Assembly (NCBI GenBank): GCA_963675665.1
Contig: OY776510.1
Span: forward strand, 4,896,001 to 4,960,000
Length of the DNA stretch: 64,000 nt
Source: Spirochaetia bacterium
Lineage (GTDB): Bacteria > Spirochaetota > Spirochaetia > UBA9216
Direction: 5' to 3'
Shown: in pieces, positions 1 through 64,000 of the stretch
How positions within the stretch are numbered: position 1 is the first letter of the stretch
Layout of the letters: every line of letters starts with the position of its first letter
The notes under the pieces: model-generated
What the model was told of the DNA's origin: nothing
The model's database searches: none
The model's input: the letters and a program-made list of their open reading frames with translations, nothing else
Translations under genes and position numbers: made by a program

Positions 1-1191
1 GATCTCTTTTGTCTGGAACGCGGTAGATTCAAGCACTGCCCTGGCTATATGCGATTTATTAACAAATCCTGTCAGCCCGGCGATTATTCCCCGCGCATCA
101 GGACGCCACCTGGGCGCGAACAGACCTGAAAAAGCCGGGACAAAGTATACGCCCCCGCAGTCTTCAACTTTCAGTGCGAGTTTTTCAATGTCTCCGGATT
201 TATCTATCAGTCCCAGGTTGTCCCGGACCCACTGTACCAGAGCCCCGGCAACAGCAATGGATCCTTCGAGGGCATATACGGCGGCTTCATCCCCGATTTT
301 ATAAAGGAGGGTCGTAAGCAGGCCGTACCGCGATTGTACAGCTTCAGCTCCTGTATTGGCCAGCATGAAACAGCCCGTACCGTATGTGTTCTTGCTTGTG
401 CCCTGATCAAAGCAGGCCTGTCCGAACATTGCGGCTTGCTGGTCACCAAGAATTCCGCATACGGGAATTTCAGCCCCAAAGGCCCCGCTTTTACGGGTGT
501 ATCCGTATGCCTTGGACGGCACCGATGATACAATTTCAGGTAATACGGAAACCGGAACTTCAAATTGCCCAAGCAAATCATCATCCCACTTTAATGAGGC
601 GAGATCCATAAGCATTGTCCGGCTTGCGTTCGTTACATCGGTGACAAAAGCTCCGCCGTCACGGCCCCCGGTAAGTTTCCATACAAGCCAGCTGTCGATC
701 GTCCCGATCATTGCCCGACCGTCTTTAACAGCATCAGCAACCGTTTTTGAATTACGCATCAGCCACTGTATTTTAGTAGCTGAAAAATAGGTGGCAAGAG
801 GCAACCCGGTCTTGCCCCTGAAGCGGTCGGAGCCACCGTCACGCGAGAGCTCGGCGACAATATCGGAAGTCCTTGTATCCTGCCAGACTATAGCATTATG
901 CAGCGGCTGCCCGGTGGTACGGTCCCATGCAACGGTTGTTTCACGCTGATTGGTAATCCCGACAGCGGCCACCTCTTCAGGGCGTACATCATTATCGGCC
1001 AGAACGGTGATCACGGTTTTTCGCGTGTTCTCCCATATTTCAAGCGGGTCGTGTTCTACCCATCCAGGTTTTGGAAAAATCTGCCTGTGTTCGATTTGAT
1101 TAGAAAAAACAGGGTTCCCGTTCGTATCAAAAAGAATAAATCTGGTACTTGTTGTTCCCTGATCAATTGCTCCGATAAATTTATGCTGCAT
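1..1191 (-). CDS. glpK: Glycerol kinase (FGGY family), 3' end runs off the window
   Basis: Absent from the ORF track because it has no stop in the window. Manual translation from ATG at 1191 gives [17 protein letters not shown]...GITNQRETT...IVWQDTRT...GDQQAA...KNTYGTGCF, the GlpK motifs. GAGG RBS upstream. Confidence 0.93.
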
Positions 1192-1309
1192 GGCGACCTC
1201 CGTCAGTAATTTCCTTTTGACCATTTTATTCTTAAAAAATGAATTCTTCAATGAAAATAAGTTTGTGATGGCGCACCTTGCAAGTTAAAGCCTTTAGCTC
1301 TATATTCAT

Positions 1310-2464
1310 GTGATGGAAACAATTAATCTTAAAATTGATTCGCTGTCATACGGCGGCAACGGTGTCGGCCGCCATGAAGGCATAGTATATTTTGTTCCTT
1401 TCAGCGCGCCCGGAGATCTGCTTGAAGTTCAGATCACACAAAAAGAAAAACGTTACAGATATGCAGATATAATCAGGATAATCGAACCGTCGCCTGAACG
1501 GGTTACACCCCCATGCCCCCACGCCGGGAGTTGTGGCGGCTGCCAGTGGCAGCATATAAATTACGTAACGCAAACTGAAAGCAAGACCGGGGAACTTAAA
1601 ACGGCGCTTCTTAAGCTTCGACTTAATGAGGCAGCTGAAAAAATCAATACAATAATCGCTTCTCCGAAACAGTTCGGCTACAGGCGAACAGCCAGATTCA
1701 AGACAGAACCATCCGACGGCAAAGAATCACTTGATTTCGGATTTTACAGGTCCGGCAGCCGTGATCTGATAAAAATCAGTAACTGCATGCTGCTGGAGCA
1801 GCAGATAAATGAGTTCCTGCCCCAACTCAGGCTTAATGACAACAATCTTGTTGGTTTTGATTTGTTTATGGATGAAGAAAAAGAAGTGCATCCATTCTAT
1901 CGGTTTTCGGAAAAAGATCCGGGCGCTGATTTTTTCCAGGTTAACAGCGAAGTTAACAGGTTATTGATCGATTACATAAACAAAATCATTCGCGGGAAGA
2001 CATCAGAGCGAAAGCCCCGGATTATGGATCTTTATTGCGGAGACGGGAACCTCAGCCTGCCTTTTGCAGATATAGCAGCCTCCATAGCCGCCTGGGACAA
2101 TTCAAAAACGGCAATTGACAGGGGAAGAATAAAAGCTGAAAACGCAATGAACAGAAACCCGGGCTGTAAAATAAAATTCTTCAATGCCGATGTTTCCCGT
2201 TCCTGGAAAAATATTTCAGGCTATGCGAGAAACACCGACTGTATAATAATTGATCCGCCACGCCGCGGTTTAAAAAACCAGACGGCACGACTTGCAGGGC
2301 TTAAAGTGCCCATAATAGTTTACATATCCTGCTCTCCGCCGGCGCTTGTCCGCGACCTTGCGGACCTTGAGAAAGCAGGGTATACCGTTCAGGAGCTGCA
2401 GCCGTTTGATATGTTCCCGCAGACCTATCATCTTGAAACGGTTACGGTGCTTGTCAAAAAGTAA
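1310..2464 (+). CDS. RlmD/TrmA-family RNA (uracil-5)-methyltransferase with N-terminal TRAM domain
   Basis: TRAM start, CPHAGSCGGCQWQH Fe-S motif, FFQVN, DLYCGDG, IDPPRRG, YISC, FDMFPQTYHLE. Confidence 0.9.
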   Translation: MMETINLKIDSLSYGGNGVGRHEGIVYFVPFSAPGDLLEVQITQKEKRYRYADIIRIIEPSPERVTPPCPHAGSCGGCQWQHINYVTQTESKTGELKTALLKLRLNEAAEKINTIIASPKQFGYRRTARFKTEPSDGKESLDFGFYRSGSRDLIKISNCMLLEQQINEFLPQLRLNDNNLVGFDLFMDEEKEVHPFYRFSEKDPGADFFQVNSEVNRLLIDYINKIIRGKTSERKPRIMDLYCGDGNLSLPFADIAASIAAWDNSKTAIDRGRIKAENAMNRNPGCKIKFFNADVSRSWKNISGYARNTDCIIIDPPRRGLKNQTARLAGLKVPIIVYISCSPPALVRDLADLEKAGYTVQELQPFDMFPQTYHLETVTVLVKK

Positions 2465-2513
2465 TCTTTATACAGCCATATTTCGGATAGAAGAAAGTTG
2501 TTCTTATTACACC

Positions 2514-3329
2514 CTATTTAAAAATTGAAAATCCGCCGTCTACAACAAGGTTATGCCCGGTAACATAAGCCGAGGCCTCTGACGCCAGAAAAAGCGCAGC
2601 GCCTTTCAAATCAACTCCCATTTGCCCCCATCTTCCCAGCATAGTTCTGTCTGCATATTCATTTGTGAACCTTTCAGGAAGAAGGCCCTTGTCAAATCCA
2701 CCGGGAGAAATTGAATTTACCCTGATACCAAAGCGGCCAAGGGATGCCGCAAGATCCCTGCTTAACCCTATTACTCCTGCTTTCGCGGCTGCGTAATCTA
2801 CAGGTTGGGATTTCATCATACTATCCTCGTATAGATGTCTGTCCCTTCCGACAAGACCGGCAATCGAAGCTATATTTATAATAACCCCCTTTTTACGGTC
2901 CTTCATTACCCTTGCAGCTTCCCTGCAACAATGCAATACTCCGACAAGATTAATATTTAACAGATTTTCGGAATCTTCAGGAGTACGTTCAAAGATATTT
3001 CCTTCACTACCGCCAACGCCTCCACCGGCATTATTTATCAGAATATCCAGACGGCCTTTCCACGAAGCCGATTTTTCTACCATTTTCAAACAGGAATCTG
3101 ATGACCTTTGATCGAGCTCTACTCCCATGGTATCTATCAAAGGAAATTTTTCTTTTAATTTCTTTGCAGTAAACGTTGCCCGTTTTAAGTCGCGTGAGGT
3201 TACAACAATATTACACCCGGCATCAGCCAAGGCACACGCCATATCAAAACCCAACCAGGAATGAGCTCCAGTTACTATGGCCACATGGTCAGTAAGACTA
3301 AATAAATTAAAAACTGAATTATCCGACAT
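2514..3329 (-). CDS. SDR oxidoreductase (gluconate 5-dehydrogenase-like)
   Basis: VTGAHSWLG, NNAG, YAAAK motifs. Start trimmed to MSDNSVFNLF, overlapping the stop of the upstream gene. Confidence 0.85.
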   Translation of the reverse strand: MSDNSVFNLFSLTDHVAIVTGAHSWLGFDMACALADAGCNIVVTSRDLKRATFTAKKLKEKFPLIDTMGVELDQRSSDSCLKMVEKSASWKGRLDILINNAGGGVGGSEGNIFERTPEDSENLLNINLVGVLHCCREAARVMKDRKKGVIINIASIAGLVGRDRHLYEDSMMKSQPVDYAAAKAGVIGLSRDLAASLGRFGIRVNSISPGGFDKGLLPERFTNEYADRTMLGRWGQMGVDLKGAALFLASEASAYVTGHNLVVDGGFSIFK

Positions 3330-4221
3330 TATATTCACCAGGCTTTCCAAGATATTTTTGAGCAGCAACAGAAACAATTCTTTTATCTTCATCATCCAAA
3401 GCAAGGAAAGGCCTTCTGGGTTCGCCAAATGGGATCCCGATACAGTCAAGAATATATTTCTGGGCAGCCATAAAACTTTTAGTATTTGATAAAGCTGATA
3501 TTACATTGTTAGCTTCAGTTTGCAGCCTTCTTGAAGCTTCAATTTCGCCAGTCTTATACAACTCAGTAATTCGTATAAATTTATCTGCCATGAAATTGAA
3601 AGTGCTGCCGATAGCACCGTCTGCTCCGGCTACCAAACCAGAAAGATACATTTCATCAAATCCGTTATAAACCAATAATTCAGGGGAATTATGTTTAATA
3701 CGTTCGAGATCGTAAAAATTCTCGGAAGTAAACTTAACTCCAATTATATATGGATTCTCCGTCAGATCAGCCAACACTTCCGGGGTCAGAATGACGCCGG
3801 ACAATCTCGGGAAATTATAAGGAATCAATGGTTTTTCAAGATTTTCAGCAAGATCCAGGTAATACCTGATTATTTCATTGACAGTAAATTTATAGTAAAA
3901 AGGAGGGATCGAAGATACCGCCTCAATATTCTGAAGGGAAGCTGCATGCTTTCCCAATTCCATAGTAAGATCTGTTCCGATTGATCCGATATGGGCAATA
4001 ATCCCGGCTCTTCCGGCAACCTGATCGCAGACAATTTCAAGTATATTCATACGTTCTTCGGGAGTTAAAAGAAAGGCTTCTCCGGTACTTCCACATACAT
4101 AAAAGCCGTCTACCCCTGTACTAATATTCTTTTCAACCAGCCCTCTTAATGCCGATTCATTTATTTTATTATCTGAAAAAGGAGTAAGAAGAGCTGTAAA
4201 TATTCCCTGAAGTAATTTCAT
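3319..4221 (-). CDS. nanA: N-acetylneuraminate lyase / DHDPS-family class I aldolase
   Basis: CGSTGEAF, catalytic Tyr (PYNFP), Schiff-base Lys (GVKFTS), GAIGSTFN. True substrate not established. Confidence 0.75.
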   Translation of the reverse strand: MKLLQGIFTALLTPFSDNKINESALRGLVEKNISTGVDGFYVCGSTGEAFLLTPEERMNILEIVCDQVAGRAGIIAHIGSIGTDLTMELGKHAASLQNIEAVSSIPPFYYKFTVNEIIRYYLDLAENLEKPLIPYNFPRLSGVILTPEVLADLTENPYIIGVKFTSENFYDLERIKHNSPELLVYNGFDEMYLSGLVAGADGAIGSTFNFMADKFIRITELYKTGEIEASRRLQTEANNVISALSNTKSFMAAQKYILDCIGIPFGEPRRPFLALDDEDKRIVSVAAQKYLGKPGEYNVG

Positions 4222-4289
4222 TTTCCCTCCAATAGATTTAAAAAAATAATATTCCCCGCTTATTAGATGGTTTATTCCGATCTATTTTC

Positions 4290-5333
4290 TTAATTTGATT
4301 CAAACCAGTTGTATGCTGTGCCGGTAGTTTTTCTTACAATAAGCTCTACATCAAGCTCATTGCTTAATGAAACCTTGTTGCTGTTTATTATATTTACCAG
4401 AATCGATACTCCGGTCTGCCCTTTTTTAAGGGTAGACTGATTAATTGTTGTAAGCGGAGGGTTCATTACCTTCGCCATTGGGATATCATCAAAACCCACA
4501 ACCGAAATATCTTCGGGAATCTTTAATCCCATCTCCTGTATTGCATTCATTACACCGAAAGCCATAAAGTCTCCCGCCACAAAAAACGCGGTAGGCTTGA
4601 CGGTTTTTACCAGTTTTTTGGTTATTAAATAACCGCTGTCTATATTGTTGGCGCCCTCGGTTATCAAAGACTGATCTATCCTGATACCGTTTTTCTTTAA
4701 CGCATCCATATAGCCCCTCAGCCTGTCTGCACTGCTGGACAGTATATCAGGACCGTTTATAAAACATATTTTCTTATGCCCAAGATCAATAAGATGTTCC
4801 GTTGCAATAAGCGCCCCTTTATAGTTATCTACACATACATGCGGGACATTAGTTACGCCGGGCATCCTTGAAGTCAGGACATACGGAATACCGGTTTCCT
4901 CTATTTTATCTATGATATCCCTGTGATTAAGCCCAGGACTTATAACAAGAAGCCCGTCTACCCTGTTCTGATAAATTACATCCAGATAATTATCTGAACG
5001 GCAATACAGAAGCAGAATGTAATATCCAAGCGTATCAGCTTCCTTGAATATTCCCCGGATGATCTCCTCATAAAAAGGGTTCATAAACACATAATCAATA
5101 TCATGTGGAATAAAAACACCGATTGTATTATTTTTCCTGATGGACATTCCTTTAGCCATGGCGCTCGGCTGATAATTGTATTTCTTTACAGTTTCAAGAA
5201 TCCTTTCCCTGGTCTCAGGAAGAATCTCTCCCTTATTATTCAACGCTCTTGATACTGTTGTTTTAGAAACCCCCAACTCATTCGCAATATCAGCAATAGT
5301 ATATTTTTTCTTTTTCTTAGGATAATGCTCCAT
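4290..5333 (-). CDS. LacI-family transcriptional regulator (copy 1)
   Basis: [24 protein letters not shown]; [12 protein letters not shown] and PPLTTI C-terminal motifs. Confidence 0.95.
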
Positions 5334-5395
5334 AATAAATGTCCTTTAAATAAATAGCATGACCTCAGAATAATACACATTCCTCTAATTTTAAA

Positions 5396-6325
5396 CTAAC
5401 TTTTATTTATAAACCGCAAAATTGTTTCAAAGGAGGGTATGCCTCCTGTTGCACCAGGGTTTTGAACACTAAAAGCAGCTGCAGCATTTGCAAATAATGC
5501 ACAATCATATAAATCCAATCCTTTTACATACGATGAAAGAAAAGCTGCAAAGAAAGCGTCGCCTGCCCCAACGGTATCAATTACTTCGGCGACATTAAAA
5601 GCAGGGGTCACTTTCTCAGATTTAAAATCGGTTATATAACATCCTTCTTTCCCCAGCTTGACACCGAATATTTTCAATCCGTATTTTGAAAAGAAGGTTC
5701 TCATTTCTTTTAAAGATTTTGTTCCTGTTATTTCAACAACCTCTTCAAAGCTCGGCAAGAAAATGTCAGTCCAGTACAAAGTTTCTTCAATTTTCTTCAG
5801 CCAGTCTTTATCATAATTGGAAGCTGTATCCATTGCTGTTATTACATTATTTTCTTTTGCATATCTGAATATTGGAACAATTCCTCCGCTATCCAGACCC
5901 GGAAGTTTATAAGCACTATTCAGACTTACCACTTTTGTATCATTTATCCTGCCCAACGATATATTAGAAACATCCAAAACGGATAACACTTCAGTATTTG
6001 GCAGAAAATGCCGCTCGCCCGAAGGTTCCACCAGAATAACACAAACACTGGTAGGGAATTGATCTGTTTTTATCACTCCGGATACATCAACTCCTTTTGA
6101 TGAAACATAGTTAATTAACATATCTCCCGTAGAATCATTTCCTACCGCGCTGATAATACCGGAGTCCAATCCCAGTGACGCCACATTAACAATTACATTT
6201 AAGGCGTCGCCTCCCGGAGTTATTCTTATTTTTTCGATCCGGGTCGACTGTTGTTTTAAACTCTCGCATGTTACAGGCTTTACTATAATATCGCTCAACA
6301 TGATCCCGATGGAAAGTATATCCAA
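5396..6325 (-). CDS. PfkB-family carbohydrate kinase
   Basis: PGGDALN and DTVGAGDAF motifs; TTG start at 6325 behind AAGGAG. Confidence 0.9.
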   Translation of the reverse strand: MDILSIGIMLSDIIVKPVTCESLKQQSTRIEKIRITPGGDALNVIVNVASLGLDSGIISAVGNDSTGDMLINYVSSKGVDVSGVIKTDQFPTSVCVILVEPSGERHFLPNTEVLSVLDVSNISLGRINDTKVVSLNSAYKLPGLDSGGIVPIFRYAKENNVITAMDTASNYDKDWLKKIEETLYWTDIFLPSFEEVVEITGTKSLKEMRTFFSKYGLKIFGVKLGKEGCYITDFKSEKVTPAFNVAEVIDTVGAGDAFFAAFLSSYVKGLDLYDCALFANAAAAFSVQNPGATGGIPSFETILRFINKS

Positions 6326-6367
6326 GAATATCTCCTTAACATAAAATATTATAGTCAAAAATCATTA

Positions 6368-7318
6368 TCAATTATGCTTCATCCCAGAATTCTTATAACC
6401 CAGAATTCTGGTTATTTTATATTCAACAACCTCCTGAACTGCGACCCGGGCAGCTGCCAAATACAACCTCGGATCAAAATCAGAAGGATTTTCAGATAAA
6501 TACTTTCGTATTGTTCCTGATATTGCAAGCCTTATATCCGTATCAACATTTATCTTGCAAACAGCGGTATCAGATGATGCTTTCTTAAGCATCTGTTCAG
6601 GGATCCCTTTTGCTCCTTCTATGAACCCGCCGTATTTATTAATCATCTGTGAATACACCGGCATCACTGAAGAAGCCCCATGCAACACTATCGGAAATCC
6701 AGGTATCAACTCCTCAATTTTCTCAAGAATATCAAATCTCAAAGACGGTTCCTGATTTTCCTTGAATTTATATGCTCCATGACTTGTTCCTATTGCTACA
6801 GCCAGAGAATCTACTCCTGTATTTTCAACAAACTCTTTTGCCTGAACCGGATCAGTATAAAAAGCATTATTTCCTTCAACTTTTACATCATCCTCAATTC
6901 CGGAAATCTTTCCAAGCTCTCCTTCAACGGTCACCCCGAAATCATGGGCATAATCACAAACACTTTTTGTAAGGGCGATATTTTCTTCGAAACTGTGCGA
7001 AGACCCGTCTATCATCACAGAAGTAAAACCGGCTTTTATAAACTCTTTACATAATTCCAGACTATCACCATGATCCAGATGCAAAGCTATTGGAAGACCT
7101 TTTTCCTCTGCACATATCCTGGTTATTTCAACGATATTACTGATGTTTGTATATTGTTTTGTAATTTTGGACGCCTGTAAAATTACCGGAGTATTATACG
7201 TATAGACTCCGTTAACTATACCTTCAATTGTTTCCATCTGGTTTATATTGAAGGCACCTATTGCATATCCGTCTTTATAAGCATCCCGTAATATTTCTTT
7301 GGTATTAACAATCGACAT
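6368..7318 (-). CDS. fba: Class II fructose-bisphosphate (ketose-bisphosphate) aldolase
   Basis: ALHLDHG, VEGELG, AIGTSHGAYK, VLHGASS, KINVDTD. Confidence 0.9.
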   Translation of the reverse strand: MSIVNTKEILRDAYKDGYAIGAFNINQMETIEGIVNGVYTYNTPVILQASKITKQYTNISNIVEITRICAEEKGLPIALHLDHGDSLELCKEFIKAGFTSVMIDGSSHSFEENIALTKSVCDYAHDFGVTVEGELGKISGIEDDVKVEGNNAFYTDPVQAKEFVENTGVDSLAVAIGTSHGAYKFKENQEPSLRFDILEKIEELIPGFPIVLHGASSVMPVYSQMINKYGGFIEGAKGIPEQMLKKASSDTAVCKINVDTDIRLAISGTIRKYLSENPSDFDPRLYLAAARVAVQEVVEYKITRILGYKNSGMKHN

Positions 7319-7380
7319 TAAATCTTCCTTATTATCATAACTACTTAATCAAAAACCTTTTCTAACAATGAATAATAAAT

Positions 7381-8316
7381 CTATTTATGCAGAAGCTTTT
7401 TACACTGACTGACAATATTGTCACTGGTAAGATCATATTCTTTTAATAATGATTCCGGATCACCGGATTGTCCAAAACGATCTTCTACACCGATTCGTTT
7501 CATTTTTATAGCACCATTTCCAATCAGCAATTCTGATATAGCGCCGCCTAATCCGCCGATTATTGAATGTTCTTCAACAGTAACGACAGCGCCTGTTTTC
7601 TTTGCTTCAGCCAGTATCAATTCGTTATCCAGAGGTTTTATTGTATGTATATTTACTACAGATGCGCTTATTCCATCTTCAGCAAGTTTCTGAGCAGCAA
7701 GAACAGCCTCTGCAGTCATAATACCGGTGGCAAAAATGCTTATATCTTCTCCTTCACGAAGCTTATATCCCTTCCCAATTTTAAATTCATGATTTTCATC
7801 TGTTAAGACGGCTGAAGGGGATCGCGCAATCCTGATATAAACCGGACCTTCAAATATAGCGGCAGCTTTAACAGCTTTTTTTGTTTCAACCGCATCACAC
7901 GGAACTATCACGGTCATATTCGGCAAAACCCTCATCAAAGCAATATCCTCTATTGACTGGTGACTGCCTCCATCTTCACCGACAGAAATTCCCCCGTGAG
8001 TTACTGCCACCTTAACATTGGACCTTGGATAACAGACGGAATTTCTGATTTGTTCATATGCCCTTCCGGCACCAAACAAAGCAAAAGTACTGACGAAAGG
8101 AATATATCCGCTCAGAGCCAATCCGCTGGCTACTCCTATCATATTCTGCTCTGCTATTCCCATATTAAAAAAGCGTTCTTTATATTTTTCTGCAAACTTG
8201 AAAGTCTGTGTGGCATGTGCAAGATCCGCATCCATTACTACAAGGTTGTCTATTTCGTTTCCTAATTCTACTAAAGTCTCACCGTAAGCTGTTCTTTGGG
8301 CTTCTAATTTCAGCAT
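7381..8316 (-). CDS. Transketolase, C-terminal (pyrimidine-binding) subunit
   Basis: MGIAEQNM, GEDGGSHQ, VEEHSIIGGLG. Confidence 0.92.
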   Translation of the reverse strand: MLKLEAQRTAYGETLVELGNEIDNLVVMDADLAHATQTFKFAEKYKERFFNMGIAEQNMIGVASGLALSGYIPFVSTFALFGAGRAYEQIRNSVCYPRSNVKVAVTHGGISVGEDGGSHQSIEDIALMRVLPNMTVIVPCDAVETKKAVKAAAIFEGPVYIRIARSPSAVLTDENHEFKIGKGYKLREGEDISIFATGIMTAEAVLAAQKLAEDGISASVVNIHTIKPLDNELILAEAKKTGAVVTVEEHSIIGGLGGAISELLIGNGAIKMKRIGVEDRFGQSGDPESLLKEYDLTSDNIVSQCKKLLHK

Positions 8317-8319
8317 TTG

Positions 8320-9129
8320 CTAACTCCTTCCCAATTCTTCTAATGCAAGCTGCATTTCTTCATTATTAGGGGCTTTCCCATGCCACCCAACGCAATTTTC
8401 CATAAAAGAGACACCCTTTCCTTTTACTGTTTCTGCAATAATACATTTCGGCTTATTATTTACTTTTGAATCCAGGGCTTTAAAGATATCCTCAAACTCA
8501 TTTCCATTGATGTTAAGAACTTCAAACCCGAAACTTTCAAATTTCTTATATACATCGCCCAGGCTCATAACCTCATTATTTGTTCCGTCAATCTGTAATT
8601 TGTTATAATCAAGAATAAGAGTGAAGTTATCCAGATTATAGTGAGCAGCTGACATGCAAGCTTCCCAAACCTGTCCTTCCTGTGCTTCGCCGTCTCCAAT
8701 AATACAGTAAATGTTATAGCCAGCCTTTTTTAATTTTGCCCCCAGGGCCATTCCTACAGCTATCGATATTCCCTGCCCCAGAGAACCGGTAGACGCATCA
8801 ACTCCGGGCAGTTTATGAAGATCCGGGTGACCTTGAAGCCTGCTGCCTATCTTTCTTAGTGAAATAAGTTCCTCTTTATCAAAGTAACCTCTTTCAGCCA
8901 ATACAGCATATAAAGCAGGAGCACCATGCCCTTTACTCAAAACAAGCCGATCGCGATTCTCCCAGCCTTTATTATTGGTATCAATATTCATTTTACTAAA
9001 ATAAAGGGCAATCAGGATTTCAACCATTGATAAAGAGCCACCCGGATGACCGGATTTGGCTTCATAAATCATTTTAATAATATTTTTCCGCACCTCTAGT
9101 GCTTTCTCTTGCAGTTCCTTCTCTTCCAT
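8320..9129 (-). CDS. Transketolase, N-terminal (TPP-binding) subunit
   Basis: SGHPGGSLS, LSKGH, LQGHP, GDGEAQEG...DYN, WHGK. Confidence 0.92.
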   Translation of the reverse strand: MEEKELQEKALEVRKNIIKMIYEAKSGHPGGSLSMVEILIALYFSKMNIDTNNKGWENRDRLVLSKGHGAPALYAVLAERGYFDKEELISLRKIGSRLQGHPDLHKLPGVDASTGSLGQGISIAVGMALGAKLKKAGYNIYCIIGDGEAQEGQVWEACMSAAHYNLDNFTLILDYNKLQIDGTNNEVMSLGDVYKKFESFGFEVLNINGNEFEDIFKALDSKVNNKPKCIIAETVKGKGVSFMENCVGWHGKAPNNEEMQLALEELGRS

Positions 9130-9196
9130 TCAGAATTCCTTGGTATTATTATTTTAATTATAAACTGTTGAGTAAGATTAAATATACATGCCTTTC

Positions 9197-10018
9197 TTAT
9201 TTTACGCTTCCAGCCGTTAAACCTTGCAGAAAATATTTCTGTAAGAATAGAAATATAATTATTAATGGAGCACTAGCCATAAACGATAAAGCCATTAAAG
9301 CATTCCATTCAGTTGAATATTCCCCTATAAGCATTCCGATGCCAATTGTCAACGGTCTTACATCGATTGTTCTTGTAAGCGTTACAGCAAACAGATACTC
9401 ATTCCACGCCAGAATAAAAGTGTATACACCTGTAGCAATTAAACCCGGCAAACTAGGCGGAAGAATAATAAAAAAGAAGGTTTTAAATGTACTGCAGCCG
9501 TCAATAATTGCGGCTTCATCCAATTCTCTCGGTATAGTAGTAATAAAATCCCGCATCATCATTATTGAGAAAGGTAACGCAAATGATGTATATGCAAGAA
9601 TCAGGGCAAAATAAGTATTATATATTCCTACTTTTGTAGAGAAAATAAAATATGGAATACTTAATAAAACCATCGGAAACATCTGTGTTAGTAAAATATA
9701 AATGAGAGCAACCTTTCTGCCTTTAAATTTAAATCGTGCAAATCCATAACCTGCCATAGATGAAAAAGCAATACAGATTATGGTTACAGAAAAAGATATA
9801 ATATAACTATTTAGAAATAATCTAATCAAATCTTTGTTACCAAAGACAGTGCGAAATGATTCTAACGAAAAGGTTTGCGGGATTATTTTTATAGGAGTGG
9901 AAAATACCTGGCTATTAGGCCGTAAGGCAATACTGACCATCCAGGCAATAGGGACAATGGCAATACAGCCTAAAACAATTATCCCTAAATATGTAGATAT
10001 ATTTCTTGTCTTTTTCAT
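9197..10018 (-). CDS. Carbohydrate ABC transporter permease (MalG-like)
   Basis: ELDEAAIIDG EAA loop, AWNEYLFA, hydrophobic helices. Confidence 0.92.
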   Translation of the reverse strand: MKKTRNISTYLGIIVLGCIAIVPIAWMVSIALRPNSQVFSTPIKIIPQTFSLESFRTVFGNKDLIRLFLNSYIISFSVTIICIAFSSMAGYGFARFKFKGRKVALIYILLTQMFPMVLLSIPYFIFSTKVGIYNTYFALILAYTSFALPFSIMMMRDFITTIPRELDEAAIIDGCSTFKTFFFIILPPSLPGLIATGVYTFILAWNEYLFAVTLTRTIDVRPLTIGIGMLIGEYSTEWNALMALSFMASAPLIIIFLFLQKYFLQGLTAGSVK

Positions 10019-10025
10019 ATTGATA

Positions 10026-10952
10026 TTAATCCTTTAACTTACCAACACTATCCTTTAGATAAGGTATAGACATCAGAACCATTATTAACAGCATAACTAT
10101 TGCCGCAGCAGCTGCAAACCCAAAATTCATTCTTCGAAATGCATAATTATAAACATAAGTAGACAAGATCTCTGATGAATTCATAGGACCTCCGCCGGTC
10201 ATCAGAAAGACCAGATCAAAAGCCCTGAAGTTCCATATAAGCTCTAGTGTTGTAACTGTAAAAATGATATTCTTTATATGGGGTATTGTAATATAAAATA
10301 ATTTTTGAAACGGCCCGGCCCCGTCCAGTTCAGCTGCTTCATATAAATATTCCGGTATGGTCTGTAAACCGGCCAAAAGCATTAACATCATAAATGGAGA
10401 ACCTCTCCAAATATTTGATACAATAATACCGAACAGCGCAGTACGTTCATCTCCAAGCCAGGCCATCCGGGCCAGGGCTTCAAAACCCAGAAAATCAAGA
10501 ACTCCGTTCAACAATCCAAAAGGATTAAAAATAAGGAGCCATGTAGCGGCAATAACCGTTGAAGATATTAGCCATGGAAACATGAACATAGACCTGAAAA
10601 AGGCCCTGAATCTACCATTAATTCGCTGATTCAACAGCAGTGCCAATGACAAACCTATAACCAACCCCGCAAAAACACTCGTCAGACAGAAAATCAAAGT
10701 GTTCTTGACCGAATTCCAGAACAACGGATCGCCAAGGACCTTTATGTAGTTCTGAAAACCGAACCCTGATAAAACCAGTTTTGCTGTGCTTTCACTAAAA
10801 CTCAGACGGATTATCTGAATCATTGGATATCCAGTCAGCAACAGCAACAGAACCATTGCAGGCAAGATCAAAGAAACCCTTTGATAAAAGCTAATAAAAT
10901 TTCGATATTTATTAGTTATTGTGTTCTGATTATTAACCAGTAAACCAGACAT
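10026..10952 (-). CDS. Carbohydrate ABC transporter permease (MalF-like)
   Basis: LYEAAELDGA EAA loop, MTGGGP; start approximate. Confidence 0.92.
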   Translation of the reverse strand: MSGLLVNNQNTITNKYRNFISFYQRVSLILPAMVLLLLLTGYPMIQIIRLSFSESTAKLVLSGFGFQNYIKVLGDPLFWNSVKNTLIFCLTSVFAGLVIGLSLALLLNQRINGRFRAFFRSMFMFPWLISSTVIAATWLLIFNPFGLLNGVLDFLGFEALARMAWLGDERTALFGIIVSNIWRGSPFMMLMLLAGLQTIPEYLYEAAELDGAGPFQKLFYITIPHIKNIIFTVTTLELIWNFRAFDLVFLMTGGGPMNSSEILSTYVYNYAFRRMNFGFAAAAAIVMLLIMVLMSIPYLKDSVGKLKD

Positions 10953-11010
10953 AACACTCATCTCCCTTTTCAGCTCCAAAAGCTTTTGTTAGTAAATTAA
11001 AAGGCAAATA

Positions 11011-11799
11011 CTACTTCTCTGGCCAGTACTTAGCACCCGGTTCTGAAATCCATGAGTATTCCGGCAGGAAATACGGCTGAAGGTACGGCTCTCCATCCAA
11101 ATGCCGTATTATCCATATCAGATACATAGCATAACCAGGGGCTGAGGTTTGCGGATGAACTACTCCCTCAACAAGTTTGACTGTATCGTTTGTATGAATT
11201 TTAACAACATCATCTCCAATCTCTGAATGTCCGTAACCTTCTTCAGGATAAAATTTATAAAAATATACTTCCGGTTGAGGATGATTATGTGGCGGATAAC
11301 TTGACCATTTCCCGGGATACCCGATAACTTCGCCAATTACAAATTTTGATTCCGGAGCATTTGTATAATCGAAAACTGTTCGAACTACACGTTCCGCAGC
11401 ATCCCGCATAACGCCTTTCCCTCTTACTTCAGTTCTGCAATCCTTGTTGGAATAAAAAACTGACGGGAAAGTTTCAGTATTTTCAGTTTTAGAAACACAT
11501 AATTCACTATTTTCTGCAACACCGGTAATTTTAACTTCAACATTACCAGAAACACTTAAGCACCAGGGATTCTCATCCATAAATGAAGCTCTCTTTGCTG
11601 TCACACTTTTTCCATCCCATTCAAATGTAACTTCCCCCTGGATGAGCAGGTAAACGCGCTCTTTCCTTTCTATGTTGGTTTCAGACTGATCCTTTCCTAA
11701 TCTTAGTATTCCAAAATCCATAAGAGCATCATTATGCTCTTCAAGGGAAATGATTTTATTATACCCATTCTTAAACGGGTGTTCCTGTTTTATAAGCAT
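11011..11799 (-). CDS. iolB: 5-deoxy-glucuronate isomerase (IolB/KduI cupin family)
   Basis: WSSYPPHNH...EVYFY...HP..APGYAMYLIW motif pattern. Confidence 0.8.
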   Translation of the reverse strand: MLIKQEHPFKNGYNKIISLEEHNDALMDFGILRLGKDQSETNIERKERVYLLIQGEVTFEWDGKSVTAKRASFMDENPWCLSVSGNVEVKITGVAENSELCVSKTENTETFPSVFYSNKDCRTEVRGKGVMRDAAERVVRTVFDYTNAPESKFVIGEVIGYPGKWSSYPPHNHPQPEVYFYKFYPEEGYGHSEIGDDVVKIHTNDTVKLVEGVVHPQTSAPGYAMYLIWIIRHLDGEPYLQPYFLPEYSWISEPGAKYWPEK

Positions 11800-11822
11800 T
11801 CAAATTCTCCAGATAGAAATAT

Positions 11823-11852
11823 GGAGCATGGGGAAATAATTCCCCATGCTCC
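11823..11852 (-). terminator. Stem-loop after the solute-binding protein gene (terminator or mRNA stabiliser)
   Basis: GGAGCATGGGGAA-ATAA-TTCCCCATGCTCC, perfect 13-bp inverted repeat. Confidence 0.65.
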
Positions 11853-11864
11853 TGTATTTGATAA

Positions 11865-13145
11865 TTATTTTGATAATTCTGTGTTCCAGTATGCCGCCGC
11901 ATCATTCAAAGCCTGTTCAGCTGTTTTCTTGTCTGTAAGAAAATTCTGAATTTCTATTGTAAATTGTCTCTTCAAATCTACTGCATTCTTAAGATAGTTA
12001 TCTACAACCTGCATATTCTCAGTATTGATCTGCTGATCAGCAAAAACCTTCAAATAAGGATCATTCTGGAAATACTCATCCTGCATGGTAACTTTGTTAT
12101 ACGGGAAGAACCCGGTAGCCTTGTCCCAAAGCAGCTGACCTTCTGCACTACCCATAAATTCCATAAATTTAAATGCAGCCTCTTTATTCTCACCGTTTTC
12201 CGAAAGCCCCAGTACTGATCCTAATACGATATTACCGCTTACTTTACCTACAGGAAGAGGAACTATTCCAAATTCAAGATCTGGGTTCGATTTTCTCTGA
12301 ATCCCTACGCCCCATGGACCTTCGAACATAAATGCAACATTTCCGGAACTAAAGTTTGCTCTTTTCTCTTTTTCTCCGGCGTTAAGTTCGCCAGGTGTAG
12401 AAACTTTATATTTCTTGATGAGATCTTTATAGAAGGTAACAGCTTTCACGCCTTCCGCTGTATTAAATGCAGCTCTATTGTTTTCGAGTATTCTTCCTCC
12501 TGCCTGCATTATCAAGGGGAAAATCTCATAGTTAATAGCCGTCGGAGGCTCGGAGGCAACATTTCCGGTCAGGGCATAAATACCTTTTTCAGGATCTGCG
12601 ACCTTGACACATGCATCAACAAACTCATCCCAGTTTGTCGGAGGAGCAATGCCGACTTCTTTAAGTATTTTTGTATTATAATAAAGACCAATATTACCAT
12701 TAGTAATAGGAATTCCGTAGAGATGTCCTTTGTAGGGAACAAATGCTGGTCCAGCCAGAGCATCTTTATATTCCTGTCTAAGTTCGTTTACATAATCATC
12801 GATAGGAACAATAATACCTGCTTCAGCGAATTCAGTAACCCACGCTCCTGATACAGTCAAAATATCCGGAGCCATTCCAGCCATGTTGAGAGTAAGAACT
12901 TTATCATGCATCTGAACAAAAGGAATATTATCAAAGATAAGTTCAATATCCGGATTCTTTGCTTCAAAAGCCTTTTTAACCTCGTTAATTTTGTCAGGGC
13001 CCTGTTCTGTAACCCAGTGAGTTAACCAGTGGATTTGAACTTTCCCGTCGTCTCCAGCATTATCAGCTTCATTCTGTCCTGCTGAAAAAACAATACATGG
13101 TGCTATCAGCAATAGAAACAGTCCTGACAGAATCATCTTTTTCAT
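11865..13145 (-). CDS. Sugar ABC transporter solute-binding protein
   Basis: Signal peptide ending FSAGQNE, LYYN, PPTNWDEF, FSSGNVAFMFEGPW (SBP family 1). Confidence 0.92.
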   Translation of the reverse strand: MKKMILSGLFLLLIAPCIVFSAGQNEADNAGDDGKVQIHWLTHWVTEQGPDKINEVKKAFEAKNPDIELIFDNIPFVQMHDKVLTLNMAGMAPDILTVSGAWVTEFAEAGIIVPIDDYVNELRQEYKDALAGPAFVPYKGHLYGIPITNGNIGLYYNTKILKEVGIAPPTNWDEFVDACVKVADPEKGIYALTGNVASEPPTAINYEIFPLIMQAGGRILENNRAAFNTAEGVKAVTFYKDLIKKYKVSTPGELNAGEKEKRANFSSGNVAFMFEGPWGVGIQRKSNPDLEFGIVPLPVGKVSGNIVLGSVLGLSENGENKEAAFKFMEFMGSAEGQLLWDKATGFFPYNKVTMQDEYFQNDPYLKVFADQQINTENMQVVDNYLKNAVDLKRQFTIEIQNFLTDKKTAEQALNDAAAYWNTELSK

Positions 13146-13269
13146 GAAAAACCTCCATAAAACTTGTTTTGTTTTAATTTCTTCTCTATTTATCAGAAAT
13201 AGAGCTTTTGATGTAATTTAATGCGGTATTCCTCAATTTTATACGATCGTAATAATTGAAACATACGTT

Positions 13270-13343
13270 GTAACCGGTTACGTAACCGGTTACGTAACCG
13301 GTTACGTTGAAATTACTTTAAACCACAAAAATTCAGTTGTCAA
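13270..13343 (-). promoter_or_regulatory. Sigma70-like promoter with triple tandem LacI-type operator
   Basis: Minus strand TTGACA-17 bp-TAAAGT (-35 at 13338-13343), followed by (GTAACCGGTTAC)x3 at 13270-13305. Confidence 0.8.
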
Positions 13344-13500
13344 GTTTTTTTTATAATATTTTGTAATATTTTAGTTCCATGTTAATTTTTGGTCATCCAA
13401 CAATTATAAAACCGACAGAGCTGTGAAGTGGGATCGTTCATATTAGCACTTTCTCCAACTCCTCTCTGTAGTCAGTCTCCTAAAAGTTAACCACAGACGC

Positions 13501-13534
13501 TTCGGCAGGAAGAACAGACGCCCTTCCTGCTGAA
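13501..13534 (-). terminator. Stem-loop downstream of the URO-D-like gene
   Basis: TTCGGCAGGAAG...CTTCCTGCTGAA inverted repeat. Confidence 0.5.
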
Positions 13535-13548
13535 ATACTTTTATATCG

Positions 13549-14712
13549 CTAAAAGTTAATGGGGTAAGTTCCGTACTTATTTACAGTATCAACCATTGTC
13601 AGAAGAGCATCAGCGGTAATCGGATACATGATTGTATTGGAGCTGGAAAGGATATACCCTCCTCCAGGCCCTCCGTCGCGAAGACATTGTTTTACCTCTT
13701 CGATGATCTCTTCTTTTGTTCCAAAGGGAAGCGTCCGTCCGCAGTCGACATTTCCCATAATGGTAATTTTATCTCCATAAAGTTTTTTAATTTCAGCCAG
13801 ATTCATTCCGGCATAAGGCTCACAGCTTTGAAAAGCATCTATATTCATACCAAAAAAGAGATCAGCTATAGGCATAATGTTACCATCACTATGCTTCATT
13901 ACTTTTAAACCATGTTCATGACAGTAATCGGCAATAGCGTTAACCTGAGGAACCATAAATTCTTCAATAAAGTACGGAGGCATAATTGGTCCGGAGTTCA
14001 TTGCCCAGTCAACGGCAATCATAATGCCATCCACTCCGCATTCAATAAATCCCCTGGCAGCTTCCATTCCCAAGGCGGTGTATGCGTCCATCATCCTCTT
14101 AGTCAGCTCCGGTTCTGTAAGTGATATTGTCATAAATTCTGTATACCAGCTGCGCCCGGAAGGAATAAGATTAGGAATCTTCGCCATCTGAAACAGGTCT
14201 TCACCTTTACTACGGGCCAGACGTGTAGAATCAAAACAGCTTTCATGAATTTTACCGGCAGAATTTTCAAGAAACTCGATGTGTTCTTCAACGGCTTTAT
14301 TGCCGCCTTCTTTCTCAAAAGAGTCAACTTCCATTACAATCTGCTTGTCCTGTTCATAAGTAAATTTACGCCAGTGCCCGGTAGCCTGATCAACTTCAGT
14401 CCAGCCTGTTTCTGAAATATCAGTAATTTGCATAACCTCATCAACAGGGGGATCGAGTTCTGTAATAAACAGGTCATGTCCGATCTTTTTAACTACATCT
14501 ATAGTATCCTGGGCATATCGTTCAACAAACTCATCACGGCGCCCCTCAGCCACCAACTGAGCTGCCTTCATGTACATTGCTCCTTCCCCGGTAATAGCAT
14601 CACGCCCGAGTATTTCACTGGATGCATGCGGCATGATATGCATTTCGCCCATTGGAACTCTATCAGCCTCCTTATGCTCAAACGCCAGCTTCACTCTCTC
14701 TTTCGATGTCAT
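13549..14712 (-). CDS. Uroporphyrinogen decarboxylase (URO-D/MtaA-like) family protein of unknown function
   Basis: MTSKERV..AF.HKEADRVP start, KHSDGN, MGNVD, GGGYILSSSNTI. Confidence 0.85.
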   Translation of the reverse strand: MTSKERVKLAFEHKEADRVPMGEMHIMPHASSEILGRDAITGEGAMYMKAAQLVAEGRRDEFVERYAQDTIDVVKKIGHDLFITELDPPVDEVMQITDISETGWTEVDQATGHWRKFTYEQDKQIVMEVDSFEKEGGNKAVEEHIEFLENSAGKIHESCFDSTRLARSKGEDLFQMAKIPNLIPSGRSWYTEFMTISLTEPELTKRMMDAYTALGMEAARGFIECGVDGIMIAVDWAMNSGPIMPPYFIEEFMVPQVNAIADYCHEHGLKVMKHSDGNIMPIADLFFGMNIDAFQSCEPYAGMNLAEIKKLYGDKITIMGNVDCGRTLPFGTKEEIIEEVKQCLRDGGPGGGYILSSSNTIMYPITADALLTMVDTVNKYGTYPINF

Positions 14713-14728
14713 AACATATTCTCCGTAT

Positions 14729-15751
14729 TTAAAATTTTATAAGTGCTTTAACTATTGATTTATCATTGTGTATATCCTTAAAAGCTTCTTCTGCCTGTTC
14801 AAGCGTATATACCCTACTGACAATTCTTTTCAGTTTTAAATTTATTTTACCGTTATTAATGATATCTGCTGCTACCCTAAAATTATTAAATCTGTGTATT
14901 CTCACACCTTTAAGATCCAATTCCCTCAGGACAACAGAGACTACATCAATCTCAAATTGTCTGTTTGGTATTCCTATTAAAACAATTGTGCCGCCTGATT
15001 CAGCCGCCTTTGTCATATTAGTCCAGCCGGCTTGCGTACCGGAAACTTCAAATACTCTTTTAAACCCGGTTCCTCCAGAAATTTTTTCAACTTCCGAATT
15101 ATAATTATTTGAAGCGGCATCAATAGCCGTAAAACCAAAGCTGCGTGCAAATTCCAGCCGCACCGGATCAATATCTGTTAGTACAATCTTTCCTGCTCCG
15201 TTATATTCAGCAACCAGTGCAAGCAATATACCTATTGTACCGGCACCTATAATAAATACACTTTCACCGGCCTGAAGCCCGCTTCGCCTTATATCATGAA
15301 CCGCTACAGCGAGTGGTTCAAGCAGTGACGCAACCTCGGGATCCGCCTCCGGATCAAGCGCGACAAGTCTTTCAGCTGATACCTTTACATATTCAGCATA
15401 ACAGCCGTCGGTATGAACTCCGAAAATCGAAACATCCTTACAAATATTCTCCCTTCCGTTCATACAGTGCTCACAGTAACCGCATGAAGCCAGCGGGTGT
15501 CCGGCTACACGATCGCCTATTGAAAAACCTGTAACCGTATCACTTTTGATATCATACAATTCTCCGTAAAATTCATGCCCGAGGACCATCGTGGGTTTGG
15601 CCGTGGGATGTTTCCCTTCAAATATATGTACATCAGATCCGCAGATACCCACATATTTAACTTTAATTAACGCTTCCCCCTCATTTAATTCAGGCATACT
15701 TGTATCAGCTATTGTCAGCTTGTTAAAATCTGTCATTTTAGCCAGTTTCAT
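14729..15751 (-). CDS. Zn-dependent polyol/sugar-acid dehydrogenase (MDR family)
   Basis: GICGSDVH, GHE, CGYCEHC...C, GAGTIG. Confidence 0.9.
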   Translation of the reverse strand: MKLAKMTDFNKLTIADTSMPELNEGEALIKVKYVGICGSDVHIFEGKHPTAKPTMVLGHEFYGELYDIKSDTVTGFSIGDRVAGHPLASCGYCEHCMNGRENICKDVSIFGVHTDGCYAEYVKVSAERLVALDPEADPEVASLLEPLAVAVHDIRRSGLQAGESVFIIGAGTIGILLALVAEYNGAGKIVLTDIDPVRLEFARSFGFTAIDAASNNYNSEVEKISGGTGFKRVFEVSGTQAGWTNMTKAAESGGTIVLIGIPNRQFEIDVVSVVLRELDLKGVRIHRFNNFRVAADIINNGKINLKLKRIVSRVYTLEQAEEAFKDIHNDKSIVKALIKF

Positions 15752-15777
15752 AAAATTAGTTCTCCATTAAATCTAAA

Positions 15778-16806
15778 TTAGTCAGAAACCTTACCGGTAG
15801 TTTTTCTGACAACAAGCTCAACATCAAGCTCAGTACTTAACGAATCCTTATTGCCGTTTATTATCTCAACCAGCCTGGAAACTCCAGTCCTTCCTTTTTT
15901 AAGGGTAGACTGATTAATTGTTGTAAGCGGAGGGTTCATTACCTTCGCCATTGGGATATCATCAAAACCCACAACCGAAATATCTTCGGGAATCTTTAAT
16001 CCCATCTCCTGTATTGCATTCATTACACCGAAAGCCATAAAGTCTCCCGCCACAAAAAACGCGGTAGGCTTGACGGTTTTTACCAGTTTTTTGGTTATTA
16101 AATAACCGCTGTCTATATTGTTGGCGCCCTCGGTTATCAAAGACTGATCTATCCTGATACCGTTTTTCTTTAACGCATCCATATAGCCCCTCAGCCTGTC
16201 TGCACTGCTGGACAGTATATCAGGACCGTTTATAAAACATATTTTCTTATGCCCAAGATCAATAAGATGTTCCGTTGCAATAAGCGCCCCTTTATAGTTA
16301 TCTACACATACATGCGGGACATTAGTTACGCCGGGCATCCTTGAAGTCAGGACATACGGAATACCGGTTTCCTCTATTTTATCTATGATATCCCTGTGAT
16401 TAAGCCCAGGACTTATAACAAGAAGCCCGTCTACCCTGTTCTGATAAATTACATCCAGATAATTATCTGAACGGCAATACAGAAGCAAAATGTAATATCC
16501 AAGCGTATCAGCTTCCTTGAATATTCCCCGGATGATCTCCTCATAAAAAGGGTTCATAAACACATAATCAATATCATGTGGAATAAAAACACCGATTGTA
16601 TTATTTTTCCTGATGGACATTCCTTTAGCCATGGCGCTCGGCTGATAATTGTATTTCTTTACAGTTTCAAGAATCCTTTCCCTGGTTTCAGGAAGAATAT
16701 CACTCTTATTATTCAACGCTCTTGATACTGTTGTTTTAGAAACTCCCAGCTCATTCGCAATATCAGCTATTGTGTATTTCTTCCTGTTTTTTGGCTGATA
16801 AACCAT
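15778..16806 (-). CDS. LacI-family transcriptional regulator (copy 2, near-identical to 4290-5333)
   Basis: Same HTH and effector domain as copy 1. Confidence 0.95.
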
Positions 16807-16920
16807 ATGTCCATCCCTTAAATAAAAATTGATAAAGATTAAACTTGCCTGATTTTATGTTAAGTCAAGTTTTTCAATGTTCCAGGTAGATATACCTGTA
16901 AAATCCTCCATTAAAATTGT

Positions 16921-17601
16921 TTACAAACATGAAATCCCGTCTTCCACTGATTTCTGAAAGCGCCGGCAGGCTTGACTGATTTTCACATCCTGATTAAACA
17001 CCGCAAATCCTCCGGTAGCGCATCCGTCGGCCCCGTTTTTTGCACATTCAACGGCTTTCAGTATGTCAATTCCACCGTCTACAATAATTTTATAATTTGC
17101 ACCGCTGGTTTTTCTCAATTCATCCAGTTTTTGCACTCTCTGAAATGTCTCCGGTAAAAACGGCTGGCCAACATAACCGGGTTCCACCGCCATGAGGACT
17201 ACCAGGTCAGAGTAGTTTAAATACGGTTCAATTACTTCCGGAGCCTGACTGGGATTAATAACAACCCCTGCATTCATACCCGACTCTTTTATGCTCATCA
17301 GCAGACGCTTTGAAAAACTGGTAACGTCACAATGAAAGCTTAGATTATCAGCTCCAGCTTTTTTCATCGGCTCGATATAGTCGGCAGGATTTGTAACCAT
17401 TAAATGAACATCAGTTATCATCTGCGGATACTTCTCTTTCAGTTCCCGTACAATCTTCGGCGGCATTAAGATATTTGGCACATAGTTTCCATCCATGATA
17501 TCAATATGAAACCATGGAGCTCCGCCTGCTACTATTTCTTCCACCTGCTCTTTCATGTGAAGAAAATCACAATAAGCTATGGAAGGTGCATTTATAAACA
17601 C
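16921..17601 (-). CDS. Ribulose-phosphate 3-epimerase family (Rpe/AlsE-like)
   Basis: APSI, HIDIMDGNYVPN, DVHLMV, MAVEPG, VDGGI; GTG start behind TATAGGAG. Confidence 0.88.
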   Translation of the reverse strand: MFINAPSIAYCDFLHMKEQVEEIVAGGAPWFHIDIMDGNYVPNILMPPKIVRELKEKYPQMITDVHLMVTNPADYIEPMKKAGADNLSFHCDVTSFSKRLLMSIKESGMNAGVVINPSQAPEVIEPYLNYSDLVVLMAVEPGYVGQPFLPETFQRVQKLDELRKTSGANYKIIVDGGIDILKAVECAKNGADGCATGGFAVFNQDVKISQACRRFQKSVEDGISCL

Positions 17602-17620
17602 AAACAACTCCTATAATTAG

Positions 17621-18475
17621 TTATACCCCTGAGTAGGCAAGGAAACCGCCGTCTACCGGCAACACTACTCCCGTCAAAAAACCGGACATGGCCGGGTCGC
17701 ACAAAAATAACAGCGAACCCAACAATTCTTCCGGTACTCCAAACCGATTATACGGTGTATGAGCAATCGCCCTTTGCGCCCTCGGAGTATATCCGCCTGT
17801 TTCCTTGTCCATAAGCAGCGCGTAATTCATCTTTGTCATGAAATATCCCGGTGCAATAGCATTTGCGCGTACCCCGACGGGCGCCAGATGTACTGCAAAA
17901 AACTGGGTAAGATTTGCAACAGCCGCTTTCGCCGCCGAATAAGCCGGCACCTGGGTCATTGGCCTGAAAGACGACATAGATGCAATATTGATAATGCAGG
18001 ATTGCTCCCTGTTTTCAACCAGATGCGGAAGAAACGCCTGAGAAGGAATAAATGTACCCATAAAATTCAGGTTAAAAACAAACTGAAACCCCTCTGTTGT
18101 AAGGTTGAAAATATTAAGCGGATCCAGATCAGGGTCTTCCAAAAGTTCCGGTGTGAGATATTCCGATGTGTTTCCCCTCATATTGTTTCCTCCGGCGCCG
18201 TTCAAAAGAATATGCACAGGACCGTATTCTTTTTTAACTTCTTCAGCAGCTTTGACTACACTTTCTTTGTTTAATACATCACAGTGTAATGCAATTGCCG
18301 TTCCGCCTTCAGTTTCAATCTCATCGGCTACTCTCTGGGCCGAACCCAAATCAATATCCAAAAGCGCAACTTTTATACCGTTCAGAGCCAACTCCTTCGC
18401 AAATCCGGCACATAAGATACCGCCCCCACCGGTAACAGCTGCTATTTTCCCTTCAAAATTCAGATATCTACCCAT
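17621..18475 (-). CDS. SDR oxidoreductase, D-mannonate oxidoreductase (UxuB)-like
   Basis: TGGGGILC, NGAGGN, YSAAKAA, VDGGFLAYSGV C-terminus. Confidence 0.85.
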   Translation of the reverse strand: MGRYLNFEGKIAAVTGGGGILCAGFAKELALNGIKVALLDIDLGSAQRVADEIETEGGTAIALHCDVLNKESVVKAAEEVKKEYGPVHILLNGAGGNNMRGNTSEYLTPELLEDPDLDPLNIFNLTTEGFQFVFNLNFMGTFIPSQAFLPHLVENREQSCIINIASMSSFRPMTQVPAYSAAKAAVANLTQFFAVHLAPVGVRANAIAPGYFMTKMNYALLMDKETGGYTPRAQRAIAHTPYNRFGVPEELLGSLLFLCDPAMSGFLTGVVLPVDGGFLAYSGV

Positions 18476-18497
18476 CTGTCTCCTCTTTCCCCGTTTG

Positions 18498-19514
18498 CTA
18501 AACCTTCATAACTATTTTGCAAGCGCCACTTGCTTTATCGTTGAAGAGTGTAAATGCCTGTTCAAATTCTTCAATCTGAAAACTGTGCGTTACATATTTT
18601 TTCAGCATATCCATCCGAGTTTGAAGATCAGCAATAACCTTCGGAAACATTTGGTATTGATGCCTTGTTCCGCATATACTCAGTTCCTTCATATTAATGG
18701 GCGTACAACTGATAGATACCGAATCCGGGACAAACGACATCGGAACAATTGTTCCGGCTGTCGCAATCATATCAATTGCCTCCGGAAGCAATGTGGAAAT
18801 CCCGGCTGCATCAAATATCACATTAGGACCAATCCTGTCTGTAATTTTCATCACCACGCTTTTCAGATCCTCTTCGACTGGATTAATTACATAATCAGCC
18901 CCAAAATCCAGCGCAGAATTCAGCCGCTTGTCGCTGACTTCGGAAACAATTACTGTTGCCCCTGTCCGTTTTGCCGAGGTCAATACGCTGATGCCGATCG
19001 GACCCGCTCCATGAATCAACACATAATCATCAGGAAGAGTTCCTGCCCGGGTATTTGCCTGTTCCCCAATGGTTAAAGGTTCGATGGCAGTTGCCAGTTC
19101 ATATGAAATATACTCCGGCAGAACATGAAGCCTGTCCTGACTGCAAACCATATATTCGCAAAAGCCACCGTCAACATGTACACTGGTAACACGCAGATTC
19201 TGACAAACGTTGTGACGGCCTCGTCTGCATGCATGACATTTTCCGCAGAATTGGATCGGCTCAACTATTACACGATCGCTGATTTTTACACGGGTAACGG
19301 CTTCGCCGATCTCTTCCACACAAGCTGTAATCTCATGCCCCGGAATGCGGGGATAGGTCGCCGCTGCATTTCCTCCGTGCAGCAAGTGAATATCTGAACC
19401 GCAAATCCCGACGGCCATCACACGTATAAGCACATCCTCAGGAGTTTCAATTGATGGTTTCTTTACATTTTTTATGCCGTATACACCCGGCTTTTCAACT
19501 ACAATTGCCTTCAT
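18498..19514 (-). CDS. Zn-dependent sugar-acid dehydrogenase (RspB/gulonate dehydrogenase-like)
   Basis: GICGSDIH, YPRIPGHE, CGKCHAC...C, GAGPIG. Confidence 0.88.
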   Translation of the reverse strand: MKAIVVEKPGVYGIKNVKKPSIETPEDVLIRVMAVGICGSDIHLLHGGNAAATYPRIPGHEITACVEEIGEAVTRVKISDRVIVEPIQFCGKCHACRRGRHNVCQNLRVTSVHVDGGFCEYMVCSQDRLHVLPEYISYELATAIEPLTIGEQANTRAGTLPDDYVLIHGAGPIGISVLTSAKRTGATVIVSEVSDKRLNSALDFGADYVINPVEEDLKSVVMKITDRIGPNVIFDAAGISTLLPEAIDMIATAGTIVPMSFVPDSVSISCTPINMKELSICGTRHQYQMFPKVIADLQTRMDMLKKYVTHSFQIEEFEQAFTLFNDKASGACKIVMKV

Positions 19515-19534
19515 TTTTTCCTACTGATATATTC

Positions 19535-20827
19535 TCAGGACAACAGGTTCGGAATGAACATGATAATTTCCGGAACGTACGCCATAAACAGCATGATAAG
19601 AACCAATACTCCAATATAGGGAATAGATTCTTTTGCATAATCTTCTATCTTGACTCCGGCAATCGATGTTGTTACAAACATTTGGCTGCCGAACGGAGGA
19701 GTGATACCGGCAATCGTAAGGTTGATACAGATTATTATTCCGAAATGTATTAAATTAACGCCCATAGCACTGGCAGCCGGAACAAGCAGGGGCCCAAGCA
19801 AAATCATTGCAGCTCCACCGTCAAAGAAACAACCGACAACCAGCAACAGGATATTCACTATAAGCATAAACATCCATTGCTCGGAAATATTGGATATTAT
19901 AAATTCCGACAGCATCATTGGAAGCCGTTCCCATGTAAGAAAAGACGAAAATGCTTTTGCGCCCGCCAGAATAAACATAACCCCGGCTGTTGCTTCAACA
20001 GATTCTTTTATGATTGGTTTGATATGTTGTATTTTTAATTCTTTATAGAAAAAAACTCCTATAATGATAGAATAAACAATACAAATTGCGCCTGCTTCAG
20101 TAGGCGTAAACATACCAAAACGCAATCCCAGAACAATACCGAACGGAACCAGCAAAGCCCAGATTGCTTCCTTCAAAGCACGTGCGAATTCAATTATAGT
20201 TGTGCGTTCCACACGTGAAGGTTTATAATGCCGTTTTTTGGAAATGATAGAAGTCAGAACCAGTAATGCAGCCATCATTACCAAACCCGGCAAATACCCT
20301 GCATAGAACATTTTTGCAATCGATACATCCGATACTGATGAATATAATATCAGGATAATTCCCGGAGGTATAATTGGGGTGATACAGGATGAAGCTGCTG
20401 TAACAACACAGGAAAATGGCTTGCCGTAACCCAAACGCTCCATTTCAGGTACAAGCATTTTGGTTTCCATTGCTGAATCGGCATTGGCTGAACCAGACAA
20501 TCCGCCCATCAATGTGCTTAATACAATATTAACATGTCCAAGTCCGCCGGTCATATGCCCTACGAGCATATCGGCAAGATTCATCAGCCGACGGGTTATT
20601 CCAGCATAGTTAAAGATAACACCGGCGCATACAAAAAACGGAATGGCTAAATACACGAATGAAGACATCGCTGCTACCATCTTTTGAACAATCAGTGTAA
20701 TATCCATGGCATTCGGTCCGAACAGAAAATACACAGCCGATGAGATCAACATCGAATATGCGACCGGTACCTTTAAAAAGAAGAGTACAAATAATATTAC
20801 TATCGGGAAAATAGTCCAAAATTCCAA
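19535..20827 (-). CDS. dctM: TRAP transporter large permease
   Basis: SGSANAD, IIPPGI, FTPTEA, ITPPFG. Confidence 0.93.
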   Translation of the reverse strand: MEFWTIFPIVILFVLFFLKVPVAYSMLISSAVYFLFGPNAMDITLIVQKMVAAMSSFVYLAIPFFVCAGVIFNYAGITRRLMNLADMLVGHMTGGLGHVNIVLSTLMGGLSGSANADSAMETKMLVPEMERLGYGKPFSCVVTAASSCITPIIPPGIILILYSSVSDVSIAKMFYAGYLPGLVMMAALLVLTSIISKKRHYKPSRVERTTIIEFARALKEAIWALLVPFGIVLGLRFGMFTPTEAGAICIVYSIIIGVFFYKELKIQHIKPIIKESVEATAGVMFILAGAKAFSSFLTWERLPMMLSEFIISNISEQWMFMLIVNILLLVVGCFFDGGAAMILLGPLLVPAASAMGVNLIHFGIIICINLTIAGITPPFGSQMFVTTSIAGVKIEDYAKESIPYIGVLVLIMLFMAYVPEIIMFIPNLLS

Positions 20828-20880
20828 TGTTCTACACTCCTTTATTGTAAATGTTCCAATAGGAACAAATTTGAAAAATT

Positions 20881-21378
20881 CTACGCTCTGTCTTCAAGAG
20901 CAGCTTCCTCAATTTCTTTATCCAGGATCGACATAATTAAAAACTTGCCTGAGTAATATGAAAGGATGATACATGCAAGAGGAATCGATATATCGATGAA
21001 GAAAAAAGGGATATGAAGTATTGCGGTTGGTCGTTCCAACGCTTTTATAGAGAACTGAATCCCCCAAATAACAAGACAAATGTTTGTAATAAATACCAAT
21101 GAAAATGTAAATATGTGCACAACCCTTTGATTTTTAGATTTTAATCGGCTAACAATGGCATCAATAGCAATCAGACCCTGTTCACCATACAGGAGACAAG
21201 CACCAAAAAATACTGCCCAGCTGAATAATAGATACGCAATCTCTTCCGTCCATGCAAAGGATTTTTTAAACAGATAACGGGAAAAAACATTTACAACTAT
21301 TAATAACACCATAGCAGTAAAGGCAGTTCCACCGATTACAAATTCCAGTTTCTTAAGAAACCTATCCAATTTTTCCAT
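20881..21378 (-). CDS. dctQ: TRAP transporter small permease
   Basis: VFSRY...WTEE motif, four TM helices, between dctP and dctM. Confidence 0.9.
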   Translation of the reverse strand: MEKLDRFLKKLEFVIGGTAFTAMVLLIVVNVFSRYLFKKSFAWTEEIAYLLFSWAVFFGACLLYGEQGLIAIDAIVSRLKSKNQRVVHIFTFSLVFITNICLVIWGIQFSIKALERPTAILHIPFFFIDISIPLACIILSYYSGKFLIMSILDKEIEEAALEDRA

Positions 21379-21409
21379 TTCCCGAATCCTCCTTCATCTT
21401 TATTACGAC

Positions 21410-21442
21410 CGGGAGGTCCATATAAAACATATGAACTTCCCG
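21410..21442 (-). terminator. Stem-loop between dctP and dctQ
   Basis: CGGGAGGTCCATAT...ATATGAACTTCCCG imperfect inverted repeat. Confidence 0.5.
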
Positions 21443-21461
21443 ACATAAGTTGCAAATCAAG

Positions 21462-22448
21462 TTATTCGGCTAAAGCAGCCTTTATTTCTTCATAAATACC
21501 AGGAGTCCATTCAGGGAACTGCTTCGGTGTATCTTCGGCAGCTTTTATGAACTCTGTTTTATCAATGTCGAGTATTTTAACGCCGGCTGCCAGGAGTTTA
21601 TCAATGTATACCTGTTCAACGCTAAGTGCGAGTTCAATGGCTTTCTTCGGATAAGCTGAACCAACTGAATCCAATGCATCCTTGGCCTGCTGGGGCAGAT
21701 TATTATAAACCTCTGAGCTCATTACTATCGCAGTTGAAGCTACAAGATGCTCAGTTTTAATAATATACTTGCAGGGCTCATAAAGCTTGGCTGAATAAAG
21801 CAGTGCGTACGGTGACTCTGCGCCGTCAGCAACACCCTGTGATAATGCCTGGTAAACTTCACTCCATGCCGTGTTAGTTGCATTACCGCCGAGAACACGA
21901 ACAACTTCATTCCACCCTTTAGTCGGTGCACAGCGGATTTTAAGTTTGCCAATCTCATCGCGGGAATTAACTTCAGTATTGGCTATCAGGTTCCGGGTTC
22001 CAAAATAATGCAGATCAATCAAGTGCAGACCTTTTTCTTCGAGTTGTGCGCATAGTCTCTGTCCTACATCTGATTTCCAGAATTTTTCAATCTGTTCGGG
22101 GGTCTGAATCAGATACGGTGCCATACCTGCAGCAAAATCAGGAACATAGTTTGCAAGATATGACAGATCACAGTCAACTACAACCGGTTCGCCCTGGGCA
22201 GCCATCTCGAGGACATCGGGCGTCTTGCCTATAGCTTCAGAAGGGTATAAGTCATAAGTAATGGTACCTCCAGACTTTTCACTGATCTCCCCAAAGTACT
22301 CATCATACCACTTAAACTCCGGGTCACTGCTCGATTTTACGAAGTTGAATTTTAAATTTGTTGCGTCTGAACCTTCCTTCTGCCCGCCGCTGAAAACTGT
22401 CCCGACCAGAATCAGTACCATCATTGCCGTAAAAAGTGCTTTTTTCAT
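21462..22448 (-). CDS. dctP: TRAP transporter substrate-binding protein
   Basis: MKKALF...FSGGQKE signal, LKIR, WSEVYQALSQGVADGAE. Start trimmed to 22448 because the ORF-track extension overlaps the operator. Confidence 0.92.
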   Translation of the reverse strand: MKKALFTAMMVLILVGTVFSGGQKEGSDATNLKFNFVKSSSDPEFKWYDEYFGEISEKSGGTITYDLYPSEAIGKTPDVLEMAAQGEPVVVDCDLSYLANYVPDFAAGMAPYLIQTPEQIEKFWKSDVGQRLCAQLEEKGLHLIDLHYFGTRNLIANTEVNSRDEIGKLKIRCAPTKGWNEVVRVLGGNATNTAWSEVYQALSQGVADGAESPYALLYSAKLYEPCKYIIKTEHLVASTAIVMSSEVYNNLPQQAKDALDSVGSAYPKKAIELALSVEQVYIDKLLAAGVKILDIDKTEFIKAAEDTPKQFPEWTPGIYEEIKAALAE

Positions 22449-22497
22449 AACTACTTGTCTCCTTTTCTTGATCTCTTTTCCAAAATGGATAGATCGT

Positions 22498-22568
22498 GTT
22501 GTTTCACGTAACCGGTTACGGTACCGGTTACGTGAAACAACTCTAAACCACAAAATACCAGTTGTCAA
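22498..22568 (-). promoter_or_regulatory. Sigma70-like promoter with double LacI-type operator, paralogous to 13270-13343
   Basis: TTGACA-17 bp-TAGAGT (-35 at 22563-22568); GTAACCGGTTAC + GGTACCGGTTAC inside a 19-bp-arm palindrome at 22498-22541. Confidence 0.8.
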
Positions 22569-22663
22569 GTTTTTTCTAACAGATTAATTGTAAAAGATTG
22601 TTTTTATATTAAATTCTGGTCGTCTTCTTTTTTTGAGCTGATCCTGAGGTGAATCTTCGATAT

Positions 22664-24178
22664 CTATTTCTTCTTGTTCGGCGGAAACGGATTTATCTTG
22701 TCAAACTGTTCGCCGCTGTCGGTCCAGTACATTCCGCCCGGACGGTATACACGAACCTCAAAATGCAGATGCGGCCCGGTTGATTTTCCCGTATTGCCGA
22801 TAAGACCTATTTTCTCGGCTTTATTCACCCAGTCGTTCGGAAGGACAACGGGTTCTTCATGCAGATGGGCATAAAAAGTCGACCACGCTTCCGCATCCGG
22901 ATACAAAGTCTTAACCTCTTTTGAAAGGGCATGCTCAATTTCTACCGTCCAGCCGTAGTGTTCGTCATCATGGGTTATTTCTTTCACAACGCCTTCGAAA
23001 GCCGCGGCAACATTACCGGCAGGCATTCCTTCACGGATTATTTCACCTGCATAAGATATAAAATCAATATTACCGACATTAATAATATCAACAGCATAAT
23101 GCGGGGCAATACCCCCTGAACCGAGCGGATCTTCACGAGTATCCATATAACCGTCGGTAATTCTGAAACCGCGGCCGTTGTTACCCATAGCTTCAATTGC
23201 TACAGGGTATGCCATTCCGTCAAAAACCGGTTTATATCTGCTTAAAGGGATAACACGCTGCTCTTCGGTAGCCAGGAAAATTCGCGCCTGATACTCTTCC
23301 GACGGCAACTTGGACATTTCATAAATTATCTCGCCGTATGAAACAGCTTCCTTAATGTTTGATGCAATAAGCTTGTAGGCTTCTTTTCGGGCAGGCAAAT
23401 ACTTGGTCAATTCTTCAGACAACCGCATCACATTTGCATAGGCATTATGACGGTTGAATTCGAAGTCGCTTCTTGAACGTTCAAGGTTTTCCTTCAATAC
23501 TTCAAGATCACCCTCGGCTTCAACCATAAAGCTGTCAAGGTTCTGTACCTGTCCCTTTATCTGAAGCAGATATTCATCCATGGTACTGCCCAGATCATTC
23601 TGGATTCTGTTAACCTGGATAAAATATCCGGCTACAAAAACGGCAAGGACAAGAACTGCAAATGATAAAACGGGGACAAAGACGGCCGGATGAAGGGCCA
23701 GCTCATGATAAACACCGCTGAAAAACCTTCTTACAGGGCCTTTGGGCTTTGTATAGGCGGCATAACTGTCATTATATTCCAGTGTAAGTATTTCTTCTTC
23801 AAAATACAGGTGTGAATTATTGCCTTTCATAAAAACAGTATCAATTCCGGCATGCAGTTCGGCAAGTTCATCGGCAAGATCAACCAGAACTATCTGTTTT
23901 CCGTCCTTTTCAAGGCTTAAAACCTGCCATTCCTGATCTTTTCTGAACGTCCAGTTTCGGAATATCCGGTTAATACCGTCGGATGAGGTAAGAATTTCCT
24001 GAATATGTAAATTCCTTTCATTTATCCTGGTTATCAGGATATGGAAGCGCCCGCTGCGCCGCTTTCCCCTGAAATCGATGATTGGTGTAGAGAAAGAACG
24101 CGATCCGCCCAGCCATATCGCGGCGGATTCAATAATGCGTTTTATCATGTTGCTGGTATAAACAGATTCTTTTGCCAT
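22664..24178 (-). CDS. Membrane-anchored M23 family metallopeptidase
   Basis: HYAVD, YAHL, GNTGKSTGPHLHFEVR; one TM helix and a coiled coil. Confidence 0.85.
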   Translation of the reverse strand: MAKESVYTSNMIKRIIESAAIWLGGSRSFSTPIIDFRGKRRSGRFHILITRINERNLHIQEILTSSDGINRIFRNWTFRKDQEWQVLSLEKDGKQIVLVDLADELAELHAGIDTVFMKGNNSHLYFEEEILTLEYNDSYAAYTKPKGPVRRFFSGVYHELALHPAVFVPVLSFAVLVLAVFVAGYFIQVNRIQNDLGSTMDEYLLQIKGQVQNLDSFMVEAEGDLEVLKENLERSRSDFEFNRHNAYANVMRLSEELTKYLPARKEAYKLIASNIKEAVSYGEIIYEMSKLPSEEYQARIFLATEEQRVIPLSRYKPVFDGMAYPVAIEAMGNNGRGFRITDGYMDTREDPLGSGGIAPHYAVDIINVGNIDFISYAGEIIREGMPAGNVAAAFEGVVKEITHDDEHYGWTVEIEHALSKEVKTLYPDAEAWSTFYAHLHEEPVVLPNDWVNKAEKIGLIGNTGKSTGPHLHFEVRVYRPGGMYWTDSGEQFDKINPFPPNKKK

Positions 24179-24345
24179 TGTCCTTAAAAATTATAGTATC
24201 CTGTGGTACTGAATGTCTACATCATTGGTTGGGTAAAACTGGTGTAGGGTTAAAATAATATAATTTTATATAGTTTTCAAGATGGAAAACCGACAGAATA
24301 AATTTTACCAGTCAACGACTGATAAAAAAACCGAGTACAGCTGTC

Positions 24346-27060
24346 TCAGGGCTTCATCAGACTGACGAACAACTTCGCAAGCCTCGGATCAAACTGGGTA
24401 CCGGAACAACGCTCTATCTCTTTAAGCGCTACTTCAGACGGGACACCGTCTTTATACACTCTTCCGTTTGTAATCACGTCATAAGTGTCGATAATACTTA
24501 TAATCCTTGAAAGCTCCGGAATTTCTTCCCCTTTCAACCCTCTGGGATACCCGTTGCCGTCCCATCTTTCATGGTGGCACAAGATATACTCGGCGATACT
24601 TGTCAGCTCAATAGAAGACTGTGCTATTCTGTATCCTGCTTCAGGGTGTTTTTTTATTTCCAGCCAGTCTTCTTCAGTTAACTTTTCTTTTTTACCCAGG
24701 ATATTCGACGGCACTGCAATCTTACCCATGTCATGCATAATCGCCAGAAGGTTTAAATCAGACTGCAGGTTTGAAGGAAGATTGATTGCCTTACCGAAGA
24801 TGGTAGCATATTGATTCATACGTTTTGTATGAGCTTCGGTTTCAAAACTTTTTTCAAACATGGTCTTCTTAAGTGAGGAAAGAATATCGCTGCGAACGCT
24901 TCTGTCGTCAAGAAGCTTCTGCCTGTACATTCTGTCTTCCGCTTCTCTGACAATATCATCCATTAATTCATCAGTTGTGTTTTTTGTTGCGCTTCCCAAT
25001 GCAATACTAGGAGAAATTGTACTGTCCTTTCTTCGATCACATTTTGAACGGATTCTGTCGCAGATCCTGTCTGCAATTTTCTGGTCGGTCGACGGAAGAA
25101 TAATAGAGAACTCATCCCCGCCCCACCGTGCGATCACGTCTTCTTCCCGGCAGCAACTGACTATGATTTCGGCTATACAATTCAGTAATTTATCCCCTTC
25201 CTTATGACCGAAGACATCATTAGCCATTTTCAAACCGTTGACATCTCCCATTATCACAGACAACGGAAGCTGCCGTTCCGTGTCCAGGCGGCTAAGCTCT
25301 ACCTCCATAAAGGCCCTGTTGTATACTCCGGTAAGAGAATCATGGAAACTCAAAAACTTGATTTCTTTCTGCCTGGCGCTTTCCTCGGTAATATCTCTGA
25401 ATATCATGGCGCATCCGGCGCCTTCGCGACCGAAACTGGGAATAGAGGTACTTGATATCGAAAAGATTCGATGATTACCGTCCGGATGCAGATAATCTGC
25501 TTTACGATATTCCTGGCCATACAGAACCTGGATATATCTGAGCTCTTCCAGATTAATAACGCGGTTGTCATTTTCGCTTTTAATTTCTACAGCATCTTCC
25601 AGCAGTTTCCCGTGAACGTCCGGTCTTTCAATTCCAAGAAGTTTAAGAGCACTGTCATTAACAAACTCAACCCTGCCGCGGGAATTCATGGAAATGAATC
25701 CGTCGCCTATGGACATCAGAGTAAGTGCAAGAATTTCTTTTTCCCTTTCAAGTTCGCGTCTTGATTTTATTGCCTCAAGCGCCCCTACACACATCTCGGC
25801 CGCCAGACGGAAAAAATCGCCGTCAACAGACGACCAGACTTCTGAAGGTTTTTCTCTTACAAGATACAGAGATCCTCCGATATTGTTTCGATGATACAGA
25901 GCAACACAAATAATTGCTCCGATTTTATTTTCAAGAAAAACATTCATATGTTTCTTCAGTTTACGATTCATTTTTGAGGTATCAGAAATAATTATAATCC
26001 CGTTTTCATAAAAATCTTCAATACCTCCCGGCAAAATATCGTCTGCAGCTCCGTAATCTCCGAAAAAATTGCTGTCAAAATTTTCAGGATATGAATACAT
26101 GGTACCGTCATCAATAGAAAGAAGATCATTTGTCAGCAGAACTGCCCTGTCGGCATCTGCTTTGGCACCGATTATCTTAAGGGCATCAATAAGCCCTGCA
26201 GCCAGATTGGAGGTTTCAGTGGTCATAAAAATATTGGAAACTTCCAAAAGGGTTTTTTCGGTTCTTATATGATTTTCCAGGGAAAGCTGCAATTCTTTAG
26301 ACTCGGTAATATCAAGAATAGTACCAATAACACGGCTGGCATTTCCTGATTCATCGTACTCAATTCGTCCCTGGTCTCTGATCCATACAATTGAATCCCT
26401 GGCTACTTTAAGAGGGTACTCCGTCCTGTATGTTTCCTGCCTGGAGGCGAAAGCTTCATTCTGCCCCTTTACAAGAAGGTCTCTGTCGTCGGGAAGAATA
26501 AGCGATCGATAAAATTCCTGAGTCGGTTCGAATTCTCCCGGCGCAAAACCAAGAAGCCTGAATGTCTGTGCAGACCAGTACGACTTATCGGTTTTAACAT
26601 CCCATTCCCAGTCTCCAAGATTTCCGAGTATCTGGGCTTCAACCAGTCTTTTCTGACTCTTTAAAAACTCCAGTTCCACTTCTTTTTTGCCTGTAATATC
26701 CTGCCCGATAGACTGGTAACCTATCAGAGCGCCCTTTTCATTGTAAATTCCCTTGTCAATCCATGAAAACCAATGCACTTTGCCTGTTCTATCAGTATGG
26801 CGGTTTTCCATATCGAAGCTTCTTTTTTCTTCATTTATGCTTTTTATAAGATCATAAAAAGGACCTTTCACTTCATCCAGCATAAAATCCAGAATTGATT
26901 TCCCGATATAGCTTTTTTCATCGGTCAGGCCCATAAAATCCCGGCCAAAAGAATTGATATACAAAATTTTTAACTCAAGATCAAAATAAGTAACATGAAA
27001 CGGTGATTGGTCTATGAGAAGCTTGTAATGTTGATCAAGATTAATACAATCTTTTTCCAA
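24346..27060 (-). CDS. PAS/GAF sensor with GGDEF and HD-GYP domains (c-di-GMP turnover)
   Basis: PAS/PAC repeats, HDSLTGVYNR, RWGGDEF, HDMGK, HHERWDGNGYP. Confidence 0.92.
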   Translation of the reverse strand: MEKDCINLDQHYKLLIDQSPFHVTYFDLELKILYINSFGRDFMGLTDEKSYIGKSILDFMLDEVKGPFYDLIKSINEEKRSFDMENRHTDRTGKVHWFSWIDKGIYNEKGALIGYQSIGQDITGKKEVELEFLKSQKRLVEAQILGNLGDWEWDVKTDKSYWSAQTFRLLGFAPGEFEPTQEFYRSLILPDDRDLLVKGQNEAFASRQETYRTEYPLKVARDSIVWIRDQGRIEYDESGNASRVIGTILDITESKELQLSLENHIRTEKTLLEVSNIFMTTETSNLAAGLIDALKIIGAKADADRAVLLTNDLLSIDDGTMYSYPENFDSNFFGDYGAADDILPGGIEDFYENGIIIISDTSKMNRKLKKHMNVFLENKIGAIICVALYHRNNIGGSLYLVREKPSEVWSSVDGDFFRLAAEMCVGALEAIKSRRELEREKEILALTLMSIGDGFISMNSRGRVEFVNDSALKLLGIERPDVHGKLLEDAVEIKSENDNRVINLEELRYIQVLYGQEYRKADYLHPDGNHRIFSISSTSIPSFGREGAGCAMIFRDITEESARQKEIKFLSFHDSLTGVYNRAFMEVELSRLDTERQLPLSVIMGDVNGLKMANDVFGHKEGDKLLNCIAEIIVSCCREEDVIARWGGDEFSIILPSTDQKIADRICDRIRSKCDRRKDSTISPSIALGSATKNTTDELMDDIVREAEDRMYRQKLLDDRSVRSDILSSLKKTMFEKSFETEAHTKRMNQYATIFGKAINLPSNLQSDLNLLAIMHDMGKIAVPSNILGKKEKLTEEDWLEIKKHPEAGYRIAQSSIELTSIAEYILCHHERWDGNGYPRGLKGEEIPELSRIISIIDTYDVITNGRVYKDGVPSEVALKEIERCSGTQFDPRLAKLFVSLMKP

Positions 27061-27150
27061 AATTCTAACCTGTTAAAAAATGTTTCGTTAATTATACTAT
27101 CCTAATTAATCAAACCTGACAATTGTGTTTTTTTAGTTGAAAATAATCAT

Positions 27151-27187
27151 AAAAAAAGCGGTTTGACGTCAAAGACGGCAAACCGCA
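27151..27187 (-). terminator. Intrinsic terminator of the 4-hydroxybutyrate operon
   Basis: Minus strand GCGGTTTGCCGTC-TTT-GACGTCAAACCGC followed by T7. Confidence 0.75.
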
Positions 27188-27237
27188 TGTTAATTTTCAA
27201 CCTTCGCCTGCCGGCGCTTATGCCGGAACCATGGAGT

Positions 27238-28377
27238 CTACCTATTCCATGCTTCAGTGTAAATGTTAAAAGCGTCTTCCTGGGTAACTTCGCGGGGATT
27301 GTTAACCAGGAGCCTTGTCTGATCCATGACCGAAACCGACATCGGTTTGATTGCATCTTCAGGAATATCTATCGCCTTGAGATTGCGCGGCAGCTTTACA
27401 TCTTCGCAGAGCTTTTCAACCTCGGATATACAATCCTGCCAGTCTGCCCCCTGTCTGCCGGTCATTATCTCGGCAACATGTCCGAAACGGTCTTTCATCG
27501 CAGCAGCATTAAACTTGATTATAACAGGCAGCATAAGACTGTTCGCCATTCCGTGAGGAACATGAAACATTCCGCCCAAAGGATAGGCAAACGCATGAAC
27601 TGCGGTTACACCTGCGTTGGCAAACGCAATTCCGGCCAAAAGGCTTCCAAGAAGCATCTTCTCACGAGCTTCCATATCGGAACCGTTGTTGTACGCAGTA
27701 CGAATATTCTGTGAGATAAGCTCTATCGCTTTCACAGCCACTGCATCACTATAGTCATTTGCATTAGCGGAAGTATAAGCCTCAACACAGTGACACAGGG
27801 CATCCATTCCTGTGGGCGCTGTTATATGAGGAGGAAGCCCCACTGTCAGCTCCGGATCAAGAAACGCAAATTTCGGCATAATATAAGCTGAACCGAACCC
27901 TTTTTTCGTCTCATTTTCAAGATCAGAAAGGATTGACAGGTATGTAACCTCAGAGCCTGTTCCTGCAGTAGTAGGTATTGCAAAAATAGGCAAGCCGGGT
28001 TTTGGAAGAATCCCGACACCGAGATAATTTCTGATACTTCCTTCATTACCGACAAGCGCGGCAGCGACCTTCGCTGAATCAATTGAAGATCCGCCTCCCA
28101 GACCGATTACCGCCTGAGCACCGCTTTTGCGTGCTTTATCCGCTATGCTGTCTACAAGCTGCATTGACGGATCAGGCTTTACCTCATCAATCAGAATTAC
28201 TTCCTTGCCTGCATCCTTCAGGATTTTTTCAACCCTTGTATAAATACCAACTTTTATTATTCCGGGGTCGGTAACTACCATGACCTTGTCTGCACCTACA
28301 GAATCAAGCGCTGCAGGAATTTCAGCTATTGAATTTTTTCCAATTTTAACTTGCGGCACCGGCCATATATTCATCAT
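27238..28377 (-). CDS. Iron-containing alcohol dehydrogenase, probably 4-hydroxybutyrate dehydrogenase
   Basis: GGGSSIDSAK, PTTAGTGSE, DALCH, HAFAY...HG; context with gabT/abfD/abfT. Confidence 0.8.
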   Translation of the reverse strand: MMNIWPVPQVKIGKNSIAEIPAALDSVGADKVMVVTDPGIIKVGIYTRVEKILKDAGKEVILIDEVKPDPSMQLVDSIADKARKSGAQAVIGLGGGSSIDSAKVAAALVGNEGSIRNYLGVGILPKPGLPIFAIPTTAGTGSEVTYLSILSDLENETKKGFGSAYIMPKFAFLDPELTVGLPPHITAPTGMDALCHCVEAYTSANANDYSDAVAVKAIELISQNIRTAYNNGSDMEAREKMLLGSLLAGIAFANAGVTAVHAFAYPLGGMFHVPHGMANSLMLPVIIKFNAAAMKDRFGHVAEIMTGRQGADWQDCISEVEKLCEDVKLPRNLKAIDIPEDAIKPMSVSVMDQTRLLVNNPREVTQEDAFNIYTEAWNR

Positions 28378-28386
28378 ATCTGTCTC

Positions 28387-29238
28387 CTAATTATAATTAT
28401 AAAAACCCTTTCCGGATTTTCTTCCAAGGTATCCTGCAGCAACCATCTTGCGAAGCAGGGGATAAGGTCTGTATTTGGGATCACCGAAATCGTTATACAG
28501 TACTTCCATTATCTTTAAACAGACATCGAGCCCAATCAAATCAGCAAGCGCCAGAGGGCCTATCGGGTGATTTGCGCCGAGCTTCATTATTTCATCAATT
28601 GCCGCAGCATCTGCAAGTCCGTCGGCAAGACAGCCTACACCTTCGTTTATCATCGGAATCAGAACCCTGTTAAGCACAAAACCGGGCGCATCCTGAACCA
28701 TTACGGCAGTTTTGCCTATCTTTTCTGAAACTTCCTTAACTGCGTCAATTACTTCCTGTCTGGTCTGCAGCGCAGCTATAACCTCAATGAGTTTCATTAC
28801 CGGAACCGGGTTCATAAAATGCATACCGATCATTCTGTCGGGATTTGTTGCGTATGTGGCGATCTCGGTTACTGATATTGTAGAAGTATTTGTTGCAAGA
28901 ATGCAAATATCGGACACAATCCCCGACAGTGTTTCAAATACGGTTTTTTTAATTTCCCTGTCTTCAGCAACTGCCTCAATTACCATATCGCATTCTTTAA
29001 AATCATTTACATCGGTTGATGTACTGATTTTGTCGAGGGCGGCTTTTTTTGCGTCTTCAGTTATTCTTTCCTTCGAAACCATTCTGTCGAGATTTTTCGT
29101 AACAGTTGCAACCGCCTTGTCGACAGTCTCCTGTCTTCTTGATACAAGCTGCACGTTATAACCGGCCTGCGCGCAAACCTGAACTATACCGTTACCCATT
29201 GTCCCGCCGCCGTAAACTCCTATTGTCTTAATATCCAT
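28387..29238 (-). CDS. hbd: 3-hydroxybutyryl-CoA dehydrogenase
   Basis: [45 protein letters not shown]. Confidence 0.93.
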
Positions 29239-29288
29239 TATTTACTCCTGAAAATTTATTCTCACCGTAAACGGCAATAATACTATCC

Positions 29289-29379
29289 CCGCCATGGAAG
29301 GCGGATAAGCTTGATGAAGTTTGGAGAACTTATCTCCAAACTTCAGAAACGGTTTAAACATGGATGTTTAAACCGTTTC
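29289..29379 (-). repeat. Structured intergenic element E1 (three hairpins)
   Basis: GAAACGGTTTAAAC-ATCCAT-GTTTAAACCGTTTC, T, GAAGTTTGGAGA-TAAGT-TCTCCAAACTTC, CCGCC-TTCCAT-GGCGG. The first arm contains the thiolase stop codon. Confidence 0.8.
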
Positions 29380-30549
29380 CACACAAAGAGCTACACCCAT
29401 ACCGCCGCCGATACACAGGGTAGCAAGACCTTTTTTAAGGCCGCGTTTTTTCATCTCATACAGCAGGGTAACGAGAATTCTTGCTCCGCTGGCCCCAATC
29501 GGATGGCCTATTGATATAGCGCCTCCGTTTACGTTTATCTTGCTCGCGTCCCATCCGAGTTCCCTGTTTACCGAGAGAGACTGCGCGGCGAAGGCTTCGT
29601 TTGCCTCAATCAGCTCGAGATCATCAATACTCCAGCCGGCCTTGGCCAGCGCGTTTCTGACGGCTTCTACCGGTCCGATACCCATTATCGCGGGATCTAC
29701 ACCTGCCCAGCCGTAACCTGCAATCCTGGCCATCGGTTTAAGGCCTTTTTCCTTAACCGCGTCTTCACCGGCAACAAGCAGGATCGCAGCTCCGTCGTTG
29801 ATGCCTGAAGCGTTGCCCGCAGTTACTGTTCCGTCTTTCTTGAAAGCGGGACGAAGCTTTGCAAGACTTTCGGCTGTTACGCCCGCGCGGGGGAATTCAT
29901 CAGTGTCGAATACGATCGGATCGCCCTTTCTCTGGGGAATCTCGAACGGCATAATTTCGTCTTTGAATTTTCCATCCCTGATAGCCGCCTCTGTCTTGTT
30001 CTGTGAACCGGCGGCAAATGCGTCCTGTTCTTCACGGCTGATATTATATTTTTCAGCAAGATTTTCCGCTGTAATTCCCATGTGATAGTCGTTGTACTTT
30101 TCCCAAAGACCGTCGTAAACCATTGCGTCAACAATTTTACCGTCGCCCATTCTGTACCCGTTCCTGGCCTTGGGAAGCAGATAAGGTGCTATAGACATAT
30201 TCTCGGTCCCGCCTGCGACTACGATGTCGGCATCTTCGCACTTGATTGCCTGCGCAGCGGCGGCAACGGTCCTGAGTCCGGATCCGCAAACCATATTGAC
30301 TGTCTGTGCGGTTTTCTCCTGCGGAATGTCCGAATAGATCAGAGCCTGTCTTGCGCAGTTCTGTCCCTGTCCGGCCTGAAGCACGTTGCCCAGGATTACT
30401 TCGTCAACATCTGCTCCTTCAAGATTATTCCTTTTCAGGACCTCTTTTATTACCGGTGCGGCAATCTTTGCCGCCTGGATTTCGGATAGAGTTCCCCCGA
30501 AATTCCCAACTGCTGTTCTCAACGCATCTACAATGTAAACTTCTTTCAT
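29368..30549 (-). CDS. thlA: Acetyl-CoA C-acetyltransferase (thiolase)
   Basis: [28 protein letters not shown]. Confidence 0.93.
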
Positions 30550-31340
30550 TCTTTTTCCCTCCATATCGGTTTTCTTTTATTTAAAAACGCATCTGTTCCT
30601 TCCCGCATATCATTATGAGAGAAGATCAATCCGAATTTATTCATTTCATAAGCAGTCATCACTGCAGGATCATTATCAACCGCAAGGTTCAACAGCTCCT
30701 TGGCCTCTGCTACCGAATTGGGACTTGTTTTTTCCATTTCTTCAGAGACTGCAATAACTTCATCAATAAGTGTATCCGGTTCACATACCCTGTTTACTAT
30801 TCCCAGATTGAGCGCTTCTTCAGCAGTTACCATTCTTCCGGTAAAAACAAGTTCTTTTGCTGCAGCTTTTCCTATCCGATCGGTCAGCCGTTTATGGCCG
30901 CCGAATCCGGGAATCAGACCCAATGTCGCCTCAGGCAATCCTAACCTGGCTTTTTTGGAAGCGTAAGCAAAATCACAGGCGAGAACAGTCTCCAGGCCTC
31001 CTCCGAGGGCAAAACCGTTAACAGCCGCTATGGTCGGAAGCCTGAGGTTCTCAAGCTTTAAAAATACCGAATTGCCCAGCCTGCTGAACTCCGATGCTTC
31101 AACAGGCGTTTTTTTATTCATCTCGGCAATATCGGCTCCGGCAATGAAGGCCTTGCCGGCTCCGGTAAGGATAAGGCTTCGTATCGTCCTGTCGGCAAGC
31201 GCCTCGGCCTCAATTTCATCGAGAGCTGCTGATAGTTCAAACAGGACCTCTGAGCTCAGAGAATTCAGGGTGTTCTCATCTGTAAAAGTCAGAATAACGG
31301 TGTTGGAAACCCTCTCATATTTTAAATGCTTATAATCCAT
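30546..31340 (-). CDS. crt: Enoyl-CoA hydratase (crotonase)
   Basis: [31 protein letters not shown]. Confidence 0.9.
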
Positions 31341-31354
31341 AATCCCCCGCCCTT

Positions 31355-32638
31355 TTATTTAAGGCTTTTCCGGAGCTCATCGCGAAAATCAGGATGAGCA
31401 ATATTTATCAATGCTTCAGCACGCTCCCTGTTGCTTTTGCCCTTTAAATGCGCTATTCCGTATTCGGTTACGATATAATCAACGTCATGACGCGAAGTCG
31501 TTACGCATGCGCCTTCATTCAGACGAATTACAATTCGGGATATTGTTCCGTTTTTACCTGTCGACGGAAAAGCAATTATCGATTTGCCGCCTTCCGAATG
31601 CATTGCCGAACGAACAAAATCAACCTGTCCGCCTACAGCCGAAAACTGTTTCGGACCAATCATATCGGCAGCAACCTGGCCAAAAAGATCAACCTCAATT
31701 GCGGAGTTTATCGATATAAGGTTTTTCAGTCTGCCTGCAACCAGAACGCTGTTTGTATAATCAACCGGTTTCATCAGTACGGCAGGGTTATCATTTACAA
31801 AATCATAAAGCCTTTTTGTTCCCATCAGAAAGGTTGCTACGAATTTACCGGGATTAATATTGTTGTATTTATTGGTTACAATACCTTTTTCATAAAGATC
31901 CACAACCCCGTCGCTGAACATTTCGGTATGGATTCCCAAATCCTTCTTCTCTGTAAGGAAATGCAGAACCGCATCGGGAATCGCACCGATTCCGAGTTGA
32001 AGGGTCGCCCTGTCGGGGATAAGTCCTGCAATATGACTGCCGATTTTTTCTTCAATCTCGCCGATTTTCGGAAGCGGGATTTCGATCGGATCGTAATTGG
32101 TTTCTACTATATAATCTACTTCCGACACATGGATAAATGAACCATGTGTACGCGGCATTTTCGGGTTCACCTCTGCTACTACAACCCTTGCTTTTTCAGC
32201 GGCCTGCATTGTGTAATCCACCGATATCCCGTAACTCATAAAACCATGCTCATCCGGAGGCGAAACCATTATGAACGCTACATCCGAATCAATAGAACCG
32301 TCGCGGATACGTCCCGGAAGTTCGGAAAAGAAGCACGGAATAAAATCTCCCCGCCCTTCATTGATCGACCCCCTGGTTGGGCCTCCCGCAAATATTGTTG
32401 TATGTTTGAATGTTCCTTCCCATTCCGGCCCGCAATACCAGCAGTCGTGAAGCGGAACCATATGGAAGACTCTGACGTCTTTAAGTTTATCCGCGTGATT
32501 TTTTAATTCATTTGTAAGCTCAACCGGCACTCCGGCGCAGTGACCGAGGACAATCTGGTCTCCGGATCTTACGCTTTTTTCAACAGCCGTCTTGAGATCT
32601 GTTTTCTTGTTGTTGTACAGAATCTTCCAGTCTGCCAT
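31355..32638 (-). CDS. abfT: 4-hydroxybutyrate CoA-transferase (acetyl-CoA hydrolase/transferase family)
   Basis: TLQLGIGAIP, GIHTEMFSDG, GGQVDF, VTEYGIA; context. Confidence 0.85.
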   Translation of the reverse strand: MADWKILYNNKKTDLKTAVEKSVRSGDQIVLGHCAGVPVELTNELKNHADKLKDVRVFHMVPLHDCWYCGPEWEGTFKHTTIFAGGPTRGSINEGRGDFIPCFFSELPGRIRDGSIDSDVAFIMVSPPDEHGFMSYGISVDYTMQAAEKARVVVAEVNPKMPRTHGSFIHVSEVDYIVETNYDPIEIPLPKIGEIEEKIGSHIAGLIPDRATLQLGIGAIPDAVLHFLTEKKDLGIHTEMFSDGVVDLYEKGIVTNKYNNINPGKFVATFLMGTKRLYDFVNDNPAVLMKPVDYTNSVLVAGRLKNLISINSAIEVDLFGQVAADMIGPKQFSAVGGQVDFVRSAMHSEGGKSIIAFPSTGKNGTISRIVIRLNEGACVTTSRHDVDYIVTEYGIAHLKGKSNRERAEALINIAHPDFRDELRKSLK

Positions 32639-32700
32639 ATCTAACTCCTATAAAAAGTCAACCACAAGCTAAAAATATAAGCTTATGATCTAGTCGGATA

Positions 32701-33813
32701 TCAACCGACCATTACAGCTTCCCATGCTGCTGCCTGCATTTCCCTGTATTCTTTTCTAAAAGCCATTTTCATCGGATCAAACGGCTCTCTGGTTTTTAAA
32801 ATTGTATATACCAAAGTGCTCATCTTGCGGGCGGCAGCTATTACACTCTTACCCGAGCCTTTCTGCTTCTTCATCGCTGCATACTTCGTCATTATTCGGT
32901 ACGTCCCGGTCTTCTTTTGCATACGAACCATTCCCATCACCATCTGTACGAAGGCTGTCCTCAGTTCTACAGGCCCACGCTTTGTTATATGTCCATGATG
33001 TATTGTCATATTTGAGTTCTGCACCCATGGCACAAGCCCGGCGTTTGCTGCATATTTCTTCGCACTATCATATCTGCCGATATCGTCTGTATAGGCTCTT
33101 ACTGTTGCTGCTGTTATTAGACCCACGCCTGGTATTGTCTGCAGAAGCTCAACATCTTCATCGTCCTCCACAAGCTCAGCCAAAACCTTTTCAAGCTGCT
33201 TGACTTGCGATGCCTGATTATCTATCATATCCAGTAACGGTATTACCGTTTTGGCAGCGCTTCCGTAAAAGTCGTGGTCCTCGAGACCGTTCAGGATTCG
33301 CTGCCTTTCTTTTTTACTCTGCAGCTGTCCGCGTTTGGTCTCTATTCCATAACCAAGTAATAAGCCATGCACCTGGTTCTTTAACGACACAACAGATTTT
33401 ACCAGTATCGACCTGGATTTCAGCACCCTTCGAATATCCTCACTCTCTTGGGAACATAATATCGATTCAGGCAGCATGTCTTTCTCAAGAAACTCCGCCA
33501 GGGTGCGTGCATCATGTTTGTCTGTCTTTTTTACAGATTCATTCACTACCTTGAATTTCAAAGTATTCACTACAACCACTTCGACTCCAGCCTTTAACAG
33601 TTTATTGCGGAAATAACGGGCATTCCCGGTTGTTTCCACCGCTGCTCTCAACTCATATTCCTCTTCACAATATTCATCCAGCATTTTCAGAAATGCTCCA
33701 TAACCATTTCCGCTGGTCGGATACATTCCCAATTGATCAATTTTTCGGTCTTCACTTAAAAGGCATACTGTAAACTGCGTTTTGTGAAGATCCACGCCAA
33801 TACTCATCTTCAT
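32701..33813 (-). CDS. IS110-family DEDD recombinase/transposase
   Basis: IGVDLHK, VETTG, KKTDKHDA, TIPGVG, AGLVP...S. Confidence 0.95.
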   Translation of the reverse strand: MKMSIGVDLHKTQFTVCLLSEDRKIDQLGMYPTSGNGYGAFLKMLDEYCEEEYELRAAVETTGNARYFRNKLLKAGVEVVVVNTLKFKVVNESVKKTDKHDARTLAEFLEKDMLPESILCSQESEDIRRVLKSRSILVKSVVSLKNQVHGLLLGYGIETKRGQLQSKKERQRILNGLEDHDFYGSAAKTVIPLLDMIDNQASQVKQLEKVLAELVEDDEDVELLQTIPGVGLITAATVRAYTDDIGRYDSAKKYAANAGLVPWVQNSNMTIHHGHITKRGPVELRTAFVQMVMGMVRMQKKTGTYRIMTKYAAMKKQKGSGKSVIAAARKMSTLVYTILKTREPFDPMKMAFRKEYREMQAAAWEAVMVG

Positions 33814-33848
33814 GTTCTATCTCCAATAGTTTGAAGCAGTGCCTATAC

Positions 33849-34001
33849 GGTGAATTGTTCCATTCTCCTATCCGGTCTCGCAGACCATTGAATGTTTCGG
33901 TTACGGCTCTTCAATCTCCTAAACGGTCTCGCGGACCAGTAAAAATGTCGAACAGTAACCTTACTGCCTCAATTAAAGTTAAGGCAGTATATCAATTCAC
34001 C
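33849..34001 (-). ncRNA. Putative bridge/seek RNA of IS110 copy 1
   Basis: Reverse complement of 54723-54875; see copy 2. Confidence 0.7.
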
Positions 34002-34026
34002 AGCTCATGAAGACTTTTTATCATTC

Positions 34027-34167
34027 CTCCTATAAAAAGTTTCCGCATGGATGCGGGTTTTAAGAGGTGAAGTAGTAAATCTAAACTGCGTAGCAGTTTA
34101 AACTGCATTGCAGTTTAGATTTACTACTTCAAAATGATAAAATAACATGGAAGTTATTTTATCATTC
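34027..34167 (-). mobile_element. Structured element E2, putative non-autonomous IS110-end MITE in tandem with the IS
   Basis: Preceded by TATAGGAG. Starts GAATGATAAAA (same as the IS left end) and ends ACTTTTTATAGGAG (same as the IS right end). Has a 14-bp hairpin with TTCCAT loop, a 21-bp GAAG..CTTC hairpin and CCGC-ATCCAT-GCGG. Confidence 0.78.
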
Positions 34168-34226
34168 CTCCTATAAGATTTTTTGCCAAAATTCTGAAAT
34201 ACAGCTTCCAGGGCAGTTTATTAACA

Positions 34227-34255
34227 GATCAAGCTGCGTAAAAAGCAGCTTGATC
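34227..34255 (-). terminator. Stem-loop after abfD
   Basis: GATCAAGCTGC...GCAGCTTGATC 11-bp inverted repeat, weak U tract. Confidence 0.5.
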
Positions 34256-34268
34256 ATTCCGTTTATTT

Positions 34269-35732
34269 TCAATCCTTTATGCCGGCGAGATCTTTTGCAT
34301 ACTGTTTCTTTCGCTGAACATCTGCCTGACGCGAGATCATTATACGCTGGGCCTGGGGCGAGCCGGCACCGTGCATTGATTCGGTGAGATAGCCTACAGC
34401 AGCTCTTCCCATTGTCAGGTTTTCAATAAGACGAAGAAGTTTAAGCCTGTCTTTTGTTTCGACGCCCTCAACTCCGCCGAGAAATTTTTTGACCATTTCA
34501 GCAGTTTCCGGATTAGCAAGGTCTTTTGCATTCGGGGCCGTTACCATCAGACCGCCTGCAATATCCTGAAGAAGACGCGCAATCTCATAAGGGAAACGGG
34601 TAACGTTCTGCTTGCAGACATTGGCCAGCAGCAAATCGATCAGATAGTTTCCGGATTTGGTCTTCTGACCGAGCCAGCAGCATGCTACTGAACTTGACCA
34701 TATTGTTTCATTGAGATGGTTCATTTCAACAATCTTGTCTTTAACATGTGAAGCTCTTGCACAGCCGTTGTATTCCGCAATCAGCTGCGCAGCGCCGATA
34801 GCAACATCGCCTACGCCTGTTTTACATGCATAACTCGAGCGATGATAGCCGGCAAATCTTTCAACCAGCATATTTGTAAAATCATATTCGCCGTCCATGA
34901 AGATCTTTTCATTCGGAACAAAAACCCTGTCGAAAACCATCAGGGCTTCCTGTCCTCCGAAGTTGGGACTTCCGGCATCCATGTTCTCTCCATCCGGATC
35001 TTCAAGAAGTCTTGTATCACAGGACTGGCGGCCGTAAATATAAGTAATCCCTGGGTCGTCAGATTCAACAACACAGCAGACTGCGAAGTCTTTATCCTCT
35101 TCGGTCATTGTAACTGTAGGCATAATCAGGGCCTGGTGCGAGTTGATACAGCCAGTCTGATGGGTCTTGGCGCCGCTTATTACAATACCGTCGTCGCGTC
35201 TTTCAACAACATGCACATATACATCGGGGTCAGGACACTGATGAGGCCTTTTGCTTCGGTCGCCCTTCGGATCTGTCATACAACCGTCTACAACAAGATC
35301 CTTTTCTTCCACCTCAAGCATGTATTTCTTGAATCTTTCATGATAGTCTGTTCCGTATTTCTCATCCATTTCATAAGTTGTAGAGAAAGTTGCATTGAAC
35401 GCATCCATACCTACACAGCGCTGAAAACATGTGCCGCATTTCTGGCCGAGAAGTCTCTGCATCCCTACTTTCTTGTACAGCTCCTCAGGACTCTGGTGAA
35501 TATGACAAAACCTGTTTATTCTTTTGCCTGTGAATGAAGATATTTCGGTCAGATCATCTCTGTATTTTGAACCTTCCTCTGCAAGCTCATAAGTAAGTGC
35601 AATCGAATTGATAGAAGCTGCAATGATCGGGTGATCATACGGATTCTCAAGTTTTTCGCCGGCCATATATACATTCAATGGTCTTCTGTTTCTCAGGCTT
35701 GCGCGGTATTCCTTACCGGTCATCAATCCCAT
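34269..35732 (-). CDS. abfD: 4-hydroxybutyryl-CoA dehydratase / vinylacetyl-CoA isomerase
   Basis: CGTCFQRCVGMD Fe-S motif, MTDPKGDRS, GAKTHQTG, YHRSSYAC, ESMHGAGSPQAQ; start at MGLMTG behind GGGAGG. Confidence 0.93.
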   Translation of the reverse strand: MGLMTGKEYRASLRNRRPLNVYMAGEKLENPYDHPIIAASINSIALTYELAEEGSKYRDDLTEISSFTGKRINRFCHIHQSPEELYKKVGMQRLLGQKCGTCFQRCVGMDAFNATFSTTYEMDEKYGTDYHERFKKYMLEVEEKDLVVDGCMTDPKGDRSKRPHQCPDPDVYVHVVERRDDGIVISGAKTHQTGCINSHQALIMPTVTMTEEDKDFAVCCVVESDDPGITYIYGRQSCDTRLLEDPDGENMDAGSPNFGGQEALMVFDRVFVPNEKIFMDGEYDFTNMLVERFAGYHRSSYACKTGVGDVAIGAAQLIAEYNGCARASHVKDKIVEMNHLNETIWSSSVACCWLGQKTKSGNYLIDLLLANVCKQNVTRFPYEIARLLQDIAGGLMVTAPNAKDLANPETAEMVKKFLGGVEGVETKDRLKLLRLIENLTMGRAAVGYLTESMHGAGSPQAQRIMISRQADVQRKKQYAKDLAGIKD

Positions 35733-35799
35733 ATTTTTCCTCCCGGCGCCGTATTCCGGTGCCAATTACAATAATTTTTATATAAAGGGCATAATCCCC

Positions 35800-36459
35800 T
35801 TAATATTCTATTCTGACGGTCCTGATAGTGTGTTCATCAAGATCATAAAAATATGCAAGATGCCTGTTTATAAGAGCAATCACTCCGTCGGTGTCGCGTT
35901 CTTTTAGCTTGTCTATCATGTCAAAATGAAGTTTTATCATATTCAGACTCAAATCGGAGTCGACATAATAAACAAACTGCATCAGCCTGACTTTCAGATA
36001 AAGGTCTTCCATAATTTTACACAGGTTCTCGTTTTTTCCGATTATGGCCAGGCCTAAATGAAACTCGCATTCAAGACGAATCCAGTTGAAAATATCGCCG
36101 TCTTTGGCGGCCTGATAACAGGCGTCGGCAACTTTTCTCAATTCGTCGATTTCAGCATTGTTTCCGAAACGTACTGCAAGCTGGACGGCCAGGGTATCAA
36201 GGGCTATTCTTGTAAGCCCCAGGTCTGTCTTGGCTCTCCTGTCAAAAGTTACGACCTCCGCGCTGCGGTGAGGATAAAGTTTAACTATCCCCTCTTTGGC
36301 CAGGCGCTGAACAGCTTCGGTTACAGGCGTACGGCTGACGCCGAGTTTTTTTGACAGGGCGTCAACTGCCAGTTTATCCCCGCAGGCAATATCCTGCCTT
36401 AAAATCATGTCCGTGATCTGTCTGTAAACTGTTTCTCCGAGCATCTGCCGATCTGCCAT
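35800..36459 (-). CDS. GntR-family (FCD) transcriptional regulator
   Basis: LGVSRTPVTEA wHTH; FH...N...H FCD domain. Confidence 0.9.
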   Translation of the reverse strand: MADRQMLGETVYRQITDMILRQDIACGDKLAVDALSKKLGVSRTPVTEAVQRLAKEGIVKLYPHRSAEVVTFDRRAKTDLGLTRIALDTLAVQLAVRFGNNAEIDELRKVADACYQAAKDGDIFNWIRLECEFHLGLAIIGKNENLCKIMEDLYLKVRLMQFVYYVDSDLSLNMIKLHFDMIDKLKERDTDGVIALINRHLAYFYDLDEHTIRTVRIEY

Positions 36460-36472
36460 GAAATTTCACACC

Positions 36473-36539
36473 TTTGCATGTATTTTTACAGATTGCATGC
36501 AATCTTATTACATATTATACGATCCTGCGTTTTTGTCAA
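36473..36539 (-). promoter_or_regulatory. Promoter and probable GntR operator
   Basis: Perfect 16-bp palindrome AGATTGCATGCAATCT (36490-36505) plus partial TTGCATGTA; TTGACA at 36534-36539 with TATAAT/TAATAT 14-16 bp downstream. Confidence 0.6.
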
Positions 36540-36540
36540 G

Positions 36541-36577
36541 AAAAAAGAGGGCTGATTAGTAAATCAGCCCTCTTTTT
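36541..36577 (-). terminator. Intrinsic terminator after gabT (bidirectional shape)
   Basis: AAAAAAGAGGGCTGATT-AGTA-AATCAGCCCTCTTTTT. Confidence 0.85.
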
Positions 36578-36593
36578 AAACAGGTAGAGGATT

Positions 36594-37859
36594 TTATTTT
36601 AGAACTTTCTTCAACGCCTTACCAAATCTTGAAAGGCCGATAGTCATTTCGTCTTCGCTTATTACCAGAGGCGGAATCCACCTGATAATATTTCCGAAGG
36701 TTCCGCATCCGAGCATAAGCATATTCTCTTCAAGCGCCGCGGCAATTACCGCTTTGGCGGTTTCAGCATCGGGCTGTCCGTTTTTCATAAATTCTGTTGC
36801 CACCATGCATCCGCGTCCGCGAACATCGCCGATAACCGGATACTGTTTCTGAAGTTCCCGAAGGCCTTTCATAAGCTGCTCTCCGCGTGCCGCTGCATTT
36901 TCAGCAAGCTTTTCTTCCTTCATTACCTTAACAGTAGCAGCTGCAGCTGCGCATGCCATGGTATTGCCGCTGTAGGTACCGCCATGGGTTCCGGCCCTCC
37001 AGTTTTCCTGTAGCGTACGTTTATACGCCAGGCCGGAAATAGGGATTCCTGAACCCAGGCCCTTGGCCATTGTCATAATATCAGGAAGAACATTCTCATG
37101 CTGAATTGCAAAAAACTTTCCGGTACGACAAAATCCCGACTGCACTTCATCGGCTATCATCATTATACCGTGCTCATCGCAGATCTCCCGAACTGCCTGC
37201 AGGAAGCCTGCCGGCGGCACTACATATCCGCCCTCGCCAAGCAGAGGTTCAATAATTATTGCTGCTGTCTCGCTGGGCTTTGTCTGCCCGAGAAGGGTTC
37301 TTTTCAGTTCCTTAATTGCAAAGGCTTTTGTTGTTTCATCATCCCAGCCGTAGTAAAACGAATACGGATACGGAGAAACAAATATTCCCGCAGGCAGGGG
37401 CATATAACCTTCCCGGTAAACGGTCTTGCTTGTCGTCATTGCCATTGTAAGATGTGTCCGGCCGTGAAAACTTCCGTTAAAAACAATTACATTCTGCCTT
37501 CCGGTAGCATGCTTTGCCAGTTTAACCGCGGCTTCAACCGCTTCAGCTCCGCTGCTTGCAAAGAAGAAAGTATCAAGCCCCGAAGGCACAACCGTTTTAA
37601 GCTCTTCAACCAAATCGACCATGGGCTGATGATAGACAATGTTGAACTGACCAAACAGAAGCTTGTCAGCCTGCTTCTTTATTGCTTCCACAACTTTCGG
37701 GTGACAGTGCCCGGTATTTGTTACACCTATGCCGCTGGTAAAATCAAGATATTTATTCCCTTGTTTATCATAAAACCAGCAGCCTTCACCACGTTCGACC
37801 ATTATATTTGTCGAATGCGTCCATACCGATGATATTTCCTTAATTTCCTGAGGATTCAT
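36594..37859 (-). CDS. gabT: Class III aminotransferase, probably 4-aminobutyrate transaminase
   Basis: SGAEAVE, FHGRT, EPLLGEGG, DEVQSG, MAKG (PLP Lys), HGGTY; context. Confidence 0.8.
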   Translation of the reverse strand: MNPQEIKEISSVWTHSTNIMVERGEGCWFYDKQGNKYLDFTSGIGVTNTGHCHPKVVEAIKKQADKLLFGQFNIVYHQPMVDLVEELKTVVPSGLDTFFFASSGAEAVEAAVKLAKHATGRQNVIVFNGSFHGRTHLTMAMTTSKTVYREGYMPLPAGIFVSPYPYSFYYGWDDETTKAFAIKELKRTLLGQTKPSETAAIIIEPLLGEGGYVVPPAGFLQAVREICDEHGIMMIADEVQSGFCRTGKFFAIQHENVLPDIMTMAKGLGSGIPISGLAYKRTLQENWRAGTHGGTYSGNTMACAAAAATVKVMKEEKLAENAAARGEQLMKGLRELQKQYPVIGDVRGRGCMVATEFMKNGQPDAETAKAVIAAALEENMLMLGCGTFGNIIRWIPPLVISEDEMTIGLSRFGKALKKVLK

Positions 37860-37944
37860 GGTGCTCTCCTAAATTCAAAAATATTAATAATATTATGAAG
37901 AGTACCACATTCCGGATAAACACGGCTATGTTTTATTTATATCA

Positions 37945-40383
37945 TTATTCTGACAGACAAAGCTCAGAGGCTTTTTTTACAGCGGCGACACCGTCGGCAG
38001 CGTATTCAGCGCCGATTGATTCGGCCCATTCACGGGTAACAACAGCGCCTCCGGCGATAATCCGGCATTTAAGCCCCCTGACTTTAACAAGCTCAATAAC
38101 CTCGGGCATACGGATCATGGTTGTGGTCATCAGGGCCGACAGCCCGATAAGATCAGCCCTGTTTTTTTCAGCCGCATCAACTATTTCTTCTGCCGCAACA
38201 TCCTTGCCCAAATCTATTACATCAAACCCGTAATTGCGAAGCATCAGAACTACAATATTCTTGCCGATATCATGAATATCACCCTTAACTGTTGCAAAAA
38301 CCAGGGTCCCCTTCTTTTTAACGTCTCCCGCCGCCTTGAGCAGAGGTTCAATTACGGAAAAACCCTTTTCCATTGTTTCGGCGCTTGCTATCAGCTGCGG
38401 CAGAAAATACCGTTTTTCATCATAGTATTCGCCTACTTTCATGATAGACGGGATCATAATATCCTTCAGGAGGCTTGACGGCTGGTACCCTGCCTCAAGC
38501 GCTTTACGGCACAGGTCTTCGATATCTTCCCTGCGCCCTTCTATAACAGCTTTTGATAATAATTCATCAAGGCCCATCTCCGCTTCCGGTCGAACCTTTA
38601 CGGGAGGCGCCTTTACTGCTGATGTGCTGCTGAATTTATCTATATATGCAAGCGAATCCCGGTCACGTCCCGTCAGTACATTTGCCGCAGCCCTGGTATT
38701 CATCAGAAGCTCATGCGAAGGGTTGGCAATTGCCCATGTCAGTCCTGCCCCTGCCGCCATTGCAAAAAAAGCCGAATTAATCCAGCCGCGTTCCGGCAGC
38801 CCGAACGACACATTGGAAAGGCCCAGTACGGTGCCGAACCCCTGTGTGGCCGCCCAATGCACTGTTTTAAGCGTTTCAGCAGCAGCCTGCTGATTGCTGG
38901 ATACGGTCATAACCAGTCCGTCGACAATCAGATCGCTGCGTCTGTAGCCCAACTTCTCAGCCTCTTTCCAGACTTCCTGAATAAGCTCTATCCGACGTTC
39001 CGCCTTGTCCGGCAGTTCATTATCAGCTATCGGCAGCACAACAAGCATTGCCCCGTAACCGGCTGCCGCAGGCAGAAGTTTAGCCAGCTTTTCCTTCTCG
39101 GCCGATATCGAATTGATCAGCGTTCTTCCGGGGTAATACCTTACTGCCGCCTCAACAACATCCGGATCAGATGAATCGATTACAAGCGGAAGATGCACCG
39201 CCGGAACCACCGTTGAGATAATGTCGAGTATCGTTTTCTTTTCATCGATACCCGGCATTCCGGCATTAATGTCCAGAAGGTCGGCCCCGCCTTCCGCCTG
39301 CTCCCGGGCAAGCTTTCGGATATAGCCCATATTTCCGTTCCTCAATTCTTCCTGCAGCCTTTTCTTGCCTGTAGGATTTATACGCTCGCCGATTATGCGT
39401 ATCGGACCGTCGGCGCCGGTCTGAAGAAGATCAGTAGCGGAGCAGAGACATGCCGCATCCGGCGCCTTGCGCGGAACAGGTTTTAGCCCTTTCAGACTTG
39501 AAGCAAGCATCCTGATATGTCCGGGTCCGGTACCGCAGCATCCGCCCATGATGTTTACCCCGGCTTCGACAAAAGCCTCGCCGAACGAACCGAAGTCGTT
39601 CGCCTGCATTGGAAAAACAGTCCTGCCGTCTTTTATAACCGGCATTCCGGCATTGGGTTTCGCCATAACGGGAATATCAACTACGCTGCATATCCGTCTC
39701 AGGTTCTTCAGCATCTCGGCCGGACCGGTTGAACAGTTAAGCCCTACAGCGTCGGCGCCCAGGCTTTGAAGAATAACCGCCATTGCCTCGGGAGTTGTTC
39801 CATTGAGGCTTCGGCCGGATTCGTCAAAGGTCATGGATACCATTTTAAAACTGTCGGTCAGCTCTTTAACAGCAAGCAAAGCTGCCCGGCATTCCTGGAT
39901 ATCGATCTGCGTTTCAATAACAAAAAGATCAACTCCGCCTTCAAGAAGACCCTTTACCTGTCTTTTATAACCGTTTACGGCATCTTCAAAATCAAGATCC
40001 CCAAAGGGCATGATAAATCTTCCGGAGGGGCCAATATCTCCGGCAATAAAAGGTCTGCGTCCGCCCTCTTCAGCGATGGACTCCGCTGTTTTTACCGCGT
40101 TCTCCGCGATAACCCGGTTTACTTCTTCCGTCCGCTCAAGCGCCCCGAATTCTTCAAGCTTCCAGGGCGATCCGCCGAAGGTGCATGTATAAAGGATATC
40201 CGAACCGCTTTCCACGTAGGATCTGTATATTTCAGCCGAAACCTCCGGGTTCTCACATGACCACAGTTCAGGGCTGACGCCCGCCGGAAGACCGCGTTTC
40301 TGCATTTCTGTTCCGGTAGCCCCGTCGAGTATAACTATCCTGCTTTTAATCAGGTCTTTAATCTTCTGTTTTGTCTCGTTCAT
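37945..40383 (-). CDS. metH: Cobalamin-dependent methionine synthase lacking the reactivation domain
   Basis: DGATGT, GLNC, GGCCGT, IGERINPTG, GDIHDIGKN, LSALMTTT. Confidence 0.9.
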   Translation of the reverse strand: MNETKQKIKDLIKSRIVILDGATGTEMQKRGLPAGVSPELWSCENPEVSAEIYRSYVESGSDILYTCTFGGSPWKLEEFGALERTEEVNRVIAENAVKTAESIAEEGGRRPFIAGDIGPSGRFIMPFGDLDFEDAVNGYKRQVKGLLEGGVDLFVIETQIDIQECRAALLAVKELTDSFKMVSMTFDESGRSLNGTTPEAMAVILQSLGADAVGLNCSTGPAEMLKNLRRICSVVDIPVMAKPNAGMPVIKDGRTVFPMQANDFGSFGEAFVEAGVNIMGGCCGTGPGHIRMLASSLKGLKPVPRKAPDAACLCSATDLLQTGADGPIRIIGERINPTGKKRLQEELRNGNMGYIRKLAREQAEGGADLLDINAGMPGIDEKKTILDIISTVVPAVHLPLVIDSSDPDVVEAAVRYYPGRTLINSISAEKEKLAKLLPAAAGYGAMLVVLPIADNELPDKAERRIELIQEVWKEAEKLGYRRSDLIVDGLVMTVSSNQQAAAETLKTVHWAATQGFGTVLGLSNVSFGLPERGWINSAFFAMAAGAGLTWAIANPSHELLMNTRAAANVLTGRDRDSLAYIDKFSSTSAVKAPPVKVRPEAEMGLDELLSKAVIEGRREDIEDLCRKALEAGYQPSSLLKDIMIPSIMKVGEYYDEKRYFLPQLIASAETMEKGFSVIEPLLKAAGDVKKKGTLVFATVKGDIHDIGKNIVVLMLRNYGFDVIDLGKDVAAEEIVDAAEKNRADLIGLSALMTTTMIRMPEVIELVKVRGLKCRIIAGGAVVTREWAESIGAEYAADGVAAVKKASELCLSE

Positions 40384-40388
40384 AAAAA

Positions 40389-40508
40389 CTCCTATAGAAA
40401 CTCGACTTTAATCGTAAGCCATGGATGGCCGGTTGCAGAAGTGAAGTTTTCAAACAAAGTTTGGAAACTTCAAAATGTTAAAAATACATGGATGTATTTT
40501 TAACATTC
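40389..40508 (-). repeat. Structured element E3 with IS-like ends
   Basis: G-AATGTTAAAAATAC-ATCCAT-GTATTTTTAACATT-TT-GAAG..CTTC-AC...GCC-ATCCAT-GGC...GTCGAGTTTCTATAGGAG directly before the metH ATG. Confidence 0.8.
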
Positions 40509-41102
40509 AGCTGAAGGCAGTATCCCGTAAATTGCTGTCACCGATTTCTCGGGCATCAGCAGACAGGATTCGTTTATCCTGACGCCGATGGCCTCAAGCC
40601 CCAGCATCCGGTATATATCCTTCTGAAACCTGATGTCAAAATCTCCGTAACCTGCCGAGAAACGTCTTGAAGTCAACGCCCTTGCTTCACGTACAAGTTC
40701 ACGGGAAAAAATCTCGGCAAGCCGGTTCAGTCCTTCGTCAACTATCTCGCTTGCCGCAGCATCAGTAACGACCGCTTCGGTCAGTTTCCCTGCTTCTTTA
40801 TACCGCTCAATTTCATCAGTAACGGAACTGCCGCCGGTTATGCCCATAATCAGCAGTTGGTCCGATTCAGCCAGAAAATTGTTGAGTTTGCTGCTGTTAA
40901 ATATTTCAGCTATCGACGTTTCAACTCTAAGCGAAACGGCTTTCAGTTCAATCAGATCAGCGGTTTTCTCTATCAGGGAATCTACTTCAGCCATTGTTTC
41001 TGCCGGTATCCGGCTTGATCTGCTGATATATCCAAGCCGTTTAAGTATTCTGCTGCGCGGTACTTTAACCGGCAGATATGGAAAGCGTCTGACATCTGGC
41101 AT
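40500..41102 (-). CDS. Stand-alone methionine synthase reactivation (AdoMet-binding) domain
   Basis: RFSAGYGDF...LLMPEKSVTA motif; adjacent to truncated metH. Confidence 0.8.
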   Translation of the reverse strand: MPDVRRFPYLPVKVPRSRILKRLGYISRSSRIPAETMAEVDSLIEKTADLIELKAVSLRVETSIAEIFNSSKLNNFLAESDQLLIMGITGGSSVTDEIERYKEAGKLTEAVVTDAAASEIVDEGLNRLAEIFSRELVREARALTSRRFSAGYGDFDIRFQKDIYRMLGLEAIGVRINESCLLMPEKSVTAIYGILPSAEC

Positions 41103-41210
41103 TGTTTGAATATAACAATTTTATTAAAACTTGGCACTAGTCTTTCAGCCGTACTTGAATATTATCTGATTATCGTGTTAATTTCTGTATATTCAAGTGA
41201 CAAGACACTT

Positions 41211-41342
41211 AATGATGACAGGCGCGCTACACCTGTCATCATTTTGAAGTTTCTGGAGCTACGCACCAGAAACTTCACTCTGAGATTTCGGCGGATAAGC
41301 TGTTTTTCAGCATCCATCACACAAAAAATTTTTCGAGAGGAG
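41211..41342 (+). repeat. Structured element E5 (variant loops) in the symporter leader
   Basis: AATGATGACAGGCG-CGCTA-CACCTGTCATCATT-TT-GAAGTTTCTGG-AGCTACGCA-CCAGAAACTTC-AC, ending at the GAGGAG SD. Confidence 0.7.
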
Positions 41343-41348
41343 ATCAAA

Positions 41349-42704
41349 GTGACGAGTTTTATAATTCTACTGCTTCTTTACGTTGCCGCAGGCACAGGAA
41401 TCGCGATCTATGCAGGACGCAACAGGGGATCCGATAACCAGGAATCTTATTTTATCGGCGGCCGGGGGATAAGCTGGATTGTCAGCGCACTCACCTATGC
41501 AGCAACCACCTACTCTTCGTTTATGATGGTAGGACTGGTAGGGTTATCCTACTCGACAGGAATAGGCGCGATGATCTTTGAAATGACATATCTTGCTTCA
41601 ACGATAGTTCTGCTGTCGATATACGGAAGAAAAATCTGGAAAATGAGCAGGGATGAAAATATGGTTTCGCCGATGGAGCTGTTCTCGTCGCGTTTCGGCA
41701 AAATTACCGGAACTGCCGGCGCGCTCATTTCAGCTGCGGCCCTGATTCCGTACACTGCGGCACAGGTAATCGGCCTGTCCATCATTTTCAGCAATTTCGG
41801 AATCAGCTACGGCACCGGGGTCGTTATTGCCGCTGTTCTTATATGTATCTGGTCTCTTATCGGGGGCCTCAGGGGCGTTGCGCTGACCGATGCCGTGCAG
41901 GGACTTTTCATGATAGCGGTTGCCGTTATCGGCGTGCTCTGGGCCGGAAACAGGTTCGGCGGAATAGAGACATCAACCTTTCCGAACAAGGTCTGGACTC
42001 CCGTGTTCTTTATCAACCTGACCCTTCCGTGGGCTTTTTTCGCACTGACCAACCCCCAGGTTGTACAGCGGCTTTTTATTGTGAAAGACACAAAGGGCCT
42101 CAGAAAGATGATTATCCTGTTTGCCGTTGTCGGCGCGGTTTACACCGCGATTACCTGCCTGTTGGGATTTTCAGCCAAATTCGGCACGCTTAACGGTACT
42201 TTTGCAGAGGTTACCAGCCGCGACAATGTAATTATCGGGATTCTCCAGCTGATGGGCAAAGGACTTGGGCTTGCAATAGCTCTGAGTATAATCTTTGCGA
42301 GCATTTCGACATCGAACTCAATAATCCTGACGCTCTCTTCAATGTTCACCCGCGATGTTGTCCGCGACACCAAAAAGACATGGTACGGCCGGGTTTTTAT
42401 CGTGTTGATAACAATTCTGGTAGCACTTTTCGCATTCAGAAAAACCTCGTATATCGTTGAGCTTTCGGTTTCAACATCGAGGATTCTGATGTGCTTTCTT
42501 CCGCTGTTTTTCGACATCTTTCATTTTAAAAAGGGCGGCCGAACAACAGGGCTTCTTACCCTGCTTGGAGGGGCCGCGGCCGCAATTGTTTTCGGTAAAA
42601 TGGGACTGGCGCTCAGCTCGGTATGGACCCTTGCAGCAGCATTCGTGTTCTATTTCATCGGCGTATTGATTGACAGTAAAACAAGGGTAAAAACCTCAAT
42701 TTAA
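41349..42704 (+). CDS. Sodium:solute symporter family protein (PanF/PutP-like)
   Basis: YFIGGR, ATTYSSF, GGLRGVALTDAVQG, PQVVQR; GTG start at 41349 behind GAGGAG. Confidence 0.88.
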   Translation: MTSFIILLLLYVAAGTGIAIYAGRNRGSDNQESYFIGGRGISWIVSALTYAATTYSSFMMVGLVGLSYSTGIGAMIFEMTYLASTIVLLSIYGRKIWKMSRDENMVSPMELFSSRFGKITGTAGALISAAALIPYTAAQVIGLSIIFSNFGISYGTGVVIAAVLICIWSLIGGLRGVALTDAVQGLFMIAVAVIGVLWAGNRFGGIETSTFPNKVWTPVFFINLTLPWAFFALTNPQVVQRLFIVKDTKGLRKMIILFAVVGAVYTAITCLLGFSAKFGTLNGTFAEVTSRDNVIIGILQLMGKGLGLAIALSIIFASISTSNSIILTLSSMFTRDVVRDTKKTWYGRVFIVLITILVALFAFRKTSYIVELSVSTSRILMCFLPLFFDIFHFKKGGRTTGLLTLLGGAAAAIVFGKMGLALSSVWTLAAAFVFYFIGVLIDSKTRVKTSI

Positions 42705-42719
42705 CGTATCTACTGATCA

Positions 42720-42750
42720 GGGGCAAAGCGGACTTTGCCCCTTCCCCTTT
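42720..42750 (+). terminator. Terminator between convergent symporter and hsdR
   Basis: GGGGCAAAG-CGGA-CTTTGCCCC then pyrimidine tract. Confidence 0.65.
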
Positions 42751-42764
42751 CTCTTCTTTAATGA

Positions 42765-45700
42765 TTAACTAACATCAGCCCTGCTGTTAAATCTGTCTAT
42801 CTCAGCGACAAGGTCTTTTGCTATATCCATATGCCCTGCGAACAGGTCGATGATATTGCCGTATTTATTGAAAGGCTGGCCGTTGAGCAACTCCTTCTCT
42901 ACAAGACCATTCTGGATAATATGTCTGACAATCATCTTTACAAACTCCATCTGGTTCGAGTTTAGAGATTCATTGCTGAGAAATTTTGAAAACTGCTCAT
43001 TGGCAGCTTCAGGTTCGAGACCTACTATCCTGATTACCAGGTCAAGCAGAGGCTGTTCGCCAAAGGCATTCTCATAATCTTCCTTTGAGCCGAGAGTATT
43101 CCAGAGAAGATCTTCGAGGTGTTTGATATCCGGCTGGGTCAGCTTATGGTTATTGCGTAACTTGAATACAACAATGTCGTCAGCATGTTTTTTCAGGTAA
43201 TCATTCACCTTTTTCCGGTAGTCCTTAAACTCGCCAGCGGAATACTCACCTTCATTCTCATGAACCTCCAATACTTCATCCCTGAAGTTTGAGTAATAGG
43301 TTTTCTTCGATTCATATTCTATAAATTTAATAAGTTCACGCAGCGCCCGGCGAACCTCTTCATGGTCCAGGATATCAGCATTCTGCCAATATTCTTCAGT
43401 CTGCACTTTTCGGATTATCTCTTCCCGGGCTTTTACCGCGTTTACCGTACCCTTCCGTGACAGGTGGTCGGCTGTGGAGATAACCCTTGCCCTGGGTTTG
43501 GATGCTATCCTGCCGGTAATCTGGGCATAGATAATCGTGTACATAAGATAGTCAAACCGCTTGGCTAGTTCATCATCATCGGTAGAGGTTATGAGAGGTG
43601 CAATATGAATGCTTAATTCCCTGGTATCTGTATCAGACAGGGTATTCCATCTGTCTCTTTTATTGAAGGTGTTTATATATTTCAGCCTGGTCTTTGCATT
43701 AAACCGGGAATGATCAATTCTGTTTACTGAGCCCCACAAATCATCAGCAAGACTTTTATGGTAGGCAATATAGTCATCGGTCTGGTAATCAAGAGTTTGA
43801 AGCTCTTTGATGATATCTGTCCTGATACAGAAAAGATTCTCGGTCAGCGACCGCGCCATTGATGCTTCTTTACCGTGTTTGTTCTCCCTGAAAAACTCGA
43901 AGTTTGAACAGTAGTCGAAGATTCGAAAACCGTCCTTATCAAGACCTACTCCGAATAAGTCGGGGCAAAGCCGTGTGCCGCGACCGATCATCTGGTGAAA
44001 CTTGGCCTTGGAGCGAACCTTCTTAAAGAAGACAAGATTCACTATCTCGGGGACATCTACCCCGGTATCGAGCATATCAACTGAGACAGCAATCTGCGGA
44101 AATTTATCTTTGGTTGTAAAATCCTCATAGACCCGGTCTACATACTTGATATCGGTATAGATGGGTTTGGCAAACAGGTCCCTGTATTCCGGGTACTTGA
44201 TATTGAAGCGTTTGATAATAAACTCGGCGTGTTTCTTGTTCTTGGCAAAGACGATAGTCTTCCCCAGTTTATCACCGCCTTCTATCTTGATTCCCCTTTC
44301 CATCAGATCATCTATTACCAGATCAACGGTATCATTATTAAACAGAAATGAGTTAATCTCTTCACCGCTTATATCGGTAACGTCATCGTCAAAGGTTTCC
44401 TCAAAGAGCTCCTTCTCTTCATCGCTCAGATCTTCATAATGAAGCCCTTCCTCGGGGAGCTTAAGACGTGTTTCAATTGTGTGATACGGGACCAGGAAGC
44501 CTTCCTCTATAGCCTCGCCAAGCTCATAAGCAAAGGTGGGCACATTGTTTTCAAGGTCAAAAACTGTATAGGTATTTTTATCAATATCGTTCTTCGGGGT
44601 AGCTGTAAGCCCCACAAGAGAAGAATCAAAATAGTCAAAGATAGCCTGGTATTTCTTATAGATACTTCGGTGAGATTCATCAACGATAATCAGATCAAAA
44701 TGGCCGACAGTAAACAGGCGCGAACCGTCTTTGCGTTTCGTTTCGTCTATGGCGTTCATCATTGTCGGATAGGTGGAGAAGATCATCTTGCTTTCCGGCG
44801 AATCTTTCTCATCAAGGAGGTTGCAGAGTGAGAGATTGGGCAGCAGATTGCTGAAGTTTACTTTTGCCTGCTTTACCAGCTCACGGCGATCAGCGAGGAA
44901 TAGTATGTTCTTTACCCAACCCTGACGCAGCAGAACGTCGACGAGAGAGATAGCTGTACGGGTTTTTCCGGAACCGGTAGCCATAACCAGCAGGGCTTTC
45001 CGGTGGCCTTTCTCAAATGTATCGCACACGGCCTGGATGGCCATCTTTTGGTATGCGCGGTTTGTAACAGCATCGTTTATCGAAATGCTTTTCAGGCTCT
45101 TACGGTTTGTTCGCCTGTAATGTGTCCACTGGAGATCTTCTTTTGTATAGATACCCGAGACCCGGCGCTCAGGGTAACTCTGATCATCCCACAGGAAGTA
45201 TTCAAAACCGTTTGTATAGAAGATGACCGGCCGCCGGCCGTACCTCTTTTCAAGGCAGTCTGCATAGAACCGTGCCTGCTCTTTTCCGACATGAGGGTCG
45301 GCACTTGTCTTTTTTGCCTCTACAAGGGCAAGAGGCTTTCCATCATCTCCGTAGAGAACGTAATCGACAAAACCAAGCCCGGTATCGTTAGGCATACCGC
45401 TGACTTCTTCCTCAATAATACAGGCCGAACCTATAGTCCATCCTGATGTTTCGAGTTCCAGGTCGATAAACATCCTGCGGGTCTCAAACTCGCTGATTTC
45501 TTCAACATCGAAAACCCTGCCCTGCTCATTATCCTCGCGTTTTGCAGTAAGTTGTTTTCGAAGCTCTTCGTTTTCTTTTCGTATCTCTTCAAGCTTGCGG
45601 TCTTTTGAACCAAGCTCTTCGTTTAGTTCAAGAAGCTGCCGGCGGGTGCGTTTTTCCTGAATACCGTCCGGCAGTATTGTTTCATTAAAGGGCGTGTCGG

Positions 45701-46088
45701 TACAGGAATCGGAATAACAGTAATCTATCCAGGAGGTAAAATCATGCAGGCATTTAAGTGAATAGACAGCCTGCTCCTTTTTAACAGGAGATGTTGTATG
45801 AACGGCCTTATTTCCAAGGTCCTTGATGTATTTAAGCCCACGGAACAGGCGCATATCGATCAGGTCGCGGAATGAGTAATCATGAATAAGGCTTGAAAGG
45901 TTGTCCTGGTACGGAAGCTTGAGCTCATTATCATAGCTGTAAAGCCATTTAACGGCAAGCTCCAAAGCGCGCCTGGCAAGAATAGCGGTTGAGGCATAGG
46001 AAAATGCAAAACTCTTTTCCGCTTCAATACAAGCGCCGGTAAAACTGTTGTAATAGTCATGCTTGTTTAAATAATTAAAATTTCCCAT
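42765..46088 (-). CDS. hsdR: Type I restriction endonuclease subunit R (EcoEI/EcoAI-like)
   Basis: VDYVL...VEAKK nuclease, MATGSGKT, DESH, LTATP, QMIGRGTR. Confidence 0.93.
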   Translation of the reverse strand: MGNFNYLNKHDYYNSFTGACIEAEKSFAFSYASTAILARRALELAVKWLYSYDNELKLPYQDNLSSLIHDYSFRDLIDMRLFRGLKYIKDLGNKAVHTTSPVKKEQAVYSLKCLHDFTSWIDYCYSDSCTDTPFNETILPDGIQEKRTRRQLLELNEELGSKDRKLEEIRKENEELRKQLTAKREDNEQGRVFDVEEISEFETRRMFIDLELETSGWTIGSACIIEEEVSGMPNDTGLGFVDYVLYGDDGKPLALVEAKKTSADPHVGKEQARFYADCLEKRYGRRPVIFYTNGFEYFLWDDQSYPERRVSGIYTKEDLQWTHYRRTNRKSLKSISINDAVTNRAYQKMAIQAVCDTFEKGHRKALLVMATGSGKTRTAISLVDVLLRQGWVKNILFLADRRELVKQAKVNFSNLLPNLSLCNLLDEKDSPESKMIFSTYPTMMNAIDETKRKDGSRLFTVGHFDLIIVDESHRSIYKKYQAIFDYFDSSLVGLTATPKNDIDKNTYTVFDLENNVPTFAYELGEAIEEGFLVPYHTIETRLKLPEEGLHYEDLSDEEKELFEETFDDDVTDISGEEINSFLFNNDTVDLVIDDLMERGIKIEGGDKLGKTIVFAKNKKHAEFIIKRFNIKYPEYRDLFAKPIYTDIKYVDRVYEDFTTKDKFPQIAVSVDMLDTGVDVPEIVNLVFFKKVRSKAKFHQMIGRGTRLCPDLFGVGLDKDGFRIFDYCSNFEFFRENKHGKEASMARSLTENLFCIRTDIIKELQTLDYQTDDYIAYHKSLADDLWGSVNRIDHSRFNAKTRLKYINTFNKRDRWNTLSDTDTRELSIHIAPLITSTDDDELAKRFDYLMYTIIYAQITGRIASKPRARVISTADHLSRKGTVNAVKAREEIIRKVQTEEYWQNADILDHEEVRRALRELIKFIEYESKKTYYSNFRDEVLEVHENEGEYSAGEFKDYRKKVNDYLKKHADDIVVFKLRNNHKLTQPDIKHLEDLLWNTLGSKEDYENAFGEQPLLDLVIRIVGLEPEAANEQFSKFLSNESLNSNQMEFVKMIVRHIIQNGLVEKELLNGQPFNKYGNIIDLFAGHMDIAKDLVAEIDRFNSRADVS

Positions 46089-46293
46089 TTATTAATTCAA
46101 ATCCTTTCTCAGTAAGCCGATATTTCTGTGTCGGGCTATTCGGAGAATTCGGCTCGGTACGTTCTATAATACCTTCCTCCAAAGCCGGACGAATATAGTT
46201 TTTCTCAAAATTATCACGCCCTTTAAGATTCAACGCATCCATCATCTCTTTTCGAGACATATCGTTAACCATTAGAAGTCTAATCACTTGAGC

Positions 46294-46384
46294 TACTTGC
46301 CCTGTTACTTGCCCTGTTACTTGCCCTGTTACTTGTCCTGTTACTTGCCCTGTTACTTGTCCTGTTACTTGTCCTGACTTGTCC
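46294..46384. repeat. 12-bp tandem repeat (CCTGTTACTTGY, ~7 units, encodes TGQV)
   Basis: Visible directly; one unit is shortened to 10 bp. Confidence 0.9.
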
Positions 46385-46390
46385 CCCCGA

Positions 46391-46468
46391 GTCGGTACCG
46401 GGTCGGTACCGGGTCGGTACCGGGTCGATAACTGGGTCGGTATTGGGTCGGTACTGGATCGACTCCGG
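46391..46468. repeat. 11-bp tandem repeat (GTCGGTACCGG, 7 units, 3 perfect)
   Basis: Visible directly; one unit is 12 bp. Confidence 0.9.
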
Positions 46469-46968
46469 TTATCATATAGTCACGGTGAAGAACCGCGTTT
46501 ACTATTGATTCACACACAGCCTCTTCAGGAACCTCGGGGATATCTTTACACTGCACGTCCTTGATTTCATAACGCAAACGGGTATTTCGCATGATAAAAA
46601 GAACGGCATTATCAAGAGTACAGCCGGTAATCTTACCATCATCGCTGACACCGAGAAAAACAGTTCCGCCTGATGCGTTGGCAAAGGCGCACATCTTTTT
46701 TGTCAAAGAGCTTGAAAGCCTCTCCTTAAACTCAGTGCGATAGCCCTCGCCATTCTTCAGAATAAAATCCAGTTCTTCCGGGGTCATTAGTCCCTGTTTT
46801 TCCCTTTTTACAATTTACATTAGGGTAAATCTCTAAAAACTGCAGTTTTTATTGATTCCCATTATAGTTTATCGGTCAGTGTAGAAAATTGAAAGCATTT
46901 TATTAAAGGGATGCTGACAGCCCTGAAAACCAAATATAAAACAACATTTTTCATGAAAACGATTATCC

Positions 46969-48084
46969 CTATTCCGGGAAGAGCTCTCCCCGGAAGGCGC
47001 GCTGCATGAGACTGTTGTAGTTATCTTTCATCTGCTGAAGTGACTCCTGCATAAGGGCTTTTTGCGCTTCTATCTTCTGCACTTTTTCAGCAAACTCGTT
47101 TTGAAGAGAGATAGGTATTTTATAAACCTCCTCTTTATGAATTATGTTCCTGTTCAGGGTGGGTACACCTGTACCATTATAAAATCTGGCTAATTTAAAA
47201 AAACTCAGTAAATAAGCTATGTAGACAATATTATTTCCATATAAATCTTTTGAAAAAAGAGTCGTATTTAAAGGCCAATATGATTCAAATGTATATTCTA
47301 CTAAACCAATTGTCCCTGAACGTCCTGTAATAACTCCCCCATTTAAAACTTTTGCTTCATTATGCTTACCAAGAATCCCATTGGAACCATAAACATTTAT
47401 ATTACCATTCTGATTTCTACAATCAACTGGAAGATCATGCCCTCTTTGTAAGAATACGACTTCCTCTAACCTGGTTGTCTCCCACCCCTTCGGATTGGTC
47501 ACCGGGTCTCCGAACATATCGTAGAAAACGCTCTGCACCAGGTCGTCCAGCAGTTTCAGCTGCTGCTCGCGAAAATCGATCAGTTCCTGTGCCTTGTCCA
47601 GGACCTGGACGATTTCCTTCTGGATGGGGAGAGGGGGGATAGGGATTTGAAGCTCTTTCAAACTTGATACATTAAAACTTGCTTGATTTACTGATTTTTT
47701 TGTTATTCGAGGAATTTGAAATTTAAAAAAATCACTGCAGAAATAGTAATATGCAAATCTGCCTAAAATTTTCCCTCTTGAAGGTCTTAGGTTTAATAAA
47801 TTCATTCCATGAATCAGAGGTTCTTCTGAGTCATAAATAGCTACCTTGCCTAAATGCTTTTCGCTATTAATATGTGACATCAAAATATCATCTTTTTTTA
47901 ATAAGAAATCTTTATATTCGTCTATGTTTGTAATACCTGCGTATCCGAACCTTTCTTTATCAATATATCCATCTGCGATAGTTTCAATTCGAGTTATTGG
48001 AAATCCTTCGTCACCGTTTTGTTGAATACTTTTCCCATTCCGAATTAAATCAAAAGTATCGCCAATACTTGAAATAATCATCAC
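46969..48084 (-). CDS. hsdS: Type I R-M specificity subunit
   Basis: Two TRDs, IPIPPLPIQKEIV, MFGDPVTNPKGW, SLMQRAFRGEL. Confidence 0.92.
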   Translation of the reverse strand: MMIISSIGDTFDLIRNGKSIQQNGDEGFPITRIETIADGYIDKERFGYAGITNIDEYKDFLLKKDDILMSHINSEKHLGKVAIYDSEEPLIHGMNLLNLRPSRGKILGRFAYYYFCSDFFKFQIPRITKKSVNQASFNVSSLKELQIPIPPLPIQKEIVQVLDKAQELIDFREQQLKLLDDLVQSVFYDMFGDPVTNPKGWETTRLEEVVFLQRGHDLPVDCRNQNGNINVYGSNGILGKHNEAKVLNGGVITGRSGTIGLVEYTFESYWPLNTTLFSKDLYGNNIVYIAYLLSFFKLARFYNGTGVPTLNRNIIHKEEVYKIPISLQNEFAEKVQKIEAQKALMQESLQQMKDNYNSLMQRAFRGELFPE

Positions 48085-48223
48085 AGAATCACCTGCTTCA
48101 GTTCTGTCAATGAATCGCCTATCTTCCTGCGCCCCACCTTACAGGCATTATGTGTAATTTCATTATAAATATCTGCCAATATTTTCACCTTGATTTCTTC
48201 CCAAATTTGTAATATATTTTCTT

Positions 48224-48286
48224 TAGCGGTTGCCAGCGAATCGTCTTGGTACGGTTCCACAAGAATTGGGCAATCGCTATTTTTTT
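48224..48286 (-). ncRNA. Putative DUF3800-associated structured RNA starting at the stop codon
   Basis: A7, then TAGCGATTGCC...GGCAACCGCTA (10/11 bp) enclosing an inner hairpin TCTT-GTG-GAACCG-TAC-C-AAGA. Confidence 0.55.
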
Positions 48287-49044
48287 GTCTCTGCACTTAC
48301 CCACTCCAATATTTTACCGCCTTTAACATATCTATCAATATTTGTTGCAATACTCTCAATCAACGGGAATGTCTGCCTATGAATGGAACTTACATTTTTA
48401 CCAAGTTTTGCTTCTTCCATTTTTCGGATGTAGTAAAGAACCAAATCAACAAGCTGTACTGCATAACTCTTTTTGGATTCAATAAAAAAACCTTTTTCGA
48501 TTATGTTATCCAATTTCATATGCAAATCTTCAGTCAAACGCAGTGTTTTGAGTGATTTCTCTATATCAAGGTGACTTTTACTGTCATCAAATATGAATAT
48601 TCCTAATTCTTTATTCTCACTAAGCCAGTCATCAACTTTTAAGCTGATGAAAGGAAACGCCATAATATATGGATTTATCTTTATGCCGGAACCATAACTT
48701 TGCTCACAAAATTCTGCGTAACGTTTCTTTTCAATCTTCCTGTAAAAAACTGGTATTTTATTCTTTTTTATGAGATTTATAAGATTATCACGTAAGCCTA
48801 TAGTTTCCTTCAGTTCCAGATTTTTAAATGGACCCTTTCTTGCAACCAGATCCATAGTATGAAGTTCAAATTCCTCTTCTTCATATCCCGGCAGGGAAGC
48901 TGTCATAATTTTACGAAACTGCTTTTCAATTGATTTCCACTGTTCCTGAGCAATCAGTATGGCACCTAATACAAAAACCGGCTGTTGAGGATCTGAAAGA
49001 TTCAACCCTGTATCACCTGATTCATCGACATATACCAGAATCAT
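48277..49044 (-). CDS. DUF3800 domain protein
   Basis: YVDESG, FVLG, ELH, FIFDD, S..VQLVD motif pattern. Confidence 0.85.
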   Translation of the reverse strand: MILVYVDESGDTGLNLSDPQQPVFVLGAILIAQEQWKSIEKQFRKIMTASLPGYEEEEFELHTMDLVARKGPFKNLELKETIGLRDNLINLIKKNKIPVFYRKIEKKRYAEFCEQSYGSGIKINPYIMAFPFISLKVDDWLSENKELGIFIFDDSKSHLDIEKSLKTLRLTEDLHMKLDNIIEKGFFIESKKSYAVQLVDLVLYYIRKMEEAKLGKNVSSIHRQTFPLIESIATNIDRYVKGGKILEWVSAETKK

Positions 49045-50495
49045 CTAAGCATCACCTTTAGTTCGTCAATTCCTTTTAATATCTTAGTCTCCAGCTTGCC
49101 CATCTCAGTCATTATCACCTCCGGATCATCATACTCAACCTCGTTATACTCAATTTCCTTATAGCGATTAATAGACAGGTCATAGTCATTGGCAACTATC
49201 TCATCCTTGGGAACAAAGAACGAAGCTTCAGTCCGCTTCCTGCCCTCTTCCTCTTCGGGATTATGAAAACGTGATATGATATCAGGGATATCATTCTGCT
49301 CTATAGGCTGGCGCTTATCATCCAGAGAATAGCCGTCCGCTTTCATGTCATAGAACCAGACCTTATCTGTTCCTCCTGCCCCGGTTTTGATAAAAACCAT
49401 TATTGCAGTTGATACGCCGGCATAGGGTTTGAACACCCCCGAAGGCATTGAGATGATTGCCTGAAGCTGATGATTCTCTACAATCTCTTTACGGATTGCC
49501 TTGTGGGCATTGGAGCTGCCGAAAAGAACACCGTCGGGCACAATCGAGGCAGCCCGGCCGCCCTTTTTAAGTATTCGTAAGAACAGCGCCAGAAACAGCA
49601 GCTCGGTCTTCTTCGTCTTTGTCACCTTTAACAAATCAGCAGATACCGCTTCATAATCAAGCGAACCCTTGAACGGCGGATTAGCCAGCACCAGGGTGAA
49701 ACGCTCATCATCGGTATTCATCTGCGACAGCGAATCACGGTACTCGATATTCGGGTTCTCTACCCCGTGGAGCATCATGTTCATTGCCCCGATTCTGAGC
49801 ATGGTAGTGTCCATGTCATAACCGTGAAACATCCCGCTGCCGTAATGATCTTTGAGCTCCTGGATGGTCATAAGATCTTCATTGTTATCAAGGATGTATT
49901 CACCGGCTGTAACAAGAAAGCCCGCAGAACCCGCTGCCGGGTCAATTATCGTATCAGACGGGGTCGGTTGCATCAGCTCTACCATCATTTTAATGATATG
50001 ACGAGGGGTCCTGAACTGGCCGTTTGTACCGGATGTTGCGACCTTGGATAGCAGATATTCGTAGAGATCTCCCTTGGTATCCCTGTCTTTCAGAGGGAGT
50101 GTATCAACATTGGTAACAACCTTCTCAAGCATCTGGGGTGTGGGAATCATAAAGATGGCGTCTTTCATGTACTTGGAATAAGCCGAGTCCTTATCTCCGT
50201 GCATATCCTTAATGAAAGGGAAAACCTGCTTCTGAACCGTATCGAACATCGCGGCAGCATCCTTCTGCTTGAAGTTCTTCCAGCGGAGTTCGGGCTGATT
50301 ATCGGGAAAGATCTTTGTAAAGGATGTGCCCAACAACGAGGCGTTTGCCTCAAGATCGTTCTGCCTGTCATCCAGGCTTTTTATGAATATAAGATAGGTG
50401 ATCTGTTCAATGACCGACAGCGGGTTTGTTATCCCCCCGGTCCAGAAGATCTCCCATATCCTGTCTACTTTGTTGCGTACTTCGCCGGTTATCAT
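49041..50495 (-). CDS. hsdM: Type I R-M N6-adenine methyltransferase subunit
   Basis: GQFRTPRH, DPAAGSAGFL, ANPPF, VPDGVLFG. Confidence 0.95.
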   Translation of the reverse strand: MITGEVRNKVDRIWEIFWTGGITNPLSVIEQITYLIFIKSLDDRQNDLEANASLLGTSFTKIFPDNQPELRWKNFKQKDAAAMFDTVQKQVFPFIKDMHGDKDSAYSKYMKDAIFMIPTPQMLEKVVTNVDTLPLKDRDTKGDLYEYLLSKVATSGTNGQFRTPRHIIKMMVELMQPTPSDTIIDPAAGSAGFLVTAGEYILDNNEDLMTIQELKDHYGSGMFHGYDMDTTMLRIGAMNMMLHGVENPNIEYRDSLSQMNTDDERFTLVLANPPFKGSLDYEAVSADLLKVTKTKKTELLFLALFLRILKKGGRAASIVPDGVLFGSSNAHKAIRKEIVENHQLQAIISMPSGVFKPYAGVSTAIMVFIKTGAGGTDKVWFYDMKADGYSLDDKRQPIEQNDIPDIISRFHNPEEEEGRKRTEASFFVPKDEIVANDYDLSINRYKEIEYNEVEYDDPEVIMTEMGKLETKILKGIDELKVMLR

Positions 50496-50829
50496 GATTG
50501 CTCCAGTATTTTATGATTGGTTTATCATAAATCCAAACAGGAAATGGAACAAGAGGATTTTTATGACCCTCTCATCCTGTCCCCAGCTCATTATGCACAC
50601 TTATAAAACTTCCGACGATTTTATTTGATAATTCTTCATACAACAGCATGTTTTGCCTCCTGTTTTTATTAAAAACCCGGGAGGACAGCAAGATGAAAAG
50701 AGCAGCCAAGGATTGTACGGATTAGAACAGATAACAAACAGCATCCGTGAACCGCTTCTCCGCTATACCGTGGCCATTAATATCTTAAAAGGTATTGAGC
50801 AACCCGCTGCATGAATGTATCCTTAAACC

Positions 50830-51387
50830 ATGCAGAAAGAGCTGTTTGATGAAACACCGGGATCACCCGTGATTGAACCCGGGGAATCATATTACAACGA
50901 AGATTTTTCGGGAATTGATTTCTCCGACGCAGACTTCTCAAATGCCGATTTTGAAAACTGCAGATTTACAGACTGCAACCTGTCAAATATAAACGTAAGC
51001 GGAACAAAATTCAGCGAAGTCAGCTTCATCAATTCAAAACTGACGGGAATACCCTTTTACCAGTCAAACCCCTTTGCCATAGAGGTCTCATTCATTAAGA
51101 GCCGGCTGTTCAGCTGTAATTTTACCGAAATGAAACTCAAAGACACCGTGTTTAAAAGCTGTGAAATAACGGAATGCTGGTTTCAGGAAACCGACCTGTC
51201 CGGCTCCGACTTCTCAGGCTCAAAATTCAGAAATACACTTTTTCATAACAGCCGCCTGGAAAGGTGCAATTTCACCGAAGCAGAAGGATATACGATTAAC
51301 CCCGTAAACAACAATATCAGAAAAGCAGTTTTCTCAATTCCTGAAGTGCTTAACCTGCTTAATGACTTTGATATTAAAATCGAATAA
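50830..51387 (+). CDS. Pentapeptide repeat protein
   Basis: Repeating (A/C/T)xFxx pentapeptides such as IDFSD ADFSN ADFEN CRFTD. Confidence 0.85.
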   Translation: MQKELFDETPGSPVIEPGESYYNEDFSGIDFSDADFSNADFENCRFTDCNLSNINVSGTKFSEVSFINSKLTGIPFYQSNPFAIEVSFIKSRLFSCNFTEMKLKDTVFKSCEITECWFQETDLSGSDFSGSKFRNTLFHNSRLERCNFTEAEGYTINPVNNNIRKAVFSIPEVLNLLNDFDIKIE

Positions 51388-53284
51388 TCTTCCCGGGACT
51401 ATCCAGCTCATAACCGCCCAGTTTTTCAAGTTCGACTGCAAATTCATCCGATTTAAGGCATTCTATAAAAGCTTGCATTGCCGGATGTTCCAGCATATCA
51501 ACACGCACAATAAAATCATATTCTTCCCGCCCTACCGGAATAAAATCAAGCCCGTTTATTGCCGCCGCGCTGTACACGCCAAGCCCGGCATCAGCCGTGC
51601 CCGACTTTACTGCCGACGCAACAGCCATATGGGTGCTCATCTCGCGCTCATATCCGGTGATTGAATCGGCATCAATTCCGGCTTTCTGCAGCAGGTAGTC
51701 AAGAAGGACCCTTGTTCCGGAACCGCGTTGGCGGTTTATATAAACCAAACCTGAGGATAGATCTTCGATACCCTTGAGACCTTTCGGGTTGCCCGGTTTG
51801 ACGATTAATCCCTGCGTACGGCCCACTCCTTTTATAAGGGCGGCGTCCTCCGGCTTGAAATACCTGCCGAACAGGTATTCATTATACCGACCGTCTTCAG
51901 GATTAAGCAGGTGCGACGGCGCCAGGTGGCACTCGCCCTTGCGGATGGCCATTACCCCGCCCATACTCCCCATATGGGTCGACGACAGGCTGGTATGGCT
52001 GCCGCTTTTATGCATCAGCTCGGTTATAACGTCAAGCAGAAGATCATGACTGCCGATACTGACCAGCCTGTTCTCAATCTCCGCAACAGGACGCGTAAAC
52101 CTGATCTCAACCTCGCTACCGGCTTCATACCCCTCGGATTCCTGGGGAACTTCAAGAATACCGTCCGCCTGCACCAGGCTCATTGTTACGCCGGCCCCGC
52201 GGCTCAGCGGGCTTACAATCATACGATCGCCGACAACCCCGCATTTAACCCGGACAAACTCACGGTGCTCCAGCGAAGAAGCAATCCGGCGGCTGAGGAT
52301 ACCCGTCCTGAACTCTTCCCCGGCGCTGCCGAGACCCTGCATACTTTCAAGCAATGGCTTTACAAGCCTGTCAAAGATCACATAGCCGGAAACCGGGTAA
52401 CCAGGAAGACCTATTAGAGGTTTAATTCCGGCTCGGCCGAAGATGGCCGGCTTTCCGGGTTTTACCGCAACGCCGTGAAAAAGCAGCTCACCGAAACCGG
52501 CAATAATGTCCGCGGAATAATCTTCGGATCCGGCGGACGAGCCTGCAATAAGAATGACAGCATCGGCCTGTTTCAGTGCTGTCGAAAATGCCTGTTTTAT
52601 CAGCTGTCGATCATCAATTACCGGCTTCATTCTCAGCGGAACAGCACCGGCGTCAGTTACCATTGCTGCAAACATCCTTGAGTTTGAATCAATAATGTTG
52701 CCTGCGGTCATAGCTGAGGGATTCTCTATTATTTCAGTACCGGTAGGAATAATGGCAACAACCGGTTTTCTGAAGACCTCTATTTCGGTAATTCCGCCCG
52801 CAGTAATTGCCCCGATATCAACCGGTCTGATTCTGTGATACGACGGGATTATCAGTTCGCCCGCCGAAATGTCTTCGCCCACATGACGAACATGCTGCCA
52901 GAGGCGCGCCGGAGCCTTTATCACAACCCGTTTCTCATCTGCTTCAAGAAGATCTTCAACCATTATGACGGCATTCCACGGTTCCGTTACCGGATCGCCG
53001 GTATCTACATACCTGAAGCCTGCTCCTGCCTTCAATTCAAGATGGTTTCGATCATGCGCCGCTTCGGTATCGGCTGCTATCACGGCTATTCCGTCCATGG
53101 CCGATGCGTTGTGATTGGGCGAAGACAGTACTGCCGTTACTGCGGCTGCGGAAACCCGGCCGAGTGCGTCATAAACGGGAACTGTTTCAGTTCCTATCCC
53201 TTCGCCTGAAGGAAAAGACCGGAACAGAAGCTCGCGGGCATCCTCGAATTTAAGATTATCCAGATAAACCTTTCGTCCCTTCAC
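51374..53284 (-). CDS. moeA: MoeA fused to a C-terminal periplasmic-binding-protein-like domain
   Basis: SAMDGIAV, IPTGTE, VKPGKP, GLPGYP, then GSHD...NRQRGSGTR...EEYDF. Confidence 0.88.
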   Translation of the reverse strand: MKGRKVYLDNLKFEDARELLFRSFPSGEGIGTETVPVYDALGRVSAAAVTAVLSSPNHNASAMDGIAVIAADTEAAHDRNHLELKAGAGFRYVDTGDPVTEPWNAVIMVEDLLEADEKRVVIKAPARLWQHVRHVGEDISAGELIIPSYHRIRPVDIGAITAGGITEIEVFRKPVVAIIPTGTEIIENPSAMTAGNIIDSNSRMFAAMVTDAGAVPLRMKPVIDDRQLIKQAFSTALKQADAVILIAGSSAGSEDYSADIIAGFGELLFHGVAVKPGKPAIFGRAGIKPLIGLPGYPVSGYVIFDRLVKPLLESMQGLGSAGEEFRTGILSRRIASSLEHREFVRVKCGVVGDRMIVSPLSRGAGVTMSLVQADGILEVPQESEGYEAGSEVEIRFTRPVAEIENRLVSIGSHDLLLDVITELMHKSGSHTSLSSTHMGSMGGVMAIRKGECHLAPSHLLNPEDGRYNEYLFGRYFKPEDAALIKGVGRTQGLIVKPGNPKGLKGIEDLSSGLVYINRQRGSGTRVLLDYLLQKAGIDADSITGYEREMSTHMAVASAVKSGTADAGLGVYSAAAINGLDFIPVGREEYDFIVRVDMLEHPAMQAFIECLKSDEFAVELEKLGGYELDSPGKIIRF

Positions 53285-54510
53285 AGTATATATACCTTTA
53301 CAGCCGTTCCTTTATTAATACCTTCCGAATTGCGCGGGATCCGCACCGTTCCGAAAGCTTCGGCAAGCATTGTTATCAGTCCCGATTCTCCATGAACAGG
53401 AACCGCCATATTTCCATCTGCAGTATGCTCCAGTTTGACAAACTGCCAGGTTTCACGCCCCGGGGCCCCGCTTATATTTTCCGTCAGAACGGCCTCCGTA
53501 TAGGTCTCAGGCGGCGGCACGGACCGGTTAAGCAGACAGACCAGATGCCGGACGATTATGCCGAAAACTACAAGCGCCGAAACCGGATGCCCGGGCAGGC
53601 CGATTACAGGCTTACCCGCAGCGTTCGCGATAATGGTGGGTTTTCCCGGTTTGAAAGCAATTCCGTGGCATAATACCCCGGGAGAACCAAGCGCCGTTAT
53701 CGCCTTAAGCGAGTAATCCTTCACGCCTACTGATGAGCCGCCTGACAGCAGCACAATATCGCTGTTCCTGTGGCACTCACGAAGAACGTCAGTCAGCGCC
53801 TGTTCATCATCCTGTATTATAAAACGATCGTATACATCACAGTCCAATTGTTCGACTGCGGCTGAGATAGTATAGGTGTTAATATCCCGGATCTGACCCA
53901 ATGCCGGCTCCTCGTCCGGACCGACAATCTCGTCGCCGGTTGAGATGACGGAAACTACCGGTTTGCGGTAAACTTCAACTTCGGTACAGCCTATTGAAGT
54001 AAGAACTCCCAAATCGGCCGGTTTTAGTTTTTTCCCGGCTTTTAGAACAACCGTTCCTTTTACAATATCATCCCCGATATTTATTACATTTTCCCTGACG
54101 GTTGCCGGCCTGAAAATGGAAATCTCGTCATCGGTAAGTTTTTCAATATATTCAATCATGACTACAGCGTCGGCCCCGTCCGGAACCATGCCGCCGGTAG
54201 GGACGTAGACAGCTTCACCCGGTTTCAGTTCCATTCCGGCAGTCTGTCCCATAGAAACCTCGCCTTTCAGCTGCAGAAACGCAGGCAGGGTTTCCGAAGC
54301 CCCTGAAACATCCGATGCTTTAACGGCATAACCGTCTTTTGTCGAACGTCTGAATGCGGGCACTGTCTCAGCAGATACCGCATCGGCTGCAAGAAACCTT
54401 CCCGAAGCATTTTCAACCGGTATTATTTCAATATCCAGGGGATATGTTTTAAAGTTCTCTTCCAACAGCTTTTTTGCTTCCGCTATTGTAACGACACTTA
54501 GTAACTCCAT
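53281..54510 (-). CDS. moeA: Molybdopterin molybdotransferase (gephyrin-like)
   Basis: STKDGYAV, TGGMVPDGADAV, STGDE, SGGSSVG, KPGKP, GLPGHP. Confidence 0.9.
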   Translation of the reverse strand: MELLSVVTIAEAKKLLEENFKTYPLDIEIIPVENASGRFLAADAVSAETVPAFRRSTKDGYAVKASDVSGASETLPAFLQLKGEVSMGQTAGMELKPGEAVYVPTGGMVPDGADAVVMIEYIEKLTDDEISIFRPATVRENVINIGDDIVKGTVVLKAGKKLKPADLGVLTSIGCTEVEVYRKPVVSVISTGDEIVGPDEEPALGQIRDINTYTISAAVEQLDCDVYDRFIIQDDEQALTDVLRECHRNSDIVLLSGGSSVGVKDYSLKAITALGSPGVLCHGIAFKPGKPTIIANAAGKPVIGLPGHPVSALVVFGIIVRHLVCLLNRSVPPPETYTEAVLTENISGAPGRETWQFVKLEHTADGNMAVPVHGESGLITMLAEAFGTVRIPRNSEGINKGTAVKVYIL

Positions 54511-54619
54511 ATTTTATCTCCTGTTTTTTAATAAAACATATCAGCCGATGAAAAACAAGAGCTCCGTTTTTTATTTCTTTATTTTACACATTGTATTATA
54601 TTTATTATATATAGAGAGG

Positions 54620-54697
54620 GAATTATGAAAAATCTTCCATGAGTTTTCATAATTAACTACACTGATCTGCCGCTTATGGCGGAATATATTATAGGAG
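54620..54697 (+). repeat. Structured element E4 (short form) immediately upstream of IS copy 2
   Basis: G-AATTATGAAAAATC-TTCCAT-GAGTTTTCATAATT ... CCGC-TTATG-GCGG ... TTATAGGAG; the start resembles the IS left end GAATGATAAAAAGTCTTCATGAG. Confidence 0.65.
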
Positions 54698-54722
54698 GAA
54701 TGATAAAAAGTCTTCATGAGCT

Positions 54723-54875
54723 GGTGAATTGATATACTGCCTTAACTTTAATTGAGGCAGTAAGGTTACTGTTCGACATTTTTACTGGTCCGCGAGACCG
54801 TTTAGGAGATTGAAGAGCCGTAACCGAAACATTCAATGGTCTGCGAGACCGGATAGGAGAATGGAACAATTCACC
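54723..54875 (+). ncRNA. Putative bridge/seek RNA
   Basis: GGTGAATTG/CAATTCACC closing stem, a 5' hairpin, and two repeated modules GGTC-YGCGA-GACC-..TAGGAG whose flanks match the target and donor junction sequences. Confidence 0.72.
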
Positions 54876-54910
54876 GTATAGGCACTGCTTCAAACTATTG
54901 GAGATAGAAC

Positions 54911-56023
54911 ATGAAGATGAGTATTGGCGTGGATCTTCACAAAACGCAGTTTACAGTATGCCTTTTAAGTGAAGACCGAAAAATTGATCAATTGGGAATG
55001 TATCCGACCAGCGGAAATGGTTATGGAGCATTTCTGAAAATGCTGGATGAATATTGTGAAGAGGAATATGAGTTGAGAGCAGCGGTGGAAACAACCGGGA
55101 ATGCCCGTTATTTCCGCAATAAACTGTTAAAGGCTGGAGTCGAAGTGGTTGTAGTGAATACTTTGAAATTCAAGGTAGTGAATGAATCTGTAAAAAAGAC
55201 AGACAAACATGATGCACGCACCCTGGCGGAGTTTCTTGAGAAAGACATGCTGCCTGAATCGATATTATGTTCCCAAGAGAGTGAGGATATTCGAAGGGTG
55301 CTGAAATCCAGGTCGATACTGGTAAAATCTGTTGTGTCGTTAAAGAACCAGGTGCATGGCTTATTACTTGGTTATGGAATAGAGACCAAACGCGGACAGC
55401 TGCAGAGTAAAAAAGAAAGGCAGCGAATCCTGAACGGTCTCGAGGACCACGACTTTTACGGAAGCGCTGCCAAAACGGTAATACCGTTACTGGATATGAT
55501 AGATAATCAGGCATCGCAAGTCAAGCAGCTTGAAAAGGTTTTGGCTGAGCTTGTGGAGGACGATGAAGATGTTGAGCTTCTGCAGACAATACCAGGCGTG
55601 GGTCTAATAACAGCAGCAACAGTAAGAGCCTATACAGACGATATCGGCAGATATGATAGTGCGAAGAAATATGCAGCAAACGCCGGGCTTGTGCCATGGG
55701 TGCAGAACTCAAATATGACAATACATCATGGACATATAACAAAGCGTGGGCCTGTAGAACTGAGGACAGCCTTCGTACAGATGGTGATGGGAATGGTTCG
55801 TATGCAAAAGAAGACCGGGACGTACCGAATAATGACGAAGTATGCAGCGATGAAGAAGCAGAAAGGCTCGGGTAAGAGTGTAATAGCTGCCGCCCGCAAG
55901 ATGAGCACTTTGGTATATACAATTTTAAAAACCAGAGAGCCGTTTGATCCGATGAAAATGGCTTTTAGAAAAGAATACAGGGAAATGCAGGCAGCAGCAT
56001 GGGAAGCTGTAATGGTCGGTTGA
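54911..56023 (+). CDS. IS110-family DEDD recombinase/transposase
   Basis: Protein identical to 32701-33813. Confidence 0.95.
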   Translation: MKMSIGVDLHKTQFTVCLLSEDRKIDQLGMYPTSGNGYGAFLKMLDEYCEEEYELRAAVETTGNARYFRNKLLKAGVEVVVVNTLKFKVVNESVKKTDKHDARTLAEFLEKDMLPESILCSQESEDIRRVLKSRSILVKSVVSLKNQVHGLLLGYGIETKRGQLQSKKERQRILNGLEDHDFYGSAAKTVIPLLDMIDNQASQVKQLEKVLAELVEDDEDVELLQTIPGVGLITAATVRAYTDDIGRYDSAKKYAANAGLVPWVQNSNMTIHHGHITKRGPVELRTAFVQMVMGMVRMQKKTGTYRIMTKYAAMKKQKGSGKSVIAAARKMSTLVYTILKTREPFDPMKMAFRKEYREMQAAAWEAVMVG

Positions 56024-56084
56024 TATCCGACTAGATCATAAGCTTATATTTTTAGCTTGTGGTTGACTTTTTATAGGAGCAAAA

Positions 56085-56702
56085 ATGCAGGTGTCTTTTA
56101 AAAAGATACTCCTGAGTATGCTGCTGTTTGCTGCGGGAAGTGCAACTTTTTTATCCGGAGACGATACTACGAATAATTACCTTTCATTATACGATTTCAA
56201 TAGCATGAATAACAATTCACAGTACGAATGGCAGGATTTTACTGATCAGGTAATGGGAGGGAAATCGGAAATATCCACATCCCTGCTTCAGGAGGACGGG
56301 GAGTTTTTTCTGCGGATGGAAGGCGAAGTGTCTTTAAAAAACAACGGAGGCTTTATTCAGACCCGGCTTCAACTGAGCAGGGGATTTGGAACCCTGGATG
56401 CTTCTGATTATGACGGAATCAGATTGCTGGTAAGGGGAATAGAGTCCGGCTACTACCTGTTTTTCAGAACAACAAGCACCATTCTGCCTTGGCTGTATTA
56501 CTCGGCCGGTATCGATGTAAAACCCGGATGGCAGGTAATCGACATACCATGGTCGGCAGTAACCAAAGGAGCTTACGGTTCAATGGGAAATTTCAAAACA
56601 TCAAAACTGAAAAGTATAGCTGTTGTTGCTTTCGGACGGGAATTTACAGCTCAGATTGATCTTAAACGAATAGGTTTATATAAAAAGGATCCTGAACTTT
56701 AA
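56085..56702 (+). CDS. CIA30-family protein with signal peptide
   Basis: W..FTDQVMGGKS, GEVSLKNNGGF motifs. Confidence 0.8.
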   Translation: MQVSFKKILLSMLLFAAGSATFLSGDDTTNNYLSLYDFNSMNNNSQYEWQDFTDQVMGGKSEISTSLLQEDGEFFLRMEGEVSLKNNGGFIQTRLQLSRGFGTLDASDYDGIRLLVRGIESGYYLFFRTTSTILPWLYYSAGIDVKPGWQVIDIPWSAVTKGAYGSMGNFKTSKLKSIAVVAFGREFTAQIDLKRIGLYKKDPEL

Positions 56703-56707
56703 CTGAA

Positions 56708-58090
56708 TTAAACTTTATTCGGATGATTCCTTATATAGGTTTTTGTATCAAATTTTCTTTTACATCCACTTTCATTCATATAGCGAATCTTTCCGAATAC
56801 AGCCCGCTCTCCCCAGGCCCTGTCGTGCAGCCCGCCGATTGCCCACGCGCAGCCGGCATAACCGTTCGGATCATTACCGTCAATTGAATACCTGTCATTC
56901 AGCTTAACTGCAGTCCGCATTGCCTCTGAAGCATCATGAGACCACTCCAGAATTTTCTTTGCCCAGTACATCCGCATATATCCGTGCATCCGTCCTGTAT
57001 TAACCATCTGAAGCTGGGCGGCATTCCAGAGATCTTCATGCGTTTCAGCCTGTTCAAACCGGCTGAAACTGTACAGATATTCACGCCTGTCAAGTGAATG
57101 CACACCGAGACTGTGCACCGCCCAGGAAGGGAAACCTTGGATGTTATCATAATCAGGATTATAGAGGCAGAAATTGTCGGACAGCTCTCTTCGCACAACC
57201 AGTTCATCCAGGAAACCGCCTTTAAGCGAGATCTCCCCCAGAAAGCCTGCAGCTTCCAGCGCCGCGGTTTGCGGGGCAACCTGGCCGAAATGCAGATAGG
57301 GCGACAGCCCTGATTGACCGTTTTTATTCGGGTCGTTTCTGTCTTCGGGGTATTTACCAAGTCCGTTTTCAATAAAACTGTATAGAGTTTTCAGTCCCTG
57401 CTCACTGCCCGGTATCAAACCGTTTACAGCGGGAATGTTTTTATCCGCATTATACCTTATTGCGATTTCTTCCCAATCGGGATCATTCCCCGGCAGGCCT
57501 GCCGAAGTTTTTATACCGGCAAAAACATCTTCAACTGCAGGAAAGGGGACCAGAAACCCGGAAAGCACAGCTTCAATCCTTCGTCTCAAGGTGTGGGCCC
57601 CGAACTCCTGTTTACCCGAAATATATCTGCAGGGAACTATATTATGGCTGTCCACTTCGATTACCGGAATTGACAGTTCGGCAGCCAGGGCCTTCTGCTG
57701 CTGCATACTTTCACGCAGCGGATTAAAATCACAGACGACAGCAGCAGCCTGAACCTGTTGAGAATACTGCCTGATCATTTTATAAGGCTCTGATCCGGAC
57801 AACACCCTGAAAGCAATATTCAGTTCACAGGACCTTTTATAAACTTCTTTAAGTCCTCCAATCAGGAAATCAAAACTTCGTGCCGTTTCACCGAAGAGTT
57901 CAGGCCATAATGTAAACACCACAACAAGGCGGTAATTTCCGCGTCCGGCAAGATCTGCCGCATGAAGAAGCGACCAGTTATCATCGATCCGCTGCTCGCG
58001 CGACATCCAGTATATTACACTGCCTTCCGGTGGCATTTTACAGCTGTTCAGGTAATAAAGTCTGCGATCATCAACAACGATGTCTTTCAT
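56708..58090 (-). CDS. phrB: Class II CPD DNA photolyase
   Basis: YWMSREQR..DN, SGLSPYLHFG, RRELSDNFC, MHGYMRMYWAKKILEW, DGNDPNGY. Confidence 0.9.
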   Translation of the reverse strand: MKDIVVDDRRLYYLNSCKMPPEGSVIYWMSREQRIDDNWSLLHAADLAGRGNYRLVVVFTLWPELFGETARSFDFLIGGLKEVYKRSCELNIAFRVLSGSEPYKMIRQYSQQVQAAAVVCDFNPLRESMQQQKALAAELSIPVIEVDSHNIVPCRYISGKQEFGAHTLRRRIEAVLSGFLVPFPAVEDVFAGIKTSAGLPGNDPDWEEIAIRYNADKNIPAVNGLIPGSEQGLKTLYSFIENGLGKYPEDRNDPNKNGQSGLSPYLHFGQVAPQTAALEAAGFLGEISLKGGFLDELVVRRELSDNFCLYNPDYDNIQGFPSWAVHSLGVHSLDRREYLYSFSRFEQAETHEDLWNAAQLQMVNTGRMHGYMRMYWAKKILEWSHDASEAMRTAVKLNDRYSIDGNDPNGYAGCAWAIGGLHDRAWGERAVFGKIRYMNESGCKRKFDTKTYIRNHPNKV

Positions 58091-58314
58091 CAGTTCCTTT
58101 TTAAAAAAGCCTCATAGGCAGCTATAGCTGAACTGATTTCAGCATCCTTAACCATTCCCCGGCCGGCCCAGCCTAGTCCTTCATAATTATACAGGGCTGC
58201 AAGTTCATTCTCAATTTCATTTTTATCGAAAGATGATCTGCAGGCCTTTCGCTCAAGAGCTTCCATTGTAGTCTGATAACTGATGCTGTATGTTTCTTCG
58301 ATGTTCATACTCAT
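58090..58314 (-). CDS. Small hypothetical protein
   Basis: 74-aa ORF overlapping both neighbours by 1-4 bp, consistent with translational coupling. Confidence 0.6.
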   Translation of the reverse strand: MSMNIEETYSISYQTTMEALERKACRSSFDKNEIENELAALYNYEGLGWAGRGMVKDAEISSAIAAYEAFLKRN

Positions 58315-59810
58315 CTCTCCTGTCGATAAAGTTCCGTTAATTCCAATCCTCCAGTGTTAAATAATTCCAGAAAAGCCAGGACCTTTTCATCCTCAAGCTG
58401 CCTGATATCATACTCTCTTTCAAGCAAATCGAGCTCTATGGCTGCAACCGCGGCTTCCGAAGTCAGACCTGCTTCAAACCGGATCCTCTCGCGTTCCAGC
58501 AGAATCCTGTCATATTCAAGCCCCCGCAAAAGAAGTTCGAACTTTTCTTCGATAAGCCTGATATTCCTGATTGCCGCAGCGGTCTGGATTTCAGACGCTT
58601 CCCTTGCCGAATCAAGGCGCTGTCGGGCCGCAAGCAAAGCAGTCCGCTCCGACTCTTTCTTTTTTCCTGATTCACCCCAGTCAAGAGCAGAAAAAGAAAC
58701 CGAAAGACTTACACTGAGATCCATTTCAGCTGAAACTGCATCACTGAAGGCAGTTTCTATTTCCGTTGCAGCATCGGTGTCGGATCTTCTATACAGGGCA
58801 GAGACCTCAACAACAGGTTCTGTTCCGTTCTGAACAGCAGTTCCTGCCAGCTCGATACTTCTTGCAGCGGAGGCAGCTAAAATCACACTAATGCTTTTTT
58901 GAGGATCAACTTCCGCGTTAACGTCCGAATCAAAAGAACCCAAATCAATTTGTTCGTCTCCGATATTCTTTAATCCCGTCAGCTGAACAAGATCTTCTTT
59001 TGCCGACTCTATTTGAAACTGAATCTCGATCAAGGCCTCCTGCTGCCTTCTTATCTGCAGTTCTTCCGAAAGCCTGTCGAGACTGCTGACCCGTCCGGCC
59101 TGTTCATCCTGACGGGCAAGTTCCAGCCTCTTTTGAGCAAGACCTATCCGTTTCTCAAGAACCAGGTATGAATTTCTCAGACTGTTCAGAACAGCTGCCG
59201 TTCGGGCAACAAGAATAACCAGGCTGTTTTCAAAGGACTGAAGGTTCAGTTCAGCCTGCCTGAGGGACAGTTTTGCAAGCTCATCGGATAGCTTCAGGTT
59301 ATCAACTCTCAGAGGTGTGGCGTTTATCCTGTCGATAAAAAGCGGCTGTCTGAAATAAAGTGAGAGCGCAGGGCTGACAAGATAATTCCAGTCGGCACCG
59401 TCAGCTTCAGCCAGCGACAAGTCCAGATTTCCGGCGCCTGTAAGACCCAGGCTTCCCCCGGTAGGAATATTCGCATCTATGATTATTCCGCCGCCTGCTT
59501 TATGGCGTTTATAGCGTTCGGACTGAAAGGTATCGGCGGAAAACTCATTCGCATCAGAATATCTGTACAGGGGGTTGTTTCCGCCGTCGGTGGTAAATCC
59601 TATCTTCGGCAGGACCCCGGCCCCGGCTGATTCGTAATTCAGTTTTTCAGCAGCAACATCATAACCGGCAGCTGCAATATCCATATTATATTCAAGGGCA
59701 TTCCGTATCAGGTCGGATAATTCGACAGGTTCCGCCGCAACCGTAAAAACCGCAGCAATTAATAATACCGTTGATAATACCGATAATCTGTTGGTTTTTG
59801 AATTCATCAT
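58311..59810 (-). CDS. TolC-family outer membrane efflux protein
   Basis: Signal peptide, helical repeats with F.AG..S motifs, follows the RND permease; start trimmed to MMNSK. Confidence 0.78.
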   Translation of the reverse strand: MMNSKTNRLSVLSTVLLIAAVFTVAAEPVELSDLIRNALEYNMDIAAAGYDVAAEKLNYESAGAGVLPKIGFTTDGGNNPLYRYSDANEFSADTFQSERYKRHKAGGGIIIDANIPTGGSLGLTGAGNLDLSLAEADGADWNYLVSPALSLYFRQPLFIDRINATPLRVDNLKLSDELAKLSLRQAELNLQSFENSLVILVARTAAVLNSLRNSYLVLEKRIGLAQKRLELARQDEQAGRVSSLDRLSEELQIRRQQEALIEIQFQIESAKEDLVQLTGLKNIGDEQIDLGSFDSDVNAEVDPQKSISVILAASAARSIELAGTAVQNGTEPVVEVSALYRRSDTDAATEIETAFSDAVSAEMDLSVSLSVSFSALDWGESGKKKESERTALLAARQRLDSAREASEIQTAAAIRNIRLIEEKFELLLRGLEYDRILLERERIRFEAGLTSEAAVAAIELDLLEREYDIRQLEDEKVLAFLELFNTGGLELTELYRQER

Positions 59811-62800
59811 TCTTTGCCTCCGTAAAGAGTTCCATAAAGCGCGGGAATAAAAACAAGTGCAGTAACAGTTGAAAAAATAAGCCCGAACACAATGGTCGTG
59901 GCCATCGGCTGCCATACAACCGATCTGCCTCCGATACCTGCAGCTGTAGGGAGAAGCCCCGCTATTGTTGTAACGGACGTCAGAATTATCGGGCGCAAAC
60001 GGGTTGAAGCCGCTTCTGTTACCGCTTCTGAAACCTTTTTACGCTGCTCCCGCAGCTCGTTGATAAAACTCACAAGCACAATTGAATCGTTAACTGCAAT
60101 TCCGGCCAGAGCCACCCCCGCGTAGAGAACAGTGGTTGAAAAAGGGGTTCCTGAAACAGCAAGGTAAAGAATTACCCCGGCAAAAGAGAAGGGAACAGTA
60201 AGCATAATCAGTACCGGCTGTGTAAATGATTTAAACTGGGCCCCGAGGATCAGGTATATAAGGAAAACACCTATCAGGAAAAGTCTCAAAATCTGGATAA
60301 TCAGGTTGGACAGCTCGGCAAATTCTCCGCCGATTTTCAGACTGATATCCGGATAAAGAGAACTTGCTTCAGTATTGAAATACGCCTCGATTTCCCTGTT
60401 TATCCCGGGAACAAGATCATCGTCATAAGCATCTGCAGAGATTGTTATCTCTCTTTTTCCGTCTACCCGTTTAATTGACGACACACCCTTGTCCTGAATT
60501 ATATTTCCTATTGCGCTGACGGGAATCAGACGTCCGTCTTTTGTTGGAATCTTCATCTGCCTGATTGTTTCAAAACCGGCTGTTTCGTCAGGGTTATATC
60601 CGACTACAACATCTATCTCTTCATTATTTCTGAACAGAGTCGTTGCCGTGATACCGTCGTATGACGCCCTGATATAATTCCCGATTTCCAGCGCCGACAG
60701 GCCGAGTTCACTCGCCCTCTCCCCGTTTATCCTCAGCCTGGCTTCGGGTTTTCCAACCTCAAGGTTATCTTTTACGTTTATCAGGTTGCCGGACTCGCGA
60801 AGTTTTTGCTGAAGCATACCGGAAACCAGCTGCAGATGTTCATAATTATCTCCTTCAATCCTTATATTAAAAGCCTGTTCAACAGGCGGTCCGTTCGCGG
60901 CTTTTCTGAAAAGGACCTGTTCCGGGCCGGGAACTTCAAGAACTGCAGTCCTGGTATCATCCATTATGCGTGCAATGGAACGTTTTCTGCCTTCGCTTCT
61001 TTCAGTCAGATCAACAGTAATCTGGGCGATGTTATTGCCGGTTGTATTGCCGGAACTCCCCCCGGCAAAACCTATGCTGGAGGTTACGGACACTATTTCG
61101 TCGTTACCGATAAACGGTTTTATTTTATCTTCAATCTTCGAGACAACCTCTGTGGTCTTTTCAAGGGTAGTTCCCGGTACCATTTCAATATCAATATAGA
61201 ATAGCGAATAATCCTCGGCGCTGAAAAGGTCCTGTCCGAGAAACGGGACAAGCGAAACTGAACCGACAAAGAAAACGGCAAATATAATCAGCACTGTTTT
61301 TTTACGTCTGTAAACAGAAGCTACAAACTTCTCATAAGCATTTCGGAATGCGACAAACCAGTCTTCTTTTCTCTTTCTGTGCCCTCCCGGCCATTCGGCA
61401 TAATGATTGGGAATAAAAAAGATTGCTTCGAAGGTTGACGCTGCAAGCGCTATGGATACCGTCAGGGGAATAACTCTCAAAAACTTCCCTATTGTTCCCG
61501 GAAGTATCATCAAAGGAAGAAAAGCCGCAACCGTTGTAGCTGTTGCCGCAATTATCGGGACTACAACCTGGTTTACACCCTTAACGGCAGCATCGGATCG
61601 CTTGAGCCCGGCCTGCTGAAACCGGTAACTGTTCTCAATAATAACTATTGCATGATCAACTATAAGTCCCAGCACCAGAACAAGTCCAAAAAGGGTATTG
61701 GTATTAAAGGTCTCACCAAGGTAATCGAGAATAATAAAAGTTATGGCAAATGTGACCGGAATTCCGATTGCCGTCATCAGCGCATTTCTCAATCCTATAA
61801 AAAAGAAGAGGATCAGCACCAGCAGAAAAAGTCCAAGCAAAGCATTGTTAAGCAGAACCCCTATACTGTTGCTTATTTGAACGGTAGAGTCATTCTGAAC
61901 AGTGAAGCTGATTCCCGGGTAATTCGATTCATCCATATTCTCAATTATTGATTTAACACCGTCAGCAACAGTAACCGAGTTGCCGCCGGGAACTTTTGCA
62001 ACCCTGAGAATTACAGCTTTTTCCGAATTAAATCTTGCATAATTGCCGTCACGTTCATAATCTTCAACGACCTCTGCCAGGTCTGAAATTCTCAGTGAAC
62101 CGGAACCGGTATTTCTTCTGACAATCAGGTTCGAGAGATCTCCGGCATCTACAACTTCCCCGATAGTCCTGAGCAGATATTCCCTGTCCGAATCGGAAAA
62201 GCTTCCGCCCGGGAAATTCCCGGCATTGGATTGCACAGCCTGAATAATCTCGTTCAGGGAAATTCCCAGGGCTTCCATTCTCGGTTTCTCGGCATTAATA
62301 AAGATCTTCTTTTCCCGCCGGCCTACAGCTTCAACACCTGACACATCAGTGATATTTTCTATCCTGCCGCTTATCGCAGCGGCAGCGGAGACAAGCCCTG
62401 CATATTCAACATCGCCGTAGATTACCGCTTCGATTACAGGGAGAAAATCCGATGACGAAAAATCATCAACCAGAGGGTTCAGGGTTCCGTCCGGCAAATC
62501 CACTCCGGAAAGTCGGGTCTGTACATCCTGAAATAACGTTTTAAACTGCCGGTCATCAATTCCGTCGTCAAATTCAATCCTTATAACGCTTAATCCTTCG
62601 CTGCTCACAGACTGAATGCGTTTAAGATCATCCAGCCCGTCCATCTCGTTCTCGATTCGAATCGTAACCGAAGCTTCAACATCCTCTGCAGAAACTCCCG
62701 GGTACGGAACAATTATATTGGCCCAGTAAAAGGGAACTTCCGAAAACTGTTCGCGCGGAAGCTGCAGCATACTGAATGCACCGAGAACAAGCAGGGTCAC

Positions 62801-62854
62801 CATCAGAATGGTCAACAGAACATTATTCGATACTGAAAATTTACCTATGTTCAT
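59807..62854 (-). CDS. RND efflux permease (AcrB/AcrD/AcrF family)
   Basis: YPGVSAEDVE, GLIVDHAIVIIEN, GIAVNDSIVLV, RLRPIILTSVTT. Confidence 0.93.
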   Translation of the reverse strand: MNIGKFSVSNNVLLTILMVTLLVLGAFSMLQLPREQFSEVPFYWANIIVPYPGVSAEDVEASVTIRIENEMDGLDDLKRIQSVSSEGLSVIRIEFDDGIDDRQFKTLFQDVQTRLSGVDLPDGTLNPLVDDFSSSDFLPVIEAVIYGDVEYAGLVSAAAAISGRIENITDVSGVEAVGRREKKIFINAEKPRMEALGISLNEIIQAVQSNAGNFPGGSFSDSDREYLLRTIGEVVDAGDLSNLIVRRNTGSGSLRISDLAEVVEDYERDGNYARFNSEKAVILRVAKVPGGNSVTVADGVKSIIENMDESNYPGISFTVQNDSTVQISNSIGVLLNNALLGLFLLVLILFFFIGLRNALMTAIGIPVTFAITFIILDYLGETFNTNTLFGLVLVLGLIVDHAIVIIENSYRFQQAGLKRSDAAVKGVNQVVVPIIAATATTVAAFLPLMILPGTIGKFLRVIPLTVSIALAASTFEAIFFIPNHYAEWPGGHRKRKEDWFVAFRNAYEKFVASVYRRKKTVLIIFAVFFVGSVSLVPFLGQDLFSAEDYSLFYIDIEMVPGTTLEKTTEVVSKIEDKIKPFIGNDEIVSVTSSIGFAGGSSGNTTGNNIAQITVDLTERSEGRKRSIARIMDDTRTAVLEVPGPEQVLFRKAANGPPVEQAFNIRIEGDNYEHLQLVSGMLQQKLRESGNLINVKDNLEVGKPEARLRINGERASELGLSALEIGNYIRASYDGITATTLFRNNEEIDVVVGYNPDETAGFETIRQMKIPTKDGRLIPVSAIGNIIQDKGVSSIKRVDGKREITISADAYDDDLVPGINREIEAYFNTEASSLYPDISLKIGGEFAELSNLIIQILRLFLIGVFLIYLILGAQFKSFTQPVLIMLTVPFSFAGVILYLAVSGTPFSTTVLYAGVALAGIAVNDSIVLVSFINELREQRKKVSEAVTEAASTRLRPIILTSVTTIAGLLPTAAGIGGRSVVWQPMATTIVFGLIFSTVTALVFIPALYGTLYGGKE

Positions 62855-63942
62855 TCACGACCTCCCGCGCCCGCTGGAAAACTCGGGATAACAGCTGCAC
62901 CGTCGCTCAGACTTTTCAAGCCTGAAGCAACAACAGATTCGCCGGCGTCAATACCGTCAACGACTTCCAGCCTGTTGCCGGAGACTGTTCCTGGTTTGAT
63001 TTTCCTGAGTATAGCCGTATTTTCTTCTATAATGTAAACATATTTATCCGGGCCGATATCAAACACGGAGGATGCCGGGATTATAATCGCGGTAGGGTTA
63101 TCGGCAAGATCGATAGACACATCTGCTGAAAATCCGGATCTTATGTCAACACCGTAAGGATTGGCCGCTTCTATAATAACGCGAAAACTGCCTGTACTTT
63201 TATCACTCGACAGGGCTATTGCGGCAACCTGTCCTTCAAGCTGCTTCGATCCGGTTTCAATAAGCGCTTTTGCCCCCTGCTTTATTCTTCTGACTTCATC
63301 ATCACCAAGGAACAAATCAACCTTTATACCTGACAAGTCTATTACCCTGCCTATACGGGCGCCTTCGCTGATATAATTACCGATTCCTATACTGCTTTCC
63401 ATATCGGCAAGATACCCGTCGAACGGAGCTTTAACAACGGTATTCTGATAACGCTTGACGGCATCCCTGTACAATGCTTCGGCCCCGGCAAACTGCCCCT
63501 GGACCCGAACCAGTTCAGCCTCGCTTGCACTTCCTCCGTCATAGGCGCGTTTAACCGAGTTGTAATCAATTTCGGCGCTTCTGAACTGCTGTTCAGCCTG
63601 AAGCATCGACAGCTTCGCGACATTGCTGTCTACACCGAGAACAGCATCACCCTTATCAATAAAACTTCCTATTTCAGCATAAACTTCAACTATATTTCCT
63701 CTTGTTTCCGAAATAATTACCGCCTCATTCTTTCCGCGGATAAGTCCCGATGCATTAATGGTTGATATAGCCATACCGTACTGAGCCTTCACAGCCTCGA
63801 CAGCCACTCCGGGTTCTTCCGGTATATATAAAGATGCAGCTGTGCCTACGTCTGAAGAACCGGCCCTGTTTATATAAAGGAAGATCCCGACAGCAACCAC
63901 AATTATTATAACTACTATTATTACAACACGTCCGACTTTCAT
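62851..63942 (-). CDS. RND periplasmic adaptor (membrane fusion protein)
   Basis: N-terminal TM helix, KAPFDG, IIIPASSV, lipoyl-like halves. Confidence 0.9.
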   Translation of the reverse strand: MKVGRVVIIVVIIIVVAVGIFLYINRAGSSDVGTAASLYIPEEPGVAVEAVKAQYGMAISTINASGLIRGKNEAVIISETRGNIVEVYAEIGSFIDKGDAVLGVDSNVAKLSMLQAEQQFRSAEIDYNSVKRAYDGGSASEAELVRVQGQFAGAEALYRDAVKRYQNTVVKAPFDGYLADMESSIGIGNYISEGARIGRVIDLSGIKVDLFLGDDEVRRIKQGAKALIETGSKQLEGQVAAIALSSDKSTGSFRVIIEAANPYGVDIRSGFSADVSIDLADNPTAIIIPASSVFDIGPDKYVYIIEENTAILRKIKPGTVSGNRLEVVDGIDAGESVVASGLKSLSDGAAVIPSFPAGAGGRE

Positions 63943-64000
63943 TAATCAGTCCTCCTGCTTTTATTTTATTAAAAAAGCTCAATTAAATGATAATACCACT

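Follow-up and report, generated by a model that had tools for sequence, protein, structure and literature searches.

REP/BIME, ERIC and Correia repeats are palindromic units dispersed in intergenic DNA; they are often transcribed as parts of operons, and some occur in mosaics. The IS110-family insertion sequences (IS) IS900, IS901 and IS902 of Mycobacterium avium reportedly insert after the ribosome-binding site and before the start codon, a finding attributed to Doran et al. in 1997, and we know of no miniature family associated with them. The IS110 bridge recombinases are intensely studied as programmable genome-editing tools. Natural non-autonomous partners of these elements are barely described, and our literature search gave one case with eight copies. 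This case, MITEPpu9 of Pseudomonas putida, is described as having ends like those of the IS110-family element ISPpu9, as occurring beside the IS, alone and in tandem, and as forming minicircles (PMC12288879). Related reports describe a mini-IS that moved when transposase and non-coding region were provided in trans (PMC11187229), repeats of non-coding units in tandem beside IS110 genes (10.64898/2026.08.14.744561), and REPs serving as IS targets (PMC1525189); REPs are the landing sites of ISPpu9, ISPpu10 and IS621.

Here we analyse a family of short palindromic elements in a Spirochaetia bacterium, starting from a 64,000-nt stretch of its genome (contig OY776510.1, positions 4,896,001 to 4,960,000; “the window”). 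In our view these elements are probably MITE-like: non-autonomous units related to an IS110-family (DEDD, bridge-RNA) lineage that targets Shine-Dalgarno (SD) sites. Like MITEPpu9, the elements are short and non-coding, with left and right boxes that resemble an IS110-family IS and an inverted repeat in the left box; both families lie directly beside IS copies, alone elsewhere and in tandem, and both would use the IS machinery in trans. MITEPpu9, as far as it is described, has eight copies in one strain group, carries the sRNA gene ssr9, lands in REP/BIME and has demonstrated minicircles, whereas the present family, known from sequence, has at least 38-44 copies, is genus-wide, sits at SD sites, where it introduces stop codons and a substitute SD, and is made up of three palindromes whose stems drift. 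With REP/BIME, ERIC and Correia repeats it shares its dispersed, palindromic and intergenic nature, its transcription within operons and its use as an IS110 target, but it has no RAYT and no sequence relation to them; it has IS ends, and it always stands at the same place before the next start codon and points the same way. The likeness to IS900, IS901 and IS902 lies in the orientation-specific insertion of an IS110-family element at translation initiation signals; lineage and target sequence are different.

Anatomy of the elements in the window

The window contains five elements (Table 1). An earlier note on this DNA had located them and described their folds, and both were confirmed (RNA fold z-scores of E1 to E5: -9.5, -14.9, -5.0, -6.3 and -3.3, with 200 shuffles each). 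As had also been noted, all five are oriented like the gene that follows, and each runs up to or close to the AGGAG of its start codon. The recurring build is hairpin A, TT, hairpin B, hairpin C and TTTTATAGGAG, from which 4-9 nt lead to the start codon. In the full unit, hairpin A has the form G-AATGATAAAAnnnC-NTCCRT-GnnnTTTTATCATT and is followed by TT; hairpin B is bounded by GAAGTTTG and CAAACTTC, and about 10 nt further on comes the GC hairpin C, which carries the loop of hairpin A and is followed by (A)CTTTTTATAGGAG. Units measure 85-150 bp, typically ~120, and have no consistent ORF, i.e. they are non-coding. The details claimed for the three hairpins hold largely: a WTCCAT loop is found in hairpin A of four of the five elements, with a perfect 14-bp stem in E1-E3 and an imperfect one in E4 and E5; hairpin B (TGAAGT..ACTTCA) is found in four and is missing only in the 54620 element (E5); and hairpin C, said to be usual, is present with the loop of A in E1, E2 and E3, altered in E5 and broken in E4.

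Table 1. Positions of the elements, their parts and the IS copies in the window.
Feature	Positions	Strand	Description
E1	29245..29379	(-)	thiolase stop to 3-hydroxyacyl-CoA dehydrogenase start
E1 hairpin A	29346-29379	(-)	14 bp perfect; loop ATCCAT (minus-strand reading)
E1 hairpin B	29315-29345	(-)	
E1 hairpin C	~29288-29305	(-)	
E1 AGGAG	29245-29249	(-)	downstream ATG 29238
E2	34027..34167	(-)	full canonical unit, G-AATGAT...ACTTTTTATAGGAG
E2 hairpin A	34133-34166	(-)	14 bp perfect; loop TTCCAT
E2 hairpin B	34068-34131	(-)	
E2 hairpin C	~34043-34057	(-)	
E3	40389..40507	(-)	200-aa gene to methionine-synthase-like gene
E3 hairpin A	40474-40507	(-)	14 bp perfect; loop ATCCAT
E3 hairpin B	40442-40472	(-)	
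E3 hairpin C	~40418-40430	(-)	
E3 TATAGGAG	40389-40396	(-)	downstream ATG 40383
E4	41211..41342	(+)	degenerate copy, upstream of sodium:solute symporter gene
E4 hairpin A	41211-41243	(+)	12 bp perfect (14 with one mismatch); unrelated loop
E4 hairpin B	41245-41277	(+)	
E4 hairpin C		(+)	region broken
E4 GAGGAG	41337-41342	(+)	then GTG 41349
E5	54621..54697	(+)	short copy without B; IS copy 2 directly after
E5 hairpin A	54621-54654	(+)	14 bp with one mismatch; loop TTCCAT
E5 C-like hairpin	54670-54682	(+)	loop TTATGG
E5 TATAGGAG	54690-54697	(+)	
IS copy 1	32645..34026	(-)	1,382 bp; left end G-AATGATAAAAAGTCTTCATG, right end TTGACTTTTTATAGGAG; then 6 nt and ATG (32638) of acetyl-CoA transferase-like gene
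IS copy 1 transposase	32701-33813	(-)	370 aa, DEDD
IS copy 1 non-coding region		(-)	~215 nt; putative bridge RNA
IS copy 2	54698..56079	(+)	then 5 nt and ATG (56085) of CIA30-domain gene
IS copy 2 transposase	54911-56023	(+)	
IS copy 2 right-end TATAGGAG	56072-56079	(+)	

To the left of E2 stands the host sequence TTATAGGAG (34168-34176), to its right IS copy 1; in E3 the TAA of the upstream ORF falls inside the 5' arm of hairpin A. The left end of E1 is not IS-like, the outer part of the 5' arm of its hairpin A being the coding end of the thiolase gene (GAA ACG GTT TAA). E2 and E5 both directly adjoin IS110-family IS copies, which the earlier note overlooked.

A genome-wide and genus-wide family

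We scanned the 5.15 Mb genome with a strict pattern (TCCRTG-N11-16-TGAAGTWT), which has 33 matches against 0 for the reversed control; relaxed rules give at least 38-44 copies, and there are further degenerate ones. Perfect stems around C-WTCCAT-G are bimodal genome-wide (398 with 1-7 bp and 19 with 13-15 bp). Within the genus the strict matches number 33, 22, 17, 6, 3 and 2 per genome (22 in G005 and 17 in G004), while the 245 other genomes of the class have 0-6 each. The prediction of a dispersed, genome-wide family was thus borne out by the genome scan, and the class scan extends it to the genus. The local density from which it had been argued is not representative, since five elements in 25 kb exceed the genome average of about 1 per 100 kb. 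Elements occur alone, directly before IS copies or in tandem, including an array of five units with a period of 112 nt.

Two known types of repeat or signal were considered and rejected. An assignment to REP/BIME with RAYT (REPtron) fails because the Y1/RAYT transposase (PF01797) has 0 matches in this genome, the same search being positive in 6 of 14 control genomes. As to intrinsic terminators, in a scan of 29000-42000 the only hairpin of the elements to be flagged is C of E2, with a T run that starts 4 nt after the stem, and the number of terminator-like sites in this interval is 15, with 14.0 expected. At the gathering threshold of Rfam 15 no family matches anywhere in the window, and around the second IS copy and E5 (54500-56200) there is no match even at E<=1.

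The IS110-family insertion sequence

The genome has 15 copies of the IS, two of them in the window, with a mutual identity of 99.7-100%. The 370-aa ORFs match DEDD_Tnp_IS110 (9.3e-18) and Transposase_20 (1.4e-17) in Pfam. The 5' non-coding region of ~215 nt contains two repeated modules bearing AGGAG-type strings, the left end folds with a z-score of -4.55, and a -35-like TTGACT at the right end faces the left end. With DEDD and Transposase_20 domains, a structured non-coding end and site-specific insertion, the IS is of the IS110-family bridge-RNA type. IS621, ISEc11 and ISPpu10, as far as they are characterised in the respective reports (PMC11208160, PMC11208158, PMC11187229), share with it the DEDD and Transposase_20 recombinase, the structured 5' non-coding region, the -35-like TTGACT at the right end, and site- and orientation-specific insertion; the target of the window IS differs from theirs, consisting of AGGAG, an A-rich spacer and ATG instead of a REP, with the guide and its pairing to the target assigned by eye.

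Relatives of the IS with 53-79% amino acid identity are found in Oceanispirochaeta, Syntrophales, Marispirochaeta, Treponema and other MAGs. Their left ends read AATGATAAAAA directly after GGAGG, and their right ends TTGACTTTTTATAGGAG, followed by N5-9 and ATG. The translation initiation region is the natural target of this IS110 lineage across several phyla, and the replacement SD would avoid harm. No element-type hairpin is present in the flanks of the 80 IS-relative loci. Because the end sequences are conserved in relatives from other phyla that lack elements, the IS did not copy its ends from the elements. Among 10 other genomes of the same bacterial family, G001-G005 included (draft assemblies of 40-480 contigs), none matches the IS protein; PF01548 has a single match in these drafts, in G004, and it is of another type. 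That G005 and G004, with their 22 and 17 pattern matches, yielded no partner IS speaks against the MITE-like reading, with the reservation that the assemblies are drafts. In this genome the IS is a recent arrival, and the right ends of the elements are among its targets.

Elements and IS share their ends and target

The first 10-21 nt of the elements are those of the IS left end, and the last 12-14 nt are those of its right end. The match reaches 21 of 22 positions on the left (AATGATAAAAAGTCTTC-ATGA) and 14 nt on the right (ACTTTTTATAGGAG). The 15-mer GGAGGAATGATAAAA occurs 34 times in the genome, with 0.016 expected: 15 times in the IS, 14 times in elements with a TCC loop and twice more in elements with other loops. 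For the 14-mer ACTTTTTATAGGAG, with an expectation of 0.076, there are 19 occurrences (15 in the IS and 4 in elements). Every one of the 15 IS copies is preceded on the left by ..AGGAG and has a right end GACTTTTTATAGGAG, followed by 4-7 nt and ATG. The elements occupy the same kind of site, namely after the gene's own AGGAG(G), 4-9 nt before the start codon and co-oriented with the gene, with TATAGGAG as their right end. In a set of 33 elements picked by loop plus B-start only, 29 are followed on the same strand by an SD, a start codon and an ORF of at least 60 aa, with a median of 102 nt separating loop and start. The elements thus have the ends, the target and the orientation of an IS110-family IS of the same genome, which is enough to explain the co-orientation and the terminal AGGAG. 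GGAG lies within 8 nt of the left end in 17 of the 33 elements; the other 16, including E1 and E3, have no clear left GGAG, so that an origin as MITE-like relatives requires decay or remodelling of the left junction.

We infer that an IS110-type recombinase inserted the elements, with a bridge RNA whose donor would be the shared ends and whose target would be (TTT)AGGAG together with the A-rich spacer. Such an insertion would be tolerated because the left end provides TGA-TAA stops for the upstream reading frame and the right end brings a replacement SD in the form of a new AGGAG. The family then amounts to a many-copy, genus-wide natural record of ends sufficient as donor.

Could the elements instead be host repeats of the REP/BIME kind, which spread by other means and merely serve as a preferred landing pad for the IS, the GC stem-loop 5' of the target acting as a specificity gate? 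A target-encoded stem-loop is reported as a second specificity determinant for ISPpu10 (10.64898/2026.03.19.712850). Here, 6 of the 15 IS copies lie directly after an element, TATAGGAG sites are IS-occupied in 4 of 27 cases when they follow an element versus 5 of 114 when plain, and there are genomes with elements in which no such IS turned up. The difference in occupancy is small, however, and can be accounted for by the perfect match of the element right end, while none of the 15 IS right ends, which present the same target, is occupied. With no Y1/RAYT transposase in the genome, and with neither the IS left end (up to 21 nt) at the start of the elements nor the IS-like AGGAG on both of their sides explained, we regard a landing-pad origin as improbable.

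The identity of the ends, and the age and divergence of the copies, would also fit elements that are remnants of full IS copies, each having lost its interior by deletion on site. The interior (3' arm of A, B and C) has no counterpart in the IS, a point that also tells against the MITE-like reading, and recurs in the same order in all copies, which independent deletions would not yield, and units exist as tandem arrays. In-place decay is therefore very hard to credit.

Presence, absence and age

In contigs from the related strains X3 and X7, position 32644 is joined to 34168. This joint removes exactly the IS and E2 (1,523 nt); 8-9 nt are compatible with either side, and what is left is an intact empty site with a single TTATAGGAG. 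E1 is present in X3, where the contig is colinear across it; an orthologous element with a different stem exists in G004, and none was found in G005 or G006. E3 is absent at the orthologous junction in all four congeners compared (G001, G003, G004 and G005), as is E4 upstream of the orthologous gene in three of three (G001, G002 and G003). Of 12 elements in G004, nine have an orthologous site in the present genome; five of these sites are shared, and the four G004-only ones are short intact SD-ATG junctions here. The check between strains that the earlier note had proposed thus reveals polymorphism at orthologous sites (E3, E4, the G004 set, and E2 with its IS).

Among dispersed copies, the best pair reaches 92.4% identity (131 nt compared), most pairs are at 75-85%, and the nearest copy to E2 has 89.8% identity. 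As there are no near-identical dispersed copies, no element shows signs of having been moved by the present IS, which is a point against the MITE-like reading. The family is old, its dispersed copies being at most 92% alike and some being shared between species. At the five shared sites the flanking genes have only 71-80% DNA identity, and yet the TCC of the loop and the B base are kept. This persistence at five of nine sites suggests a constraint on resident copies beyond what selfish mobility and template switching explain.

Perfect palindromes and their upkeep

The claim of a conserved shape with variable, self-compensating stems is well supported. Of the cells in the stems, 92.2% are paired versus 62.0% in shuffles (0 of 500 shuffles), and 13 of the 14 stem pairs show changes on both sides. 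Among ~1,530 pairs in 57 elements, the non-Watson-Crick pairs comprise 21 G:T and 27 A:C (G:T/A:C per stem on the sense strand: 16/12 in A, 3/12 in B and 2/3 in C). Palindromes remain perfect even in degenerate copies, and between orthologous copies the stem sequence differs while the palindrome is kept, e.g. AATTAAAAAAGT[C]C versus AATTAGATAAGTAC; in a second orthologous pair, which shares a GGAG-type B pair, the A stems are AATGATAAAAATAC and AATAAAAAATTGC. The orientation of the loop is fixed, with 34 of the TCC type and 2-3 flipped among 53 hairpins chosen by shape.

These properties bear on the label of structured leader elements given in the earlier note, if it is taken to mean a cis-regulatory RNA. 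On such a reading they would be host cis-acting RNA elements in leaders or between cistrons, whose mRNA hairpins would tune the stability or translation of the downstream gene; the NUCCRU loops, with their anti-SD-like UCC, would be read by a protein or paired with the SD, and the IS would have evolved to land there. Such a role would suit the co-oriented position close to the next start, the location inside operons (and hence transcription), the strong predicted folds, the fixed loop orientation, and the loop and B base kept at five of nine sites common to deeply diverged species. But the strand-specific AGGAG target already accounts for the co-orientation, and IS relatives in other phyla keep the end sequences without elements, so that the IS is not the copier. 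G.U is avoided like A.C, unlike in RNA-selected helices; Rfam has no matching family, and the downstream genes in the window are functionally unrelated (dehydrogenase, CoA-transferase-like, methionine-synthase-like, symporter and CIA30-domain). Insertions are polymorphic, and congeners have intact short junctions. Together with the IS-type ends, these findings speak against a cis-regulatory RNA, which we consider unlikely, though a shade less so than the landing pad.

The stems are DNA palindromes, and selection on an mRNA fold does not explain stems that are variable and still perfect; their strict Watson-Crick pairing points to upkeep at the DNA level. Of the two causes that had been offered, selection on structure and regeneration of palindromes, the second therefore fits better, there being no excess of G.U. 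We think that the main agent of this perfection is intrastrand template switching, which would correct and extend quasi-palindromes as the DNA is replicated. This process is described as perfecting imperfect inverted repeats and extending the identity of their arms, and it is known from E. coli and yeast reporters as a cause of mutation hotspots (PMC7202029, PMC3820800). The compensated substitutions, symmetric indels and outward extension into the flanks seen in the family fit it, with the difference that an established hotspot mechanism would here be a candidate force maintaining a repeat family.

A further contribution may come from selection for a hairpin in the single-stranded DNA of a transposition intermediate. 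Recent preprints reportedly describe single-strand circles and top-strand transfer for IS110 elements, and in rolling-circle plasmids the single-strand origins combine a conserved 6-nt loop with stems that vary, as the present family does. A tentative and rather doubtful extension is that the three strictly Watson-Crick palindromes with their fixed, strand-specific NTCCRT loop are working parts of such an intermediate: once excised, the strand would form the hairpins, which would act as a priming or protection signal, or else hairpin A might be formed by “half-match” joining of a left end to an inverted left end. Were this the case, no large natural family of non-autonomous elements guided by bridge RNA would precede the present one, and dozens of genes across the genus would owe their ribosome-binding site and an upstream stop to a mobile element.

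The family provides a natural data set on the long-term persistence of perfect short DNA palindromes that lack RNA-type wobble pairs. To annotators it is a warning that strong covariation in intergenic hairpins need not imply a functional RNA. The palindromes can also lengthen: that of E1 extends into the coding end of the upstream thiolase gene, and in the element at genome position 2244202 the stem has reached 19 bp and the start of hairpin B is overwritten.

Structure of the window elements

Re-reading of the window sequence confirmed all five elements (E1 to E5) that the earlier note had placed there. In the direction of the next gene, each begins with a long, AT-rich hairpin A, which is separated by one or two T from hairpin B (TGAAGT...ACTTCA); a short GC hairpin C follows, and an AGGAG closes the element 4-9 nt ahead of the start codon. 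The folds far exceed those of shuffled sequences, with z from -3.3 to -14.9. The hairpin A stem, described earlier as always 14 bp long, is a perfect 14 bp in E1, E2 and E3, but has one mismatch in its 14 bp in E5, and in E4 has 12 perfect base pairs or 14 with a mismatch. The loop C-[A/T]TCCAT-G is seen in four of the five, as had been claimed, that of E4 being unrelated. Hairpin B is absent from E5 only, and not from E4 as previously stated, while hairpin C, rightly called usual and carrying the same loop, is intact in E1-E3, altered in E5 and broken in E4. What had been overlooked is an insertion sequence (IS) of 1,382 bp, two copies of which adjoin E2 and E5.

A Rfam search of the window gave no matching RNA family, so that a described RNA family was rejected; a terminator scan spoke against intrinsic terminators as a reading of the elements. 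About 60 nt upstream from the left flank of E2, and directly behind the HpaB-like gene, there is an ordinary terminator-like hairpin of 11 bp, and the E2 site may therefore start a separate transcription unit.

Coordinates of elements, insertion sequences and other repeats
Feature	Location	Remarks
E1	window 29245-29379 (-)	
E2	window 34027-34167 (-)	
E3	window 40389-40507 (-)	
E4	window 41211-41342 (+)	
E5	window 54621-54697 (+)	
First IS, copy 1	window 32645-34026 (-)	abuts E2
First IS, copy 2	window 54698-56079 (+)	abuts E5
Terminator-like hairpin	window 34227-34255	
Bridge-RNA-like strand UUUAGGAGAUUGAAG	window 54805-54825	
Left junction resembling this strand	window 34130-34170	one example
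Tandem array of five element units	G000:C1:1652399-1652891	112-nt period; between 266-aa and 267-aa ORFs
Tandem element pair	genome 836312/836419	
Tandem element pair	near genome 4279405	
Element with 19-bp stem	genome 2244202	
Second IS110-family IS	G000:C1:2621202-2622705 and seven other places	
Other palindromic families	G000:C1: 241322, 386395, 1352610, 1885873, 3303984, 3306346, 4206757, 4993873	examples

A covarying family confined to one genus

The genome that holds the window (G000; 5.15 Mb, one contig, 43% G+C) was scanned in full. Perfect stems around C-WTCCAT-G are bimodal genome-wide: those of 1-7 bp number 398 and those of 13-15 bp 19, and three have 9-10 bp. With the loop relaxed to NTCCRT and at most 2 mismatches allowed, the scan returned 64 hairpins, 45 of them with 13-14-bp stems, and about 48 of the 64 are followed downstream by B and then C in the same order. 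The strict pattern TCCRTG-N11-16-TGAAGTWT, which covers only the loop and the start of hairpin B and ignores arm pairing, matched 33 times in G000, compared with 0 for the reversed control, and 22, 17, 6, 3 and 2 times in its congeners; counts were 0-2 in the other five genomes of the taxonomic family and 0-6 in a further 240 genomes of the class. The elements, suspected earlier of forming a genome-wide dispersed family, are therefore a real and dispersed one, confined to one genus.

For the analysis of covariation, the 33 strict-pattern elements, picked regardless of arm pairing, were aligned in fixed register. Hairpin A cells are paired in 92.2% of cases vs. 62.0% in 500 shuffles (0/500 reach the observed value), and shifting the partner by 1-3 columns lowers pairing to 43-48%. 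Changes on both sides are found at 13 of the 14 hairpin A pairs (120 cells vs. 37.8 expected), which bears out the variable, self-compensating stems of the earlier note. There are 26 distinct hairpin A arms among the 33 elements; in 28 of these elements the two arms pair at 12 or more of the 14 positions, and arms taken from different elements average 7.7 of 14. Elements also occur in tandem pairs and in an array of five units, adjacent units of which are about 98% alike.

Other palindromic repeats are present in G000. One family with the core CTCTAAAAAC-TGCA-GTTTTTAGAG has at least eight copies, and a third, GTTTA(T/C)TTATT-12 nt-AATAA(A/G)TAAAC, lies near a second IS110 type in two places; both probably serve other mobile elements as ends or targets. 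Two genomes of one genus in another family of the class (G029 and G061) contain four copies each of a different hairpin, TCCATG-TTTA-CATGGA followed by TTTGAAGTTT. It has the words TCCATG and TTGAAGTTT in common with the elements and could be a distant cousin or a chance likeness.

An IS110-family insertion sequence at Shine-Dalgarno sites

The 370-aa ORF of the IS encodes an IS110-family recombinase (DEDD_Tnp_IS110, 9.3e-18; Transposase_20, 1.4e-17), and G000 contains 15 copies at 99.7-100% identity. All 15 are located directly upstream of a gene and in its orientation, between AGGAG and the start codon. The left flank ends in ..AGGAG, often TTATAGGAG, and the IS itself reads G-AATGATAAAAAGTCTTCATGAGC ... 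GTGGTTGACTTTTTATAGGAG, followed by 4-7 nt and ATG. Because all copies lie at this position and carry their own TATAGGAG, we conclude that the IS targets Shine-Dalgarno (SD) sites and swaps the SD for its own.

The left non-coding end of the IS (215 nt) folds well (z = -4.55) and has two modules that resemble each other, in which GGUCYGCGAGACCG precedes UUUAGGAGAUUG or GAUAGGAGAAUGG and whose 5' partners, ACAUUUUUAC and AACAUUCAAU, are complementary to AAAAATG and GAATG. From this reading by eye we infer that the left end resembles a bridge RNA, with a putative target loop for (TTT)AGGAG, an A-rich spacer and ATG, and a putative donor loop for TATAGGAG|GAATG. The AGGAG-type strings in both RNA modules fit a bridge RNA that is directed at translation initiation regions. 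The bridge-RNA-like strand UUUAGGAGAUUGAAG also resembles the left junction of an element with hairpin A looped out (GGAGG^TTGAAG). None of the IS copies occupies such a junction, and the resemblance may be due to chance.

Relatives of the recombinase (53-79% amino acid identity) were found at 80 loci (L011-L090) in MAGs labelled Oceanispirochaeta, Syntrophales, Desulfobacterales, Marispirochaeta, Treponema, Dysgonamonadaceae and others. The left junction GGAGG|AATGATAAAAA is common to the IS and to these relatives, which come from MAGs of several phyla, and the right end TTGAC(T/A)TTTTATAGGAG, then N5-9 and ATG, recurs likewise. Both the ends and the SD target thus belong to an IS lineage that is widespread.

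Ends and insertion sites shared by elements and IS

The canonical element starts directly after GGAGG with AATGATAAAA. Four elements start with AATGATAAAAAGTC-[C/T]TCCATGA, which agrees with the IS left end at 21 of 22 positions, and the element terminus (A)CTTTTTATAGGAG is that of the IS right end. The string GGAGGAATGATAAAA occurs 34 times in G000 (15 in IS copies, 16 in elements, two at ordinary gene starts and one elsewhere) vs. 0.016 expected from base composition, and ACTTTTTATAGGAG occurs 19 times (15 in IS copies, four in elements) vs. 0.076. An SD, a start codon and an ORF of at least 60 aa follow downstream on the same strand in 29 of the 33 strict-pattern elements, with a median loop-to-start distance of 102 nt; the other four comprise two inner units of a tandem array, one weak SD and one false pattern match. 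GGAG within 8 nt of the left end is kept in 17 of the 33. In 13 of them, the stop codon of an ORF that comes from upstream on the same strand and is 100 codons or longer falls within the first 10 nt, where AATGATAA provides both TGA and TAA in a single frame. An element directly precedes six of the 15 IS copies.

The family works like a MITE, showing four of the six defining features, and we consider it likely that the elements are a MITE-like family related to IS110-family insertion sequences. If an element were circularised, its RE-LE junction would read ..TTTTTATAGGAG|GAATGAT... One study describes a mini-IS with intact ends as mobile when transposase and non-coding region are supplied in trans (PMC11187229).

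Several other readings were rejected. A REP/RAYT system would need its partner, and the genome has no Y1 transposase (RAYT/IS200-605). Integron attC sites have the same pattern of conserved shape and variable sequence, but the elements, which have the ends of the IS, are found between core genes throughout the genome. The frame of a small ORF in hairpin A (SD and ATG in GGAGGAATGAT) is not conserved across copies, CsrA-type GGA loops occur on the antisense strand only, and a search for a promoter inside the element found no consistent sigma-70-like site.

Occupied and empty sites

At the E3 junction in four congeners (G001, G003, G004 and G005), the genes are 0-12 nt apart or overlap, with an ordinary SD and no element. 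E4 is absent upstream of the symporter gene in G001, G002 and G003. The E1 site holds an element also in G004, and none in G005 or in G006. In the reverse comparison, 12 elements of G004 were checked; three gave no BLAST hit in G000, and of the nine with an orthologous gene there, five have a counterpart at the G000 site; the other four sites are empty, G000 having a short SD-ATG junction there.

Contigs from two public sequencing runs, X3 (labelled as another species) and X7 (marine metagenome), join window position 32644 to 34168. The joint skips 1,523 nt, which correspond precisely to E2 together with IS copy 1, and a stretch of 8-9 nt fits either side; the allele without the insertion thus reads ..CTTATAGGAG|TTAGATATG... 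E1 is present in X3, where one contig is colinear across it. Neither set of contigs covers the interior of the IS, X3 also leaves 40616-46591 uncovered, and the X7 contigs end at both borders of E3. Joints such as 34037 to 40438, element to element, were dismissed as repeat artefacts. One X7 record has 28 other letters in place of E1; at a depth of 2.6 and a likeness threshold of 85, it may come from another organism.

Upkeep of the stems

Why do the stems vary yet stay perfect? In 57 elements (44 in G000 and 13 in G004 loci; about 1,530 pairs), non-Watson-Crick cells are rare and symmetric, with 16 G:T and 12 A:C in hairpin A stems, 3 and 12 in hairpin B, and 2 and 3 in hairpin C. Helices selected as RNA are normally rich in G.U pairs, and on the transcribed strand only. 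Perfect palindromes persist without the canonical loop, in E4 and in 17-19 of 53 hairpins chosen by shape alone. Orthologous copies in G000 and G004 show compensated substitutions and symmetric length changes. Moreover, stems extend into their flanks: the outer 6-8 bp of the hairpin A 5' arm of E1 are the coding end of a thiolase gene (GAA ACG GTT TAA in G000, GAA ATG GTN TAA in relatives), and the 3' arm matches; the G004 orthologue has a different stem, GGTTAATTGAAC, which again runs into the last codon and stop; and one 19-bp stem has overwritten the first bases of hairpin B. These four facts point to upkeep of the stems at the DNA level. The earlier note had offered selection on structure or a palindrome-regenerating mechanism, and the rare, symmetric G:T and A:C cells and the palindromes extending into flanks favour the latter, acting on DNA. 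Intrastrand template switching, which perfects quasi-palindromes and lengthens arm identity (PMC7202029, PMC3820800), would yield all four patterns and is our putative mechanism.

The loop TCC is nearly invariant, with 34 in one orientation and 2-3 flipped, and the loop, the base of hairpin B and both ends are kept in resident copies across species whose flanking genes have 71-80% DNA identity. Since template switching gives loops no protection, this conservation needs another cause. Possibly the copies are renewed by conversion or re-insertion; possibly the hairpins matter to the host, e.g. in mRNA, or to the element at the DNA level. A role in mRNA would suit RNA leaders, a reading of the elements that we consider improbable. 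As to the element itself, recent preprints describe transfer of the top strand and single-strand circles for IS110 elements (10.64898/2026.08.31.748434, 10.1101/2025.10.25.684509) and a target stem-loop as a specificity gate for one of them (10.64898/2026.03.19.712850). A role of the hairpins in a single-stranded transposition intermediate is thus conceivable, though we hold it to be rather doubtful.

Age of the elements and relation to the present IS

Identity reaches 92.4% over 131 nt in the closest dispersed pair of elements and is 75-85% in most pairs, and five copies lack any BLAST partner; the nearest copy to E2 is 89.8% identical. None of the ten other genomes of the taxonomic family, searched as draft assemblies, yielded the IS, and a single IS110-type domain, of another type, was detected in G004. 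The elements are old and the IS is young, and therefore the present IS has probably not moved the present elements. Most likely, the MITE-like family descended from earlier residents of the same IS lineage, and the right ends of its elements are now good IS targets. The IS occupies 4 of 27 TATAGGAG sites after an element vs. 5 of 114 plain sites; a stem-loop gate for its targeting was rejected, as this modest difference is explicable by sequence match alone.

The nearest described system is MITEPpu9. Compared to it, the element family has an SD target, a built-in replacement SD and stop codons, and three drifting palindromes, and it differs in copy number and genus-wide spread. The combination of an SD-targeting IS110 and a miniature family was not described in any paper that our literature search returned.

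G000 also contains a second, different IS110-family IS, with eight transposase matches and seven copies of about 1,504 bp at 99.9-100% identity. The copy at 2622705 abuts the disrupted hairpin A of an element, and behind this element comes a copy of the first IS; three mobile units are thus nested at one gene start.

Follow-up and report, generated by a model that had tools for sequence, protein, structure and literature searches.

Probable MITE-like passengers of an IS110-family insertion sequence at Shine-Dalgarno and start codon sites of a spirochaete

IS621 (PMC11208160) and the seekRNA elements (PMC11187229) combine a DEDD recombinase with a two-loop non-coding RNA at the left end; one segment of this RNA tracks the left target, another matches the element's own termini, and short donor arms suffice in trans. 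Natural non-autonomous partners of such bridge recombinases are barely documented, and a high-copy family keeping only the donor arms would show in nature what the enzyme needs in cis. Our literature search found a single IS110-linked MITE-like element, MITEPpu9 of ISPpu9, an IS110-family element of Pseudomonas putida KT2440. According to PMC12288879, MITEPpu9 is found both beside the IS and alone, has 8 copies, contains the sRNA gene ssr9, is located at REP sites and is proposed to move with the transposase acting in trans, with minicircles and duplications reported. REP/BIME and REPIN sequences are likewise abundant extragenic palindromes, sometimes in tandem and with compensatory changes; they are linked with RAYT (Y1) transposases and frequently serve as targets of IS110 elements. 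Mycobacterial IS110 members of the IS900/IS901/IS902 type are said, in work by Doran and colleagues from 1997, to target translation initiation signals, and IS900-type elements are oriented so that the host ribosome-binding site drives hed. In PMC8141618, hed is an ORF without its own ribosome-binding site, which only hints at the target of IS900; a written statement of that target was not found in PMC4607514.

The locus described here differs from each of these systems. Its repeats form a family of about 80 copies with three hairpins, known from sequence alone, which spans a genus and related genera, occupies Shine-Dalgarno-ATG sites and supplies the Shine-Dalgarno sequence; and, unlike REP/BIME and REPIN sequences, these repeats carry the IS's own ends. 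The neighbouring IS resembles IS621 and the seekRNA elements in its DEDD recombinase and in its predicted two-loop left-end RNA. However, its target is a translation start region instead of a REP sequence, and its left target resembles its left donor (both ..TAGGAG), so that each insertion creates, at its left junction, a nearly perfect site for the donor guide. With the IS900-type elements it shares insertion between a ribosome-binding site and a start codon, but it is co-directional with the downstream gene and replaces that gene's Shine-Dalgarno sequence. The search, with bioRxiv supplements outside its scope, returned no description of the family and no bridge-RNA element described as reading a Shine-Dalgarno sequence and start codon; in 10.64898/2026.08.14.744561 the terms MITE, non-autonomous, ribosome and Shine do not occur.

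The window that we analyzed is a 64,000-nt stretch of the genome of a Spirochaetia bacterium (GCA_963675665.1, contig OY776510.1, positions 4,896,001 to 4,960,000), and the locus is the spacer between abfD and abfT, read on the minus strand. The abfD stop codon is followed by a 101-nt stretch ending in AATCTTATAGGAG, then by a 141-nt unit termed E2 (34027..34167), a 1382-bp IS110-family insertion sequence (32645..34026) and, immediately 3′ of the IS right end, TTAGAT-ATG, the spacer and start codon of abfT (32636..32644); the letters read ...AATCTTATAGGAG / E2 GAATGATAAAATAAC...GCGGAAACTTTTTATAGGAG / IS GAATGATAAAAAGTCTTCATGAG...GTTGACTTTTTATAGGAG / TTAGATATG. The TTATAGGAG that precedes E2 (34168..34176) is the left copy of a Shine-Dalgarno-type target that recurs at the end of E2 and at the end of the IS. 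The last 92 nt of the 101-nt stretch, directly upstream of E2, form E1 (34168..34259, minus strand; GAATGATCAAGC...TCTTATAGGAG), probably an old, degenerate member of the same family, which gave a weak match to the covariance model R1 introduced below (22.6 bits, E 0.007). An earlier note on this DNA had described E2 as a 141-bp unit without an ORF, bracketed by identical target letters and sharing its first 11 nt with the IS left end and its last 14 nt with the IS right end. All of this holds, with TTATAGGAG on each side and no ORF of at least 50 aa in E2; only the span of 34027-34176 given there was too wide, as it contained the unit plus the upstream TTATAGGAG.

Four more family members lie in the window. 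Two of them had been singled out beforehand for their IS-like ends, which we found as quoted: E3 (40389..40508, minus strand; R1 83.5 bits) gives a Shine-Dalgarno sequence to a downstream 812-aa ORF, and E4 (54620..54697, plus strand; R1 42.6 bits) is a short member that has the first and third hairpins (H1 and H3) without the second (H2). E4 is directly followed by the second IS copy of the window (54698..56079, plus strand), so the statement that both of the window's IS copies lie directly downstream of a family member is also correct. The others are at 29272..29380 (minus strand; R1 55.4 bits) and, more diverged, at 41210..41342 (plus strand; R1 42 bits). A further R1 match of 21 bits, at 36453-36577, was rejected; it consists of a terminator hairpin and a TTGACA-17-TATAAT promoter before a GntR-type gene. 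The octamer TATAGGAG, which is the commonest sequence at IS left junctions, is present 9 times in the window where 1.53 occurrences would be expected; none of 100 shuffles reached 9, which is more than chance.

The family was surveyed in the whole genome (G000; 5.15 Mb, one contig) by BLAST, a nucleotide HMM and the covariance model R1, built from 22 units; nhmmer gave 76 matches and R1 gave 83. The units are small (80-160 nt), non-coding and dispersed, and their members, E2 included, have three hairpins in common. H1 has the form GAATGATAAAA-nnnn-TCCATG-nnnn-TTTTATCATT. H2, TTGAAGTTTG...CAAACTTCA, is variable in its middle and long in E2. H3, CCnGC..TCCATG..GCnGG, is followed by AAnTTTTTATAGGAG; in E2 it reads CCGCATCCATGCGG and then AAACTTTTTATAGGAG. 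E2 as a whole folds with a minimum free energy of -70.9 kcal/mol (z -14.8) and scores 108.9 bits with R1. An Rfam scan of 32500-34400 gave no match near a gathering score, the best score, for SQ1002, being 24.9 bits where the threshold is 128. We also considered a mini-ORF in the unit start AGGAGGAATGATAAAA, whose ATG lies 2 nt after GGAG, and rejected it as coding, its length not being conserved.

The borders of the units resemble those of the IS. Among the units with a complete 5′ end, 25/42 are directly preceded by GGAG (random expectation 0.3%) and 21/42 start with GAATG, while 56 of the 65 whose 3′ end is complete terminate in AGGAG, 26 of them in ATAGGAG. What follows these 65 is a start codon within 2-12 nt with an ORF of at least 60 codons (49), another unit or the IS (15), or neither (1). 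Some units stand in tandem, five at genome positions 1652333-1652891 and three at 2973058-2973366, where neighbours are 94-99% identical. The unit at genome position 2291903 matches the IS left end at 22/23 nt. Moreover, TTCCATG in the H1 loop and CCATGG in H3 lie at the same distances from the unit ends as the subterminal TTCATGAG and CTC(C)ATGAA of the IS, so the homology between units and IS covers some 24 nt at the left end (GAATGATAAAA..TTCCATG) and some 28 nt at the right end (CCATGG..TTTTTATAGGAG). Terminal inverted repeats, which belong to the classical definition of a MITE, are absent in E2, only TTCCATG and CCATGG being inverted subterminally. This is as expected for IS110, and we therefore use the term MITE-like. 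The features that E2 and its family do have in common with MITEs are small, non-coding, dispersed copies, the termini of an IS, the target signature of that IS and presence/absence polymorphism with precise boundaries.

The IS itself carries a gene for a 370-aa transposase/recombinase (32701..33813, minus strand) with DEDD_Tnp_IS110 and Transposase_20 domains (PF01548, 64.9 bits, and PF02371, 64.3 bits, both over the cut-offs). The genome has 15 copies, 99.9-100% identical across all 1382 bp. Every one of them has AGGAG directly upstream and an ATG 5-7 nt downstream (6 nt in 12/15) and is co-directional with the gene that follows. The AGGAG on the left is usually preceded by T-rich sequence, and the eight bases 5′ of the IS are TATAGGAG in 9 copies, TTTAGGAG in 3 and other sequences in 3. 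Insertion is thus sequence-specific and always in the same orientation; classical terminal inverted repeats are lacking, as is a long target duplication, and the target in general is T(A/T)TAGGAG-N5-7-ATG. The genome has 801 unoccupied AGGAG-N4-8-ATG-ORF sites, and TAT precedes AGGAG in only 37 of these, so the target preference is strong. The right end of the IS, TTGACTTTTTATAGGAG, restores a Shine-Dalgarno sequence and leaves its spacing to the start codon unchanged.

Six of the 15 IS copies, including both in the window, directly follow the 3′ hairpin of a unit, which raises the question of whether the units are no more than favoured targets of the IS, like REPs for IS621 and ISPpu9, and unrelated to it by descent. 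The earlier note had offered the repeats as a preferred target, and this stands in so far as unit 3′ ends carry an ideal site: they provide 13 of the 37 free TATAGGAG start sites, a share that accounts for the association. The remaining 9/15 copies have no adjacent unit, so that the IS is not at a repeat in most of its copies, as a REP-like target would have it; T(A/T)TAGGAG-N5-7-ATG is targeted generally, and the target is the Shine-Dalgarno-ATG site itself. Related ISs in genomes free of the family use ordinary Shine-Dalgarno sites, and an explanation by target choice does not predict that the 5′ end of a unit equals the IS left end. We regard this explanation as very unlikely and as largely refuted already.

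To see how the IS might read its sites, we inspected the 200 nt at its left end (33814..34013, minus strand), which fold better than shuffled sequences (z -4.5) and contain two similar modules, each made up of a small hairpin followed by NNNAGGAG, and compared an alignment of 10 related left ends with the left-target consensus. The NNNAGGAG segment of the first module (loop 1) varies between lineages and tracks the left target in four of them: it is UUUAGGAG in our genome, where the left target is TATAGGAG or TTTAGGAG; UACAGGAG in Oceanispirochaeta, with TACAGGAG; CAAAGGAG in Syntrophales, with AAAGGAG; and UUAAGGAG in Marispirochaeta, with TAAGGAG. According to PMC11208160, the left guide reads like the top strand because it is the bottom strand with which it pairs; together with the co-variation, this rule identifies the loop-1 segment (GUUUAGGAGAU, 33914..33924, minus strand, in the same sense as the target T(A/T)TAGGAG) as the putative left target guide. 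The segment 5′ of the loop-1 hairpin (..ACAUUUUUAC..) is antisense to the A-rich spacer and ATG, and its CAU is kept in 10/10 left ends. We infer that it holds the right target guide (GACAUUUUUACU, 33938..33949, minus strand), which is weaker than the left one, the right-flank consensus (AaAAAAATG in our genome) fitting loosely; the right-side pairings are short (5-8 nt) and predicted only, which counts against the explanation favoured below. The second module, GAUAGGAGAAUGG, with AUAGGAG and, on its 5′ side, CAUUC, is conserved and matches the right end ATAGGAG and the left end GAATG of the IS. Its candidate left donor guide (GGAUAGGAGAAUGG, 33860..33873, minus strand), which is kept in all 10 aligned left ends, matches the right-end terminus ATAGGAG that the IS and E2 have in common, and CAUUC is antisense to GAATG; these are the termini that the units share. 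As judged from base complementarity, then, the loops of the left-end RNA are predicted to pair with both target and donor. In each loop of IS621 the sense (left) guide lies 5′, whereas in the present RNA the sense NNNAGGAG segments are 3′ of the small hairpins, so the loop layout may differ. Overall, the IS lineage appears to insert between a Shine-Dalgarno sequence (..T(A/T)TAGGAG) and an ATG by means of a bridge-type RNA from its left end.

Relatives of the IS were sought with the transposase among species-representative genomes, and multi-copy ones were found in three assemblies, namely an Oceanispirochaeta MAG (79% amino acid identity, 10 IS loci), a Syntrophales MAG (74%, 9 loci) and Marispirochaeta associata (56%, 12 loci). 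In all three the IS has the ends GAATGATAAAAA...TTGACTTTTTATAGGAG with AGGAG upstream, and an ATG lies 5-9 nt 3′ of every examined copy save one in Syntrophales. The IS ends are therefore old and widespread across phyla, from which it follows that the unit family copied the IS and not the reverse. One could suppose instead that the units arose separately, each being what was left where a complete IS copy had lost its interior in place. A weak joint in runs X9 and X11, from window position 32664 to 33994 with 6 other letters between, would be just such a deletion derivative, composed of the first 33 nt of the left end and the last 20 nt of the right end; no such joint is present in the G000 assembly. 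Against separate losses, the units share the second half of H1, H2 and H3, all of which are absent from the IS, and this common architecture calls for a common unit ancestor. We consider independent remnants the least credible of the explanations, with almost no weight. (Other weak joints, from 34037 to 34126 and from 34052 to 34126 with sides of 20-30, are probably due to other family members and were set aside.)

We think it likely, then, that an IS110-family IS gave rise to a lineage-specific family of non-autonomous elements, 80-160 nt long, to which E2 belongs, and E2 itself is most likely a MITE-like passenger version of the neighbouring IS lineage. The units retain just the two IS termini, the parts that the RNA donor guides would read. 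Recombinase and RNA from an IS copy, acting in trans, would copy a unit or excise it as a circle, whose junction, ACTTTTTATAGGAG|GAATGATAAAA, would equal the IS's own junction over 25 nt, and the circle would be pasted into another Shine-Dalgarno-ATG site. At abfT, E1 would have come first, then E2 and then the IS, each entering the target regenerated beside the ATG, and the IS right end would have given the gene a new Shine-Dalgarno sequence at unchanged spacing. Published experiments make such mobilisation in trans mechanistically plausible: a 22-bp donor works with a bridge RNA in trans (PMC11208160); transposase and non-coding region provided in trans mobilise a mini-IS whose ends are intact (PMC11187229); transposition was obtained with a mini-cargo between LT-RD and LD-RT, with tandem cargo repeats in 3/96 colonies (10.1101/2025.10.25.684509); and donor arms alone suffice for excision (10.64898/2026.08.31.748434). 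The last two sources also report copy-and-paste behaviour of IS110 elements. MITEPpu9 provides a natural precedent. Recent movement by the present IS is another matter. Copy-and-paste should leave identical copies, yet unlinked full-length units in the genome are at most 91.7% identical (median 66%; 764 pairs, 40 units), whereas the IS copies are 99.9-100% identical; the best relative of E2 is 89.5% identical to it. Thus, of the idea that this or a related recombinase spread the family in trans, the IS110 termini and the common (A)GGAG-bracketed site speak for a related enzyme, but the low unit identity and the congeners without a detected transposase speak against this very one. The lineage that moved the units probably belonged to a wave that preceded the 15 copies of today.

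A precise empty allele was sought and found. Run X13, from a near-identical strain with a different organism label and from a different study, has a 3793-nt contig that joins window position 32644 to 34168 and so skips 1523 nt, that is, the IS (1382) and E2 (141), leaving a single TTATAGGAG whose nine letters can be assigned to either side of the joint; there are differences at 2/345 and 6/333 positions of the flanks. The arrangement TTATAGGAG-TTAGAT-ATG, which had been obtained in the earlier note by removing E2 and the IS on paper, therefore exists as a natural allele. It keeps the 101-nt stretch, E1 included. Since E2 and the IS are missing together, this allele does not demonstrate that E2 moves alone, and it may reflect either an insertion in our strain or a precise loss in the other, which weakens it as support for mobilisation. 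Because copy-and-paste would leave a near-identical source copy and none is present, the X13 allele may be a precise loss instead of the ancestral state; if the recombinase caused it, the left junction of E2, identical to that of the IS over 20 nt, would have been used. Runs X9, X11 and X12 gave only short contigs broken at repeats and are uninformative on E2 without the IS and on circles; the share of sampled words was below 0.15 in X1-X8 and 0.97 in X10. In six related species the abfD-abfT gap is 3-15 nt, and in one of them (G003) it is AGGAG-TTATAG-ATG.

Units also occur in most of the related genomes. With R1, which recorded 83 units in G000, we found 69 (G005), 46 (G004), 20 (G002), 19 (G001) and 14 (G003) in genomes of the same genus and 9 (G006), 5 (G008), 3 (G010), 1 (G009) and 0 (G007) in others of the same bacterial family, so that 9/10 relatives have 1-69 units each. 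The transposase of the G000 IS had no match in the ten relatives at E 1e-20 or better, and any PF01548 domain was confined to G004 (1) and G009 (2), compared with 15 plus 8 of a second IS110 type in G000; several of these assemblies are fragmented and can lose IS copies, the good ones being G003 (50 contigs), G008 (10) and G010 (4). Conversely, R1, for which the units in 10/11 genomes of the bacterial family (G000 included) serve as a positive control, found no unit in any of five other IS-bearing genomes (G041-G045). That units and IS are not co-distributed counts against an IS-derived mobile family. Relatives of the IS have nevertheless visited this bacterial family: G005 has a truncated IS left end (nt 1-98, 88% identical) after TTTAGGAG, and in G009 contigs terminate in IS ends that follow TTAAGGAG and precede N5-6 ATG. 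The 15-nt junction motif GGAGGAATGATAAAA is about as frequent as the IS in other IS-bearing genomes (9 exact matches for the 9 IS loci of the Syntrophales MAG), and G000 has 34 exact matches. Our preferred reading is that the family, derived from the IS lineage, arose in an ancestor of the bacterial family of G000 and spread into Shine-Dalgarno-ATG sites by the same RNA-guided route.

The hairpins themselves bear on a further explanation, namely that the repeats are chiefly a 5′-UTR or intercistronic module kept by the host, with three hairpins, a terminator-like H3 and a Shine-Dalgarno sequence, perhaps once mobile and now immobile; E2 would then matter by shaping abfT expression, and the IS would adjoin it since the unit tail is a perfect target. 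Compensatory changes maintain the hairpins: paired positions are retained in 96.2% of cells compared with 82.1% in shuffles and 41-47% in slid controls, and 16/29 pairs have changed on both sides, values that none of 500 shuffles reached. H3 with its T run scored as terminator-like, and 49/65 units in G000 give a Shine-Dalgarno sequence to a real-looking gene; units are also present in genomes without a detected transposase. Among 21 units examined in G004, about 8 precede a gene whose orthologue in G000 is clear; at 5-6 of these a unit or part of one is at the same place in G000, and 2 sites are empty there, which adds to the X13 allele as evidence of presence/absence polymorphism. Three aligned orthologous units are 62-67% identical, as diverged as random pairs of the family, yet they still fold, and one orthologous unit has lost the GAATGATAAAA left-end sequence but kept a perfect H1. 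Hairpins retained despite a decayed left end point to a constraint other than transposition; they suggest a structural constraint unrelated to mobility and possibly a use to the host, and, with the lack of classical terminal inverted repeats, they count against the explanation that we favour. In contrast, a host module leaves unexplained why the ends match the termini of an IS lineage that also occurs in other phyla, why the units are bracketed by GGAG and stand in tandem arrays, and why a precise empty allele exists; nor does it correspond to an Rfam family. We consider this explanation unlikely, and it is compatible with derivation from the IS as a later stage (exaptation), so that it is not a true alternative.

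About 50 genes in G000 take their ribosome-binding site from a unit, which for annotation means about 1% of the organism's genes. The IS lineage appears to represent RNA-guided insertion into translation start regions that repairs the displaced Shine-Dalgarno sequence, and this bears on how such elements avoid harm to their hosts; it also bears on the off-target rules of bridge editors in which target and donor arms are similar. With its roughly 80 members, the family is moreover a natural set of donor variants that could be put to the test. We can further speculate, though we think it rather less likely to be true than false, that a bridge-RNA IS110 lineage reads both Shine-Dalgarno sequence and start codon and that a spirochaete genus has co-opted its passengers as portable translation-start cassettes, which now head about 50 genes in each genome and whose folding is maintained at orthologous sites by selection. 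Such a cassette would be composed of hairpins, a terminator-like stem and a Shine-Dalgarno sequence. As the left junction of a unit is a near-perfect donor and its right junction a target, an incoming IS could excise, tandem-duplicate or reshuffle cassettes, and operon junctions such as abfD-abfT would be reshuffled along with them. Finally, the right end of the IS contains TTGACT, and 17 nt downstream, across the circle junction, the left end contains TGATAAAAA; read from the letters, the two were considered as a possible promoter that would be assembled in the circle.

The two copies of the 1382-bp IS110-family element (IS) in the window (32645-34026 and 54698-56079) belong to a set of 15 in the whole genome (G000), and all 15 have the same setting: a Shine-Dalgarno AGGAG on one side and an ATG on the other, with the element pointing in the same direction as the gene. 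The right end of the IS gives back TATAGGAG. We found the same site habit in relatives of the IS in Oceanispirochaeta, Syntrophales and Marispirochaeta genomes, where the guide segment varies together with the target.

The first of these copies lies within a co-directional cluster on the minus strand (window 31355-36459) that comprises a GntR/FCD regulator, a 4-hydroxybutyryl-CoA dehydratase-like gene with HpaB_N/HpaB domains and an abfT-like CoA-transferase gene. The gap between the latter two genes is 3-15 nt in six relatives, and in the window they are separated by a 1.6-kb insert; judged from this spacing, the insert would have to alter expression of abfT.

A possible short derivative of the IS was seen in sequencing runs X9 and X11, both of which hold a weak joint between window positions 32664 and 33994, with 1329 nt of the IS interior missing and six other letters (TAAACA, plus strand) at the junction. 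The joint has just 21 letters on its shorter side, and in X9 and X11 alike it is covered at about half the depth of the single-copy flanks. It would be an IS derivative of ~59 nt, made of 33 nt of the left end and 20 nt of the right end; this sequence was not found in the G000 assembly.

Among the three-hairpin repeat units with IS-like ends, we identified tandem arrays of five (G000:C1:1652333-1652891) and three (G000:C1 2973058-2973366). Neighbouring units within both arrays are 94-99% identical, and every unlinked pair is far less alike. Units in the five-unit array start with GATTTATGATAAAA, not GAATGATAAAA. In the subfamily of E2, the 141-nt unit upstream of abfT, the second hairpin is enlarged by a short internal AAACTGCAACGCAGTTT-like repeat (window 34074-34127 inside E2; G000 738787-738945), whose number differs among copies, E2 being one repeat short of the 738945 copy.

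G000 also carries a second, different IS110-type transposase (PF01548, ~53 bits) in 7-8 copies, with 387-aa frames at G000:C1 554677, 2047176, 2622140, 2819500, 3726090, 4982440 and 5031394 and a 346-aa frame at G000:C1 4457488. A distance of ~230 nt separates one of these copies from the IS at 2622808.

Elsewhere in the window, a 300-nt direct repeat (4287-4586 and 15760-16059; 88% identity, 11.5 kb spacing) is accompanied by more stretches in common at 5119/16592 and 5254/16727, and the similarity of these sequences suggests that a gene block was duplicated. A palindromic, tandem intergenic motif, ACGTAACCGGTTACGT, is followed by a conserved 53-nt stretch at 13268-13360 and 22506-22585, possibly an operator plus promoter region common to the two loci. 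Two adjacent short arrays occupy 46282-46453, the first a 12-nt tandem repeat (TACTTGCCCTGT, ~9 copies) and the second an 11-nt one (CCGGGTCGGTA, ~4-5 copies).

What the first reader, a model, noticed from the sequence alone, without database searches (positions are those of the whole stretch)
54698..54910. IS110 bridge-like RNA apparently programmed to recognise a Shine-Dalgarno plus start codon
Seen: the 213-nt region upstream of the recombinase has a closing stem (GGTGAATTG 54723 / CAATTCACC 54875), a 5' hairpin and two paralogous GGTC-YGCGA-GACC modules. In module 1 the internal loop has CATTTTTACT (54777-54786) on one side and TAGGAG (54803-54808) on the other. Overlapped on a shared AG/CT core these spell TAGG-AG-TAAAAATG, an SD, a spacer and an ATG. 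The reconstructed empty site of copy 2 is TAGG-AG-CAAAAATG, a single mismatch. Established: IS110/IS1111 elements use bridge/seek RNAs whose loops pair with both strands of the target, and IS621 uses a CT core. Inference: this element uses RNA guidance to home on translation-initiation regions, an abundant intergenic target class. I do not know of this target class being described, but cannot search.
Basis: partly seen in the sequence, partly recalled or inferred. Interest (0 to 1): 0.9.

Follow-up and report, generated by a model that had tools for sequence, protein, structure and literature searches.

The report
Insertion sequence that targets ribosome-binding sites
This is the guide-RNA region of a jumping gene that uses base pairing to land between the ribosome-binding site and the start codon of host genes; it brings a replacement ribosome-binding site, and this target type was already known for a related element, IS900.

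Summary
Window 54698-54910 is the left non-coding end of a 1,382-bp IS110-family element (15 copies in the genome).

All 15 copies sit inside an AGGAG Shine-Dalgarno (SD) sequence, 5-7 nt upstream of the ATG of an intact gene in the same orientation. The element's right end (TTGACTTTTTATAGGAG) restores the SD.

In relatives, the 3' strand of loop 1 covaries with the bases before AGGAG (63 of 67 sites at -1, 51 of 67 at -2). The 5' strand of loop 2 covaries with the element's left end (14 of 17 combinations). RNA guidance to the SD is therefore well supported.

The start-codon half is weaker. There is still modest start-codon-anchored covariation, and the element selects on the right side among true SD sites.

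The target class is not new: IS900's published motif is CATGN6TCTCCTT.

Three things may be new:
- The guide strands are swapped relative to IS621, so the transposase reads in the same direction as the host gene.
- The clade spans several phyla.
- About 70 mini-elements with the same ends sit at ribosome-binding sites in this genome.

The parts
54698..56079 (+). Complete IS110-family element, 1,382 bp. I assign the left AGGAG to the flank and the right AGGAG to the element.
   Evidence: 15 copies at 99.9-100% identity. Boundaries come from the flank table. Cutting the copies out removes 1,382 bp each.
54693..54697 (+). AGGAG of the target at the left junction. The crossover (core) lies within these 5 bases.
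   Evidence: The left flank varies up to position -1. The right-end copy is constant up to AGGAG and variable after it.
54698..54910 (+). Left non-coding end, the predicted bridge-RNA gene.
   Evidence: Fold z = -4.45. 13 of 28 consensus pairs have compensatory changes across 36 relatives; the invariant U-G pair at columns 117/132 fits this strand, not its complement. No Rfam family matched. Expression was not tested.
54704..54709 (+). TAAAAA, a -10-like hexamer. It would lie 17 nt after the right end's TTGACT once the two ends are joined in a circle.
   Evidence: Read from the sequence. GATAAAAA is invariant in 36 relatives. The junction-promoter principle comes from PMC11208160. Inference.
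54723..54731 (+). 5' arm of the closing stem.
   Evidence: Pairs with 54867-54875. Columns 38/206 and 39/205 have 10 and 13 sequences with changes on both sides.
54737..54760 (+). 5' stem-loop.
   Evidence: In the minimum-free-energy structure. A hairpin of different sequence sits at the same place in the relatives (alignment).
54777..54786 (+). 5' strand of target loop 1 (CAUUUUUACU), complementary to AG + A-rich spacer + ATG on the gene's sense strand. It matches the LTG (left target guide) of IS621 if the DNA is turned round.
   Evidence: CA(U) is kept in 35 of 36 relatives. The variable part covaries with the spacer when anchored on the ATG (0.518 cognate against 0.386 non-cognate, p = 0.0002). 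The register is unresolved.
54787..54799 (+). Distal hairpin of the target loop.
   Evidence: Columns 117-121/128-132, with 5 to 8 compensatory changes per variable pair.
54800..54810 (+). 3' strand of target loop 1: GU + UUAGG + AG + AU. This guide has the same sequence as T-T-AGGAG on the gene's sense strand. It has the geometry of the extended IS621 RTG (right target guide).
   Evidence: Guide positions -1 and -2 match the flank in 63 of 67 and 51 of 67 sites; permutation means are 31.3 and 20.2. All four bases are seen at -1.
54828..54837 (+). 5' strand of donor loop 2 (AACAUUCAAU). Its CAUUC is complementary to GAATG, the first bases of the element.
   Evidence: 14 of 17 distinct left-end/guide combinations are 5 of 5 complementary, over six different left-end 5-mers.
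54838..54850 (+). Distal hairpin of the donor loop.
   Evidence: Columns 170-173/180-183, with 17 and 16 sequences changed on both sides.
54851..54861 (+). 3' strand of donor loop 2: GG + AUAGG + AG + AA, identical to the element's right end ATAGGAG.
   Evidence: Both are essentially invariant: guide ATAGGAG in 35 of 36 aligned RNAs (one has AAAGGAG), and right end TTGACTTTTTATAGGAG in all families. Because neither varies, there is no covariation test.
54911..56023 (+). Transposase/recombinase, 370 aa.
   Evidence: PF01548 at 9.3e-18 and PF02371 at 1.4e-17. Matches IS621 transposase 8wt6 at E = 5.6e-15 and ISCro4 9t56 at 7.2e-16.
56063..56079 (+). Right end TTGACTTTTTATAGGAG: a -35-like TTGACT plus a replacement SD for the downstream gene.
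   Evidence: Identical in 15 of 15 own copies and in relatives down to 52% protein identity.
56080..56702 (+). Right target flank (CAAAA + ATG at 56085) and the intact downstream CIA30-domain gene.
54620..54697 (+). Diverged short mini-element directly upstream of this copy: GAATTATGAAAAA..., a hairpin at 54666-54683, then ...ATATATTATAGGAG.
   Evidence: Read by eye. The hairpin was found by the scan. The nhmmer profile did not detect it, so this is tentative.
32645..34026 (-). Second copy of the element in the window.
   Evidence: Inverted repeat 32645-34048 / 54676-56079, 1,404 nt at 100%.
34027..34167 (-). 141-bp mini-element (GAATGATAAAAT...CTTTTTATAGGAG). The second IS copy inserted into its regenerated SD.
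   Evidence: nhmmer E = 3.4e-22.
40389..40508 (-). Another mini-element, ending ...TTTCTATAGGAG and followed by TTTTT + ATG.
   Evidence: E = 2.6e-14.

Best explanation
Window 54698-54910 encodes the bridge RNA of an active IS110-family insertion sequence.

The RNA has a 5' hairpin and two internal loops.
- Loop 1 reads the target. Its 3' strand (GU-UUAGG-AG) has the same sequence as T-T-AGGAG, so it pairs with the antisense strand of a Shine-Dalgarno (SD) sequence. Its 5' strand (CAUUUUUACU) is complementary to the A-rich spacer and ATG on the sense strand, and it pairs loosely and in a variable register.
- Loop 2 reads the element's own joined ends. AUAGGAG matches the right end. CAUUC is complementary to GAATG at the left end.

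Recombination at a dinucleotide inside AGGAG places the element between the SD and the start codon, with the transposase reading the same way as the host gene. The dinucleotide is most likely the last AG, which is CT on the other strand, as in IS621. The element's right end carries its own TATAGGAG, so the host gene keeps an SD at the original spacing.

Shown here: the site specificity, the covariation of the SD-side guide and of the left-end guide, and the fold.
Inferred: that the RNA is expressed from a promoter formed across the joined ends (TTGACT, 17 nt, TAAAAA); the exact core; that the start codon itself is paired; and that the host gene is then transcribed by read-through.
For: - 15 of 15 own copies lie in AGGAG, followed by N5-7 and the ATG of an ORF of 93-729 aa. 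Only 1,157 of 6,564 AGGAG sites and 172 of 766 TAGGAG sites in the emptied genome have such a context.
- Relatives show the matching pattern. An Oceanispirochaeta MAG has guide GUACAGGAG and flank TACAGGAG (10 copies). A Syntrophales MAG has guide GCAAAGGAG and flank AAAGGAG (9 copies).
- Over 67 sites and 17 guide variants, -1 matches in 63 of 67 and -2 in 51 of 67. Permutation p = 0.0002 for each, the floor of 5,000 permutations. Positions -3 and -4 show nothing.
- The left-end guide is perfectly complementary in 14 of 17 combinations.
- For structure, 13 of 28 pairs have compensatory changes and the fold z is -4.45.
- Right-side selection within one genome: among ATG-started SD sites, targets have N6 spacing in 12 of 15 against 32.5% of 884 others (p = 0.0002). 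They have 2.60 against 1.67 A in the 4 nt before the ATG (p = 0.0008).
- A simple guide-match score of 8 or more picks 133 of 6,564 AGGAG sites, and these hold 12 of the 15 targets.
- The protein is IS110-type and related to IS621.
- The downstream genes are intact. They include phosphoglucose isomerase and a lipoamide-dehydrogenase-like gene.
- No terminator-like site was found inside the element on the + strand.
Against: - No RNA data: no RNA run is listed for this organism.
- No Rfam family matched.
- The 5' strand of loop 1 matches natural right flanks poorly.
- Across families the ATG spacing runs from 3 to 12.
- Per-position covariation is weak, with best p about 0.005-0.02. All registers show a small cognate excess of 0.04-0.06, which may reflect host base composition.
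- CA of CAU may be structural, because it is predicted to pair with UG.
- Of 117 distinct right-end junctions outside this genome, 28 have no open start codon at N3-10.
- My parser required [AG][AG]GAG in the loop-1 guide, and the metagenome query was the AGGAG-bearing right end. The constancy of AGGAG is therefore partly imposed, and only 65 of 161 loci were parsed.
- At least 5 of the 15 own left flanks are ends of mini-elements, so the left flanks are not independent.
Confidence: 0.8

Rival explanations
1. Only the SD half is read by the RNA. The start codon and the A-rich spacer appear in the flanks because a real SD is followed by them, and because insertions at AGGAG inside genes are lost by selection. 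CAU is conserved because CA pairs with UG to close the loop.
For: - ATG spacing varies from 3 to 12, and the contiguous register N5 holds in only 9 of 68 pairs.
- RNAalifold pairs CA with UG, invariant in 35 of 36 sequences.
- The base next to the core does not fit the guide: 3 of 15, and 19 of 68 against a permutation mean of 0.26.
- 28 of 117 junctions have no start codon by my criterion.
Against: - Within one genome, and among true SD sites only, targets are enriched for N6 spacing (p = 0.0002) and for A before the ATG (p = 0.0008). Selection against gene disruption does not explain this.
- ATG-anchored covariation has p = 0.0002.
- The one relative whose loop-1 guide is not AGGAG (L088) has also lost CAU while keeping UG.
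Confidence: 0.3
2. The protein alone recognises the site, and the structured left end is only a leader or promoter region of the transposase gene.
For: No RNA or binding data exist here, and no Rfam hit was found.
Against: All four bases at -1 change together in guide and target. Six left-end 5-mers change together with the loop-2 strand. The transposases involved are 52-79% identical. Homology to IS621, for which RNA guidance is shown (PMC11208160 and PMC11208158).
Confidence: 0.03
3. The apparent targeting is partly an effect of homologous recombination, or repeated recombination, between the shared ends of the IS and the mini-elements rather than fresh insertion at SD sites.
For: At least 5 of 15 copies abut a mini-element whose last 12-13 bases equal the IS right end. 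Tandem arrays of 2 to 5 mini-elements exist.
Against: 10 of 15 own copies have unrelated left flanks. Relatives in other phyla show the same SD insertion with varied flanks. A shared stretch of 12 bp is short for RecA-dependent exchange (established knowledge, not tested here).
Confidence: 0.05

Closest known systems
IS621 and its bridge RNA (IS110 group; Durrant 2024 PMC11208160, Hiraizumi 2024 PMC11208158; I read passages only)
   Same: - DEDD plus Tnp recombinase, with a sequence match at E = 5.6e-15.
- RNA encoded in the left end upstream of the recombinase.
- A 5' stem-loop and two internal loops, each with two guide strands and a distal hairpin.
- The 3' strand has the layout GU linker + 5 nt + AG + A(U/A), matching G72-U73, 74-78, A79-G80 and A81-U82 of IS621.
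- The 5' strand of the donor loop has 7 guide bases, then 3 more before the hairpin, as in A123-U132.
- A CT core is possible.
- A -35 in the right end and a -10 in the left end.
   Different: - The guide strands are swapped relative to the genes. In IS621 the 5' strand (LTG, the left target guide, and LDG, the left donor guide) has the sequence of the sense strand of the left flank and right end. Here the 3' strand does.
- The geometry and the CT core therefore fit only if the DNA is turned round. The bridge-RNA and transposase genes then lie on the strand opposite to the CT core.
- The target is an SD region rather than a REP (repetitive extragenic palindromic) sequence; the IS621 target is ATCAGGCCTAC.
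- The IS621-equivalent 'right' guide (7 nt) dominates here, and the 'left' guide is a loose match.
IS900 of Mycobacterium avium subsp. paratuberculosis (IS110 family)
   Same: The target is a translation-initiation region. The published motif is CATGNNNNNNTCTCCTT, which is AAGGAGA-N6-CATG on the other strand (PMC8141618). Insertion is orientation-specific and rarely falls inside genes.
   Different: In IS900 the ORF aligned with the host signals (hed) lies on the strand complementary to the transposase, so the transposase is antisense to the target gene. Here it is co-directional. I did not examine IS900's RNA or its sequence. The statement that IS900 inserts between the RBS and the ATG is recalled from Doran 1997 and Bull 2000, which I could not read.
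MITEPpu9 / ISPpu9 of Pseudomonas putida (PMC12288879, passages)
   Same: A small non-autonomous element carries the ends of an IS110-family IS and is proposed to be moved by its transposase in trans.
   Different: The mini-elements here are 100-157 bp and give 72 profile hits. They carry three hairpins and no known small-RNA gene. They sit at ribosome-binding sites and supply the SD of the downstream gene, sometimes in tandem arrays.

Membership tests
IS110 family insertion sequence | DEDD RuvC-like N-terminal domain and a C-terminal Tnp domain in one protein | tested here: met
   PF01548 over residues 5-155 and PF02371 over 222-303. PDB matches to the IS621 and ISCro4 transposases.
IS110 family insertion sequence | No terminal inverted repeats and no target-site duplication. 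The same short core is present at both junctions. | tested here: met
   The ends GAATGAT... and ...TATAGGAG are not inverted repeats. AGGAG is shared by donor and target. In 2 of 15 copies the base before AGGAG differs between the left flank and the right end, so the repeat is not a duplication of the target beyond AGGAG.
IS110 family insertion sequence | Site- and orientation-specific insertion | tested here: met
   15 of 15 copies are at AGGAG-N5-7-ATG in one orientation.
Bridge RNA (IS621 type) | Structured RNA in the long non-coding end, with a 5' stem-loop and two internal loops | tested here: met
   No Rfam model matched; I do not know whether Rfam 15 holds a bridge-RNA family.
Bridge RNA (IS621 type) | Loop strands covary with the target and with the donor ends | tested here: met
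   Target -1 and -2 match in 63 of 67 and 51 of 67 sites. Left end: 14 of 17 combinations. The right-end guide and the right end are both invariant, so they are uninformative. The spacer/ATG strand gives a modest signal.
Bridge RNA (IS621 type) | [quoted passage not shown] | tested here: not met
   IS621 positions come from PMC11208158. Here the sense-identical guides (UUAGGAG, AUAGGAG) are on the 3' strands, and the sense-complementary guides (CAUUC, CAU...) are on the 5' strands.
Bridge RNA (IS621 type) | CT core dinucleotide shared by donor and target | tested here: inconclusive
   The crossover is confined to AGGAG. CT exists on the antisense strand at two places. By the guide geometry the last AG is the likelier one. 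Sequence alone cannot fix it.
Bridge RNA (IS621 type) | The RNA is expressed from a promoter rebuilt across the joined ends and binds the recombinase | not testable with these tools
   TTGACT, 17 nt, then TAAAAA would form across the junction. No RNA run is listed.
IS900-type elements that target translation-initiation signals | Target motif of SD, short spacer and ATG | tested here: met
   The IS900 motif is from PMC8141618.
IS900-type elements that target translation-initiation signals | Transposase antisense to the target gene, so that a complementary-strand ORF uses the host signals | tested here: not met
   Here the transposase is co-directional with the target gene in 15 of 15 copies. 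The longest antisense ORFs in the element are 114 and 133 aa.

The most novel reading that the evidence does not exclude
A deep IS110 clade spanning several phyla has its gene cargo inverted relative to the recombination site. The members seen here come from MAGs labelled Spirochaetota, Desulfobacterota, Bacteroidota and Lentisphaerota, at 33-100% protein identity.

The same SD/ATG-reading bridge RNA that would put IS900 antisense to a gene here puts the element in sense. It sits between a host promoter and a host ORF, and it hands the ORF a replacement SD. The element would then be transcribed by the host gene's own promoter without silencing that gene.

The same recombinase and RNA would also move a family of about 70 mini-elements of 100-157 bp. 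These act as portable 5' leaders: three hairpins plus an SD. They now supply the ribosome-binding site of about 45 genes in this genome.

The U-rich, slip-tolerant 5' guide strand would be an adaptation to a degenerate target class rather than to one site.
Probability: 0.35. Interest if true: 0.8.

Novelty: new variant of a known kind. Interest (0 to 1): 0.6.

Why it matters
Bridge recombinases are being developed as programmable genome editors, so natural variants matter for that work. Three features here bear on it:
- A swapped guide order.
- A dominant 7-nt 'right' guide.
- A tolerant, low-complexity 'left' guide, which shows how the system can be tuned to a class of sites rather than to one sequence.

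For biology, the finding gives an RNA-level explanation for the old observation that some IS110 elements land between the ribosome-binding site and the start codon. It also shows how an element can do this without killing the gene, because it brings its own SD.

If the companion mini-elements are mobile, many genes in this genome carry a transposon-derived 5' leader and ribosome-binding site. That would be a route to regulatory rewiring.

Tried and rejected
- Plasmid collection, near search with the element: no match.
- Rfam at E up to 1 over 54500-56200: no match.
- Earlier findings of this scan, looked up by words, by sequence and by genome: nothing returned.
- RNA evidence: no RNA holder is listed among 11 runs.
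- Reads laid from four runs (contigs only): the contigs break at the element's ends, and none bridges an empty site at this locus. This gives no direct empty-site check.
- Orthologues of the downstream gene in two genomes of the same genus, 68-69% identical. They have their own TAAGGAG-N7-ATG and CAAGGAG-N6-ATG without an element. They are too diverged to serve as exact empty sites.
- Close relatives: only 3 of 41 genomes searched, counting this one, have the transposase at E of 1e-30 or better.
- A 10-codon mini-ORF starting at the ATG in GAATGAT: rejected, because relatives have GCACGAT or GAACGAT there.
- Handshake-guide logic of IS621: the two bases after AG in loop 1 (AU or AA) do not match what the donor would predict (GA). 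I did not pursue this.
- The idea that the left-flank hairpins are host terminators or a riboswitch-like leader: replaced by the mini-element reading.
- My first parser returned nothing because of a regular-expression error. This was corrected.
- L088 (Leptospira MAG) has loop-1 strands UCAGGGAAAU and GGUUGAGAG and left flank TTTTTAGAG. Its right flank does not fit its 5' strand. It is unexplained and is a single copy.

Full report
**What is there**

Window 54698-56079 is a 1,382-bp element. Its ORF (54911-56023, 370 aa) carries the two IS110 transposase domains. It matches the solved IS621 and ISCro4 transposases at E of about 1e-15.

The genome holds 15 copies at 99.9-100% identity. One of them lies inverted in the window at 32645-34026.

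The region folds far better than shuffles: -63.9 kcal/mol, z = -4.45, and 0 of 200 shuffles as good.

I aligned 36 distinct homologous left ends. RNAalifold keeps four features, and 13 of the 28 predicted pairs show compensatory changes:
- the closing stem
- the basal stem of module 1
- both distal hairpins

Several pairs are U-G or G-U, one of them invariant. This fits the transposase-sense strand as the RNA strand. Rfam gave no hit.

**Where the element sits**

The flanks of all 15 copies follow one pattern:
- a variable flank
- [T/A]AGGAG
- the element, running from GAATGATAAAAAG to GGTTGACTTTTTATAGGAG
- 5-7 variable bases
- the ATG of an ORF of 93-729 aa in the same orientation

The left flank varies right up to the base before AGGAG, and the right flank varies from the base after it. 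The crossover therefore lies inside AGGAG, and the element's right end supplies a new SD.

I cut the copies out inside a script and counted sites in the emptied genome:

| Site type | All sites | Followed by a start codon opening 60 aa or more |
|---|---|---|
| AGGAG | 6,564 | 1,157 |
| TAGGAG | 766 | 172 |
| TATAGGAG | 141 | 56 |

Fifteen of 15 is far from chance on any of these bases.

The genes downstream are intact. They include phosphoglucose isomerase, a lipoamide-dehydrogenase-like gene, a transketolase_C/E1-beta-like gene and KDPG aldolase. No terminator-like site lies inside the element on its sense strand. Both facts fit continued expression by read-through, but I did not test that.

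**Relatives and covariation**

The transposase has many relatives at 68-97% identity, mostly on short metagenome contigs. A scan of one genome per species returned 80 loci.

Guide and flank change together in the two multi-copy relatives, while loop 2 and the right end stay the same:

| Source | Copies | Left flank | Loop 1, 3' strand |
|---|---|---|---|
| Oceanispirochaeta MAG (79% identity) | 10 | TACAGGAG | GUACAGGAG |
| Syntrophales MAG (74% identity) | 9 | AAAGGAG | GCAAAGGAG |
| This genome | 15 | T[A/T]TAGGAG | GUUUAGGAG |

A regular-expression parser recovered both loops in 65 of 161 loci. The remainder were truncated, too short or too diverged. The results over the parsed set:
- Over 67 distinct sites and 17 guide variants, the guide matches the flank at -1 in 63 of 67 sites (permutation mean 31.3).
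- At -2 it matches in 51 of 67 (permutation mean 20.2). Both have p = 0.0002, the floor of the test.
- Positions -3 and -4 show nothing.
- The 5' strand of loop 2 follows the first five bases of the element through six different 5-mers (GAATG, GTATG, GCACG, GCATG, GAACG, GAGTG). It is perfectly complementary in 14 of 17 combinations.

This is what a bridge RNA predicts. It makes RNA guidance to the SD the best-supported part of the finding.

One caveat applies. The parser demanded [AG][AG]GAG in the loop-1 guide, and the metagenome query carried AGGAG. The constancy of AGGAG is therefore partly built in. The covarying positions were left free.

**The start-codon half**

The 5' strand of loop 1 is CAU + 6 variable bases + U. 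CA(U) is kept in 35 of 36 aligned RNAs.

Natural sites rarely fit it:
- N5 spacing occurs in 2 of 15 own sites and 9 of 68 guide/flank pairs. N6 occurs in 34, N7 in 10 and N8 in 7.
- The base predicted next to the core (T) occurs in 3 of 15 own sites.

Covariation of the variable part with the spacer depends on the register:

| Register | Cognate match | Non-cognate match | Permutation p |
|---|---|---|---|
| Shifted by one base | 0.479 | 0.379 | 0.0016 |
| Anchored on the ATG | 0.518 | 0.386 | 0.0002 |

Single positions reach only p of 0.005-0.02. Every register shows a small cognate excess, which probably reflects host base composition.

Within this one genome that confound does not apply. 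Among ATG-started SD sites:
- Targets have N6 spacing in 12 of 15, against 32.5% of the other 884 (p = 0.0002).
- Targets have more A in the four bases before the ATG, 2.60 against 1.67 (p = 0.0008).

A crude guide-match score of 8 or more selects 133 of 6,564 AGGAG sites. These contain 12 of the 15 targets, and 109 of the 133 are SD contexts.

So the right side is selected. The two strands together behave as a detector of ribosome-binding sites. Whether the ATG itself is paired, and in which register, remains open. RNAalifold also pairs CA with an invariant UG, so the conservation could be structural.

One relative (L088) has changed both strands of loop 1 and lost CAU. This hints that CAU is a guide, but it is a single copy and its right flank does not fit.

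Outside this genome, I counted 117 distinct right-end junctions:
- 86 have an open ATG at N3-10.
- 89 have any open start codon at N3-10.
- 28 have none.

**Polarity**

In IS621 the LTG, the left target guide (A50-U58), and the LDG, the left donor guide (A123-C130), lie 5' of each loop's hairpin and pair with the bottom strand. They therefore read like the top strand, which is the strand of the RNA and transposase genes. The RTG, the right target guide (G77-G80), and the RDG, the right donor guide, lie 3' and pair with the top strand (PMC11208158 passages; PMC11208160).

Here it is the other way round. The strands that read like the sense strand (UUAGGAG, AUAGGAG) are 3' of the hairpins. The strands complementary to it (CAUUC, CAU...) are 5'.

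The 3' strands nevertheless copy the IS621 layout: GU, five bases, AG, then A(U/A). If the DNA is turned round, the core becomes CT. The simplest reading is that the machinery is the same and the gene cargo is inverted relative to the site. I put this at about 0.75.

This fits what is published for IS900. Its motif, given in the element's orientation, is CATGNNNNNNTCTCCTT. Its complementary-strand ORF is the one said to depend on host signals (PMC8141618). IS900 would then have the IS621 polarity and lie antisense to its target gene. The present clade lies in sense.

I did not examine IS900's sequence.

**Breadth**

A Lentisphaeria family at only 33% protein identity shows the same arrangement: AAAGGAG | element ... 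CATAGGAG | N5-8 ATG, with GGAAAGGAG in its loop.

Contigs carrying relatives are labelled Spirochaetota, Desulfobacterota, Dysgonamonadaceae, Leptospira, Treponema and others.

**Mini-elements**

The conserved hairpin seen in several left flanks turned out to be the right end of a non-autonomous element of 100-157 bp. Each mini-element has this anatomy:
- It starts GAATGATAAAA directly after an (A)GGAG.
- It has three hairpins.
- It ends TTTT(T)A[TC]AGGAG.

A profile built from 16 copies finds 72 hits in the genome:
- 57 reach the 3' end and end in GGAG.
- Of these 57, 45 are followed by a start codon opening 60 aa or more.
- Of these 57, 8 are followed by another mini-element or by an IS copy.
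- Tandem arrays of 2, 3 and 5 occur.

Their ends are exactly the parts read by loop 2, so mobilisation in trans is plausible. This is inference. The precedent is MITEPpu9 (PMC12288879).

At least 5 of the 15 IS copies sit in an SD regenerated by a mini-element. The copy at 32645-34026 is one of them. By eye, the finding's own copy is another (54620-54697).

**Literature**

The target class is in print for IS900. I read the 2021 motif. I saw the 1997 title only in reference lists.

I found no text linking a bridge or seek RNA to SD or ATG targets.
- The main text of PMC11208160 has no 'Shine' and no 'IS900'.
- PMC11187229 has no 'IS900' or 'RBS'.
- The one preprint that holds both 'IS110' and 'Shine-Dalgarno' uses the latter for a riboswitch.

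I did not open any supplements, and they may bear on this.

**Verdict**

The start-codon half is open. The claimed novelty of the target class does not hold.

The swapped guide order, the replacement SD, the breadth of the clade and the companion mini-elements make this a new variant of a known kind.

Noticed in passing
window 34027-34167 (-), 40389-40508 (-), partial 29287-29348 (-); genome-wide, e.g. G000:C1:2973058-2973366 and 1652333-1652891: A family of 100-157 bp mini-elements with the IS's terminal bases and three hairpins, sitting at ribosome-binding sites. There are 72 profile hits, and 45 supply the SD of an ORF of 60 aa or more. Tandem arrays of up to 5 occur.
   Followed up: partly
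window 54730 / 56060 (joint in laid contigs of runs X1-X3): A contig of 18-24 kb in three runs (two of them from one sample) holds 36 bases like the left end (4 differences), then 6 other bases, then the last 20 bases of the right end. This would be a derivative of about 60 bp. No such copy is in this genome: the exact right end occurs only in the 15 full copies.
   Followed up: partly
L088:1268-1471 (Leptospira MAG contig): A relative at 52% identity whose target loop reads UCAGGGAAAU / GGUUGAGAG instead of CAU... / ...AGGAG. It sits after TTTTTAGAG, with no start codon behind its right end. It may be naturally retargeted or decayed.
   Followed up: no
L100-L116 (Lentisphaeria chromosome CP091727.1): A distant IS110 family (33% identity) in at least 8 copies, with ends ATGGTATGATAAATAGC... 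and ...TTTTATCATAGGAG. It is also inserted between AAAGGAG and N5-8 ATG.
   Followed up: partly
window 56032: All four laid runs read C where the window has T, 48 bases from the element's right end. This is a single-base difference among copies or strains.
   Followed up: no
G000:C1:1288557 and 1297011 (loci L014, L015): Two copies lie about 8 kb apart, before a transketolase_C/E1-beta-like gene and a lipoamide-dehydrogenase-like gene. For the E1-beta-like gene (L014) the upstream ORF's stop codon lies just before the SD, so the insertion is inside an operon.
   Followed up: no

What the first reader, a model, noticed from the sequence alone, without database searches (positions are those of the whole stretch)
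56060..56090. Both IS copies insert at the SD and rebuild it with their own right end
Seen: the element ends ...GACTTTTTATAGGAG and is followed by CAAAA-ATG (CIA30 gene, 56085) in copy 2 and TTAGAT-ATG (abfT, 32638) in copy 1. Both copies are co-oriented with the downstream gene. Because the right end carries the same TTATAGGAG as the target, the downstream gene keeps its SD at the original spacing. Inference: a near-neutral insertion strategy that allows entry into the middle of an operon (abfD-abfT) and leaves a TAGGAG-N-ATG target in place for tandem re-insertion. The copy 1 flank fits the guide less well (about 8/10 with one bulge).
Basis: partly seen in the sequence, partly recalled or inferred. 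Interest (0 to 1): 0.75.

Follow-up and report, generated by a model that had tools for sequence, protein, structure and literature searches.

The report
RNA-guided transposon that rebuilds ribosome-binding sites
All 15 copies of this small jumping gene sit in a host gene's ribosome-binding site and restore that site with their own right end, and its guide RNA likely reads both the binding site and the start codon; mycobacterial IS900 is known to pick such sites, so this is a new variant, here with a small hairpin repeat that likely hitchhikes on it.

Summary
Observation confirmed and extended. The element is a 1382-bp IS110-family IS with IS1111-type ends but an upstream guide region. 15 of 15 genome copies end TTTTTATAGGAG, 5-7 nt, ATG, co-oriented with an intact gene; background is 13-31% of AGGAG sites. 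Another strain shows exact empty sites with one AGGAG. Across 90 distinct homologous guide regions the left target guide tracks the left flank, and the right target guide starts with CAT (anti-ATG) in 79; a nested subclade that lost CAT pairs with its own non-ATG flanks. So the start codon is likely read by the guide, over a variable spacer. Tandem re-use is real: 4-6 copies follow a hairpin repeat with the same ends, whose family matches Rfam TD-2, and the copy-1 repeat is itself a precise insertion. Neutrality is untested: no RNA data. SD targeting is in print for IS900/IS901 (opposite orientation). The scan has noted SD-targeting IS110s before in at least 6 other genomes, and the repeat in this genome. 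New variant of a known kind.

The parts
54698..56079 (+). IS copy 2, 1382 bp counting one core (54696-56077 in the IS1111 7+3 convention)
   Evidence: 15 near-identical copies; empty site skips exactly 1382 bp
32645..34026 (-). IS copy 1, 1382 bp, between the abfD-like and abfT-like genes
54911..56023 (+). transposase, 370 aa; D8, E60, D98, D101 and S267 by alignment to ISCro4/IS621
   Evidence: PF01548, PF02371, NF033542 above cut-off
32701..33813 (-). transposase of copy 1, identical protein
54693..54697 (+). AGGAG left at the left junction (original SD position)
54703..54712 (+). left subterminal inverted repeat ATAAAAAGTC; TAAAAA at 54704-54709 is the predicted -10 of the circle promoter
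   Evidence: promoter is predicted only
54777..54784 (+). right target guide CATTTTTA (CAT complementary to ATG)
54800..54808 (+). left target guide GTTTAGGAG (SD-like)
   Evidence: covaries with left flanks
54830..54834 (+). right donor guide CATTC (complement of the left end GAATG)
   Evidence: 80 of 90 exact, shuffles mean 45, max 54
54851..54859 (+). left donor guide GGATAGGAG (matches the right end)
   Evidence: L137 changes guide and right end together
56065..56074 (+). right subterminal inverted repeat GACTTTTTAT; TTGACT at 56063-56068 is the predicted -35 of the circle promoter
56075..56079 (+). rebuilt SD: AGG from the element plus AG core
56085..56702 (+). downstream CIA30-family gene, 5-nt spacer
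31355..32638 (-). downstream CoA-transferase-family gene (abfT-like), 6-nt spacer
34269..35765 (-). upstream HpaB-family gene (abfD-like)
34027..34167 (-). 141-bp three-hairpin repeat with the same ends as the IS, directly left of copy 1; likely non-autonomous passenger
   Evidence: absent together with the IS in runs X5/X6, joint skips 1523 = 1382 + 141
54620..54697 (+). worn hairpin repeat directly left of copy 2
   Evidence: weak profile hit; present without the IS in run X5

Best explanation
This is a young 15-copy IS110-family element that sits in host Shine-Dalgarno sites and rebuilds them with its right end, and its guide RNA likely reads both the SD and the start codon to choose these sites. 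Shown: every copy lies at AGGAG-N5-7-ATG, co-oriented, with no duplication; four guide segments in the upstream non-coding region match left flank, start codon, left end and right end and change with them across homologs. Inferred: the element forms a circle whose joined ends make a promoter (family knowledge plus predicted boxes); the target loop pairs NNAGGAG on one strand and CAT-NNN on the other, looping out 0-3 spacer bases; recombination at AGG^AG leaves the old SD on the left and TTTTTATAGG+AG before the original spacer and ATG. The downstream gene keeps its initiation signal and is likely still expressed by read-through, at an unknown level. Because the rebuilt site is again a target, insertions stack. 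The TD-2-like hairpin repeats carry the ends the donor loop reads and are likely moved by this or a related transposase.
For: 15 of 15 against 13-31% background. Spacer of 6 in 12 of 15 against 273 of 841 genome SDs at 5-9 nt, p 2e-4. Exact empty sites. Outside this genome, ATG at +4 to +9 in 95 of 111 distinct right flanks of close homologs and 13 of 16 of distant ones. Left guide positions -7/-6/-5 match the flank 0.85/0.95/0.97 against shuffled 0.33/0.65/0.78 (84 elements); donor guide exact in 80 of 90; CAT in 79 of 90; the three guide bases after CAT match the three bases before ATG above shuffles when anchored on ATG (p 0.005, 0.001, 0.001) and not when anchored on the core. Of 78 elements with a readable right flank: CAT with ATG 65, CAT without 4, no CAT without ATG 8, no CAT with ATG 1. 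Non-CAT guides pair with their own flanks (7-7.5 of 8 in L138, L149, L151; mean 5.6 against 3.9 on others) and are nested among CAT members. Guides are unpaired between covarying stems, 20 of 30 pairs with two-sided changes. Cut site: L026, L072, L146 have GGGG on the right and GGAG on the left; L137 changes right end and donor guide together. The only tblastn-detectable pgi and lysA lie behind copies.
Against: No RNA, no circle junction in the contigs laid (contigs drop rare forms), no transposition assay. Shuffle tests ignore kinship; the 10 non-CAT elements in the tree are about 3 changes, 8 in one clade, on a quick tree with two mis-extracted proteins. L055, L137 and L153 do not pair well with their flanks (4-5 of 8). 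In this genome 9 of 15 left flanks mismatch the left guide at -7 and equal the donor end instead. 5 of 105 CAT junctions lack ATG. Pairing in the spacer is loose (matches 0.40-0.56).
Confidence: 0.85

Rival explanations
1. The guide reads only an A/T-rich AGGAG; the start codon follows because insertions elsewhere are purged by selection.
For: A/T-rich AGGAG sites are enriched for SDs (21-31%); insertions inside genes would be harmful.
Against: CAT is kept in 79 of 90 guides while neighbouring bases vary, and is replaced where flanks change; ATG-anchored covariation; spacing tighter than genome SDs; copies are nearly identical and absent from a close strain, so selection had little time.
Confidence: 0.07
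2. Targeting is as described but not near-neutral: the gain is a transcribed landing pad for the transposase and guide, and downstream genes lose much expression through broken coupling, polarity or a hairpin over the new SD.
For: All copies are co-oriented, so host transcripts would cross guide and transposase in sense; 6 of 15 split tight operon junctions; the right end can fold onto its own SD when the spacer starts with T, as in copy 1; one upstream ORF end is altered.
Against: No terminator-like site inside the IS in a simple scan; predicted cost of opening the SD region shows no consistent change (mean +1.3 kcal/mol, p 0.07, and -0.2, p 0.53, for two window sizes); single-copy pgi and lysA carry insertions; the habit is kept across several phyla.
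Confidence: 0.3
3. The hairpin repeats are not passengers: they are host cis-regulatory RNAs (TD-1/TD-2) that the IS happens to hit, or the copy-1 repeat and IS arrived as one composite.
For: Weinberg 2007 (PMC1950547, passages) lists TD-1 as usually 5' of genes with covariation; repeats occur in G004 and G002, where this transposase was not found with this query, and the strict pattern was not found in the two IS-bearing genomes G041 and G042; one strain comparison cannot order the two events at copy 1, nor exclude precise loss.
Against: The 141-bp unit is precisely absent in X5/X6, bounded by the same AGGAG; its ends equal IS ends that are conserved across phyla and read by the donor guides; downstream genes are unrelated; head-to-tail arrays exist; the two similar repeat+IS loci differ by about 9% in the repeat while the IS copies are about 99.9% alike, against a recent composite; at copy 2 the repeat exists without the IS.
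Confidence: 0.2

Closest known systems
IS900 / IS901 of Mycobacterium avium (IS110 family)
   Same: Insert between SD and start codon (Plague 2010, PMC2942039, passage citing Doran 1997 and Inglis 2003; those two papers seen only as reference titles). Target motif CATGNNNNNNTCTCCTT, the reverse complement of an SD-N6-ATG site; few genes disrupted (PMC8141618, passages).
   Different: IS900 carries the antisense hed ORF that takes the host RBS, which implies a transposase facing away from the host gene; here it is co-oriented in 15 of 15. IS900 is described without terminal inverted repeats; this element has 10-bp subterminal ones. No guide-RNA account of IS900 targeting turned up in my searches.
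IS1111-group elements such as ISEc11 (seekRNA; PMC11187229, section 6 and passages)
   Same: Perfect subterminal repeats, 7-bp left and 3-bp right extensions, no duplication, top-strand complement before bottom-strand match in the RNA.
   Different: Non-coding region upstream, not downstream (a noted exception class); 370 aa against 330-350; SN instead of SG; 10-bp repeats against the usual 11-13; target is SD plus start codon with variable spacing.
IS621 / ISCro4 bridge recombinases (PMC11208160, section 12 and passages; PDB 8wt6, 9t56)
   Same: Same two domains; left-end RNA with a target loop and a donor loop; predicted circle-junction promoter; tolerance of bulged and donor-like sites reported there.
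   Different: Distant protein (E about 1e-15); guide order reversed; long subterminal repeats; target is not a REP.
ISPpu9 and its ssr9 module (PMC12288879, abstract only)
   Same: An IS110 element with a small non-autonomous module next to it that uses its transposase and also occurs alone.
   Different: REP target; module downstream of the transposase; shown by experiment there, inferred here.
TD-2 / TD-1 RNA motifs (Rfam RF03162; PMC1950547, passages)
   Same: 17 of 18 TD-2 matches above cut-off in this genome overlap my repeat units, on the opposite strand.
   Different: Described as candidate structured RNAs of unknown function, not as mobile elements; the two window units themselves did not score.

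Membership tests
IS110 family (broad) | DEDD RuvC-like domain plus Tnp domain with conserved serine | tested here: met
IS110 family (broad) | no target duplication; one shared core | tested here: met
   empty sites
IS110 family (broad) | non-coding end with guides matching target and donor | tested here: met
   covariation and structure; RNA itself not observed
IS110 family (broad) | circular intermediate with junction promoter | tested here: inconclusive
   boxes 17 nt apart across the predicted junction; no circle joint in contigs
IS1111 group | perfect subterminal inverted repeats (7-17 bp) with 7-bp and 3-bp extensions | tested here: met
   10 bp, 7 and 3 (definitions)
IS1111 group | top-strand complement precedes bottom-strand match in the RNA | tested here: met
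IS1111 group | long non-coding region downstream of the transposase | tested here: not met
   213 bp upstream, 56 bp downstream
IS1111 group | transposase falls in the IS1111 clade | not tested
   no reference set of named IS1111 proteins was fetched
IS110 group (IS621 type) | guide RNA in the left end | tested here: met
IS110 group (IS621 type) | only 2-3-bp subterminal repeats and left-guide-first order | tested here: not met
IS900 / IS901 type | target is SD, short spacer, start codon | tested here: met
IS900 / IS901 type | antisense hed frame fed by the host RBS; no terminal inverted repeats | tested here: not met
   co-oriented 15 of 15; longest antisense ORFs 114 and 133 aa; 10-bp repeats
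IS900 / IS901 type | transposase in the IS900 clade | not tested
   IS900 protein not fetched
TD-2 motif (for the hairpin repeat family) | RF03162 score above gathering cut-off | tested here: met
   18 matches over cut-off, 17 on my repeat units; 150 of 681 candidates scored
TD-2 motif (for the two window units) | RF03162 score above gathering cut-off | tested here: not met
   no hit at gathering in the window nor at E<=1 on the copy-1 unit
non-autonomous IS derivative (for the repeat) | shares the ends of an autonomous IS and has a precise empty site | tested here: met
   one locus, one other sample
non-autonomous IS derivative (for the repeat) | moved in trans by the transposase | not testable with these tools
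   needs a bench assay

The most novel reading that the evidence does not exclude
A cross-phylum clade of bridge recombinases reads a split signal, SD plus start codon, across a spacer of variable length and sequence, so it can enter almost any strongly initiated gene without breaking it; and the orphan Rfam motifs TD-1/TD-2 are its non-autonomous passengers, which have stacked into and rewritten the 5' leaders of dozens of spirochaete genes.
Probability: 0.6. Interest if true: 0.75.

Novelty: new variant of a known kind. Interest (0 to 1): 0.6.

Why it matters
It gives a testable guide-RNA mechanism for a habit known since IS900 (landing between SD and start codon), with natural retargeted relatives as built-in controls. 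A target loop that tolerates a 4-9-nt spacer bears on bridge-recombinase specificity rules and offers a natural tool for inserting cargo just ahead of start codons while keeping the RBS. The precise empty site of the hairpin repeat offers an origin for the TD-1/TD-2 motifs, unexplained since 2007.

Tried and rejected
Expression: no RNA holder listed; no evidence either way. Circle junction: none in the contigs of the runs laid. Rfam: nothing at gathering in the window; only chance hairpin hits on the copy-1 repeat. Single-sequence fold of the guide region is stable (z -4.4) but its structure differs from the comparative one and was not used. SD-accessibility folding: no consistent difference. 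My first reading of the guides in IS621 order failed; CATTC covaries with the element's left end, not the target. Core-anchored pairing of the right target guide: not above shuffles. Donor-like SD pattern counts in 41 genomes (36 here, 15 of them IS ends; 21 in G002; 12 in G006; 8 or fewer elsewhere; control pattern 5 here) suggest footprints but kin are not independent, so not used. A possible 59-bp mini-element joint in X2/X3 (21 letters on the short side) was not found in the genome. The careful tree did not finish; the quick tree has two mis-extracted rows, L054 and L139. Literature searches for an IS110 guide RNA aimed at SD/start codons and for IS900-type targeting found no paper describing this clade; most subscription papers are not held and no supplements were read, so target tables in the supplements of PMC11208160, PMC11187229 and bioRxiv 10.64898/2026.10.21.760802 (passages and section 8 read) may already list such elements. 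Look-up of earlier notes by the guide sequence: nothing.

Full report
1. Observation. The repeat is an IS110-family element (PF01548, PF02371, NF033542) with 15 full copies in the 5.15-Mb genome that differ at one internal position. All 15 end TTTTTATAGGAG and are followed, after 6 (12 copies), 5 (2) or 7 (1) nt, by the ATG of a co-oriented ORF of 93-729 aa. Other AGGAG sites show this in 825 of 6549 cases, and 191 of 618 in the strictest A/T-rich context.

2. Boundaries. A contig of run X5, from another study, joins the flanks of copy 2 skipping exactly 1382 bp. Contigs of X5 and X6 (one sample) join the flanks of copy 1 skipping 1523 bp, which is 1382 plus the adjacent 141-bp repeat. Each leaves one AGGAG, so there is no duplication. 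The ends have perfect 10-bp subterminal repeats, 7 bp from the left and 3 bp from the right end if the cut is AGG^AG, the IS1111 rule (PMC11187229, passages). That cut is supported by L026, L072 and L146 (GGGG right, GGAG left; the L072 target guide ends GGGG) and L137 (right end and donor guide both read AGAAG). So the element supplies TTTTTATAGG and the host's AG completes the SD. Joined ends would place TTGACT 17 nt before TAAAAA (predicted).

3. The guide. I fetched 80 genome loci and 80 metagenome loci (best 80 of 216). With the 15 own copies, 137 loci of at least 45% identity had a recognisable left end, giving 90 distinct non-coding regions; the rest were dropped. Each holds two units: right guide, short hairpin, left guide. 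A 56-sequence consensus fold leaves the guides unpaired, with two-sided changes in 20 of 30 pairs. In the second unit CATTC is the complement of the element's first five bases in 80 of 90 (shuffles: mean 45, max 54). In the first unit the bases before GGAG match the left flank at 0.85, 0.95 and 0.97 against 0.33, 0.65 and 0.78 shuffled (84 elements); positions -9 and -8 do not match. The right target guide begins CAT in 79 of 90. Among 78 elements with a readable right flank, 65 have CAT and ATG, 4 CAT only, 8 neither, 1 ATG only. The three guide bases after CAT match the bases before ATG above shuffles, but only when anchored on ATG. Elements without CAT pair with their own flanks (mean 5.6 of 8 against 3.9 on others; three reach 7-7.5, three only 4-5) and nest among CAT members, as about three changes on a quick tree. 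The shuffles ignore kinship. The flush register predicts a 5-nt spacer; observed spacers in CAT elements are 3-9, 54 of 102 at 6, so extra bases are likely looped out. The order (top-strand complement first) is the IS1111 order, though the region is upstream.

4. Spread. Outside this genome, ATG lies at +4 to +9 in 95 of 111 distinct right flanks of close homologs and 13 of 16 of distant (under 45%) ones. Hosts are labelled Spirochaetota, Thermodesulfobacteriota, Bacteroidota, Lentisphaerota and others. 2451 protein clusters match at E 1e-30 or better among 7998 scored; none of the best 120 has an IS name.

5. Operon entry and neutrality. abfD and abfT lie within about 20 bp of each other in six related genomes. 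Six of 15 copies lie 3-20 nt after an upstream stop. Downstream genes include pgi, lysA, a dehydrogenase E1 beta subunit, lipoamide dehydrogenase and a KDPG aldolase; 8 of 15, among them pgi and lysA, have no second tblastn match of over 60% coverage. This suggests, but does not show, continued expression. Against: coupling is lost, the burst is young, the right end can fold over its SD at copy 1, and in one copy the upstream ORF's last codon and stop are replaced by 11 residues from the left end. No terminator-like site lies inside the IS in a simple scan; folding shows no consistent loss of SD access; no RNA run is listed.

6. Re-insertion and the repeat. Both window copies follow a hairpin repeat that starts and ends like the IS. 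Of 34 strong right-part profile hits, 24 are followed by ATG at +5 to +9, 1 by TTG, 4 by the IS, 3 by another unit, and 2 lacked GGAG (the profile includes the SD, so this is partly circular). A repeat precedes 6 of 15 IS copies against 40 of 620 other SDs (4 of 15 against 29 of 620 at a strict threshold; p 3e-4 and 6e-3). Arrays of up to five units exist. Following a lead from an earlier scan note, I found that 17 of 18 TD-2 (RF03162) matches above cut-off lie on these units, on the opposite strand; the two window units do not score. The precise absence of the 141-bp unit in X5/X6 is the best evidence that the repeat is mobile, from one locus and one sample. Repeats also occur in G002 and G004, where this transposase was not found with this query.

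7. Comparison and verdict. It works like IS900/IS901 in target choice but faces the other way and lacks the hed frame; its ends and guide order are IS1111-like, its guide position IS110-like; the repeat recalls ISPpu9/ssr9 (abstract). My searches found no paper on a guide RNA aimed at SD plus start codon; supplements were not read. The scan holds 20 notes on similar elements in at least 6 genomes, which are unchecked and not counted as support. Verdict: real, well supported, a new variant of a known kind; interest 0.6.

Noticed in passing
window 34168-34262 (-): The 95 bp between the abfD-like stop and the 141-bp repeat start with a hairpin resembling a worn left end and finish in TTATAGGAG; present in X5/X6, absent in six relatives. 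Possibly an older third insertion at the same SD.
   Followed up: partly
L137, L138, L145, L149, L151, L153, L157, L159, L160: Retargeted metagenome subclade nested among Treponemataceae-labelled members; flanks look like short tandem repeats containing GGAG or AGAG rather than gene starts.
   Followed up: partly
G000:C1:554254, 2046753, 2621717, 2819077, 3725667, 4457074, 4982017, 5030971: Eight weak matches (22-23% identity) to other IS110-type transposases; one lies beside the copy at 2622808, with a left-end-like match at 2621176-2621202. A second candidate mobiliser of the repeats.
   Followed up: no
G000:C1:1652333-1652891, 2973058-2973371, 836249-836456: Head-to-tail arrays of the hairpin repeat (5, 3 and at least 2 units) joined at AGGAG-like sites.
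   Followed up: partly
window 54693-54732: The old SD at the left junction is followed 2 nt later by an ATG that opens a 10-codon frame in the left end; spacing is probably too short for initiation.
   Followed up: no
window 56032: One T/C position splits the 15 copies 7 to 8, a marker for two lineages of spread.
   Followed up: no
runs X2, X3, joint 32664 to 33994: A contig joins a short left end to a short right end with six other letters between; possible mini-element in another genome of the sample, not in G000.
   Followed up: partly
G002: 21 donor-like SD-ATG sites and repeat units but no match to this transposase (81% complete).
   Followed up: no
window 46282-46389: About seven to nine tandem copies of a 12-bp unit.
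   Followed up: no
window 4287-4586 and 15760-16059: 300-bp direct repeat, 88% alike, at the ends of two similar-sized ORFs; probably paralogues.
   Followed up: no
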